DNA from: Lingula anatina
Lineage: Eukaryota > Animalia > Brachiopoda
Direction: 5' to 3'
DNA: 64,000 nt
NCBI GenBank assembly: GCA_051362555.1
Contig: CM120646.1
Span: 9,052,001 to 9,116,000 of the forward strand
The translations under genes were made by a program, and so were the position numbers. Shown here piece after piece: positions 1-64,000 of this stretch (its first letter is position 1; each line of letters opens with the position of its first letter). Below the pieces are notes generated by a model. It was not told where the DNA came from and made no database searches. It saw only the letters and a program-made list of their open reading frames with translations.

Positions 1-1606
1 ATATACCCATTTAAGACATCTCCTTACTACCAATACCAGATGCAGATTCCTCCTTACAATCGGTTTCTGGAATAGGGTTTACCACACCATTTGACAATGT
101 CCTAAAGCTTGCCATATACCATCTATTGTACACATGGATGAGACATAGCATTGCTCTTGCTGTTGTCTTTTGCTGTCTGTTTTTTCTATAGGAATTAGCC
201 CTGACCAGACAGGAAGAATCAGTTCACCAAAAAAGCCATCACGCTGTATGGAAAAGGTTACCTGGAAAAAGAACAATATGTTTGATAAAAGTGAAAATTA
301 AATTCTAAAAATTGACAAATTTCCCACACTAAAATAGATGAACAATAATTTTGATAAACGTAACCTAAACAGTTGACTATGACTAATAAAAAGGATATTT
401 TCAGAACATATAAATTTGAGAAATACTGAAACTGACATTGCAAAGACTGCCAAATGCGGTGCCTTAAAATAGTTAAATGTTAATAATTTTCACAAATCTT
501 GTCTAATATTTGTGAAATTTGGATAGATGATGCATAACAACAATAAAAATCTGTGATAAGCTCATCATTTGACTGTGTCTCATGAAAAACATTTTTCAGA
601 GCAAATATATGTGAGAAAACTGAAAATAAAACTGAAAAGACTGCCAAATTCCATGGTATAAAATAGTTAAACATTAATATTTTTCACAAATCTTCTCCAA
701 TATTTGTGGAATTGGGAGTGATGATGCTTAACAATAATAAAAACCTGTGATTAGCTCATCAGTTTACTGTGTTTCATGAAAAACATTTTTGAGAGCATAT
801 AAAAGTGAGAAAACTGAAAATGACATTGCAAAGACTGCAAAATTCCATGGCTTAAAATAGTTAAATGTTAATAATTTTCACAAATCTTGTCTAATATTTG
901 TGAAATTTGGATAGATGATGCATAACAACAATAAAAATCTGTGATAAGCTCATCAGTTGACTGTGTCTCATGAAAAACATTTTTCAGAGCAAATAAATGT
1001 GAGAAAACTGAAAATAAAACTGAAAAGACTGCCAAATTCCATGGTATAAAATAGTTAAACATTAATATTTTTCACAAATCTTGTCTAATATTTGTGGAAT
1101 TTGGAGAGATGATGCTTAACAATAATAAAAATCTGTGATTAGCTCATCAGTTTACTGTGTTTCATGAAAAACATTTTTGAGAGCATATAAACGTGAGAAA
1201 ACTGAAAATGACATTGCAAAGACTGCAAAATTCCATGGCTTAAAATAGTTAAACGTTAATAATTTTCACAAATCTTCAATAATAAAAATCTGTGATAAGC
1301 TCATCAGTTGACTGTGTCTCATTAAAAAGGTTTTTTTGGACAATAAATTTGAGAAAATTGAAAATGACACTGAGAAGACTGCAAAAGGCAGTGCCTTAAA
1401 ATAGTTAAACGTTAATAATTTTCACAAAACATGTTCAATATTTGTGAAATTTGGAGAGATGATGCTTAACAATATCAAAAATCTGTGATAAGTTTAACAG
1501 TTGACAGTGTGTGATAGAATTGTAGTTGTTTGACATATTGTATGCGAAGAGTGAGAATTATCTAAAATTTTTTTTTTTCAATTTCACAACATCTTATTAG
1601 ACTCAC

Positions 1607-1947
1607 ATTAAACATCAAATATTATGATTTGAGTTTGTTTGTGTAAGAGGTGACAAATTACCCATAATTTTCCTCTGGAAAAGAATATATACCCATTTAA
1701 GACATCTCCTTACTACCAATACCAGATGCAGATTCCTCCTTACAATCGGTTTCTGGAATAGGGTTTAGCACACCATTTGACAATGTCCTAAAGCTTGCCA
1801 TATACCATCTATTGTACACATGGATGAGACATAGCATTGTTCTTGCTGTTGTCTTTTGCTGTCTGTTTTTTCTATAGGAATTAGCCCTGACCAGACAGGA
1901 AGAATCAGTTCACCAAAAAAGCCATCACGCTGTATGGAAAAGGTCAC
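1607..1947 (-). other. Exon-like cassette repeated in every array unit (representative copy); gene fragment of unknown status
   Basis: On the minus strand: acceptor ttgttctttttccag|GTGACC (boundary 1948/1947), a 60-codon frame ending TAA at 1765, a second acceptor-like ttcttttccag|AGG (1675/1674), and donor-like G|gtaatt (1662/1661) and T|gtgagt (1607/1606). It is more GC-rich than the flanking monomers. Confidence 0.5.
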
Positions 1948-2069
1948 CTGGAAAAAGAACAACATGTTTGATAAAAGTGAAAACTAAATTCTAAAGATTG
2001 ACAAATTTCCCACACTAAAATAGTTGAACAATAATTTTGATAAACTTAACCTAAATAGTTGACTATGAC

Positions 2070-3820
2070 TAATAAAAAGGATATTTTCAGAACATATAAA
2101 TTTGAGAAATACTTAAAATGACATTGAAAAGACTGCCAAATGCGGTGCCTTAAAATAGTTAAATGTAAATAATTTTCACAAAACTTGTCCAATATTTGTG
2201 AAATTTGGACAGATGATGCATAACTATAATAAAAATCTATGATAAGCTCATCAGTTGAATATGTCTCATAAAAAATCTTTTTTTAGAGCATAAAAATGTG
2301 AGAAAACTGAAACTGACATTGCAAAGACTGTCAAATGCGGTGCCTTAAAATAGTTAAATGTTAATAATTTTCACAAATCTTGTCCAATATTTTTCAAATT
2401 TGGACAGATGATGCATAACAATAATAAAAGTCTGTGATAAGCTCATCAGTTGAATGTGTCTCATGAAAAGGAATTTTCAGAGCATATAAATGTGAAAAAA
2501 CTGAAACTGACATTGCAAAGACTGCAAAATTCCATGGCTTAAAATAGTTAAACGTTAATAATTTTTACAAATCTTGTCTAATATTTGTGAAATTTGGACA
2601 GATGATGCATAACAATAATAAAAATCTGTGATAAGCTCATCAGTTGACTGTGTCTCATTAAAAAGGGTTTTTTGGACAATAAAATTGAGAAAACTGAAAA
2701 TGACATTGAAAAGACTGTCAAATGCGGTGCCTTAAAATAGTTAAATGTTAATAATTTTCACAAATCTTGTCCAATATTTTTCAAATTTGGTCAGATGATG
2801 CATAACAATAATAAAAGTCTGTGATAAGCTCATCAGTTGAATGTGTCTCATGAAAAAGAATTTTCAGAGCATGTAAATGTGAAAAAACTGAAACTGACAT
2901 TGCAAAGACTGCCAAATGCGGTGCCTTAAAATAGTTAAATGTTAATAATTTTCACAAATCTTGTCTAATATTTGTGAAATTTGGATAGATGATGCATAAC
3001 AACAATAAAAATCTGTGATAAGCTCATCAGTTGACTGTGTCTCATGAAAAACATTTTTCAGAGCAAATAAATGTGAGAAAACTGAAAATAAAACTGAAAA
3101 GACTGCCAAATTCCATGGTATAAAATAGTTAAACATTAATATTTTTCACAAATCTTCTCCAATATTTGTGGAATTGGGAGTGATGATGCTTAACAATAAT
3201 AAAAATCTGTGATTAGCTCATCAGTTTACTGTGTTTCATGAAAAACATTTTTGAGAGCATATAAACGTGAGAAAACTGAAAATGACATTGCAAAGACTGC
3301 AAAATTCCATGGCTTAAAATAGTTAAATGTTAATAATTTTCACAAATCTTGTCTAATATTTGTGAAATTTGGATAGATGATGCATAACAACAATAAAAAT
3401 CTGTGATAAGCTCATCAGTTGACTGTGTCTCATGAAAAACATTTTTCTATTTGGACAATAAATTTGAGAAAACTGAAAATAACACTGAAACGACTGCCAA
3501 ATTCCATGGCTTAAAATAGTTAAACGTTAATAATTTTTACAAATCTTGTCTAATATTTATGAAATTTGGAAAGATGATGCATAACAATAATAAAAATCTG
3601 CGATAAGCTCATCAGTTGAATGTGTCTCATGAAAAAGAATTTTCAGAGCATATAAATGTGAAAAAACTGAAAATGACATTGAAAAGACTGCAAAATTCCA
3701 TGGCTTAGAATAGTTAAACGTTAATAATTTTCACAAAACATGTTCAATATTTGTGAAATTTGGAGAGATGATGCTTAACAATATCAAAAATCTGTGATAA
3801 GTTTAACAGTTGACAGTGTG
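2070..3820. repeat. Representative tract of the 194-bp AT-rich monomer (about 9 copies)
   Basis: The motif aaaatagttaaa(t/c)gttaataattttcacaaatc...tgataagctcatcagttga recurs every 194 bp. Two subtypes (..aaatgcggtgcc.. and ..aaattccatgg..) mostly alternate, giving a 388-bp dimer. Confidence 0.96.
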
Positions 3821-6800
3821 TGATAGAATTGTAGTTGTTTGACATATTGTATGCGAAGAGTGAGAATTATCTACAATATTTTTTTTTCAATTTCACAACA
3901 TCTAATTAGACTCACATTAAACATCAAATATTATGATTTGAGTTTGTTTGTGTAAGAGGTGACAAATTACCCATAATTTTCCTCTGGAAAAGAATATATA
4001 CCCATTTAAGACATCTCCTTACTACCAATACCAGATGCAGATTCCTCCTTTCAATCGGTTTCTGGAATTGAGGTTTAGCACACCATTTGACAATGTCCTA
4101 AAGCTTGCCATATACCATCTATTGCACACATGGATGAGACATAGCATTGCTCTTGCTGTTGTCTTTTGCTGTCTGTTTTTTCTATAGGAATTATCCCTGA
4201 CCAGACAGGAAGAATCAGTTCACCAAAAAAGCCATCACGCTGTATGGAAAAGGTCACCTGGAAAAAGAACAACATGTTTGATAAAAGTGAAAACTAAATT
4301 CTAAAAATTGACAAATTTCACACACTAAAATAGTTGAACAATAATTTTGATAAACATAACCTAAACAGTTGACTATGACTAATAAAAAGGATATTTTCAG
4401 AACATATAAAATTGAGAAATACTTAAAATGACATTGAAAAGACTGTCAAATGCGGTGCCTTAAAATAGTTAAATGTTAATAATTTTCACAAATCTTGTCC
4501 AATATTTTTCAAATTTGGACAGATGATGCATAACAATAATAAAAGTCTGTGATAAGCTCATCAGTTGAATGTGTCTCATGAAAAAGAATTTTCAGAGCAT
4601 ATAAATGTGAAAAAACTGAAACTGACATTGCAAAGACTGCAAAATTCCATGGCTTAAAATAGTTAAACGTTAATAATTTTTACAAATCTTGTCTAATATT
4701 TGTGAAATTTGGACAGATGATGCATAACAATAATAAAAATCTGTGATAAGCTCATCAGTTGACTGTGTCTCATTAAAAAGGGTTTTTTGGACAATAAAAT
4801 TGAGAAAACTGAAAATGACATTGAAAAGACTGTCAAATGCGGTGCCTTAAAATAGTTAAATGTTAATAATTTTCACAAATCTTGTCCAATATTTTTCAAA
4901 TTTGGACAGATGATGCATAACAATAATAAAAGTCTGTGATAAGCTCATCAGTTGAATGTGTCTCATGAAAAAGAATTTTCAGAGCATATAAATGTGAAAA
5001 AACTGAAACTGACATTGCAAAGACTGCAAAATTCCATGGCTTAAAATAGTTAAACGTTAATAATTTTTACAAATCTTGTCTAATATTTGTGAAATTTGGA
5101 CAGATGATGCATAACAATAATAAAAATCTGTGATAAGCTCATCAGTTGACTGTGTCTCATTAAAAAGGTTTTTTTGGACAATAAATTTGAGAAAATTGAA
5201 AATGACACTGAGAAGACTGCAAAAGGCGGTGCCTTAAAATAGTTAAACGTTAATAATTTTCACAAAACATGTTCAATATTTGTGAAATTTGGAGAGATGA
5301 TGTTTAACAATATCAAAAATCTGTGATAAGTTTAACAGTTGACAGTGTGTGATAGAATTGTAGTTGTTTGACATTTTGTATGCGAAGAGTGAGAATTATC
5401 TAAAATTTTTTTTTTTCAATTTCACAACATCTTATTAGACTCACATTAAACATCAAATATCATGATTTGAGTTTGTTTGTGTAAGAGGTGACAAATTACC
5501 CATAATTTTCCTCTGGAAAAGAATATATACCCATTTAAGACATCTCCTTACTACCAATACCAGATGCAGATTCCTCCTTACAATCGGTTTCTGGAATAGG
5601 GTTTAGCACACCATTTGACAATGTCCTAAAGCTTGCCATATACCATCTATTGTACACATGGATGAGACATAGCATTGTTCTTGCTGTTGTCTTTTGCTGT
5701 CTGTTTTTTCTATAGGAATTAGCCCTGACCAGACAGGAAGAATCAGTTCACCAAAAAAGCCATCACGCTGTATGGAAAAGGTCACCTGGAAAAAGAACAA
5801 CATGTTTGATAAAAGTGAAAACTAAATTCTAAAGATTGACAAATTTCCCACACTAAAATAGTTCAACAATAATTTTGATAAACTTAACCTAAATAGTTGA
5901 CTATGACTAATAAAAAGGATATTTTCAGAACATATAAAATTGAGAAATACTTAAAATGACATTGAAAAGACTGTCAAATGCGGTGCCTTAAAATAGTTAA
6001 ATGTTAATAATTTTCACAAATCTTGTCCAATATTTTTCAAATTTGGACAGATGATGCATAACAATAATAAAAGTCTGTGATAAGCTCATCAGTTGACTGT
6101 GTCTCATGAAAAACATTTTTCAGAGCAAATAAATGTGAGAAAACTGAAAATAAAACTGAAAAGACTGCCAAATTCCATGGTATAAAATAGTTAAACATTA
6201 ATATTTTTCACAAATCTTCTCCAATATTTGTGGAATTGGGAGTGATGATGCTTAACAATAATAAAAATCTGTGATTAGCTCATCAGTTTACTGTGTTTCA
6301 TGAAAAACATTTTTGAGAGCATATAAACGTGAGAAAACTGAAAATGACATTGCAAAGACTGCAAAGTTCCATGGCTTAAAATAGTTAAATGTTAATAATT
6401 TTCACAAATCTTGTCTAATATTTGTGAAATTTGGATAGATGATGCATAACAACAATAAAAATCTGTGATAAGCTCATCAGTTGACTGTGTCTCATGAAAA
6501 ACATTTTTCTATTTGGACAATAAATTTGAGAAAACTGAAAATAACACTGAAACGACTGCCAAATTCCATGGCTTAAAATAGTTAAACGTTAATAATTTTT
6601 ACAAATCTTGTCTAATATTTATGAAATTTGGACAGATGATGCAAAACAATAATAAAAATCTGCGATAAGCTCATCAGTTGAATGTGTCTCATGAAAAAGA
6701 ATTTTCAGAGCATATAAATGTGAAAAAACTGAAAATGACATTGAAAAGACTGCAAAATTCCATGGCTTAGAATAGTTAAACGTTAATAATTTTCACAAAA

Positions 6801-7699
6801 CATGTTCAATATTTGTGAAATTTGGAGAGATGATGCTTAACAATATCAAAAATCTGTGATAAGTTTAACAGTTGACAGTGTGTGATAGAATTGTAGTTGT
6901 TTGACATATTGTATGCGAAGAGTGAGAATTATCTACAATATTTTTTTTTCAATTTCACAACATCTAATTAGACTCACATTAAACATCAAATATTATGATT
7001 TGAGTTTGCTTGTGTAAGAGGTGACAAATTACCCATAATTTTCCTCTGGAAAAGAATATATACCCATTTAAGACATCTCCTTACTACCAATACCAGATGC
7101 AGATTCCTCCTTTCAATCGGTTTCTGGAATTGAGGTTTAGCACACCATTTGACAATGTCCTAAAGCTTGCCATATACCATCTATTGCACACATGGATGAG
7201 ACATAGCATTGCTCTTGCTGTTGTCTTTTGCTGTCTGTTTTTTCTATAGGAATTATCCCTGACCAGACAGGAAGAATCAGTTCACCAAAAAAGCCATCAC
7301 GCTGTATGGAAAAGGTCACCTGGAAAAAGAACAACATGTTTGATAAAAGTGAAAACTAAATTCTAAAAATTGACAAATTTCACACACTAAAATAGTTGAA
7401 CAATAATTTTGATAAACATAACCTAAACAGTTGACTATGACTAATAAAAAGGATATTTTCAGAACATATAAAATTGAGAAATACTTAAAATGACATTGAA
7501 AAGACTGTCAAATGCGGTGCCTTAAAATAGTTAAATGTTAATAATTTTCACAAATCTTGTCCAATATTTTTCAAATTTGGACAGATGATGCATAACAATA
7601 ATAAAAGTCTGTGATAAGCTCATCAGTTGAATGTGTCTCATGAAAAAGAATTTTCAGAGCATATAAATGTGAAAAAACTGAAACTGACATTGCAAAGAC

Positions 7700-10600
7700 T
7701 GCAAAATTCCATGGCTTAAAATAGTTAAACGTTAATAATTTTTACAAATCTTGTCTAATATTTGTGAAATTTGGACAGATGATGCATAACAATAATAAAA
7801 ATCTGTGATAAGCTCATCAGTTGACTGTGTCTCATTAAAAAGGGTTTTTTGGACAATAAAATTGAGAAAACTGAAAATGACATTGAAAAGACTGTCAAAT
7901 GCGGTGCCTTAAAATAGTTCAATGTTAATAATTTTCACAAATCTTGTCCAATATTATTTCAAATTTGGACAGATGATGCATAACAATAATAAAAGTCTGT
8001 GATAAGCTCATCAGTTGAATGTGTCTCATGAAAAAGAATTTTCAGAGCATATAAATGTGAAAAAACTGAAACTGACATTGCAAAGACTGCAAAATTCCAT
8101 GGCTTAAAATAGTTAAACGTTAATAATTTTTACAAATCTTGTCTAATATTTGTGAAATTTGGACAGATGATGCATAACAATAATAAAAATCTGTGATAAG
8201 CTCATCAGTTGACTGTGTCTCATTAAAAAGGTTTTTTTGGACAATAAATTTGAGAAAATTGAAAATGACACTGAGAAGACTGCAAAAGGCAGTGCCTTAA
8301 AATAGTTAAACGTTAATAATTTTCACAAAACATGTTCAATATTTGTGAAATTTGGAGAGATGATGCTTAACAATATCAAAAATCTGTGATAAGTTTAACA
8401 GTTGACAGTGTGTGATAGAATTGTAGTTGTTTGACATATTGTATGCGAAGAGTGAGAATTATCTACAATATTTTTTTTTCAATTTCACAACATCTAATTA
8501 GACTCACATTAAACATCAAATATTATGATTTGAGTTTGTTTGTGTAAGAGGTGACAAATTACCCATAATTTTCCTCTGGAAAAGAATATATACCCATTTA
8601 AGACATCTCCTTACTACCAATACCAGATGCAGATTCCTCCTTTCAATCGGTTTCTGGAATTGAGGTTTAGCACACCATTTGACAATGTCCTAAAGCTTGC
8701 CATATACCATCTATTGTACACAAGGATGAGACATAGCATTGCTCTTGCTGTTGTCTTTTGCTGTCTGTTTTTTCTATAGGAATTATCCCTGACCAGACAG
8801 GAAGAATCAGTTCACCAAAAAAGCCATCACGCTGTATGGAAAAGGTCACCTGGAAAAAGAACAACATGTTTGATAAAAGTGAAAACTAAATTCTAAAAAT
8901 TGACAAATTTCACACACTAAAATAGTTGAACAATAATTTTGATAAACTTAACCTAAACAGTTGACTATGACTAATAAAAAGGATATTTTCAGAACATATA
9001 AAATTGAGAAATACTTAAAATGAAATTGAAAAGACTGCCAAATGCGGTGCCTTAAAATAGTTAAATGTTAATAATTTTCACAAATCTTGTCCAATATTTG
9101 TGAAATTTGGACAGATGATGCATAACTATAATAAAAATCTATGATAAGCTCATCAGTTGAATGTGTCTCATGAAAAATCATTTTTTAGAGCATATAAATG
9201 TGAGAAAACTGAAACTGACATTGCAAAGACTGCAAAATTCCATGGCTTAAAATAGTTAAACGTTAATAATTTTCACAAATCTTGTCTAATATTTGTGAAA
9301 TTTGGATAGATGATGCATAACAACAATAAAAATCTGTGATAAGCTCAACAGTTGACTGTCTCATAAAAAATATTTTTTTGGACAATAAAATTGAGAAAAC
9401 TGAAAATGACATTGAAAAGACTGTCAAATGCGGTGCCTTAAAATAGTTAAATGTTAATAATTTTCACAAATCTTGTCCAATATTTTTCAAATTTGGACAG
9501 ATGATGCATAACAATAATAAAAGTCTGTGATAAGCTCATCAGTTGAATGTGTCTCATGAAAAAGAATTTTCAGAGCATATAAATGTGAAAAAACTGAAAC
9601 TGACATTGCAAAGACTGCAAAATTCCATGGCTTAAAATAGTTAAACGTTAATAATTTTTACAAATCTTGTCTAATATTTGTGAAATTTGGACAGATGATG
9701 CATAACAATAATAAAAATCTGTGATAAGCTCATCAGTTGACTGTGTCTCATTAAAAAGGTTTTTTTGGACAATAAATTTGAGAAAATTGAAAATGACACT
9801 GAGAAGACTGCAAAAGGCAGTGCCTTAAAATAGTTAAACGTTAATAATTTTCACAAAACATGTTCAATATTTGTGAAATTTGGAGAGATGATGCTTAACA
9901 ATATCAAAAATCTGTGATAAGTTTAACAGTTGACAGTGTGTGATAGAATTGTAGTTGTTTGACATTTTGTATGCGAAGAGTGAGAATTATCTAAAATTTT
10001 TTTTTTTCAATTTCATAACATCTTATTAGACTCACATTAAACATCAAATATCATGATTTGAGTTTGTTTGTGTAAGAGGTGACAAATTACCCATAATTTT
10101 CCTCTGGAAAAGAATATATACCCATTTAAGACATCTCCTTACTACCAATACCAGATGCAGATTCCTCCTTACAATCGGTTTCTGGAATAGGGTTTAGCAC
10201 ACCATTTGACAATGTCCTAAAGCTTGCCATATACCATCTATTGTACACATGGATGAGACATAGCATTGTTCTTGCTGTTGTCTTTTGCTGTCTGTTTTTT
10301 CTATAGGAATTAGCCCTGACCAGACAGGAAGAATTAGTTCACCAAAAAAGCCATCACGCTGTATGGAAAAGGTCACCTGGAAAAAGAACAACATGTTTGA
10401 TAAAAGTGAAAACTAAATTCTAAAGATTGACAAATTTCCCACACTAAAATAGTTGAACAATAATTTTGATAAACTTAACCTAAATAGTTGACTATGACTA
10501 ATAAAAAGGATATTTTCAGAACATATAAATTTGAAAAATACTTAAAATGACATTGAAAAGACTGCCAAATGCAGTGCCTTAAAATAGTTAAATGTAAATA

Positions 10601-13600
10601 ATTTTCACAAAACTTGTCCAATATTTGTGAAATTTGGACAGATGATGCATAACTATAATAAAAATCTATGATAAGCTCATCAGTTGAATATGTCTCATAA
10701 AAAATCTTTTTTTAGAGCATAAAAATGTGAGAAAACTGAAACTGACATTGCAAAGACTGTCAAATGCGGTGCCTTAAAATAGTTAAATGTTAATAATTTT
10801 CACAAATCTTGTCCAATATTTTTCAAATTTGGACAGATGATGCATAACAATAATAAAAGTCTGTGATAAGCTCATCAGTTGAATGTGTCTCATGAAAAAG
10901 AATTTTCAGAGCATATAAATGTGAAAAAACTGAAACTGACATTGCAAAGACTGCAAAATTCCATGGCTTAAAATAGTTAAACGTTAATAATTTTTACAAA
11001 TCTTGTCTAATATTTGTGAAATTTGGACAGATGATGCATAACAATAATAAAAATCTGTGATAAGCTCATCAGTTGACTGTGTCTCATTAAAAAGGGTTTT
11101 TTGGACAATAAAATTGAGAAAACTGAAAATGACATTGAAAAGACTGTCAAATGCGGTGCCTTAAAATAGTTAAATGTTAATAATTTTCACAAATCTTGTC
11201 TAATATTTGTGAAATTTGGATAGATGATGCATAACAACAATAAAAATCTGTGATAAGCTCATCAGTTGACTGAGTCTCATGAAAAACATTTTTCAGAGCA
11301 AATAAATGTGAGAAAACTGAAAATAAAACTGAAAAGACTGCCAAATTCCATGGTATAAAATAGTTAAACATTAATATTTTTCACAAATCTTCTCCAATAT
11401 TTGTGGAATTGGGAGTGATGATGCTTAACAATAATAAAAATCTGTGATTAGCTCATCAGTTTACTGTGTTTCATGAAAAACATTTTTGAGAGCATATAAA
11501 CGTGAGAAAACTGAAAATGACATTGCAAAGACTGCAAAATTCCATGGCTTAAAATAGTTAAATGTTAATAATTTTCACAAATCTTGTCTAATATTTGTGA
11601 AATTTGGATAGATGATGCATAACAACAATAAAAATCTGTGATAAGCTCATCAGTTGACTGTGTCTCATGAAAAACATTTTTCTATTTGGACAATAAATTT
11701 GAGAAAACTGAAAATAACACTGAAACGACTGCCAAATTCCATGGCTTAAAATAGTTAAACGTTAATAATTTTTACAAATCTTGTCTAATATTTATGAAAT
11801 TTGGACAGATGATGCAAAACAATAATAAAAATCTACGATAAGCTCATCAGTTGAATGTGTCTCATGAAAAAGAATTTTCAGAGCATATAAATGTGAAAAA
11901 ACTGAAAATGACATTGAAAAGACTGCAAAATTCCATGGCTTAGAATAGTTAAACGTTAATAATTTTCACAAAACATGTTCAATATTTGTGAAATTTGGAG
12001 AGATGATGCTTAACAATATCAAAAATCTGTGATAAGTTTAACAGTTGACAGTGTGTGATAGAATTGTAGTTGTTTGACATATTGTATGCGAAGAGTGAGA
12101 ATTATCTACAATATTTTTTTTTCAATTTCACAACATCTAATTAGACTCACATTAAACATCAAATATTATGATTTGAGTTTGTTTGTGTAAGAGGTGACAA
12201 ATTACCCATAATTTTCCTCTGGAAAAGAATATATACCCATTTAAGACATCTCCTTACTACCAATACCAGATGCAGATTCCTCCTTTCAATCGGTTTCTGG
12301 AATTGAGGTTTAGCACACCATTTGACAATGTCCTAAAGCTTGCCATATACCATCTATTGCACACATGGATGAGACATAGCATTGCTCTTGCTGTTGTCTT
12401 TTGCTGTCTGTTTTTTCTATAGGAATTATCCCTGACCAGACAGGAAGAATCAGTTCACCAAAAAAGCCATCACGCTGTATGGAAAAGGTCACCTGGAAAA
12501 AGAACAACGTTTGATAAAAGTGAAAACTAAATTCTAAAAATTGACAAATTTCCCACACTAAAATAGTTGAACAATAATTTTGATAAACTTAACCTAAACA
12601 GTTGACTATGACTAATAAAAAGGATATTTTCAGAACATATAAAATTGAGAAATACTTAAAATGAAATTGAAAAGACTGCCAAATGCGGTGCCTTAAAATA
12701 GTTAAATGTTAATAATTTTCACAAATCTTGTCCAATATTTGTGAAATTTGGACAGATGATGCATAACTATAATAAAAATCTATGATAAGCTCATCAGTTG
12801 AATGTGTCTCATGAAAAATCTTTTTTTAGAGCATATAAATGTGAGAAAACTGAAACTGACATTGCAAAGACTGCAAAATTCCATGGCTTAAAATAGTTAA
12901 ACGTTAATAATTTTCACAAATCTTGTCTAATATTTGTGAAATTTGGATAGATGATGCATAACAACAATAAAAATCTGTGATAAGCTCAACAGTTGACTGT
13001 CTCATAAAAAATATTTTTTTGGACAATAAAATTGAGAAAACTGAAAATGACATTGAAAAGACTGTCAAATGCGGTGCCTTAAAATAGTTAAATGTTAATA
13101 ATTTTCACAAATCTTGTCTAATATTTGTGAAATTTGGATAGATGATGCATAACAACAATAAAAATCTGTGATAAGCTCATCAGTTGACTGTGTCTCATGA
13201 AAAACATTTTTCTATTTGGACAATAAATTTGAGAAAACTGAAAATAACACTGAAACGACTGCCAAATTCCATGGCTTAAAATAGTTAAACGTTAATAATT
13301 TTTACAAATCTTGTCTAATATTTATGAAATTTGGACAAATGATGCAAAACAATAATAAAAATCTACGATAAGCTCATCAGTTGAATGTGTCTCATGAAAA
13401 AGAATTTTCAGAGCATATAAATGTGAAAAAACTGAAAATGACATTGAAAAGACTGCAAAATTCCATGGCTTAGAATAGTTAAACGTTAATAATTTTCACA
13501 AAACATGTTCAATATTTGTGAAATTTGGAGAGATGATGCTTAACAATATCAAAAATCTGTGATAAGTTTAACAGTTGACAGTGTGTGATAGAATTGTAGT

Positions 13601-16600
13601 TGTTTGACATATTGTATGCGAAGAGTGAGAATTATCTACAATATTTTTTTTTCAATTTCACAACATCTAATTAGACTCACATTAAACATCAAATATTATG
13701 ATTTGAGTTTGTTTGTGTAAGAGGTGACAAATTACCCATAATTTTCCTCTGGAAAAGAATATATACCCATTTAAGACATCTCCTTACTACCAATACCAGA
13801 TGCAGATTCCTCCTTTCAATCGGTTTCTGGAATTGAGGTTTAGCACACCATTTGACAATGTCCTAAAGCTTGCCATATACCATCTATTGCACACATGGAT
13901 GAGACATAGCATTGCTCTTGCTGTTGTCTTTTGCTGTCTGTTTTTTCTATAGGAATTATCCCTGACCAGACAGGAAGAATCAGTTCACCAAAAAAGCCAT
14001 CACGCTGTATGGAAAAGGTCACCTGGAAAAAGAACAACGTTTGATAAAAGTGAAAACTAAATTCTAAAAATTGACAAATTTCCCACACTAAAATAGTTGA
14101 ACAATAATTTTGATAAACTTAACCTAAACAGTTGACTATGACTAATAAAAAGGATATTTTCAGAACATATAAAATTGAGAAATACTTAAAATGAAATTGA
14201 AAAGACTGCCAAATGCGGTGCCTTAAAATAGTTAAATGTTAATAATTTTCACAAATCTTGTCCAATATTTGTGAAATTTGGACAGATGATGCATAACTAT
14301 AATAAAAATCTATGATAAGCTCATCAGTTGAATGTGTCTCATGAAAAATCTTTTTTTAGAGCATATAAATGTGAGAAAACTGAAACTGACATTGCAAAGA
14401 CTGCAAAATTCCATGGCTTAAAATAGTTAAACGTTAATAATTTTTACAAATCTTGTCTAATATTTGTGAAATTTGGACAGATGATGCATAACAATAATAA
14501 AAATCTGTGATAAGCTCATCAGTTGACTGTGTCTCATTAAAAAGGGTTTTTTGGACAATAAAATTGAGAAAACTGAAAATGACATTGAAAAGACTGTCAA
14601 ATGCGGTGCCTTAAAATAGTTCAATGTTAATAATTTTCACAAATCTTGTCCAATATTTTTCAAATTTGGACAGATGATGCATAACAATAATAAAAGTCTG
14701 TGATAAGCTCATCAGTTGAATGTGTCTCATGAAAAAGAATTTTCAGAGCATATAAATGTGAAAAAACTGAAACTGACATTGCAAAGACTGCAAAATTCCA
14801 TGGCTTAAAATAGTTAAACGTTAATAATTTTTACAAATCTTGTCTAATATTTGTGAAATTTGGACAGATGATGCATAACAATAATAAAAATCTGTGATAA
14901 GCTCATCAGTTGACTGTGTCTCATTAAAAAGGTTTTTTTGGACAATAAATTTGAGAAAATTGAAAATGACACTGAGAAGACTGCAAAAGGCAGTGCCTTA
15001 AAATAGTTAAACGTTAATAATTTTCACAAAACATGTTCAATATTTGTGAAATTTGGAGAGATGATGCTTAACAATATCAAAAATCTGTGATAAGTTTAAC
15101 AGTTGACAGTGTGTGATAGAATTGTAGTTGTTTGACATATTGTATGCGAAGAGTGAGAATTATCTACAAAATTTTTTTTTCAATTTCACAACATCTAATT
15201 AGACTCACATTAAACATCAAATATTATGATTTGAGTTTGTTTGTGTAAGAGGTGACAAATTACCCATAATTTTCCTCTGGAAAAGAATATATACCCATTT
15301 AAGACATCTCCTTACTACCAATACCAGATGCAGATTCCTCCTTTCAATCGGTTTCTGGAATTGAGGTTTAGCACACCATTTGACAATGTCCTAAAGCTTG
15401 CCATATACCATCTATTGTACACAAGGATGAGACATAGCATTGCTCTTGCTGTTGTCTTTTGCTGTCTGTTTTTTCTATAGGAATTATCCCTGACCAGACA
15501 GGAAGAATCAGTTCACCAAAAAAGCCATCACGCTGTATGGAAAAGGTCACCTGGAAAAAGAACAACATGTTTGATAAAAGTGAAAACTAAATTCTAAAAA
15601 TTGACAAATTTCACACACTAAAATAGTTGAACAATAATTTTGATAAACTTAACCTAAACAGTTGACTATGACTAATAAAAAGGATATTTTCAGAACATAT
15701 AAAATTGAGAAATACTTAAAATGAAATTGAAAAGACTGCCAAATGCGGTGCCTTAAAATAGTTAAATGTTAATAATTTTCACAAATCTTGTCCAATATTT
15801 GTGAAATTTGGACAGATGATGCATAACTATAATAAAAATCTATGATAAGCTCATCAGTTGAATGTGTCTCATGAAAAATCATTTTTTAGAGCATATAAAT
15901 GTGAGAAAACTGAAACTGACATTGCAAAGACTGCAAAATTCCATGGCTTAAAATAGTTAAACGTTAATAATTTTCACAAATCTTGTCTAATATTTGTGAA
16001 ATTTGGATAGATGATGCATAACAACAATAAAAATCTGTGATAAGCTCAACAGTTGACTGTCTCATAAAAAATATTTTTTTGGACAATAAAATTGAGAAAA
16101 CTGAAAATGACATTGAAAAGACTGTCAAATGCGGTGCCTTAAAATAGTTAAATGTTAATAATTTTCACAAATCTTGTCCAATATTTTTCAAATTTGGACA
16201 GATGATGCATAACAATAATAAAAGTCTGTGATAAGCTCATCAGTTGAATGTGTCTCATGAAAAAGAATTTTCAGAGCATATAAATGTGAAAAAACTGAAA
16301 CTGACATTGCAAAGACTGCAAAATTCCATGGCTTAAAATAGTTAAACGTTAATAATTTTTACAAATCTTGTCTAATATTTGTGAAATTTGGACAGATGAT
16401 GCATAACAATAATAAAAATCTGTGATAAGCTCATCAGTTGACTGTGTCTCATTAAAAAGGTTTTTTTGGACAATAAATTTGAGAAAATTGAAAATGACAC
16501 TGAGAAGACTGCAAAAGGCAGTGCCTTAAAATAGTTAAACGTTAATAATTTTCACAAAACATGTTCAATATTTGTGAAATTTGGAGAGATGATGCTTAAC

Positions 16601-19600
16601 AATATCAAAAATCTGTGATAAGTTTAACAGTTGACAGTGTGTGATAGAATTGTAGTTGTTTGACATTTTGTATGCGAAGAGTGAGAATTATCTAAAATTT
16701 TTTTTTTTCAATTTCATAACATCTTATTAGACTCACATTAAACATCAAATATCATGATTTGAGTTTGTTTGTGTAAGAGGTGACAAATTACCCATAATTT
16801 TCCTCTGGAAAAGAATATATACCCATTTAAGACATCTCCTTACTACCAATACCAGATGCAGATTCCTCCTTACAATCGGTTTCTGGAATAGGGTTTAGCA
16901 CACCATTTGACAATGTCCTAAAGCTTGCCATATACCATCTATTGTACACATGGATGAGACATAGCATTGTTCTTGCTGTTGTCTTTTGCTGTCTGTTTTT
17001 TCTATAGGAATTAGCCCTGACCAGACAGGAAGAATCAGTTCACCAAAAAAGCCATCACGCTGTATGGAAAAGGTCACCTGGAAAAAGAACAACATGTTTG
17101 ATAAAAGTGAAAACTAAATTCTAAAGATTGACAAATTTCCCACACTAAAATAGTTGAACAATAATTTTGATAAACTTAACCTAAATAGTTGACTATGACT
17201 AATAAAAAGGATATTTTCAGAACATATAAATTTGAAAAATACTTAAAATGACATTGAAAAGACTGCCAAATGCGGTGCCTTAAAATAGTTAAATGTAAAT
17301 AATTTTCACAAAACTTGTCCAATATTTGTGAAATTTGGACAGATGATGCATAACTATAATAAAAATCTATGATAAGCTCATCAGTTGAATATGTCTCATA
17401 AAAAATCTTTTTTTAGAGCATAAAAATGTGAGAAAACTGAAACTGACATTGCAAAGACTGTCAAATGCGGTGCCTTAAAATAGTTAAATGTTAATAATTT
17501 TCACAAATCTTGTCCAATATTTTTCAAATTTGGACAGATGATGCATAACAATAATAAAAGTCTGTGATAAGCTCATCAGTTGAATGTGTCTCATGAAAAA
17601 GAATTTTCAGAGCATATAAATGTGAAAAAACTGAAACTGACATTGCAAAGACTGCAAAATTCCATGGCTTAAAATAGTTAAACGTTAATAATTTTTACAA
17701 ATCTTGTCTAATATTTGTGAAATTTGGACAGATGATGCATAACAATAATAAAAATCTGTGATAAGCTCATCAGTTGACTGTGTCTCATTAAAAAGGGTTT
17801 TTGGACAATAAAATTGAGAAAACTGAAAATGACATTGAAAAGACTGTCAAATGCGGTGCCTTAAAATAGTTAAATGTTAATAATTTTCACAAATCTTGTC
17901 TAATATTTGTGAAATTTGGATAGATGATGCATAACAACAATAAAAATCTGTGATAAGCTCATCAGTTGACTGAGTCTCATGAAAAACATTTTTCAGAGCA
18001 AATAAATGTGAGAAAACTGAAAATAAAACTGAAAAGACTGCCAAATTCCATGGTATAAAATAGTTAAACATTAATATTTTTCACAAATCTTCTCCAATAT
18101 TTGTGGAATTGGGAGTGATGATGCTTAACAATAATAAAAATCTGTGATTAGCTCATCAGTTTACTGTGTTTCATGAAAAACATTTTTGAGAGCATATAAA
18201 CGTGAGAAAACTGAAAATGACATTGCAAAGACTGCAAAATTCCATGGCTTAAAATAGTTAAATGTTAATAATTTTCACAAATCTTGTCTAATATTTGTGA
18301 AATTTGGATAGATGATGCATAACAACAATAAAAATCTGTGATAAGCTCATCAGTTGACTGTGTCTCATGAAAAACATTTTTCTATTTGGACAATAAATTT
18401 GAGAAAACTGAAAATAACACTGAAACGACTGCCAAATTCCATGGCTTAAAATAGTTAAACGTTAATAATTTTTACAAATCTTGTCTAATATTTATGAAAT
18501 TTGGACAGATGATGCAAAACAATAATAAAAATCTACGATAAGCTCATCAGTTGAATGTGTCTCATGAAAAAGAATTTTCAGAGCATATAAATGTGAAAAA
18601 ACTGAAAATGACATTGAAAAGACTGCAAAATTCCATGGCTTAGAATAGTTAAACGTTAATAATTTTCACAAAACATGTTCAATATTTGTGAAATTTGGAG
18701 AGATGATGCTTAACAATATCAAAAATCTGTGATAAGTTTAACAGTTGACAGTGTGTGATAGAATTGTAGTTGTTTGACATATTGTATGCGAAGAGTGAGA
18801 ATTATCTACAATATTTTTTTTTCAATTTCACAACATCTAATTAGACTCACATTAAACATCAAATATTATGATTTGAGTTTGTTTGTGTAAGAGGTGACAA
18901 ATTACCCATAATTTTCCTCTGGAAAAGAATATATACCCATTTAAGACATCTCCTTACTACCAATACCAGATGCAGATTCCTCCTTTCAATCGGTTTCTGG
19001 AATTGAGGTTTAGCACACCATTTGACAATGTCCTAAAGCTTGCCATATACCATCTATTGCACACATGGATGAGACATAGCATTGCTCTTGCTGTTGTCTT
19101 TTGCTGTCTGTTTTTTCTATAGGAATTATCCCTGACCAGACAGGAAGAATCAGTTCACCAAAAAAGCCATCACGCTGTATGGAAAAGGTCACCTGGAAAA
19201 AGAACAACGTTTGATAAAAGTGAAAACTAAATTCTAAAAATTGACAAATTTCCCACACTAAAATAGTTGAACAATAATTTTGATAAACTTAACCTAAACA
19301 GTTGACTATGACTAATAAAAAGGATATTTTCAGAACATATAAAATTGAGAAATACTTAAAATGAAATTGAAAAGACTGCCAAATGCGGTGCCTTAAAATA
19401 GTTAAATGTTAATAATTTTCACAAATCTTGTCCAATATTTGTGAAATTTGGACAGATGATGCATAACTATAATAAAAATCTATGATAAGCTCATCAGTTG
19501 AATGTGTCTCATGAAAAATCTTTTTTTAGAGCATATAAATGTGAGAAAACTGAAACTGACATTGCAAAGACTGCAAAATTCCATGGCTTAAAATAGTTAA

Positions 19601-21200
19601 ACGTTAATAATTTTCACAAATCTTGTCTAATATTTGTGAAATTTGGATAGATGATGCATAACAACAATAAAAATCTGTGATAAGCTCAACAGTTGACTGT
19701 CTCATAAAAAATATTTTTTTGGACAATAAAATTGAGAAAACTGAAAATGACATTGAAAAGACTGTCAAATGCGGTGCCTTAAAATAGTTAAATGTTAATA
19801 ATTTTCACAAATCTTGTCTAATATTTGTGAAATTTGGATAGATGATGCATAACAACAATAAAAATCTGTGATAAGCTCATCAGTTGACTGTGTCTCATGA
19901 AAAACATTTTTCTATTTGGACAATAAATTTGAGAAAACTGAAAATAACACTGAAACGACTGCCAAATTCCATGGCTTAAAATAGTTAAACGTTAATAATT
20001 TTTACAAATCTTGTCTAATATTTATGAAATTTGGACAAATGATGCAAAACAATAATAAAAATCTACGATAAGCTCATCAGTTGAATGTGTCTCATGAAAA
20101 AGAATTTTCAGAGCATATAAATGTGAAAAAACTGAAAATGACATTGAAAAGACTGCAAAATTCCATGGCTTAGAATAGTTAAACGTTAATAATTTTCACA
20201 AAACATGTTCAATATTTGTGAAATTTGGAGAGATGATGCTTAACAATATCAAAAATCTGTGATAAGTTTAACAGTTGACAGTGTGTGATAGAATTGTAGT
20301 TGTTTGACATATTGTATGCGAAGAGTGAGAATTATCTACAATATTTTTTTTTCAATTTCACAACATCTAATTAGACTCACATTAAACATCAAATATTATG
20401 ATTTGAGTTTGTTTGTGTAAGAGGTGACAAATTACCCATAATTTTCCTCTGGAAAAGAATATATACCCATTTAAGACATCTCCTTACTACCAATACCAGA
20501 TGCAGATTCCTCCTTTCAATCGGTTTCTGGAATTGAGGTTTAGCACACCATTTGACAATGTCCTAAAGCTTGCCATATACCATCTATTGCACACATGGAT
20601 GAGACATAGCATTGCTCTTGCTGTTGTCTTTTGCTGTCTGTTTTTTCTATAGGAATTATCCCTGACCAGACAGGAAGAATCAGTTCACCAAAAAAGCCAT
20701 CACGCTGTATGGAAAAGGTCACCTGGAAAAAGAACAACGTTTGATAAAAGTGAAAACTAAATTCTAAAAATTGACAAATTTCCCACACTAAAATAGTTGA
20801 ACAATAATTTTGATAAACTTAACCTAAACAGTTGACTATGACTAATAAAAAGGATATTTTCAGAACATATAAAATTGAGAAATACTTAAAATGAAATTGA
20901 AAAGACTGCCAAATGCGGTGCCTTAAAATAGTTAAATGTTAATAATTTTCACAAATCTTGTCCAATATTTGTGAAATTTGGACAGATGATGCATAACTAT
21001 AATAAAAATCTATGATAAGCTCATCAGTTGAATGTGTCTCATGAAAAATCTTTTTTTAGAGCATATAAATGTGAGAAAACTGAAACTGACATTGCAAAGA
21101 CTGCAAAATTCCATGGCTTAAAATAGTTAAACGTTAATAATTTTTACAAATCTTGTCTAATATTTGTGAAATTTGGACAGATGATGCATAACAATAATAA
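7700..21200. repeat. About 6.70-kb higher-order tandem duplication (four units)
   Basis: Anchor offsets 8667/15368, 10194/16895, 12310/19010 and 13840/20540 are all 6700-6701. Private variants are shared (SSLCT copy; aaatagttcaatg at ~7920 and ~14620). Confidence 0.9.
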
Positions 21201-24200
21201 AAATCTGTGATAAGCTCATCAGTTGACTGTGTCTCATTAAAAAGGTTTTTTTGGACAATAAATTTGAGAAAATTGAAAATGACACTGAGAAGACTGCAAA
21301 AGGCGGTGCCTTAAAATAGTTAAACGTTAATAATTTTCACAAAACATGTTCAATATTTGTGAAATTTGGAGAGATGATGCTTAACAATATCAAAAATCTG
21401 TGATAAGTTTAACAGTTGACAGTGTGTGATAGAATTGTAGTTGTTTGACATTTTGTATGCGAAGAGTGAGAATTATCTAAAATTTTTTTTTTTTCAATTT
21501 CACAACATCTTATTAGACTCACATTAAACATCAAATATCATGATTTGAGTTTGTTTGTGTAAGAGGTGACAAATTACCCATAATTTTCCTCTGGAAAAGA
21601 ATATATACCCATTTAAGACATCTCCTTACTACCAATACCAGATGCAGATTCCTCCTTACAATCGGTTTCTGGAATAGGGTTTAGCACACCATTTGACAAT
21701 GTCCTAAAGCTTGCCATATACCATCTATTGTACACATGGATGAGACATAGCATTGTTCTTGCTGTTGTCTTTTGCTGTCTGTTTTTTCTATAGGAATTAG
21801 CCCTGACCAGACAGGAAGAATCAGTTCACCAAAAAAGCCATCACGCTGTATGGAAAAGGTCACCTGGAAAAAGAACAACATGTTTGATAAAAGTGAAAAC
21901 TAAATTCTAAAGATTGACAAATTTCCCACAATAAAATAGTTGAACAATAATTTTGATAAACTTAACCTAAATAGTTGACTATGACTAATAAAAAGGATAT
22001 TTTCAGAACATATAAATTTGAGAAATACTTAAAATGACATTGAAAAGACTGCCAAATGCGGTGCCTTAAAATAGTTAAATGTAAATAATTTTCACAAATC
22101 TTGTCCAATATTTGTGAAATTTGGACAGATGATGCATAACTATAATAAAAATCTATGATAAGCTCATCAGTTGAATATGTCTCATAAAAAATCTTTTTTT
22201 AGAGCATAAAAATGTGAGAAAACTGAAACTGACATTGCAAAGACTGTCAAATGCGGTGCCTTAAAATAGTTAAATGTTAATAATTTTCACAAATCTTGTC
22301 CAATATTTTTCAAATTTGGACAGATGATGCATAACAATAATAAAAGTCTGTGATAAGCTCATCAGTTGAATGTGTCTCATAAAAAAGAATTTTCAGAGCA
22401 TATAAATGTGAAAAAACTGAAACTGACATTGCAAAGACTGCAAAATTCCATGGCTTAAAATAGTTAAACGTTAATAATTTTTACAAATCTTGTCTAATAT
22501 TTGTGAAATTTGGACAGATGATGCATAACAATAATAAAAATCTGTGATAAGCTCATCAGTTGACTGTGTCTCATTAAAAAGGGTTTTTTGGACAATAAAA
22601 TTGAGAAAACTGAAAATGACATTGAAAAGACTGTCAAATGCGGTGCCTTAAAATAGTTAAATGTTAATAATTTTCACAAATCTTGTCCAATATTTTTCAA
22701 ATTTGGACAGATGATAAATAACAATAATAAAAGTCTGTGATAAGCTCATCAGTTGAATGTGTCTCATGAAAAAGAATTTTCAGAGCATATAAATGCGAAA
22801 AAACTGAAACTGACATTGAAAAGACTGCAAAATTCCATGGCTTAGAATAGTTAAACGTTAATAATTTTCACAAAACATGTTCAATATTTGTGAAATTTGG
22901 AGAGATGATGCTTAACAATATCAAAAATCTGTGATAAGTTTAACAGTTGACAGTGTGTGATAGAATTGTAGTTGTTTGACATATTGTATGCGAAGAGTGA
23001 GAATTATCTACAATATTTTTTTTTCAATTTCACAACATCTAATTAGACTCACATTAAACATCAAATATTATGATTTGAGTTTGTTTGTGTAAGAGGTGAC
23101 AAATTACCCATAATTTTCCTCTGGAAAAGAATATATACCCATTTAAGACATCTCCTTACTACCAATACCAGATGCAGATTCCTCCTTTCAATCGGTTTCT
23201 GGAATTGAGGTTTAGCACACCATTTGACAATGTCCTAAAGCTTGCCATATACCATCTATTGCACACATGGATGAGACATAGCATTGCTCTTGCTGTTGTC
23301 TTTTGCTGTCTGTTTTTTCTATAGGAATTATCCCTGACCAGACAGGAAGAATCAGTTCACCAAAAAAGCCATCACGCTGTATGGAAAAGGTCACCTGGAA
23401 AAAGAACAACGTTTGATAAAAGTGAAAACTAAATTCTAAAAATTGACAAATTTCCCACACTAAAATAGTTGAACAATAATTTTGATAAACTTAACCTAAA
23501 CAGTTGACTATGACTAATAAAAAGGATATTTTCAGAACATATAAAATTGAGAAATACTTAAAATGAAATTGAAAAGACTGCCAAATGCGGTGCCTTAAAA
23601 TAGTTAAATGTTAATAATTTTCACAAATCTTGTCCAATATTTGTGAAATTTGGACAGATGATGCATAACTATAATAAAAATCTATGATAAGCTCATCAGT
23701 TGAATGTGTCTCATGAAAAATCTTTTTTTAGAGCATATAAATGTGAGAAAACTGAAACTGACATTGCAAAGACTGCAAAATTCCATGGCTTAAAATAGTT
23801 AAACGTTAATAATTTTTACAAATCTTGTCTAATATTTGTGAAATTTGGACAGATGATGCATAACAATAATAAAAATCTGTGATAAGCTCATCAGTTGACT
23901 GTGTCTCATTAAAAAGGTTTTTTTGGACAATAAATTTGAGAAAATTGAAAATGACACTGAGAAGACTGCAAAAGGCGGTGCCTTAAAATAGTTAAACGTT
24001 AATAATTTTCACAAAACATGTTCAATATTTGTGAAATTTGGAGAGATGATGCTTAACAATATCAAAAATCTGTGATAAGTTTAACAGTTGACAGTGTGTG
24101 ATAGAATTGTAGTTGTTTGACATTTTGTATGCGAAGAGTGAGAATTATCTAAAATTTTTTTTTTTTCAATTTCACAACATCTTATTAGACTCACATTAAA

Positions 24201-25500
24201 CATCAAATATCATGATTTGAGTTTGTTTGTGTAAGAGGTGACAAATTACCCATAATTTTCCTCTGGAAAAGAATATATACCCATTTAAGACATCTCCTTA
24301 CTACCAATACCAGATGCAGATTCCTCCTTACAATCGGTTTCTGGAATAGGGTTTAGCACACCATTTGACAATGTCCTAAAGCTTGCCATATACCATCTAT
24401 TGTACACATGGATGAGACATAGCATTGTTCTTGCTGTTGTCTTTTGCTGTCTGTTTTTTCTATAGGAATTAGCCCTGACCAGACAGGAAGAATCAGTTCA
24501 CCAAAAAAGCCATCACGCTGTATGGAAAAGGTCACCTGGAAAAAGAACAACATGTTTGATAAAAGTGAAAACTAAATTCTAAAGATTGACAAATTTCCCA
24601 CACTAAAATAGTTGAACAATAATTTTGATAAACTTAACCTAAATAGTTGACTATGACTAATAAAAAGGATATTTTCAGAACATATAAATTTGAGAAATAC
24701 TTAAAATGACATTGAAAAGACTGCCAAATGCGGTGCCTTAAAATAGTTAAATGTAAATAATTTTCACAAATCTTGTCCAATATTTGTGAAATTTGGACAG
24801 ATGATGCATAACTATAATAAAAATCTATGATAAGCTCATCAGTTGAATATGTCTCATAAAAAATCTTTTTTTAGAGCATAAAAATGTGAGAAAACTGAAA
24901 CTGACATTGCAAAGACTGTCAAATGCGGTGCCTTAAAATAGTTAAATGTTAATAATTTTCACAAATCTTGTCCAATATTTTTCAAATTTGGACAGATGAT
25001 GCATAACAATAATAAAAGTCTGTGATAAGCTCATCAGTTGAATGTGTCTCATAAAAAAGAATTTTCAGAGCATATAAATGTGAAAAAACTGAAACTGACA
25101 TTGCAAAGACTGCAAAATTCCATGGCTTAAAATAGTTAAACGTTAATAATTTTTACAAATCTTGTCTAATATTTGTGAAATTTGGACAGATGATGCATAA
25201 CAATAATAAAAATCTGTGATAAGCTCATCAGTTGACTGTGTCTCATTAAAAAGGGTTTTTTGGACAATAAAATTGAGAAAACTGAAAATGACATTGAAAA
25301 GACTGTCAAATGCGGTGCCTTAAAATAGTTAAATGTTAATAATTTTCACAAATCTTGTCCAATATTTTTCAAATTTGGACAGATGATAAATAACAATAAT
25401 AAAAGTCTGTGATAAGCTCATCAGTTGAATGTGTCTCATGAAAAAGAATTTTCAGAGCATATAAATGCGAAAAAACTGAAACTGACATTGCAAAGACTGC
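20200..25500. repeat. About 2.67-kb higher-order duplication (two units)
   Basis: Offsets 20540/23212 and 21681/24353 are both 2672. The private variant agatgataaataac occurs at ~22710 and ~25381. Confidence 0.85.
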
Positions 25501-28500
25501 CAAATGCGGTGCCTTAAAATAGTTAAATGTTAATAATTTTCACAAATCTTGTCTAATATTTGTGAAATTTGGATAGATGATGCATAACAACAATAAAAAT
25601 CTGTGATAAGCTCATCAGTTGACTGTGTCTCATGAAAAACATTTTTCAGAGCAAATAAATGTGAGAAAACTGAAAATAAAACTGAAAAGACTGCCAAATT
25701 CCATGGTATAAAATAGTTAAACATTAATATTTTTCACAAATCTTCTCCAATATTTGTGGAATTGGGAGTGATGATGCTTAACAATAATAAAAATCTGTGA
25801 TTAGCTCATCAGTTTACTGTGTTTCATGAAAAACATTTTTGAGAGCATATAAACGTGAGAAAACTGAAAATGACATTGCAAAGACTGCAAAATTCCATGG
25901 CTTAAAATAGTTAAATGTTAATAATTTTCACAAATCTTGTCTAATATTTGTGAAATTTGGATAGATGATGCATAACAACAATAAAAATCTGTGATAAGCT
26001 CATCAGTTGACTGTGTCTCATGAAAAACATTTTTCTATTTGGACAATAAATTTGAGAAAACTGAAAATAACACTGAAACGACTGCCAAATTCCATGGCTT
26101 AAAATAGTTAAACGTTAATAATTTTTACAAATCTTGTCTAATATTTATGAAATTTGGACAGATGATGCAAAACAATAATAAAAATCTACGATAAGCTCAT
26201 CAGTTGAATGTGTCTCATGAAAAAGAATTTTCAGAGCATATAAATGTGAAAAAACTGAAAATGACATTGAAAAGACTGCAAAATTCCATGGCTTAGAATA
26301 GTTAAACGTTAATAATTTTCACAAAACATGTTCAATATTTGTGAAATTTGGAGAGATGATGCTTAACAATATCAAAAATCTGTGATAAGTTTAACAGTTG
26401 ACAGTGTGTGATAGAATTGTAGTTGTTTGACATATTGTATGCGAAGAGTGAGAATTATCTACAATATTTTTTTTTCAATTTCACAACATCTAATTAGACT
26501 CACATTAAACATCAAATATTATGATTTGAGTTTGTTTGTGTAAGAGGTGACAAATTACCCATAATTTTCCTCTGGAAAAGAATATATACCCATTTAAGAC
26601 ATCTCCTTACTACCAATACCAGATGCAGATTCCTCCTTTCAATCGGTTTCTGGAATTGAGGTTTAGCACACCATTTGACAATGTCCTAAAGCTTGCCATA
26701 TACCATCTATTGCACACATGGATGAGACATAGCATTGCTCTTGCTGTTGTCTTTTGCTGTCTGTTTTTTCTATAGGAATTATCCCTGACCAGACAGGAAG
26801 AATCAGTTCACCAAAAAAGCCATCACGCTGTATGGAAAAGGTCACCTGGAAAAAGAACAACGTTTGATAAAAGTGAAAACTAAATTCTAAAAATTGACAA
26901 ATTTCCCACACTAAAATAGTTGAACAATAATTTTGATAAACTTAACCTAAACAGTTGACTATGACTAATAAAAAGGATATTTTCAGAACATATAAAATTG
27001 AGAAATACTTAAAATGAAATTGAAAAGACTGCCAAATGCGGTGCCTTAAAATAGTTAAATGTTAATAATTTTCACAAATCTTGTCCAATATTTGTGAAAT
27101 TTGGACAGATGATGCATAACTATAATAAAAATCTATGATAAGCTCATCAGTTGAATGTGTCTCATGAAAAATCTTTTTTTAGAGCATATAAATGTGAGAA
27201 AACTGAAACTGACATTGCAAAGACTGCAAAATTCCATGGCTTAAAATAGTTAAACGTTAATAATTTTTACAAATCTTGTCTAATATTTGTGAAATTTGGA
27301 CAGATGATGCATAACAATAATAAAAATCTGTGATAAGCTCATCAGTTGACTGTGTCTCATTAAAAAGGTTTTTTTGGACAATAAATTTGAGAAAATTGAA
27401 AATGACACTGAGAAGACTGCAAAAGGCGGTGCCTTAAAATAGTTAAACGTTAATAATTTTCACAAAACATGTTCAATATTTGTGAAATTTGGAGAGATGA
27501 TGCTTAACAATATCAAAAATCTGTGATAAGTTTAACAGTTGACAGTGTGTGATAGAATTGTAGTTGTTTGACATTTTGTATGCGAAGAGTGAGAATTATC
27601 TAAAATTTTTTTTTTTCAATTTCACAACATCTTATTAGACTCACATTAAACATCAAATATCATGATTTGAGTTTGTTTGTGTAAGAGGTGACAAATTACC
27701 CATAATTTTCCTCTGGAAAAGAATATATACCCATTTAAGACATCTCCTTACTACCAATACCAGATGCAGATTCCTCCTTACAATCGGTTTCTGGAATAGG
27801 GTTTAGCACACCATTTGACAATGTCCTAAAGCTTGCCATATACCATCTATTGTACACATGGATGAGACATAGCATTGTTCTTGCTGTTGTCTTTTGCTGT
27901 CTGTTTTTTCTATAGGAATTAGCCCTGACCAGACAGGAAGCATCAGTTCACCAAAAAAGCCATCACGCTGTATGGAAAAGGTCACCTGGAAAAAGAACAA
28001 CATGTTTGATAAAAGTGAAAACTAAATTCTAAAGATTGACAAATTTCCCACACTAAAATAGTTGAACAATAATTTTGATAAACTTAACCTAAATAGTTGA
28101 CTATGACTAATAAAAAGGATATTTTCAGAACATATAAATTTGAGAAATACTTAAAATGACATTGAAAAGACTGCCAAATGCGGTGCCTTAAAATAGTTAA
28201 ATGTAAATAATTTTCACAAAACTTGTCCAATATTTGTGAAATTTGGACAGATGATGCATAACTATAATAAAAATCTATGATAAGCTCATCAGTTGAATAT
28301 GTCTCATAAAAAATCTTTTTTTAGAGCATAAAAATGTGAGAAAACTGAAACTGACATTGCAAAGACTGTCAAATGCGGTGCCTTAAAATAGTTAAATGTT
28401 AATAATTTTCACAAATCTTGTCCAATATTTTTCAAATTTGGACAGATGATGCATAACAATAATAAAAGTCTGTGATAAGCTCATCAGTTGAATGTGTCTC

Positions 28501-31500
28501 ATGAAAAAGAATTTTCAGAGCATATAAATGTGAAAAAACTGAAACTGACATTGCAAAGACTGCAAAATTCCATGGCTTAAAATAGTTAAACGTTAATAAT
28601 TTTTACAAATCTTGTCTAATATTTGTGAAATTTGGACAGATGATGCATAACAATAATAAAAATCTGTGATAAGCTCATCAGTTGACTGTGTCTCATTAAA
28701 AAGGGTTTTTTGGACAATAAAATTGAGAAAACTGAAAATGACATTGAAAAGACTGTCAAATGCGGTGCCTTAAAATAGTTAAATGTTAATAATTTTCACA
28801 AATCTTGTCCAATATTTTTCAAATTTGGACAGATGATGCATAACAATAATAAAAGTCTGTGATAAGCTCATCAGTTGAATGTGTCTCATGAAAAAGAATT
28901 TTCAGAGCATATAAATGCGAAAAAACTGAAACTGACATTGCAAAGACTGCCAAATGCGGTGCCTTAAAATAGTTAAATGTTAATAATTTTCACAAATCTT
29001 GTCTAATATTTGTGAAATTTGGATAGATGATGCATAACAACAATAAAAATCTGTGATAAGCTCATCAGTTGACTGAGTCTCATGAAAAACATTTTTCAGA
29101 GCAAATAAATGTGAGAAAACTGAAAATAAAACTGAAAAGACTGCCAAATTCCATGGTATAAAATAGTTAAACATTAATATTTTTCACAAATCTTCTCCAA
29201 TATTTGTGGAATTGGGAGTGATGATGCTTAACAATAAAAATCTGTGATTAGCTCATCAGTTTACTGTGTTTCATGAAAAACATTTTTGAGAGCATATAAA
29301 CGTGAGAAAACTGAAAATGACATTGCAAAGACTGCAAAATTCCATGGCTTAAAATAGTTAAATGTTAATAATTTTCACAAATCTTGTCTAATATTTGTGA
29401 AATTTGGATAGATGATGCATAACAACAATAAAAATCTGTGATAAGCTCATCAGTTGACTGTGTCTCATGAAAAACATTTTTCTATTTGGACAATAAATAT
29501 GAGAAAACTGAAAATAACACTGAAACGACTGCCAAATTCCATGGCTTAAAATAGTTAAACGTTAATAATTTTTACAAATCTTGTCTAATATTTATGAAAT
29601 TTGGACAGATGATGCAAAACAATAATAAAAATCTACGATAAGCTCATCAGTTGAATGTGTCTCATGAAAAAGAATTTTCAGAGCATATAAATGTGAAAAA
29701 ACTGAAAATGACATTGAAAAGACTGCAAAATTCCATGGCTTAGAATAGTTAAACGTTAATAATTTTCACAAAACATGTTCAATATTTGTGAAATTTGGAG
29801 AGATGATGCTTAACAATATCAAAAATCTGTGATAAGTTTAACAGTTGACAGTGTGTGATAGAATTGTAGTTGTTTGACATATTGTATGCAAAGAGTGAGA
29901 ATTATCTACAATATTTTTTTTTCAATTTCACAACATCTAATTAGACTCACATTAAACATCAAATATTATGATTTGAGTTTGTTTGTGTAAGAGGTGACAA
30001 ATTACCCATAATTTTCCTCTGGAAAAGAATATATACCCATTTAAGACATCTCCTTACTACCAATACCAGATGCAGATTCCTCCTTTCAATCGGTTTCTGG
30101 AATTGAGGTTTAGCACACCATTTGACAATGTCCTAAAGCTTGCCATATACCATCTATTGCACACATGGATGAGACATAGCATTGCTCTTGCTGTTGTCTT
30201 TTGCTGTCTGTTTTTTCTATAGGAATTATCCCTGACCAGACAGGAAGAATCAGTTCACCAAAAAAGCCATCACGCTGTATGGAAAAGGTCACCTGGAAAA
30301 AGAACAACGTTTGATAAAAGTGAAAACTAAATTCTAAAAATTGACAAATTTCCCACACTAAAATAGTTGAACAATAATTTTGATAAACTTAACCTAAACA
30401 GTTGACTATGACTAATAAAAAGGATATTTTCAGAACATATAAAATTGAGAAATACTTAAAATGAAATTGAAAAGACTGCCAAATGCGGTGCCTTAAAATA
30501 GTTAAATGTTAATAATTTTCACAAATCTTGTCCAATATTTGTGAAATTTGGACAGATGATGCATAACTATAATAAAAATCTATGATAAGCTCATCAGTTG
30601 AATGTGTCTCATGAAAAATCTTTTTTTAGAGCATATAAATGTGAGAAAACTGAAACTGACATTGCAAAGACTGCAAAATTCCATGGCTTAAAATAGTTAA
30701 ACGTTAATAATTTTTACAAATCTTGTCTAATATTTGTGAAATTTGGACAGATGATGCATAACAATAATAAAAATCTGTGATAAGCTCATCAGTTGACTGT
30801 GTCTCATTAAAAAGGTTTTTTTGGACAATAAATTTGAGAAAATTGAAAATGACACTGAGAAGACTGCAAAAGGCGGTGCCTTAAAATAGTTAAACGTTAA
30901 TAATTTTCACAAAACATGTTCAATATTTGTGAAATTTGGAGAGATGATGCTTAACAATATCAAAAATCTGTGATAAGTTTAACAGTTGACAGTGTGTGAT
31001 AGAATTGTAGTTGTTTGACATTTTGTATGCGAAGAGTGAGAATTATCTAAAATTTTTTTTTTTCAATTTCACAACATCTTATTAGACTCACATTAAACAT
31101 CAAATATCATGATTTGAGTTTGTTTGTGTAAGAGGTGACAAATTACCCATAATTTTCCTCTGGAAAAGAATATATACCCATTTAAGACATCTCCTTACTA
31201 CCAATACCAGATGCAGATTCCTCCTTACAATCGGTTTCTGGAATAGGGTTTAGCACACCATTTGACAATGTCCTAAAGCTTGCCATATACCATCTATTGT
31301 ACACATGGATGAGACATAGCATTGTTCTTGCTGTTGTCTTTTGCTGTCTGTTTTTTCTATAGGAATTAGCCCTGACCAGACAGGAAGAATCAGTTCACCA
31401 AAAAAGCCATCACGCTGTATGGAAAAGGTCACCTGGAAAAAGAACAACATGTTTGATAAAAGTGAAAACTAAATTCTAAAGATTGACAAATTTCCCACAC

Positions 31501-33550
31501 TAAAATAGTTGAACAATAATTTTGATAAACTTAACCTAAATAGTTGACTATGACTAATAAAAAGGATATTTTCAGAACATATAAATTTGAGAAATACTTA
31601 AAATGACATTGAAAAGACTGCCAAATGCGGTGCCTTAAAATAGTTAAATGTAAATAATTTTCACAAATCTTGTCCAATATTTGTGAAATTTGGACAGATG
31701 ATGCATAACTATAATAAAAATCTATGATAAGCTCATCAGTTGAATATGTCTCATAAAAAATCTTTTTTTAGAGCATAAAAATGTGAGAAAACTGAAACTG
31801 ACATTGCAAAGACTGTCAAATGCGGTGCCTTAAAATAGTTAAATGTTAATAATTTTCACAAATCTTGTCCAATATTTTTCAAATTTGGACAGATGATGCA
31901 TAACAATAATAAAAGTCTGTGAAAAGCTCATCAGTTGAATGTGTCTCATGAAAAGGAATTTTCAGAGCATATAAATGTGAAAAAACTGAAACTGACATTG
32001 CAAAGACTGCAAAATTCCATGGCTTAAAATAGTTAAACGTTAATAATTTTTACAAATCTTGTCTAATATTTGTGAAATTTGGACAGATGATGCATAACAA
32101 TAATAAAAATCTGTGATAAGCTCATCAGTTGACTGTGTCTCATTAAAAAGGGTTTTTTGGACAATAAAATTGAGAAAACTGAAAATGACATTGAAAAGAC
32201 TGTCAAATGCGGTGCCTTAAAATAGTTAAATGTTAATAATTTTCACAAATCTTGTCCAATATTTTTCAAATTTGGTCAGATGATGCATAACAATAATAAA
32301 AATCTGTGATAAGCTCATCAGTTGAATGTGTCTCATGAAAAAGAATTTTCAGAGCATGTAAATGTGAAAAAACTGAAACTGACATTGCAAAGACTGCCAA
32401 ATGCGGTGCCTTAAAATAGTTAAATGTTAATAATTTTCACAAATCTTGTCTAATATTTATGAAATTTGGATAGATGATGCATAACAACAATAAAAATCTG
32501 TGATAAGCTCATCAGTTGACTGTGTCTCATGAAAAACATTTTTCAGAGCAAATAAATGTGAGAAAACTGAAAATAAAACTGAAAAGACTGCCAAATTCCA
32601 TGGTATAAAATAGTTAAACATTAATATTTTTCACAAATCTTCTCCAATATTTGTGGAATTGGGAGTGATGATGCTTAACAATAATAAAAATCTGTGATTA
32701 GCTCATCAGTTTACTGTTTCATGAAAAACATTTTTGAGAGCATATAAACGTGAGAAAACTGAAAATGACATTGCAAAGACTGCAAAATTCCATGGCTTAA
32801 AATAGTTAAATGTTAATAATTTTCACAAATCTTGTCTAATATTTGTGAAATTTGGATAGATGATGCATAACAACAATAAAAATCTGTGATAAGCTCATCA
32901 GTTGACTGTGTCTCATGAAAAACATTTTTCTATTTGGACAATAAATTTGAGAAAACTGAAAATAACACTGAAACGACTGCCAAATTCCATGGCTTAAAAT
33001 AGTTAAACGTTAATAATTTTTACAAATCTTGTCTAATATTTATGAAATTTGGACAGATGATGCAAAACAATAATAAAAATCTGCAATAAGCTCATCAGTT
33101 GAATGTGTCTCATGAAAAAGAATTTTCAGAGCATATAAATGTGAAAAAACTGAAAATGACATTGAAAAGACTGCAAAATTCCATGGCTTAGAATAGTTAA
33201 ACGTTAATAATTTTCACAAAACATGTTCAATATTTGTGAAATTTGGAGAGATGATGCTTAACAATATCAAAAATCTGTGATAAGTTTAACAGTTGACAGT
33301 GTGTGATAGAATTGTAGTTGTTTGACATATTGTATGCGAAGAGTGAGAATTATCTACAATATTTTTTTTTCAATTTCACAACATCTAATTAGACTCACAT
33401 TAAACATCAAATATTATGATTTGAGTTTGTTTGTGTAAGAGGTGACAAATTACCCATAATTTTCCTCTGGAAAAGAATATATACCCATTTAAGACATCTC
33501 CTTACTACCAATACCAGATGCAGATTCCTCCTTTCAATCGGTTTCTGGAA
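23200..33550. repeat. About 3.45-kb higher-order repeat (1140 + 2310 bp unit pair), about three copies
   Basis: Anchors 23212/26663/30110/33558 and 24353/27803/31250 are spaced 3447-3451 bp. Confidence 0.88.
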
Positions 33551-36500
33551 TTGAGGTTTAGCACACCATTTGACAATGTCCTAAAGCTTGCCATATACCA
33601 TCTATTGCACACATGGATGAGACATAGCATTGCTCTTGCTGTTGTCTTTTGCTGTCTGTTTTTTCTATAGGAATTATCCCTGACCAGACAGGAAGAATCA
33701 GTTCACCAAAAAAGCCATCACGCTGTATGGAAAAGGTCACCTGGAAAAAGAACATGTTTGATAAAAGTGAAAACTAAATTCTAAAAATTGACAAATTTCA
33801 CACACTAAAATAGTTGAACAATAATTTTGATAAACATAACCTAAACAGTTGACTATGACTAATAAAAAGGATATTTTCAGAACATATAAAATTGAGAAAT
33901 ACTTAAAATGACATTGAAAAGACTGTCAAATGCGGTGCCTTAAAATAGTTAAATGTTAATAATTTTCACAAATCTTGTCCAATATTTTTCAAATTTGGAC
34001 AGATGATGCATAACAATAATAAAAGTCTGTGATAAGCTCATCAGTTGAATGTGTCTCATGAAAAAGAATTTTCAGAGCATATAAATGTGAAAAAACTGAA
34101 ACTGACATTGCAAAGACTGCAAAATTCCATGGCTTAAAATAGTTAAACGTTAATAATTTTTACAAATCTTGTCTAATATTTGTGAAATTTGGACAGATGA
34201 TGCATAACAATAATAAAAATCTGTGATAAGCTCATCAGTTGACTGTGTCTCATTAAAAAGGGTTTTTTGGACAATAAAATTGAGAAAACTGAAAATGACA
34301 TTGAAAAGACTGTCAAATGCGGTGCCTTAAAATAGTTAAATGTTAATAATTTTCACAAATCTTGTCCAATATTTTTCAAATTTGGACAGATGATGCATAA
34401 CAATAATAAAAGTCTGTGATAAGCTCATCAGTTGAATGTGTCTCATGAAAAAGAATTTTCAGAGCATATAAATGTGAAAAAACTGAAACTGACATTGCAA
34501 AGACTGCAAAATTCCATGGCTTAAAATAGTTAAACGTTAATAATTTTTACAAATCTTGTCTAATATTTGTGAAATTTGGACAGATGATGCATAACAATAA
34601 TAAAAATCTGTGATAAGCTCATCAGTTGACTGTGTCTCATTAAAAAGGTTTTTTTGGACAATAAATTTGAGAAAATTGAAAATGACACTGAGAAGACTGC
34701 AAAAGGCGGTGCCTTAAAATAGTTAAACGTTAATAATTTTCACAAAACATGTTCAATATTTGTGAAATTTGGAGAGATGATGCTTAACAATATCAAAAAT
34801 CTGTGATAAGTTTAACAGTTGACAGTGTGTGATAGAATTGTAGTTGTTTGACATTTTGTATGCGAAGAGTGAGAATTATCTAAAAATTTTTTTTTTCAAT
34901 TTCACAACATCTTATTAGACTCACATTAAACATCAAAAATCATGATTTGAGTTTGTTTGTGTAAGAGGTGACAAATTACCCATAATTTTCCTCTGGAAAA
35001 GAATATATACCCATTTAAGACATCTCCTTACTACCAATACCAGATGCAGATTCCTCCTTACAATCGGTTTCTGGAATAGGGTTTAGCACACCATTTGACA
35101 ATGTCCTAAAGCTTGCCATATACCATCTATTGTACACATGGATGAGACATAGCATTGTTCTTGCTGTTGTCTTTTGCTGTCTGTTTTTTCTATAGCAATT
35201 AGCCCTGACCAGACAGGAAGAATCAGTTCACCAAAAAAGCCATCACGCTGTATGGAAAAGGTCACCTGGAAAAAGAACAACATGTTTGATAAAAGTGAAA
35301 ACTAAATTCTAAAGATTGACAAATTTCCCACACTAAAATAGTTGAACAATAATTTTGATAAACTTAACCTAAATAGTTGACTGTGACTAATAAAAAGGAT
35401 ATTTTCAGAACATATAAATTTGAGAAATACTTAAAATGACATTGAAAAGACTGCCAAATGCGGTGCCTTAAAATAGTTAAATGTTAATAATTTTCACAAA
35501 TCTTGTCCAATATTTGTGAAATTTGGACATATGATGCATAACTATAATAAAAATCTATGATAAGCTCATCAGTTGAATGTGTCTCATGAAAAATCTTTTT
35601 TTAGAGCATATAAATGTGAGAAAACTGAAACTGACATTGCAAAGACTGCAAAATTCCATGGCTTAAAATAGTTAAACGTTAATAATTTTCACAAATCTTG
35701 TCTAATATTTGTGAAATTTGGATAGATGAAGCATAACAACAATAAAAATCTGTGATAAGCTCATCAGTTGACTGTGTCTCATTAAAAATATTTTTTTGGA
35801 CAATAAATTTGAGAAAATTGAAAATGGAAAAGAATATATACCCATTTAAGACATCTCCTTACTACCAATACCAGATGCAGATTCTTCCTTACAATCGGTT
35901 TCTGGAATAGGGTTTAGCACACCATTTGACAATGTCCTAAAGCTTGACATATGCCATCTATTGTACACATGGATGAGACATAGCATTGCTCTTGCTATTG
36001 CCTTTCGCTGTCTGTTTTTTCTATAGGAATTAGCCCTGACCAGACAGGAAGAATCAGTTCACCAAAAAAGCCATCATGCTGTATGAAAAAGGTCACCTGG
36101 AAAAAGAACAATATGTTTGATAAAAGTGAAAATTAAATTCTAAAAATTAATAAATTTCCCACACTAAAATAGTTGAACAATAATTTTGATAAACTTAACC
36201 TAAACAGTTGACTATGTCAAATAAAAAGGATATTTTCAGAACATATAAATTTGAGAAATACTGAAAATGACATTGAAAAGACTGCCAAATGCGGTGCCTT
36301 AAAATAGTTATATGTTAATAATTTTCACAAATCTTGTCCAATATTTGTGAAATTTGGACACATGATGCATAACAATAATAAAAATCTGTGATAAGCTCAT
36401 CAGTTGACTGTCTCATGAAAAACATTTTTCAGAGCAAATAAATGTGAGAAAACTGAAAATGACACTGAAAAGACTGCCAAATTCCATGGTATAAAATAGT

Positions 36501-39500
36501 TAAACGTTAATAATTTTCACAAATCTTGTCTAATATTTGTGAAATTTGGATAGATGAAGCATAACAACAATAAACATCTGTGATAAGCTCATTAGTTGAA
36601 TGTGTCTCATGAAAAAGTTTTTTTTGGACAATAAAATTGAGAAAACTGAAAATGACATTGAAAAGACTGCCAAATGCGGTGCCTTAAAATAGTTAAACAT
36701 TAATAATTATCACAAATCTTGTTCAATATTTGTGAAATTTGGACAGATGATGCATAACAATAATAAAAATCTGTGATAAGCTCATCAGTTGACTGTGTCT
36801 TATGAAAAACATTTTTCAGAGATAATAAATGTGAGCTAACTGAAAATGACATTGCAAAGACTGCAAAATTCCATGGCTTAAAATAGTTAATCGTTAATAA
36901 TTTTCACAAATCCTGTCTAATATTTGTGAAATTTGGATAGATGATGCATAACAACAATAAAAATCTGTGATAAGCTCATCAGTTGACTGTGTCTCATTAA
37001 AAAGATTTTTTTGGACAATAAATTTGAGAAAATTGAAAATGGAAAAGAATATATACCCATTTAAGACATCTCCTTACTACCAATACCAGATGCAGATTCT
37101 TCCTTACAATCGGTTTCTGGAATAGGGTTTAGCACACCATTTGACAATGTCCTAAAGCTTGACATATGCCATCTATTGTACACATGGATGAGACATAGCA
37201 TTGCTCTTGCTATTGCCTTTCGCTGTCTGTTTTTTCTATAGGAATTAGCCCTGACCAGACAGGAAGAATCAGTTCACCAAAAAAGCCATCATGCTGTATG
37301 AAAAAGGTCACCTGGAAAAAGAACAATATGTTTGATAAAAGTGAAAATTAAATTCTAAAAATTAATAAATTTCCCACACTAAAATAGTTGAACAATAATT
37401 TTGATAAACTTAATCTAAACAGTTGACTATGTCAAATAAAAAGGATATTTTCAGAACATATAAATTTGAGAAATACTGAAAATGACATTGAAAAGACTGC
37501 CAAATGCGGTGCCTTAAAATAGTTATATGTTAATAATTTTCACAAATCTTGTCCAATATTTGTGAAATTTGGACACATGATGCATAACAATAATAAAAAT
37601 CTGTGATAAGCTCATCAGTTGACTGTGTCTCATGAAAAACATTTTTCAGAGCAAATAAATGTGAGAAAACTGAAAATGACACTGAAAAGACTGCCAAATT
37701 CCATGGTATAAAATAGTTAAACGTTAATAATTTTCACAAATCTTGTCTAATATTTGTGAAATTTGGATAGATGAAGCATAACAACAATAAACATCTGTGA
37801 TAAGCTGATCAGTTGAATGTGTCTCATGAAAAAGATTTTTTTTTTGGACAATAAATTTGAGAAAACTGAAAATGACACTGAAGCGACTGCTAAATTCCAT
37901 GACTTAAAATAGTTAAACGTTAATAATTTTCACAAATCTTGTCCAATATTTGTGGAATTTGGAGAGATGAAGCATAACAACAATAAAAATCTGTGATAAG
38001 CTCATCAGTTGACTGTGTCTCATAAAAAAGTTTTATTTGGACAATAAAATTGAGAAAACTGAAAATGACATTGAAAAGACTGCAAAATGCGGTGCCTTAA
38101 AATAGTTAAACGTTAATAATTTTCACAAATCTTGTCCAATATTTGTGAAATTTGGACAGATGATGCATAACAACAATAAAAATCTGTGATAAGCTCATCA
38201 GTTGACTGTGTCTCATGAAAAAGAATTTTCAGAGCATATAAATGTGAGAAAACTGAAAATGACACTGAAAAGACTGCCAAATTCCATGGTATAAAATAGT
38301 TAAACGTTAATAATTTTAACAAATCTTGTCTAATATTTGTGAAATTTGGATAGATGAAGCATAACAATAATAAAAATCTGTGATAAGCTCATCAGTTGAC
38401 TGTGTCTCATGAAAAAGATTTTTTTTTTTTGGACAATGAATTTGAGAAAACTGAAAATGACACTGAAACGACTGCTAAATTCCATGGCTTAAAATAGTTT
38501 AACGTTAATCATTTTTACAAATCTCGTCTAATTTCTGTGAAATGTGGATAGATGATGCATAACAACAATAAAAATCTGTGATAAGCTCATTAGTTGAATG
38601 TGTCTCATGAAAAAGTTTTTTTTGGACAATAAAATTGAGAAAACTGAAAATGACATTGAAAAGACTGCAAAATGCGGTGCCTTAAAATAGTTAAACATTA
38701 ATAATTATCACAAATCTTGTTCAATATTTGTGAAATTTGGACAGATGATGCATAACAATAATATAAATCTGTGATAAGCTCATCAGTTGACTGTGTCCCA
38801 TTGAAAAGATTTTTTTGGACAATAAATTTGAGAAAATTGAAAATGACACTGAGAAGACTGCAAAAGGCGGTGCCTTAAAATAGTTAAATGTTAATAATTT
38901 TCACAAAACTTGTTCAATATTTGTGAAATTTGGACAGATGATGCTTAACAATAACAAAAATCTGTGATAAGCTTTACAGTTGACAGAGTGTGATAGAATT
39001 GTAGTTGTTTGACATTTTATATGCGAAGAGTGAGAATTATCTACAATATTTTTTTTTCAACTTCACATCTAATTAGACTCACATTAAACATCAAATATTA
39101 TGATTTGAGTTTGTTTGTGTAAGAGGTGACAATTTACCCATAATTTTCCTCTGGAAAAGAATATATACCCATTTAAGACATCTCCATACTACCAATACCA
39201 GATGCAGATTCCTCCTTACAATCGGTTTCTGGAATAGGGTTTAGCACACCATTTGACAATGTCCTAAAGCTTGCCATATACCATCTATTGTACACATGGG
39301 TGCGACATAGCATTGCTCTTGCTGCTGTCTTTTGCTGTCTGTTTTTTCTATAGGAATTAGCCCTGACCAGACAGGAAGAATCAGTTCACCAAAAAAGCCA
39401 TCACGCTGTATGGAAAAGGTCACCTGGAAAAAGAACAATATGTTTGATAAAAGTGAAAATTAAATTCTAAAAATTAATAAATTTCCCATACTAAAATATT

Positions 39501-42226
39501 TGAACAATAATTTTGATAAACTTAACCTAAACAGTTGACTATGTCTAATAAAAAGGATATTTTCAGAACATATAAATTTGAGAAATACTGAAAATGACAT
39601 TGAAAAGACTGCCAAATGCAGTGCCTTAAAATAGTTAAATGTTAATAATTTTCACAAATCTTGTCCAAAATTTGTGAAATTTGGACAGTTGATGCATAAC
39701 AATAATAAAAATCTGTGATTAGTTCATCAGTCGACTGTGTCTCATGAAAAACATTTTTCAGAGCAAATAAATGTGAGAAAACTGAAAATGACACTGAAAA
39801 GACTGCCAAATTCCATGGTATAAAATAGTTAAACGTTAATAATTTTAACAAATCTTGTCTAATATCTGTGAAATGTGGATAGATGATGCATAACAACAAT
39901 AAAAATCTGTGATAAGCTCATTAGTTGAATGTGTCTCATGAAAAAGTTTTTTTTGGACAATAAAATTGAGAAAACTGAAAATGACATTGAAAAGACTGCA
40001 AAATGCGGTGCCTTAAAATAGTTAAACATTAATAATTATTACAAATCTTGTTCAATATTTGTGAAATTTGGACAGATGATGCATAACAATAATAAAAATC
40101 TGTGATAAGCTCATCAATTGACTGTGTCTCATTAAAAAGATTTTTTTGGACAATAAATTTGAGAAAATTGAAAATGACACTGAGAAGACTGCAAAAGGCG
40201 GTGCCTTAAAATAGTTAAACATTAATAATTTTCACAAAACTTGTTCAAAATTTGTGAAATTTGGACAGTTGATGCATAACAATAATATAAATCTGTGATA
40301 AGCTCATCAGTAGACTGTGTCTCATGAAAAACATTTTTCAGAGCAAATAAATGTGAGAAAACTGAAAATGACATTGCAAAGACTGCAAAATTCCATGGCT
40401 TAAAATAGTTAATCGTTAATAATTTTCACAAATCTTGTCTATGAAATGTGGATAGATGATGCATAACAACAATAAAAATCTGTGATAAGCTCATCAGTTG
40501 ACTGTGTCTCATTAAAAAGATTTTTTTGGACAATAAATTTGAGAAAATTGAAAATGACACTGAGAAGACTGCAAAAGGCGGTGCCTTAAAATAGTTAAAC
40601 GTTAATAATTTTCACAAAACTTGTTCAATATTTGTGAAATTTGGAGAGATGATGCTTAACAATAACAATAATCTGTGATAAGTTTAACAGTTGACAGTGT
40701 GTGACAGAATTGTAGTTGTTTGACATTTTGTATGCGAAGAGTGAGAATTATCTACAATATTTTTTTTTCAATCTCACAACATCTAATTAGACTCACATTA
40801 AACATCAAATATTATGATTTGAGTTTGTTTGTGTAAGAGGTGACAATTTACCCGTAATTTTTCTCTGGAAAAGAATATATACCCATTTAAGACATCTCCT
40901 TACTACCAATACCAGATGCAGATTCCTCCTTACAATCGGTTTCTGGAATTGAGGTTTAGCACACCATTTGACAATGTCCTAAAACTTGCCATATACCATC
41001 TATTGTACACATGGATGAGACATAGCATTGCTCTTGCTGTCGTCTTTTGCTGTCTGCTTTTTCTATAGGAATTAGCCCTGACCAGACAGGAAGAATCAGT
41101 TCACCAAAAAAGCCATCACGCTGTATTGAAAAGGTCACCTGGAAATAGGACAATGTTTGATAAAAGTGAAAATTAAATTCTAAAAATTGACAAATTTCCC
41201 ACACTAAAATAGTTGAACAATAATTTTGATAAACTTAACCTAAACGGTTGACAATGTCTAATAAAAAGGATATTTTCAGAACATATAAATTTGAGAAAAA
41301 CTGAAAATGACATTGAAAAGACTGCCAAATGCGGTGCCTTAAAATAGTTAAACGTTAATAATTTTCACAAAACTTGTTCAATATTTGTGAAATTTGGAGA
41401 GATGATGCTTAACAATAACAAAAATCTGTGATAAGCTTTACAGTTGACAGTGTGAGAAAGAATTGTAGTTGTTTGACATATTGTATGCGAAGAGTGAGAA
41501 TTATCTACAATATTTTTTTTTTCAATTTCACAACATCTAATTAGATTCACATTAAACATCAAATATTATGATTTGAGTTTGTTTGTGTAAGAGGTGACAA
41601 TTTACCCGTAATTTTCCTCTGGAAAAGAATATATACCCATTTAAGACATCTCCTTACTACCAATACCAGATGCAGATTCCTCCTTACAATTTGTGTTTGG
41701 AATTGGGGTTTAGCACACCATTTGACAATGTTTTAAAGCTTGCCTACCATCTATTGTACACATGGATGAGACATAGCATTGCTCTTGCTGTTGTCTTTTG
41801 CTGTCTGTTTTTTCTATAAGAATTAGCCATGACCAGACAGGAAGAATCAGTTCACCAAAAAAGCCCCCACACTGTATGGAAAAGGTCACCTGGAAGAGAA
41901 ATGTACAATGTATTTAAAAAAAAAAATGGAAATTAAATTTTAAAAAGTGATAAATTTATCAGACTAAAATAGCTAAACATTAATAATTTTGATAAAGTTG
42001 GATTTAAAAGTGGATTGTGTGTAATGGAAAGGCTCATCTGGAAAAAGAACAGTAAGTTTGAAAAAAAGTGAAAATATCGCCAGTTTTCGAGATGTAAGGG
42101 ATAGAAAATTTGCAAAGCTCAGTTCATGGTGAAAATAAGTTCAAGGGTCAATTTCAGGATCACAGTTAGATTGGCAGTATATGACATCCTATTCAAGTTC
42201 AATGAGGGTAAGAAATACTCCCCCTT

Positions 42227-42312
42227 AATCACCAATCACGAAGAATTAAAACAGGTCAATCACCAATCAAGAAGATATATTCAGGTCAATCACCAATCAC
42301 CAGGAATTAAAA
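42227..42312 (+). repeat. Three ~30-bp tandem copies, each containing CCAAT
   Basis: aatcaccaatca occurs three times; CCAAT starts at 42232, 42263 and 42293. Confidence 0.8.
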
Positions 42313-42639
42313 GCTATCGCCATTCATCAAGATAGAAAATTGCTATACTTGCAGGAATGCAAAGAATTCATAACATTCCCAGAATAATTAATTTCATATG
42401 TTGAATGACATGAATCGTCTGTTTAGAGATATTCAGCCATTCTTATTGGTCAGGATTCCCGTAACAGAGACTAAGGCGATGATATACGAATAGAACAGGA
42501 AAGTAGCAAACTACTCACATTTCCACTTTTCTACCTGCCTTGTTTGAAGAGTTTGTTGAATTTATCTCCAGTGAATGATTGCCCTACAATCATGATACAA
42601 AGTTGGGACTTTCTAGAACAAATTTCTCTAATGCTAATT

Positions 42640-42790
42640 AAACATTTTTACGAATCACGTTGATGAATTCATACCAATTAATAACGCGGAACAAAGAAGT
42701 TCCTGAATCACGTTTCACGCAGAATATTGGGCTCCAATAATGTACCACGCTCGAAAAATAAGGTCAGTCACGTGTAACGCAAAAGGTATT
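42640..42790. promoter_or_regulatory. Small CpG-enriched patch with promoter-like motifs
   Basis: Local CpG enrichment in otherwise CpG-poor DNA; inverted CCAAT pair tattgg-gct-ccaata (42725-42739); E-box gtcacgtg (42767-42774); aatcacgtt twice. Confidence 0.3.
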
Positions 42791-43089
42791 AATTATGGGT
42801 GTATCTTTGACAGTTTTGGAGACATGAAGATTGGAAAACTTGCAAAGTGCAGTTCATAATGAAAAGTAGGTCAAAGGTCAATTTTAAGGTCACAGTTAGA
42901 TTACCAGTATATGACTTCCTTAGTTCGATAGTAACTATGGGCATATCTCTGCTAATTTTGGAATAATTCACATTTCATTTTCACCACTGAATATTGCAAC
43001 ATTGTATTTTTTTATATAGTGCAATGAAAAAACCACGTCGATAACAAAAAAAAAAGGACACCTCCAGTATTTCATTTGACAAGTTCTAC

Positions 43090-45283
43090 AAACAAGGCAG
43101 CAAAGCTGTCAAATGTACAGACAAAAAGCAGGAAATAACTATGCACAAAATAGGCTACTGTCAATTCTGATGCAAAAGTACATTATGTTAAACTGCAAAT
43201 TCAACATCAAATTTTAATTATGCTCAACAGATAAATCCAATGTAAGTAAAATGAGTAACAAGTTCACATTTTGAAAATGTATAACTTCCAGAAAAAGAAG
43301 CCAATTGGGCTGCTTTTCCAACTCAGGCTGCATTTTAGTCCTGTATTTCTTTTTTGAAAGTTTGGAAATCATAAGTAACATGGTTTTCCCATAATGGTCA
43401 TCATGGCAGCAGCACCCAAAATTGTGTTTTCTTCTATTCTGATGCCATATTACATAATGGTTAACAGCATAATGACAGTCAATTTTTAATAATAAAATAT
43501 ATGTATCATGGATTTTCAGAAAATGTGACTAGCATGGGTCTTCAAGCCCGTGGAACTTCAAAGTCACATCTTGAAAATGCCAATATGTGAAAAATTAAAT
43601 ATTCACAAAAACTGTTAAACTGGCAGTGAGAATTACCAAACAGACTGCATTGCCTACTGAAGCTGTATTTTAGTCCCATGTTTCTTTCCTGTTAGTTTGA
43701 GAACAGTAAGTGACATGGTTTTTCTTAAATGGTCATCATGGGAGCAGTGCCCAAAATAGTTTTTTTTTTTTCAAATTTTGATGCAATATTACATAATGTT
43801 TAACAGCATAATGACCATCAATTTTTAATAATAAAATATTAGTATCATGGATATTCAGAAAATGTGACTAGCAAAGGTCTTCAGGCCCATGGAACTTCAA
43901 AGTCACAACTTGAAAATGCCAAAATGTAAACAAGACAGCACTGTTCTGAAATGTTTTTTTCCATTTTTAACAATTTTTAACATAAAACAAAATTAACAGT
44001 TTACTGCCGTTTTTATATGATCAACTAAGAAAATTGATGAGATGGGAAAAATATCAATACAACAGTGTTATATGTCCAATTTCCTCCATTCTGAGATTCT
44101 GAACACAGTGAATGATTGAATCTGACAAACTGCAATGATATGAGTTTATTTCCATTTTTGACACTTTATTACACAATACACGATAACAAGTTTACCATCA
44201 TTTTTATGTAATCAACTAATAATGTTGTAAAGATGCAGGAAATGTCAACCAAACACTTTTACATGTCTTATTAGTTAAATAATGAGACTGTTAACATGCC
44301 TAAGAATTGAATCTGAGGAAATGTGAAACAAGACAGCACTGTTCTGACATGGAATTATTTCCATTTTTAACACTTTTTTTAACATAAAACAAAATAAACA
44401 GTTTACTGCAATTTTTATATGATCAACTAAAAAAATTGATGAGATGGGAAAATATCAATAGAATAGTGTTAAATGTCCAATTTCCTCCATTCTGAGATCC
44501 TGAACATAGTGAATGATTGAATCTGACAAACTGCAATGATATGAGTTTATTTCCATTTTTGACACTTTATTACACAATACACGATGACAAGTTTACCATC
44601 ATTTTTACATAATCAACTAACAATGTTGTAAAGATGCAGGAAATGTCAAACAAACACTTTCATGTATCTTATTAGTAAAATAATAAGACTGTTAACATGC
44701 CTAGGAATTGAATCTGAGGAAATGTGAAAAAACAGCATAACTTCTAAAATAATGGTCCGATTATGCTGATTTTCGAACTCAACCTGTATTTTAGTAAGAT
44801 TGACCACTCCTGTGAGTTTAATGACAATTGGCCTATCTGTTTTTCTTATATTGTGTTTACAGTGTTGCATATATGCTGAAAAATGAAAAAAACAGCATAA
44901 CTACTAAAATAGTGGCTCGATCATGCCGATTTTCGAACTTAACCTGCGTTTTAGTAAGATTGATTACTCCTGTGAGTTTCATGACAACAGGCCTAACGGT
45001 TTTCCTTAAAATGTGTTAACAGGGTTGCATATATGCTGAAAAGTGAAAAAACAGCATAACTTCTACAATAATGGCCCAATCATGCCGATTTTCGAACTTG
45101 ACCTGCGTTTTATGAATATTCATCAGCTCTGTAAATTTAAAGCCAAAAAGTAAAACTGCCCTCCACTTATCGTGTTTACAAGGAAAGTGCACGGCGCCGG
45201 CGACGGCATCAGCAACGCCATCAGCGACGACAGACGCAGGTGATGGCAATATGTACAGACACATCTGTGTCTGTACATAAAAA
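43090..45283. mobile_element. Helentron-type non-autonomous element (HINE/DINE-1-like), about 2.2 kb
   Basis: The left end aaacaaggcagcaaagctgtcaaatgtacagaca has a small hairpin and the subterminal motif atgtacagaca. The right end has a GC-rich cggcg/gacg simple repeat, then the perfect hairpin tatgtacagacac-atct-gtgtctgtacata (45250-45279) containing the same motif, then an A-run. Internal tandem repeats are present. Confidence 0.78.
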
Positions 45284-45723
45284 TGCAAAAAAACAAAAGG
45301 TCTCTAGCTTTTACGGTTCCAGAATTAAAGAGAGTTTTCAGTTTCCGTATATAATAATTGCTTCTCCCATGAAAATGCACCGATAAACCCCAAACTCCCA
45401 AAGATGAAAGGAGTTGCTAATTGTAATCCCTCACTATAATATGACAGCTTAGGTCTGTGTAGTTTCTGAAAATTGGAACAAACAATTGATCATCAGCTGA
45501 GTTTATTTTTCCAAATGAAAGTCATTGACATAGGAACTGTTAAGGTAAAAGTCAGGCTCTTTAAGTTTACTTATGATAACTATGTCACTTATTAAATTTA
45601 GTGCAATGATTTAACTTACGGTACTTTTCAAAAGTTTTAAGTTTTTGCTATAAAATACTGAAACAAACAAGAAGTATAGCTTTCAGTTTAAGGTTGACAA
45701 AAATAGTTTTCTGTTATTAATTT

Positions 45724-46745
45724 ATGCAAATTAAACACGACTTCCAGCCAGTTGTGGATAGCTGCAAAATGAACTTGAAGGTCATTAAAGATGGATCTGT
45801 GCATCCAGACCAACCAACCTTAAGCAAACAATTAGAGGAGCACCTTATTGGAGCTACTTTCAAAGTGAACCATGTGGTTGCACACTCAAAGTACAAGACT
45901 GAGGTTACTAAAAGGGATTCCATCCAAGCTATGCTTGATAATCTTGACAAAAGTTAATTAATATTTTGATTTTAAACCCATATGATATTAATTGATTTCC
46001 CCAATACATTACAAGTTGTGCCATTAAAGATTATGAGTTTTCTTCAATTATTCATTCCTTTTAAGTACTCGCTTTGATTTATAACAAATTTACTGACTTT
46101 TTCAATTATAGCCAAATATTATTATGTATAATTATTTTTAAATCAATAATTTAATGTTTCTTTTTATTAAAAAAAGTTTTTACTTTGTGTGCATCTTAAA
46201 ATTTAGTTCTGTATTGTATTATTCCCAGATTCCCTGACCAGGAGCTGATGTCCTCTTTCTGTGTTTTGGGGATGAAGCCCATTACTCTACTCAGTCAGGA
46301 TGAGCTGCAGTGTTGGGGGGATGAATCCATGGAAATGCTGACATCTCACTTTGGGGAGAAAATGCACACAATGAATTCAAAGGAATCTGTGTCCAAGACC
46401 CTTATTGATGCTCAAGAGGTGAAGAAAGAATGGAGAATTGTAAAAAAATTATCTTCTCACTCAGTGTTACCCAAGGCATTCAAATGCAAAACTCTGGGAA
46501 TTGATAGCTGCTGATCATAAGGATCAATTTCCAAATCTCATAATGTTAGCCTCTTTGGCACTGGCACATCCAGTGCACACAGCGGATTGCGAAAAATTTA
46601 ATTACAACTGCACTAAGAAATAGACTCAATCCAGAGAATATTGATGCACTCATGAGAATAAAAATAGAAGGAATGGATTACTTTGATTTTGTTAGTTGTC
46701 TCAAAAAATGGAGGCCAAAAAAAGCAGAGGGTTATTTTCCATAAT
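45724..46745 (+). pseudogene. Decayed hAT-superfamily transposase, C-terminal part (ZNF862-like), with one intron
   Basis: Joining 45953 to 46229 gives LDNLDK-R-FPDQELMSSF. Across frameshifts it then reads KEWRIVKKL..LWELIAADHKDQFPNLIMLASLALAHPVHTADCE and NLITTALRNRLNPENIDALMRIKIEG..KKW, which is the hAT C-terminal dimerisation region. The RGFS-type residues after ADCE are deleted and the donor GT reads TT. Confidence 0.88.
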
Positions 46746-46994
46746 CAAAAGTAAACTGACTTTGCTTTTAAGAGACAGTGCATGAGAATTAAACTGTTGT
46801 TTCTGTCAATAAAACAGGCCCTCCTGATATGGATGTGGTTTGAAACATCACTAAGGGTTTTATTGTTATTAAAGAGAAAAAAATCGGATTGAATAAGAAA
46901 AAAAAGAATAAAGCACCAATCAATGTTTATTGTCATAAATATGTAATTTACCTCTAGTATTACAATATTGATGACCATCAAAGGTATTAAAACA

Positions 46995-47066
46995 TGATTA
47001 CCAAAAAAATCCCACTCATAGGCAAAAATCCCACTGCTTCATTTCCAGTGGGATAAAATATCCCTG
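46995..47066 (+). mobile_element. Probable right terminus of the hAT element
   Basis: Subterminal aaaaatcccact twice plus an inverted agtgggat, ending in ...atccctg (CAGGG on the reverse strand), about 320 bp downstream of the transposase remnant. Confidence 0.45.
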
Positions 47067-48394
47067 CATTTAGCATAGTTACACTCCTCACATATGTATA
47101 TATATTTGACATGAGGACCACAATGGAAAGGCATTAACCCCCTTTGCCATCCAAAGGCACTTGTGATGACACAAAAACGTAACTTTAACTGATGGTTTAA
47201 AAAGTATAAATTTATGAAAATCTTATACAAGTAACACAATAGAAAAAAATTATTTAAGCTATATTTTGGTAAATTTGATATTGATCATTAAATTTGAAAA
47301 ACAGGTTCCTTTATTAGTGCAATCTTTGCCATAAACTTTTCAGTTTTCTGGCCAATTGGACCACCAGTTTCCTAAAATCTACTGGATTTACTGAGGTCCA
47401 AGTAAATTTTTGAATAGACTAGACTTTTTCACTACTGCATTACTATTTGTAATAACAAGACAATGACTCTGTCAAATTTCTTTTTAGAATCATCATATAA
47501 CAGTTATATTGAATAAAAAATTAGATCAAAAGTCACCTATCTGGCACATACCTAGTGTCATTATTATTTTCTTAGTCTCTTCACGTAGCCAGTGCCAGCT
47601 TGCAAGGTCTATAATTATACATGGCAAAGGGCTGCAATACTGAACAACCTATTTTCTTGTGTGAAAACTAGGCAATGTGTGTGACCGTAGATGATCTATT
47701 TTACTGGCCAGTCAGTTTAAACAAAAAACGGAATAAACATACAATCCAAGTGTAGAACGGGTCAAGCAGCACTTACTGAGTAGGAGAAAATTGCTCTTTA
47801 CCCCAAGAAAATTCATGGGGGGGGGGGGGGGGGGAGGGGGGGAGGGTTTGATCTGGTGGAGAACTTCTTTCACTACAAGCAATAAGTTGAACAAATACCA
47901 TGGACAGTTTTTAAATAATGTGACTTTTAAAAAGTTTGAATCAATTGCAGCTACACAGTGTTACATTCATGACATTTTGGCAATATTTTCAGCTTTTCAC
48001 TTTTACTTTTTTTTTTTTAATAACCTTTTTTTTTTTTTTTTTTTTTTTTTGCAGTTATGAACAATCTTATTGAGAGATAAAACAGTGTTATAAGTTTTAA
48101 ATTGCAGCAGTTTTTACAAATTTTCTAAAATTTCATTCAAAATTTTTAAAATAGCCCATAAGGCTATATTTGACAATCATGCAGCAACAGATGGGTATCC
48201 ATGGGAATTTTGTTACTTTGGAAACACATTCTAAGAAAACCAGATATAATTAAAGTTTTCTAGGCATGTGATTTCCTGCTTTTCCACTCACATATATATA
48301 TTATATACCTGATCCCGCCAGGTGTCTAATAACAGAGATGCCCACCTCTATAAATCTAACATCTGGAGATTCTAAAATTTTGCTCAATAAGAGT

Positions 48395-48439
<45 letters not shown>
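48395..48439 (+). repeat. Poly-G tract (45 nt)
   Basis: Uninterrupted G run; shorter G/C runs at ~47817, 49945, 50726, 54924, 56120 and 61527. Confidence 0.9.
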
Positions 48440-49853
48440 CTGCTGCCGTTGTGGTCAGGTGCTCAGTTGGGGGTGGGTGACCCCTATCTCAAACAATTAG
48501 AAGAGAATTATGAAGTTTTCAAGATCACCCAACTATTCTGAAGATAAATCGACAGGGCGTTAGCTGACAGTGGTGCAAATTTTCAAAGTCGCTTTTATCT
48601 GGGAGATTTGGTAACCTGTACGGGTGACGGGGACATTCCTTCTGTATTCAGGAGACTCCCGGATTATCTGGGAGAACGACTTGTATACAACAAGCCCAAA
48701 TAAATGTCTACCCGACGACTTTGACTTCAGGAAAACTTGGATGACTGAACACCGTTTTGTGTTGATTAGATCTATGATTTTGTAGAAACAGAATGAAAGA
48801 CACGAATGTAGATAAGATTTGTTTGTTATCACAAACCAGAAGTCTTAGAGCATTTATCAGAAGGGAAGCAAAGTCTTTATATACTTACCCAATAAACTAA
48901 AATGCAGTCCTCTTCGATTGTGTTAACTTGCAAAACTATATGTATTCTGCGCTTTCCCATCCCGAAAAATCTTCACTGAGTCTTTGCATATGTAAGGCGA
49001 GGTGCCAGTGGCAATTGAATGGGAGAAGATGACATTTTCTTACGTCGTTAATATTCCTAGATATATTCCATATCGTGCGAAATGCTTGAAAATAGTATTC
49101 CGATCCGAATGAACAAGTCTGTTGATGAAAAAAAAGACCCGCAGTGAAAACACAATCAACATATCTGTCACAACTAACACACCCATCGGAGGAGAATCGG
49201 GGCACATCAAGCGCATCCCAGTTCAGCGCTACGTTCAAGCTATTTCGGCCTAGATCTTTTGATTTTTAGTTCAAATACAGATTGATAATATTTTGGTTGA
49301 AAAGGATTTGAATTGTTCATTATTTAGAAGGATCCCAGTGTTCATTATTTAAAAGGAAAAGAAGTTATTTTTTACACTCCCTTTTTTTTTAATTTTCTGG
49401 GATGGTAGGTCTACCGGTATTGTTTGATGTCCATTGTCCGATATAGATCCAGGATCTAGGATTATTTGAAGGGGAGTCCGCGGATGCTTTGCTTACTCGA
49501 GCTGATGACGTAGCAGCAGCATTTTTGGACTGAAAACTGTAAGATCGATTTCAAGCAGATCTCCCTCACCTGAACATAATATGCATGTGTAATGTGGGGC
49601 TCAGCTAGACCAGTTTTATTATTTCTCCAAGGCGGCTGAACTCCCAGCCCCGAAGTACTGTACACTGTACTGCACCTACGTGTAGGTGAATGTACACATT
49701 TTCTCTTTCCGGTTGTAAAGACGACGCACACCAACAACATAATGTGCAGCGAGGAACCATAGATATTGGTTTACTATGTGCCGTATCTCGCCCCTCCCTG
49801 TACTGTAACCTTGATAACCCTTATGTTCACAAGCAAGCTGTCTGTAATTTCAG

Positions 49854-49933
49854 TCAACTCTATCATTTATGGCAGCAGTTTCAGTAAAATGTAGTTTAGG
49901 ACTTCCTGGCCTTATAAAAGAAATAGGCGTTTA
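49854..49933 (+). repeat. About 80-bp dispersed direct repeat, copy 1
   Basis: tcaactctatcatttatggcagcagtttca...gacttcc.ggccttataaa...taggcgttta matches 60480-60555. Confidence 0.85.
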
Positions 49934-50039
49934 ATGGTGGTGGTGGGGGGGGGGAGGGGGGGGGGGAGGGGACAAATTTTGTAGGACGACCGCAGGCTCA
50001 AGCACGCTCGGCTGTCACCTTGATTAGATAGTAAACGAT

Positions 50040-50302
50040 TTGTCGTAAAATCGCTATATGATTTAAAAACAGGGTGCATACATTTGAAAACCACTAGAAC
50101 AACCTTAGACTGTCACATTAATCTAATACAATGCAAAAAAGCCCTATCAAAAGTGGTTAAAGCATTCAAACCGAATGTCGGTCCATAGAGACAATAAAAT
50201 AGAGTACTCTAAAGTAAGAGTAGGCCTACAGTCTAAGGTTGCTCTAGGTGGTTTTCAAATTTATGCACCCGGTTTTAAAATCATATAGCGATTTTACGAC
50301 AA
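50040..50302. mobile_element. Long inverted repeat (about 74-bp arms), MITE-like
   Basis: ttgtcgtaaaatcgctatatgattt...ccttagactgt (50040-50113) is the near-perfect reverse complement of acagtctaagg...aatcatatagcgattttacgacaa (50228-50302). Confidence 0.8.
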
Positions 50303-50699
50303 TTTTAAGTTTTAAGTTTTCAGCTCACCGTATCTACACCTGAACAAAGTTGATCAACCATGCCAGATTAGGAATAGGAGGAAAAATGTCAAGTTCGAAC
50401 ACATGCTCATTCGCCGCCAGTTTTAACTCGACTGCTGGGATTGTGTGATGGGCGGTCACACTTGCCAATACTTCCATGTACCAGTGAATAACCAGTTATC
50501 ATGCACGAATGGTAACAGTTTGCTTTACGGATGACAGGCTTCAGATGCGAAGCCGACTCTCGCCCCCTCCTCCATCCCCTTTGACGTGGGGTTCGGGGCC
50601 CGCTGAAGGGTACCGACAATTTTTGGTATGTTAGAGGGCGAACAGTGCCATTTGCTACGGTCTAGAACTATGATTAAGCTAGTCAAGAGAGGAGTATTG

Positions 50700-50774
50700 G
50701 TGTGGTTTGATATCCAGGAACTGAAGGGGGGGGGGGGGCAGGACCCCCATGAGACCCCCCTAAACCAGCCACTG
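50700..50774. mobile_element. Fragment of a CAGTGGC-terminated G-rich MITE
   Basis: G-run followed by cccccctaaaccagccactg, the same terminus type as 53870, 54720/55005 and 63779/63946. Confidence 0.5.
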
Positions 50775-52670
50775 CTTAGGCTGCAGTGTTTTGCCTGTGC
50801 TGCGGTCTCGGTCTCATTGTGACGACTAGCACAAAATTCATGCGTTGTACTGGTTGTGCTTACGGACGGCAGGAAAGGTCTCAAAAAGTGTTAAATTTCG
50901 ACCAGTTTGCGCTCCCACAAAAAAGAAGAAGGAGAAGAAGAAATAGAAGCCTGTCCCTTCCTGTGTTGACGTGAAAAAAGTGGGCAGGGGGCTTTAAAAA
51001 CACCATTCCTTTTTATAGCCCGCGCTCCAACTACCCTGGGCAGCCGTAGGTGTGTGAGGAGGAGACCTTCCCGCAATATATTTTGAATTAAGCCATTAAT
51101 GTTGTGATTATGTCATATAAACCAAATATTAGTCTTCAAAATTGAAGATAGACTGCCTTGTATGAATAAAATTAACAAATCTAGGCGGGACTAGTCTCTA
51201 TAGTAGACAGCGTATGGAGTATTGCTCTCTACAGAAATTGAGAAGACCCGTTACTGTCTACATGTACCATTAAAAGATCCAGTTCAACAGAAAATGGAAC
51301 GACTTTTTATATCAACCCTGTATCAATTTCTGATTCCATATCTAGTAAATTCTAAATCATTGTTACGTACATGGAGATTAAAATATATTAAAATAAATGA
51401 AGAGAGATAGCGAGAGAGGTTGAACAATAGGAATGGAACTATACGGCATTTCGGTACTGAGTTTACTTGTGAATGATCCTTAAATCGGGGCTTAAGTAAG
51501 CTCAGTATCTGTGGGTATTTCTAAGGGCAAAAAAAAAAAAAGAAAAGGAAGCCAAGATATGAAGTTGCCTCGTACACAATTTTTTTGCGTGCACTTCTTT
51601 TGTTTACGTACTAAAAGAGAGGAATGTCAAGACTCGCCTACGGCCTCCGGTTCCTCTGTTTGAACCCCTTTGACTTATCTGCTGACAAACAGACTTTTCT
51701 CGACCTGAGCTCAAAACTACGGAAGATTTTTACCTAATCTGGGTTATAGAAACGAGTGAGAGATGTTTCTCTATAATAGATTAGTTGAAAAAAATACCGA
51801 GAGAAAAAAGCTTCATTTTTAGTGTCACTTATGAAACATTAATATACTGCACGCAGAATATCAACGTAGCATCCATTTTATATATATAAAAAGATAATTT
51901 TTACTAATGTTATGAAATACAGTATAAAATGTTTAACGAACAACTTCATTAAATTAAACCAAGAATTTCAAGTCTTTGATTCAACCAGCCCGACTTATTC
52001 CTATTCACACGTTATTGAAATCTGGAGTTTTTATACTTATGAAGTACTAAAAATATATCGCATATTAAAGCTCGAAAGATTGTTAACGCATTGCATAAAA
52101 TTGTTTTCAGTTTCAATTTGACAGTTTTAATTGTGTAGTTTATTTGAAAAAAAAAAAAACAGTTTTCACGAACGCTCCTGTCAATATACAGAGACGGGCT
52201 ACTTATTGCCCCGGCCCTTTATAAGGAACGAACAAAACCGGTAGTTTTTAATTTTACCTGGTCACTAACACCATTATCTCGGCCTTTCTCTCTCCGTAGC
52301 TCATGAAAAAGATGGCAAGGTTTTACTTTTTATACCATTCGTTCTCTAAAAATGACCCAAAAATATTCATTGGGTGTAAAAGTACATGAGTATGATTAAA
52401 GAAATATGTTCAGTTCGTATACGAAGTTCCGATTTCGTCTGAGCAAAGAAAGGATTATGGAGCAACAAACATCGACAACAACGTTAATTCATGTATAGTC
52501 ATTTTACATCATATCCAGAAAAAGAATGACAACTGATTTTTAGTACAATTAAAAACGCTTGTGAAAGAACCCGGGACTCTTTCACGTTGTTAAATTTCAG
52601 TCTCTCGGTTGAAATAAAAAAAAAACCCGATGTTTTTTAACGCGCTGCGAGAAAAAAAAAGAAAAGAAAA

Positions 52671-53390
52671 TGCCCCCTACCTCCAGAATTGTAATAGACA
52701 GGTATGAATCAAATTCAAACAGGCTAATTCAGCTTTGATGGAAGCTGTGAAGCGCACACGACTATGAATGACAGTTTTTTTAAACAAACGTCAAACACAA
52801 TTACTACACTCTTCTCTCCGAACATGTAAAAAACCCTATATCCTTTGATTGACAAGATGCCAATCAAATTCATTAGTTTTGATAGCTGCTGTCAAGTAAT
52901 AACAGCTTGATTGGCAGGTTATATAAACAAACGTCAATCACAATCATTACACTGTGGATCACTATAGTCGTCGAACACGTTTAGTTCAAGCTTCCTACAC
53001 CCTTTGATTGACAAGGTGCCAATCAAATTCAGTTAGTTTTGATAGTTGCTGTCAAAAAATAACAGATCGATTGGCAGGTTATATAAACAAACGTCAATCA
53101 TCGCGCACTGTGATTTCTCTCGCTGTGAAACAGTGAGTACGCCAAAAGAGAGCGCTAAAATCTGAAGTTAGTAATTAAATTGCAAAATATTTCAAGAGAA
53201 TATGTGCAACATGTTTCCAATGTTTCCAATACTAGTTCTCTTTTTGAACCCTTCAGCGTCTCGAATACAACACTCTAGATTACAAACTATTTTGTAAAAA
53301 GAAGAATTTAGCAAAAGAAACCAATTTAAAAACAGATTCAAGTAAAGAAATATGACATTTGACGTTATTCTGGAGGTAGCGCATGGGTCA
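52671..53390. mobile_element. Degenerate TIR-bounded element with an internal ~150-bp tandem duplication
   Basis: ctacctccagaat (52677-52689) is inverted to attctggaggtag (53367-53379). The internal unit starting taaacaaacgtcaa occurs at ~52781, 52924 and 53084. Confidence 0.5.
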
Positions 53391-53789
53391 TTTCGTGCGT
53401 TGAAGAAGGAAGGATAAATGTTTTTGCATTATGTGTGGAATATTGACAGGTTCTTTTACTGTCAAAGACCTTCTGCAAATAAATGAATAAATTAATTAAT
53501 TTAACGATACTAATTAATCTTCATTAAAGGTGACATTCGTGTTGTGGTTGAGGTTAGTGGTTTATTTTTTTGAGGTGGTAATTGTCAGCAAGGACCTGTG
53601 ATAATAAGTGAATGTGAAAGAAAAATATTAACTGTTAACAAAAATATTACTATCCTATTTAACAAACAAACCGCTACTTCGCTCTTGTAACTATTTTGTT
53701 GGTTTATTTTATTGCTGTAAAGCGTGGATAAAATAGTTCAAAACGCCCTCACAGTGCCCTTGTTTATGCGACTTCAGCTGCTGGGGTTA

Positions 53790-53870
53790 GGTGAAGGGGC
53801 GAGGACAGGTGTGATTTATTTTTCAGAAACCGAAGAGTCATGACCCCCCCCCCCCTCTAAATCGCCACTG
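53790..53870 (-). mobile_element. Partial inverted copy of the MITE at 54720
   Basis: gtgtgatttatttttcagaaaccgaag...ctaaatcgccactg is the reverse complement of cagtggcagatttag...ttcgatttctgaaaaaaatcacac. Confidence 0.65.
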
Positions 53871-54719
53871 GTTTATTATAACTAGCCAATCCTCCAGTCA
53901 TTTCAAGCGGTCAATACACGTCTTCAACACATATCTTAAAATACATGTTTATTTGACATGCCAGTACAACACTTAAAGGACATTCAATTTTATCTTATAT
54001 AAGAATTTAAAGCAATGCATGTATTTTATTTCCTCGAGAAATGACATTTTGACATAGTGGGCCCGGTCCATATGTAAAAGCAACTTTTTATACGCGGTGA
54101 CGTTTGTCTTGTCTTAACATGGTTGTGACGTCTACCACAAATCTTTCAACACAAAGTCTTAGATCCCCGAGTGAAATACTTAAAAAGGTTTTGGTGACAT
54201 GATGAGAATCTCTCTTCGTCGAGATACATTCTATTTCACTAAAGACTGGGACTCACAGTGATGTTAGCTGGTACCTCACGACAACCATGATTATATTTTT
54301 AACCAAATATGCTAATCACGAGTGTTGATATCTGAATTTTCTTGATTATTCATTTCATGTGTTCATAGTAAGTTGATTTTCAGATAACAGTTTAGTCTGC
54401 AATACAAATGAGAAATATAAATCATGCAATTAATTTTTAGAAACGAGATAAATGAGTATGCTCTTAGTTAAGAGTAAAAATAAAGTCAACTGGTAGTTTA
54501 CTGCATGTGGATTGCAGAAAAAAATAAAAACATGCAGTCACCTATATGATCCTTGAATTTGACAGTTTTTATTTTCTACCACTATAAATTGCAAAACCTT
54601 GTCAATTTAGACTAGTCATTATAAATGACGTCAAATTTTACAAACATGATGCCTACCACATTCAAAAAGGACATCCTTTTTCAAATGAGAGTCAAAGAAA
54701 TTACATTGTAGTTTAATAC

Positions 54720-55005
54720 CAGTGGCAGATTTAGGGGGTGTGTCAGTGGGGGGCCTGACCTCCCCCCCCCTTCGATTTCTGAAAAAAATCACACCAGTGG
54801 TCCCCTCTTGAAATTAGAATTTTGACTAGCTGAATCGTTGTATAAACTGTACCAAATGTCACCGTTTGCTTTCTGAAATACCAAAATTTAAGGGGCCCTT
54901 CCCAGAGCCCACGCTAAGGGTATGGGGGGGGGGGGGGGGGGGGCGCTGCCTGTCATTCCTAAAAACCGCCCCCCCCCCCTTCAAATAATTCTGGATCCGC
55001 CCCTG
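54720..55005. mobile_element. MITE with CAGTGGC.../...GCCCCTG termini and an apparent 5-bp TSD (AATAC)
   Basis: aatac|cagtggcagatttag ... ctggatccgcccctg|aatac. Confidence 0.8.
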
Positions 55006-55152
55006 AATACCATACTTAACTACGAAGTACATGTACGTTTAATAAATGCTGTCTCTGGCGTACTATACGCACTCGCATGCAAGAACAATAAAGTCACCGA
55101 CATCCGCCGCCTCACAGACAGACTACACCTATTCCCTGTGCTTCTACAGTAA

Positions 55153-55409
55153 GGATTCGTTCACATGCAATGTCTATTTTCTAAATTCTATTTTCTATTT
55201 GCGGTATGTCTTATGATCACAGTCTGTGCCCTGAATATCCCGCGGCGTAATTACTGGCAGCGCGAGCCAGTTACTATAAGTTACTATAAGTAACTGGCTC
55301 GCGCTGCCAGTAATTACGCGGCGGGATATTCAGTGCACAGACCGTGATCATAAGATAGCGCGAATAGAAAATAGAATTTAGAAAATAGACATTGCATGTG
55401 AACGAAGCC
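55153..55409. mobile_element. Fully palindromic PIF/Harbinger-type MITE with TAA TSD
   Basis: taa|ggattcgttcacatgcaatgtctattttctaaattc ... gaatttagaaaatagacattgcatgtgaacgaagcc|taa. The ~120-bp arms pair almost to the centre. Confidence 0.88.
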
Positions 55410-55780
55410 TAACTATGGCAACCTGTCCCGAGATTTGTATAGGCAAATGTTAGGTCTTTTACTGGCACAGAAGATCATTCCTAGATACTCACACGGCTAT
55501 TATCTATAACTTTTATAAAGGGTAATTCTTCTGAAGTTTTCCTGAATATCATCCCTTTGAAGATTAAATGAGTTTAGCCAAGAAAGTGGCCTACTTAACA
55601 ACTAGCTGGCCCAAAGTAAAAGGTGTCGACTAATTGTAAAAATTGGGTAAACTTTTGCAGAATAGTGTGATTTCGGAGAAGATGAATGTACTGGAATCAA
55701 AGACAAATGATGAATTTACTTGCTTCATCTTTGTAGTGCTTACTTTTTTTGTAACTCTGTCAGAATATTACTTCTACTAC

Positions 55781-55783
55781 AGA

Positions 55784-55817
<34 letters not shown>

Positions 55818-55932
55818 CGCTATTTCTACAGTCAAACTAAACTGCAAATGAGCACAAAGCTTATTTTTTTGTGAACAAATGTATTTTATTTTATTTGTGT
55901 GTGTATGTGTATGTGTGTGTGTGTGTGTGTGT
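55781..55932 (+). repeat. (AG)n and (GT)n microsatellites
   Basis: AG run at ~55781-55817; GT run at ~55896-55932. Confidence 0.95.
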
Positions 55933-56578
55933 AATCATTATATAAGTTTTTATTTGCCTTTCATATCGTTATTCTCCTACTGGTTATAACAAGATAACAA
56001 AGATGAAGATGAATGTTCACTGACTCGATAATATACATAAAAATCATCATGAATCATCCGAGTTCATGAAAGCGAGATCTGGAGCAAAAATAAAAAGCCG
56101 TCTCCAAGACATCTGGACGCCCCCCCCCCCTCCCCCTCTCCCCACCCACTCCACAATACCTTGTTTTCAGCACCATTATAAAAAGACTTCGAGAGTTCAG
56201 AACTGACGGTCAAAATCTGGTATCTGGATTTATTTCCTTTCATGCAGAGAACCTGATTATAATCATTGGTTTGAATGAGCAGTAATAAAAAGAACTGAGT
56301 AAAACCATTTCTGGCAATCAAGTAAACATTCGTAGCTGCCACGTCAGTCTTTGAAGCTGAAAGAATATAAATATTTTTTGCGTTTAATATCATGGTCATT
56401 TAATTTGCATCAGTACTTGAATTACACGTAAGCTTACACAAAAGGAGATCTTATAACAGAAGTCCAGTAACAGACACACCCTTCCTCGTCTTAATACATG
56501 TATCTACACATTAATTGGGCCACAGAGGGCAGCACTGGGAAAGTCCGATGCGTTTATTTTTTAACGTAAAATAGATAA

Positions 56579-57014
56579 AACTAGAAAATCACTCAGAGAG
56601 CGCAGACCTCCGCTAAAGGAGGAAAGTCTCCATCCAATGCCGTTTTACCCCTAGAATTTCATTTATAATGATTTAGTTTTTTTTTTTTGATTATTGATTA
56701 TTGGTTGATTATTGATCCGGATCACCACCAAAAACTAACCATCTGTTCCTTGGCCCAATTCTGACAGTTCCAGAAAATTTTAATCAAAATCGGTCCATAA
56801 CTTAGTTTTTTATTTTTGATTATTGATTGATTATTGATCCAGATCACCACCAAAATCTATTCACTTCTAAGTTAACCGATTTCTTACCTACCCTGAAAAT
56901 TCCATCGAAATTCAGCCATAACTTTTTGAGTTATGTTGATGACAAACAGACAGACAAACAAACAAACAAACAAACAAACAGGGGTGAAAACATAACCTCC
57001 TTGGCGGAGGTAAT
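56579..57014. mobile_element. Short Helentron-type non-autonomous element (HINE/DINE-1-like)
   Basis: Begins aactagaaaatcactcagagagcgcagacctccgc. It contains two ~120-bp internal repeats (gattattgatcc.gatcaccaccaaaa) and a (CAGA/CAAA)n microsatellite. It ends in the hairpin acctcc-ttggc-ggaggt (56995-57011), complementary to the left subterminal acctccgc. Confidence 0.85.
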
Positions 57015-57391
57015 AAGAAATATTAAACGAACAATTGTTTTGATTCAATTTTAATTTTGTTTTAACAAACACACATTTTAATATGTTCCTTATGCAGAAT
57101 ACATATATCTAAACTAATATCTCTGTGTCAGTTATTAAACTTATCACACACGTATTAGTTGCAGAAGATGCAGGTACATCTAATAATGTAAACGGAGGTG
57201 TAGATCGCCAATTAAAATGAAGCTGATGTCGGTAAGTCATTCAAAATACAGAACATAGCACTCAAACTTGCACAAAAGTTTACGAGCATCACGGAAGGAT
57301 TTATTGGGGAGGGGGGCGGGGCAGGGACCATCCGTGCAAACTGAAGCACGCGAGCTACAGTGGGATAATGCTCGCCTGCCACGCGGGCAGT

Positions 57392-57550
57392 CCGGTGTCA
57401 TGTACCAGAAGGTCCCCCATGAGAGAAAGTCCGTAGGACCCCTGGTTTCTGAGATAACGGGTCTCGGACTCTGTATCATGTTAATTAGGTATAATATACA
57501 GGATCCCCCGGACCCTGCATTTAACCGGACCCTACGTTTGATGACACCGG
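57392..57550. mobile_element. Small MITE with 10-bp TIRs
   Basis: ccggtgtcat ... atgacaccgg, with internal ggtcc/ggacc motifs in mirror arrangement; TSD not clean. Confidence 0.6.
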
Positions 57551-60479
57551 TATTGATATCAATCACGCTCGTTAAACGACGAAACGTCTCAAGCAATGTG
57601 AATAAATTATAATAATCTTGAAGCTCCCGCCTAGAAATTCTCTGCTCTATTTATTCATGATTTTACAATAGACTACGCCTTTCCTCGTGGTAATTTCCAC
57701 AAGATTCCGCTTATCTTTTTTAATTACCCTCAAAACTAAATTTTATATACAATGTAGTAACCTTGCGTGTAATTCTTAAAAATAAAAGATAATATACATA
57801 GCGTTTGCTTTGATGCTGTTAAAAACTTGCGGAGAGGAGGAGAGGGAGCCAATGTTATTCTCGGAAATGTTGATAAGAAAATAAATCTACTAATTTCTTA
57901 GGTAAAGTAATACATTTACAGAAATTAAAAAAAAAATTGGAGGGCATCCGTAATCCGGGATTGTTTTCTGAACTAAAAAATAATTCTTTGCTTGTCTTTA
58001 TACATGTATGTATTTATGTTATACAGTACAGTGGTTACATATATGTAGCTCGCAATAAAGTGGCATGGTAGGTATACGGATATGTGTGTATGCGTATGTT
58101 TTTGAGAAATGTTTATGTGAGAAGTGATTTGTATTTTATTGTACATTGTAATGTTTATTTCTTAAGTCTAATTAAAGAAAATATACATTCTATTTCGAGA
58201 TACACATCTTTAATAATCCTTACATAGAATACATTGTTCATATGTTTCTGAACATGTCAAACTACTGTCTCTAAGTCAGTAATTAAACTCATCACAGGCA
58301 TCTGTAAGTAGCAGGAGAACGAGATCATGATGGGTAGTTTAAACGAATCTGCAGATTGTTACTTTTCATGAAATTTGTATTTGCAACTTATTCGAAATAG
58401 AGAAAATGTTGGCACACACTTGTAGAAAAGTGTACAACTGCCAGGGTGGTTTTATTGGGTGGAGGGTCGAGGGGGGTGGGTGGGGATAGAGAGTTCAAGG
58501 CCCATCTCGCCATGCCTATAGCTTAAGTGTACGTCTCTGTGGTTTAGGGGTACACTTGTCGCCTGCTTCGCGGATTAGATTCCCGACACATTTGGAAAAC
58601 ATGAGACTGAGTTCTATCTTAAGAAATGTACTATTCTTAACATCATCTACTTTCCAGGGAAGAAATTTTAAGCTTACGGCAGCTGTGGACAATATGTCTA
58701 CTAATTAATTACCGAGATCTCTAACAATATACAGTAGGGTCGTTTAATGAATTTTGTTCTAGTCATTTCCTTAAAGTCCAGCTTAGGGCGTTTTATGTTT
58801 ATCTTGTTTTTTTTTCCTAACTAGTGAAATAACATAAAAATTAATTCAGCCAATAAAAAACTATTGAAATATAAATATCGGGAAATGTTTTCATTTGAGA
58901 CATAAAACTAAATAAAGAACTGAATATTATGATATTTATAAGCTAGTCTTAAAAGTGAAATTAATATTAGATACTTAGAGAGAGAGAAAAACTACTTAAG
59001 AACATTTGCTCCCCTTAAAATCAGAAGTCTAATATTGCTTGGTGAGAAATAAAAAAAAGAATTTGCTGAATGGATGGGATCCCTATAATTCGCTTTATTG
59101 TTTTCTCCATTCTGACTTCATGGTACCATCCAGTTGGGGGACATTATTATATGATTATACTGGCGGTGTTAATAACATTGATGTTATTTGCCGTTCCTCC
59201 TCTGTAGGCTTGTAACACCAGATGCTCAAATACTTTCAATAATACATGTGTAAAAGTTAATTAAAACGGGATCATTGTCTTTAAAAGTTGTAAGGGATTA
59301 AACAAACACAGTCTTTGTCAAAAATAAATTTACTTTTCATGTGAATTTCCAGTATACCGGTATCTATTGTATTAAAGCACGAACATACTGGAATATAAAG
59401 GCGAAAGTGAAGTTGCCAGTAATTGAGCAGAATAGTATGTGAGTATGGGTGTTTACGTATGTATTTGACTATAGTTAAATGTTTTTACCATGTATAGTTT
59501 ATTTCTTAAGTTTAATAAAAGAAATTTTGAAAAAGAAATTACTTTAAAAATTTTAAACGTAAATCAAAAGTCAAATATTGGTGTATTGTAAATTAATGTC
59601 AAGTGCTGGCTTCTTGCCTGACGCCCCAAATGCCTTTAAATAAGAATCGTTATTATTATCATTATGCTTTTTCAAACTTTTTAACTAAATGAGTCTCATT
59701 GGGTATATGTATTACCCGTGAAAGCCGCTTCTTATTTCCAAATGTTCCTATCACTTAGGCACCCCCCCCCAACCGGAACAATCCCTCAAGACGCCCCCAC
59801 CTTCCCAGAAAAGAAAACACTCTGGTTTTGAATTATCTGTATTATACATGTATTTCCATTTATACACTTCTTGAACGTTTAACTGACTATAAGAAAAGAG
59901 ACAGAAAATGAAATAAAAACAAAAGTATTGGCTATGATTATAAATAACAAGAATCAGGAAGTTTGCTTACGCTCATAAACAGACCTGAGAGGCAACTTTA
60001 ATTAGATTTATTTTAGCAAATTTGTTCATTTGCCATTGCATGTCATTTTCTCTATTTATCTCTATTTTTCTCTTTTTTTTCCTGAAAGCAAACAAACTAG
60101 AAAAAGAAAAAGAAGATAAGCTTCGAGCTTATTTATTTCTGTCAAGGGGCAGTGGTAAATCAATTAAAACTTACAGTAATTTCATCAAAGAGATACCTGA
60201 ATGAGTATGATTATCTGTTTAACCACCTCTGCCTGGAGATAGAATTTTATGAAAAGCAGGCATTTATAATTTTACTTAATATCACATTTTCATTCTCATT
60301 ATTATATTCTTTACAGGGGGAATTAATTGTCCGGGGGTGCCCTGATACCGGGATAGATGTTTGAGCTCTAATGTTATCTGATGACCAAGATGAATAAGAA
60401 CATTAGAAGTTTTTTTTCAAATAATACGTCCACGAAATTGCATTGGGAAGATAGGGATTAAGAAATTTAAGTTGACTTA

Positions 60480-60555
60480 TCAACTCTATCATTTATGGCA
60501 GCAGTTTCAATAAAATTTAGGGACTTCCAGGCCTTATAAACGGATTAGGCGTTTA
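60480..60555 (+). repeat. About 76-bp dispersed direct repeat, copy 2
   Basis: Matches 49854-49933, including a 30-nt exact match at the start. Confidence 0.85.
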
Positions 60556-60560
60556 CTTAC

Positions 60561-60750
60561 ACTAGCCGCAGATCTTTCAGCACTAACGCTCATATTAACC
60601 ACAAAACACACGGATTAACCAACACGCCACACACTTATTTAGCACCAACAAAACGATAGCTAGCACTAACATTCATCCGCTCTGGTAGTACTGCAAGACT
60701 AAAGACTACTCATGTAAACATTAAGCTTCGTGGAGTTCTTCTGAACTTTG
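60561..60750 (-). other. Candidate first exon (5' UTR plus MSVSAERSAAS, phase 0)
   Basis: Minus-strand ATG at 60593, 11 codons, then a gtaagt donor (60560-60555). No homology support. Confidence 0.22.
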
Positions 60751-61683
60751 CTTCCCGTTTAAAGCTGCCAATTCACAGTGTATCACCCAACCGTGTTGAG
60801 AGAGGAGGGAGGGTGTCCCTTTAGGTAACTCCCTTTTGTACATTCCAAGCCATTGAATTGTCTCTTAAAATGGACCGGTCCAGTAAAAGGTTCCGTCTTC
60901 GGAAGGCAACCTCAATCCAGACCCAAACGATAACTCTAACCTGTCATCTCAGTTTACAATCTTTGGGAACTGTCACAGATAAAAAGTTCGTTAACTGGCA
61001 ACTCACATACATGTATGACATATTGCCTTTAAAACTTCGAAACTAAATCACAGCAATAGAAGTTATGCGTCGCTCCTGTCCGTAATGAATACACTAATAG
61101 ATCATGCTATACAAGTATGCTAGATTCTGCTACGGTGTCGAAGGTGAGGAAGGCAGCCAATATGACCAATATGCAGTCCTGTTCTCCACTAGGGTTCGGC
61201 TGGGGGACGGGTGGCGTTTTATTATTTTTGTTTTCAAAGTTTCTCGCTGGACAACATAAAATCTGGTGCAGGATTGGCCAGAAAATATTTGTGCCATTTG
61301 AATGAAGAATTCTCTGTGTGACCCTGGTAGGGGTTACTAGTGTCCTTTCAACAATGCAAGAGAGACTCCAGCTTATTCTGATGCTGTCTCAACCATGATT
61401 GTGACGGATTCCACAGATATCACCCCATTGTGTTAGTGAAGACATAACGTGAGACGGGGAGGGGAGGGAGATAGCGTGTACGTGCATTGCAATAATTGGA
61501 GTGTTTTAAGGGGAATGTGGTGGAGTGGGGGGGGGGGGGGGGACATGTATGTAGGAGAGAGGAAGGGAGACACAAAAAGACCAGTTCATTACGACAGTCG
61601 TACTAACTCACGGGGAACAAATATTTTCAGGTTGTCCACGACAGCATGTAAGAGACTTCTGGAAACTCATCTCAGCATACCTG

Positions 61684-61778
61684 TGGCAGTGGCAGTAGTA
61701 GTAGCAGTGCATGTAGTAGTAGGCCTACAAGATGAAGTAGCAGTAGTGAGAGTAGTAGTATAAGAGTAGTAGTAGTAT
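61684..61778 (+). repeat. Degenerate (GTA/GCA)n trinucleotide repeat
   Basis: gtggcagtggcagtagtagtagcag...gtagtagtagta. Confidence 0.85.
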
Positions 61779-61825
61779 AGAAGGCAATATATTACTGGCA
61801 TAGGTTGTATATAAGTAATACTCAC

Positions 61826-61912
61826 TGCACGTGGGTGTGAGGACAATACGATTAAATCTAGGAAACCAATCGATTGAGCATTGAGCGGATCTGGTTTCAT
61901 TATCCTTATAAA
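61826..61912 (-). promoter_or_regulatory. Candidate TATA/Inr core promoter and short first exon
   Basis: Minus-strand TTTATAAG (61912-61905), CTCAAT Inr-like motifs ~25-35 bp downstream, and a gtgagt donor at 61825-61820. Confidence 0.25.
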
Positions 61913-62958
61913 GGACCACCCCTCCCACACACACACACACAAACACGCGCGAGCACAAACAGTTTTTGATAATAATAAAAATATGAGACTGACATTTCTC
62001 TCAGGTGCGCTCGCAAACATTTCAAAAATTGTACGCATAATTCCAGACCAAATATATTAAAAATTTACCACATATCCGATCCTAGGTTTCATTTGTCGTA
62101 TACGATGTCCCTATGGTGTCCATGTATTGCCCATATGACCCTACTCGCGGGGCGTCCGTCACTTAACTTCAAGGTCATGGGGGAAAATAGTATGTCCCCC
62201 TTACCGAATGTAAGCATGCTAGCCCATAGACACATAGGGCGTATTCCCAGAGCTTTTAGATCGATCTATCCCCGCGGGGAGTCTCACTAGATTACTGTCA
62301 GATAATTCGGCTTAAATGTCCGTCACGCCTACTACAAGCTGGAAGGGGGTAATTAACTTTCGTGTCTGCTCGGCTGACATCTATTTAGCGTGAACCCCCA
62401 GGGGGTTAGGTCGATCTAAAGTAGTTCGATCTAATCTCTGGAAATGGGATCTTAGACGAATTACTGAATGCAAGTAGATTTTTTGGGTATTTATATTGTG
62501 TTTTGCCCATTTGAAATAATTATGTTGTAACATAAAGTGCTGACAGAATCTACGTGGAGTCAAAGTTTGCTGTTGCTATAGGCGATTAATTTTCACATCA
62601 AGTAGGCCTATGTTTGCCGACTTGCACGAAATATTGCACATTTTCATTTAATTGTGCACTTAGATCTATTTGCGCGAATAACCAGAATATACATCAGAAA
62701 ACATAAAACAGAAGTGCTAATGAATGCAATTTCGTGCTTTTCCACAGGCCATGGGCCTAAAAAAAAGAGTAGTACAGATTGCGGTTTGAAGGACAGAATG
62801 ATAATTCAATTATTTTAATTAAAAAATGATTTTTTACGAATTGAGATATTTGGTACTTCACAAAGAAATCTCAACAATATTTAAAAAATGTTCTAGTAAC
62901 ATAAAAAGGTAGGCTAACGACGTGAGTGTCACCTCTACCTGAGGTGTGCAATAAGCTA

Positions 62959-63730
62959 GGGGAGACAGGGGCTAGTTGGACCCCGGTGTAAGTTGGTCCC
63001 CCATCAATTTATGAAAAAGTAACTACGAGGTAAAAAAATTGGCCACATACTCTTGTAAAGTGACTGTAGCCCACAATGCTAAGGAAGTGTCGGACGTTAA
63101 AAAGTTTTACTCAAGCCGTGAGTCGAAATAAACGATTTTTGCACCTAAAAGTAATTTTGTTTAAGAGATTTAAAAATCTTTTTTCATAGGCTTTTGGTCG
63201 AATACATGTATAATGTATGTATAGGGCATCATACTGAAGTTCATTGATTCAAGTTTCACAGAGATGTATCATCGTTGCTCATTCTAGCACCATAAATGGC
63301 TGTTATCCTTTAAAATAAAAAATGTGCACCCGGGGCTAGTTGGCCCCCTTGACTCGGGGCAAGTTGGACCCTCATATTACCCACAAACCTTTGTGCGCAA
63401 CAGAGCTAGAGACCATTGTTGAAACAAACTCAATGGTTTTAAACTGAATTTGTTAGTTTCTTTTAAAAGGAAAATTTATTATTCGTTTTCATTCATTAAT
63501 AACCTGCTTTATACCATTATTAATTTATTCTTAATTAAAACAAAACAAATTTTATTGATAGATATTTTGGTTCTTGCAACACATAGGCACCCCTATTTTT
63601 TCATCAAAGACTCTCAAAAATCAATTTAATAAATTGAAAATGTATAAAAATGTATTTCAAGGTGTATACATGGGATACTTACTTTATTTTCGTAGTGGTA
63701 TCCGTGGTGGGGCAAGTTGGCCCCCCCCTG
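62959..63730. mobile_element. Non-autonomous DNA transposon fragment, Tc1/mariner-pogo-like terminus
   Basis: Starts ta|ggggagacaggggctagttggaccc. The motif ggggc(t/a)agttgg(a/c)ccc repeats at ~62968, 62990, 63333, 63356 and 63708. The opposite TIR was not found. Confidence 0.55.
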
Positions 63731-63778
63731 ACGTCAACTGCGTTTTTTGTCAAATTGTGAGCCACCTGGCATTATGTA

Positions 63779-63946
63779 CAGGGGCGGATCCAGAGATATT
63801 TTCTGACAGTCTTCCAAATTATCTTTGTTAATCCATCCTCCATTTTTGACCGTCTTCCGACAGAAAAACTTAGATACCCGTCAATGTAAACTTAAAAATC
63901 TGACCGTCTTCCGAAAGACCCAGAAGACGGCCTAAATCCGCCCCTG
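63779..63946. mobile_element. MITE with CAGGGGCGGAT TIRs
   Basis: atgta|caggggcggatccag ... ctaaatccgcccctg|atata (flanks match 4/5). Internal tgac(c/a)gtcttcc occurs three times plus one inverted copy. Confidence 0.8.
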
Positions 63947-64000
63947 ATATAGGCCTATATAAAAAAAATAATGACGTTGCATAGGCCTACGTAGCTTAGT

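What the first reader, a model, noticed from the sequence alone, without database searches (positions are those of the whole stretch)
1..41900. Array of 27 splice-competent exon-like cassettes: possible bank of alternative terminal exons or a multi-exon repeat lncRNA
Seen: every unit carries, on the minus strand, a pyrimidine-tract/CAG acceptor immediately followed by a ~60-codon frame ending in TAA. The frame is open in 25 of 27 copies. The most divergent copy (41710-41889) has an in-frame 3-nt deletion, while the 1-3 nt indels seen near the acceptor (gaacaacgt, gaacatgt) fall on the intron side. Copies differ by single residues (GLI/GII, MCT/MCA/LCT, SS/AP, ELI/ELM, LIP/LIA, VC/VW). Inference: this is an amplified exon with minisatellite-inflated introns, which could be used either as selectable last exons giving variant small Cys-containing peptides or as a repetitive spliced non-coding RNA. 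Low divergence means frame retention alone is weak evidence.
Basis: partly seen in the sequence, partly recalled or inferred. Interest (0 to 1): 0.78.

Follow-up and report, generated by a model that had tools for sequence, protein, structure and literature searches.

The report
Satellite array with a cryptic exon
A recently expanded tandem repeat, likely in a lamp-shell (Lingula) genome, holds 27 copies of an exon-like piece whose splice site is used in a few RNA reads, but the copies show no sign of selection and lack end-of-transcript signals, so it is likely a repeat that is occasionally spliced rather than a bank of swappable last exons.

Summary
Observation confirmed. There are 27 copies of a ~570-bp cassette between runs of a 194-bp satellite. 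Each has a minus-strand CAG acceptor and a 60-codon frame, open in 25 of 27.

The acceptor is real. In one RNA run a loose end of 3 reads stops exactly at it; its consensus matches a GTAAGT donor exon at 48889 (27 of 30 letters), in frame.

The rest of the reading fails:
- The frame shows no constraint (7 synonymous, 22 missense, 1 stop).
- The minus strand has one AATAAA in 41.9 kb.
- Reads leave the cassette at GT donors past the stop.
- No cassette-to-cassette joint was listed.
- Only 4 of 78 laid RNA reads were at least 99% alike; 22 of 27 listed variant letters occur in no copy.

The cassette belongs to a larger repeat family. A Lingula RefSeq model uses a paralog at the same acceptor in another phase. 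Best reading: a young macrosatellite of a weakly exonized repeat inside a likely intron. Caveat: the RNA animals may be a diverged lineage lacking this array.

The parts
1..41999 (.). Higher-order tandem array (macrosatellite): 27 cassettes of ~570 bp alternating with 1-9 monomers of a 194-bp satellite; runs off the left end of the window; contains 6.7-kb and 3.45-kb block duplications
41661..41889 (-). First and most divergent cassette copy, from acceptor (CAG at 41892-41890) to the position matching the GT donor seen in RNA; 60-codon-type frame 41889-41710; nearest to the upstream donor and the likeliest splice target if the reads come from this locus (inferred)
   Evidence: shares the ancestral Trp21 allele with RNA reads and the RefSeq paralog
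1717..1947 (-). Representative bulk cassette exon: acceptor 1948|1947, TAA at 1767-1765, GT donors at 1717|1716 and 1714|1713 (231 or 234 nt in this copy type)
   Evidence: RNA loose ends at 1948, 1717 and 1713; splice contexts
1846..1877 (+). Second, plus-strand pyrimidine tract and AG acceptor (1877|1878) inside the cassette, used by 5 opposite-strand reads from a diverged family member
   Evidence: loose end before 1876, agreement 1.0; partner not in window
1955..2047 (+). Intron side of the acceptor: a decayed monomer of the 194-bp satellite
   Evidence: nhmmer E 5e-5; local alignment z 9.3 against shuffles
2057..3819 (.). Example run of nine 194-bp satellite monomers with an internal 17-bp hairpin
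48889..49300 (-). Upstream exon (5' end not mapped) with GTAAGT donor at 48889|48888; ATG at 48960 gives 24 codons in phase with the cassette frame; CpG-rich zone
41890..48888 (-). Inferred 7.0-kb intron between the donor and the first cassette, filled with repeat remnants; CpG-depleted

Best explanation
The array is a young macrosatellite built from a repeat module that carries working splice sites; it likely lies in an intron of a minus-strand transcription unit that starts near 49 kb, where the cassette would now and then be spliced in as a stop-containing internal exon with no protein function. Shown: the tandem and block-duplicated structure; the lack of coding constraint; the satellite origin of the acceptor's intron side; splicing at the acceptor and at downstream GT donors in family members; use of a paralog in a RefSeq model in another phase. 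Inferred: expansion by unequal crossing-over from a copy like the one at 41889; a promoter near 49 kb and a methylated gene body below 48.5 kb; nonsense-mediated decay of cassette-containing RNAs; and that the spliced reads reflect this locus or its orthologue.
For: (1) Bulk copies are 98.8% identical in the frame, with 6701-bp and ~3450-bp repeated blocks. (2) Distinct variants in the frame: 7 synonymous, 22 missense, 1 nonsense; neutral expectation 21-26% synonymous (P 0.50-0.78). Variant density is 0.13-0.16 per base in the frame against 0.09-0.11 downstream. (3) One AATAAA and no ATTAAA in 41.9 kb of minus strand. (4) 4 of the 11 RNA loose-end rows shown sit at canonical splice signals: minus acceptor, two minus GT donors, one plus acceptor. 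In X17, first-mate-plus depth drops from 7.8 to 0 across the acceptor. (5) DNA run X2 lays 705 contigs on 581 bp, single contigs up to depth 4231, and holds 15 of the 22 non-array letters: a family larger or more varied than this array. (6) The only alignable hit among 1.84 billion representatives is Lingula LOC106159107. It enters at the same acceptor in phase 1 behind an unrelated integrase-SAM-like piece and shifts frame after about 10 codons. (7) CpG o/e is 0.27 in the array, 0.14 at 45.7-48.5 kb and 0.89 at 48.5-49.5 kb.
Against: The junction to 48889 is phase 0, and an ATG 24 codons upstream in a good context opens an 84-codon frame; chance gives the right phase one time in three. The junction rests on a 3-read loose end with agreement 0.74 (probably 2 reads), and its letters differ from the window at 3 of 30 places, so it may come from a paralog. 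No downstream exon or host gene was found; the tested partners are not in the window. The selection test has only 30 variants and low power. Indels are fewer in the frame (1 in 183 nt against 8 in about 414 nt of flank; hand binomial about 0.18). Low CpG could equally reflect methylation of a repeat. L. anatina may be a species complex (PMC8146825, passages), so the RNA animals may lack this young array.
Confidence: 0.6

Rival explanations
1. A real small gene (lncRNA or 84-codon micro-protein gene) uses the upstream exon and one cassette, most likely the first copy at 41889, as exon 2; the 26 downstream copies are a passenger expansion.
For: Canonical GTAAGT donor, phase-0 join and upstream ATG. 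CpG step at 48.5 kb. RNA reads share the ancestral Trp21 allele with the first copy. A stop at codon 61 is seen in three RNA loose-end consensuses from diverged members.
Against: The 3 differences in the upstream loose end are all missense in that frame (read). No gene model or relative was found for the peptide or for the 28-residue upstream piece. Only 2-3 junction reads in 12.4 million records.
Confidence: 0.18
2. All spliced reads come from paralogous loci that carry both a similar upstream exon and a cassette; this array itself is silent satellite DNA.
For: Only 3, 1 and 0 reads were at least 99% alike. 22 of 27 listed letters are absent from the array. The loose end differs at 3 of 30 letters. 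X23 and X24 have zero depth at 1495-1614 and 1955-2075, summed over all copies.
Against: The donor and acceptor are both intact here, in the right order and strand. Low minus-strand-class depth lies on the flank at 42244-42600 in X17 and X22. A diverged lineage would explain the mismatches equally well.
Confidence: 0.11
3. A repeat-rich multi-exon lncRNA strings cassettes together by donor-to-next-acceptor splicing along the array.
For: Each unit has both an acceptor and GT donors that family members use; poly(A) signals are scarce on that strand.
Against: Such splices would show as 'goes back' joints on the single-unit reference; no joint was listed in 3 RNA runs. The exits at 1717 and 1713 lead into unrelated sequence.
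Confidence: 0.06
4. One reading: one upstream exon picks any of 25 intact copies as last exon, giving variant Cys-containing peptides.
For: In-phase junction from the upstream donor; frame open in 25 of 27.
Against: No per-copy poly(A) signal. No constraint and no excess diversification: 10 translations, two of which cover 17 of 27 copies. The Ile22 allele (12 copies) and Ala45 allele (10 copies) were not listed in RNA, although X17 had about 12 reads over the first site. The paralog is frameshifted.
Confidence: 0.05

Closest known systems
Repeat exonization, e.g. primate Alu exons (PMC3629564, PMC5115870; search listing and start of abstract only)
   Same: A multi-copy repeat carries cryptic splice sites and is taken into transcripts at low level at unrelated loci, in different phases, often with premature stops.
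   Different: Here the exonizable module is itself tandemly amplified 27 times or more in one place; it is no known retroposon; acceptors on both strands are used.
Human macrosatellites D4Z4/DUX4, RS447, TAF11-like, PRR20, SST1 (PMC3018141, passages)
   Same: Kilobase-scale tandem units, nearly identical, each holding an open frame. SST1 has frames with no known protein match.
   Different: D4Z4, RS447, TAF11-like and PRR20 units hold a whole ORF or gene. Here a unit holds only an acceptor-led fragment with no start codon, and unit length varies with the satellite count.
Duplicated exons and satellite-filled introns of Drosophila Y genes such as kl-2 (PMC8794474, passages)
   Same: Extra exon copies amid tandem repeats, mostly weakly expressed, of unclear effect.
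   Different: Those are copies of exons of conserved protein genes; this cassette has no relative outside Lingula.
Oyster Cg_HINE non-autonomous Helentrons carrying satellite-like central repeats (PMC7492417, passages)
   Same: Short runs of 140-200-bp satellite-like monomers between constant flanking modules; whole elements can repeat in tandem.
   Different: No microsatellite, subterminal inverted repeat pair or 3' palindrome was found in the cassette, so it is not filed as a HINE.

Membership tests
Array of alternative terminal exons | A shared upstream exon splices to the cassette acceptor | tested here: met
   3-read loose end at 1948 matches 48890-48919 beside a GTAAGT donor; thin, and possibly from a paralog
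Array of alternative terminal exons | Each copy is followed by its own poly(A) signal and ends the transcript | tested here: not met
   1 AATAAA and 0 ATTAAA on 41.9 kb of minus strand; reads exit at GT donors after the stop
Array of alternative terminal exons | Several copies are used | tested here: inconclusive
   4 of 78 reads at least 99% alike; copy-diagnostic alleles not listed; the animals may lack the array
Array of alternative terminal exons | Coding constraint on the exon frame | tested here: not met
   7 synonymous of 30 variants against 21-26% expected; paralog frameshifted
Macrosatellite / higher-order tandem repeat | Head-to-tail kilobase-scale units of high identity with block duplications | tested here: met
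   Units of 751-2310 bp, 98.8% identity in 22 bulk copies, 6.7-kb and 3.45-kb blocks
Macrosatellite / higher-order tandem repeat | Copy number varies between individuals | not testable with these tools
   Contig depth is no copy number; X2 differs in allele make-up, e.g. 1670G in 85% of depth and in 0 of 27 copies
Exonized repeat (Alu-exon-like) | Repeat family present at other loci and spliced behind unrelated exons | tested here: met
   RefSeq LOC106159107; mixed loose-end partners and non-array alleles
Exonized repeat (Alu-exon-like) | Low inclusion compared with the exon-skipping isoform, with nonsense-mediated decay | not tested
   The upstream exon was not covered by either read lay, so the skipping isoform was not measured
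HINE (non-autonomous Helentron) | Subterminal inverted repeats, microsatellite and 3' palindrome flanking the central repeats | tested here: not met
   None found in one unit; definition from PMC7492417
HINE (non-autonomous Helentron) | Short central array of satellite-like monomers | tested here: met
   1-9 monomers of 194 bp per unit

The most novel reading that the evidence does not exclude
A gene being born: a CpG-rich first exon with an ATG has captured a repeat-derived exon in frame, making an orphan 84-residue protein, and satellite-driven unequal crossing-over has just multiplied that exon 27 times or more. This would be a Dscam- or protocadherin-like variable-exon bank caught before its copies have diversified.
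Probability: 0.07. Interest if true: 0.72.

Novelty: new member of a known kind. Interest (0 to 1): 0.24.

Why it matters
As read here it is a modest case. It shows how a satellite can carry and multiply a working splice acceptor, and it warns that exon-like cassettes with open frames in young arrays need not be functional. If matched RNA showed several copies in use, the locus would be a rare snapshot of a variable-exon array before diversification, in a genome where earlier unchecked notes of this scan report several mature ones.

Tried and rejected
- No whole genome is held, so family size and the left end of the array are unknown.
- Pfam: nothing at the gathering cut-off for 7 window frames, 6 upstream frames or the 70-codon phase-1 frame. 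A sushi-like or FN3-like look that I recalled from memory was not supported.
- Rfam on 38900-64000: 0 matches.
- Word-based protein search with the 60-mer: none at 33-105 aa; none at 106-2000 aa (weak evidence, since it also missed the paralog). The paralog's own end found only itself.
- 4 of the 5 phmmer hits (P0001, P0003, P0004, P0005) are repetitive proteins scoring by summed weak stretches; rejected.
- ESM Atlas: no usable hit for the phase-1 frame. PDB: none for the 28-residue upstream piece. Metagenome contigs: 224 pattern matches, none confirmed.
- No RNA holder was listed in the run index; this is no evidence either way. Four of the 8 listed RNA runs were laid and three (five different runs); only 6-26% of each run was read.
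- In one search the joint and loose-end tables were swamped by a neighbouring highly expressed repeat, so cassette joints could not be seen there.
- Three other loose ends are absent from the window.
- The exon part is unrelated to neighbouring repeats (z under 2).
- Earlier findings: none near, none by sequence, none by words.
- Paper searches for Lingula satellite DNA, invertebrate satellite exonization and tandem arrays of alternative last exons in satellite listed no description of this element. The supplements and repeat library of the Lingula genome paper were not read and may list the family.
Full report
Observation. The window opens inside a tandem array that ends at about 42.0 kb. A ~570-bp cassette occurs 27 times, separated by 1-9 monomers of a 194-bp satellite, about 138 in all. 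On the minus strand 26 copies read CAG|GTGACC and one reads CAG|GTAACC. A 60-codon frame follows and is open in 25 of 27; the two exceptions (36097, 37312) share a TAG and are also truncated. The 22 bulk copies are 98.8% identical in the frame, fall into two alternating types, and repeat in blocks of 6701 bp and about 3450 bp. The five right-hand copies are more divergent, the last (41889) most of all. This is the pattern expected of unequal crossing-over (inference).

Is the frame under selection? I counted distinct variant alleles against the majority. The frame has 7 synonymous, 22 missense and 1 nonsense change, against 21-26% synonymous expected by chance (P 0.50-0.78). Variant density in the frame (0.13-0.16 per base) is not below that downstream (0.09-0.11). 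About half of neutral simulations give at most one stop, and 47% of shuffled cassettes hold a stop-free run of 60 codons or more. Overlapping frames of 70 codons (minus, phase 1) and 73-74 codons (plus) are longer. Indels are rarer in the frame (1 in 183 nt against 8 in about 414 nt after dropping alignment-edge events and the misaligned tails of the truncated copies), but not significantly (hand binomial about 0.18). The test is allele-based and has low power. The intron side of the acceptor is a decayed satellite monomer (E 5e-5; z 9.3).

RNA. No run holding the stretch was on record as RNA, which is no evidence. Raw RNA runs under the same species label were laid instead. On a single bulk cassette at 93% likeness, X17, X23 and X24 gave 30, 29 and 19 reads from 12.4, 11.1 and 10.7 million records. 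Of these 3, 1 and 0 were at least 99% alike and 15, 13 and 0 were 95-99% alike; no joint was listed. Of 27 variant letters listed, 22 occur in none of the 27 copies; 15 of those 22 occur in contigs of DNA run X2. The two alleles that mark the commonest copy type (12 and 10 copies) were not listed. X23 had depth 1.6-7.7 on the flank at 42315-42598 but zero at 1495-1614 and 1955-2075 summed over all copies, so the array interior is not read in proportion to its copy number; the flank's uniqueness is unverified. Most cassette RNA therefore comes from diverged family members, or from animals diverged from the assembly.

Splicing is nevertheless real. Four of the 11 RNA loose-end rows shown (10 more rows were not shown) fall on canonical signals. 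In X17 three reads stop at 1948, the acceptor. Their consensus (agreement 0.74, probably two agreeing reads) matches window 48890-48919 at 27 of 30 letters, with no match in 100 shuffles. That stretch lies directly beside a GTAAGT donor at 48889|48888 on the minus strand. First-mate-plus depth falls from 7.8 to 0 across the acceptor. Other reads leave the cassette at GT donors 1717|1716 (5 reads, X17) and 1714|1713 (4 reads, X23), 48-51 nt past the TAA, into mixed sequences that are not in the window. Five opposite-strand reads use a plus-strand acceptor at 1877|1878 (partner not in the window). So the cassette behaves as an internal, stop-containing exon with splice sites on both strands. No single read spans both ends. 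The minus strand has one AATAAA and no ATTAAA in 41.9 kb. With only about 760 bp of independent sequence this is not statistically striking, but terminal exons would need such signals.

Relatives. Pfam, Rfam, PDB, the ESM Atlas and word-based searches gave nothing. phmmer over 1.84 billion representatives gave five hits; four are repetitive artefacts, and one (67% identity over 36 residues) is Lingula anatina RefSeq LOC106159107. That model enters a cassette paralog at the same acceptor in phase 1 and switches into our frame after about ten codons. Its upstream part resembles integrase SAM-like domains and clusters with reverse-transcriptase proteins (sub-threshold; my reading as a DIRS-type retroelement piece is recalled, not tested). 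The acceptor is thus used elsewhere behind an unrelated exon, and the frame is not kept across the family. DNA run X2 lays 705 contigs on the 581-bp cassette, single ones at depth up to 4231. Summed depth is no copy number, but the family is clearly abundant. The organism is likely Lingula (also earlier scan notes). L. anatina may be a species complex (PMC8146825, passages), which is the main caveat on the RNA negatives. The genome paper's main text has no occurrence of 'satellite' or 'Helitron' (PMC13121700, passages; supplements not read).

Context. CpG o/e steps from 0.89 at 48.5-49.5 kb to 0.14 at 45.7-48.5 kb and 0.27 in the array. In many invertebrates methylation lies in gene bodies but also in repeats (PMC8330077, passages). 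The step fits a promoter near 49 kb transcribing leftwards but does not prove it. The host unit's later exons were not found and would lie beyond the window's left edge.

Mechanism. Most likely (0.6), a repeat module with cryptic splice sites sat 7 kb downstream of a minus-strand first exon, next to satellite monomers, and was amplified with them into a macrosatellite. The spliceosome occasionally takes a cassette as an internal exon carrying a stop, a likely decay target.

Comparison and verdict. It works like repeat exonization (Alu exons; PMC3629564 and PMC5115870, listing and abstract start only) inside a macrosatellite (PMC3018141, passages), and resembles the duplicated, weakly expressed exons in satellite-rich Drosophila Y genes (PMC8794474, passages). 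It fails two defining tests for an alternative terminal-exon array and lacks the terminal features of HINE elements (PMC7492417, passages). I found no description of this element in searches. New member of a known kind; interest 0.24. The boldest reading not excluded, a nascent in-frame orphan gene whose second exon has just been multiplied, has probability about 0.07.

Noticed in passing
window 42079-42203 and 42835-42920: Remnants of a ~146-bp tandem repeat whose relatives are very abundant in RNA: depth 1400-3300 in the 6% of each stranded run that was read, 92-99% on one strand, with head-to-tail joints. Near-fixed letter differences show the RNA comes from another locus; possibly a highly expressed repeat-rich non-coding RNA or UTR.
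   Followed up: no
window 42024-42074: A 28th, decayed acceptor-side fragment (84% over 51 bp) just upstream of the first cassette, with an intact pyrimidine tract and CAG but no exon body.
   Followed up: partly
window 45724-46744 (+): Broken frames that look like the C-terminal part of a hAT-type transposase (motif recalled from memory); Pfam did not confirm it.
   Followed up: partly
window 55148-55414: Near-perfect long palindrome: nested arms of 60 and 67 nt at 93-96% complementarity with a 13-nt loop; likely a fold-back element or MITE.
   Followed up: no
window 44719-45290 and 56570-57013: Two elements with a HINE/pearl-like layout seen in the sequence: 160-bp tandem units or an (ACAA)n microsatellite followed by a short palindrome. 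Family label recalled, not tested.
   Followed up: no
window 1561-1847 (table 5c): Two X17 reads skip 285 nt inside the cassette, between a GC-donor-like and an AG-acceptor-like site, with one extra letter; below the listing threshold, either a splice or a genomic deletion in a paralog.
   Followed up: no
window 50040-50302: 75-bp inverted repeat pair at 93% identity, MITE-like, upstream of the inferred first exon.
   Followed up: no
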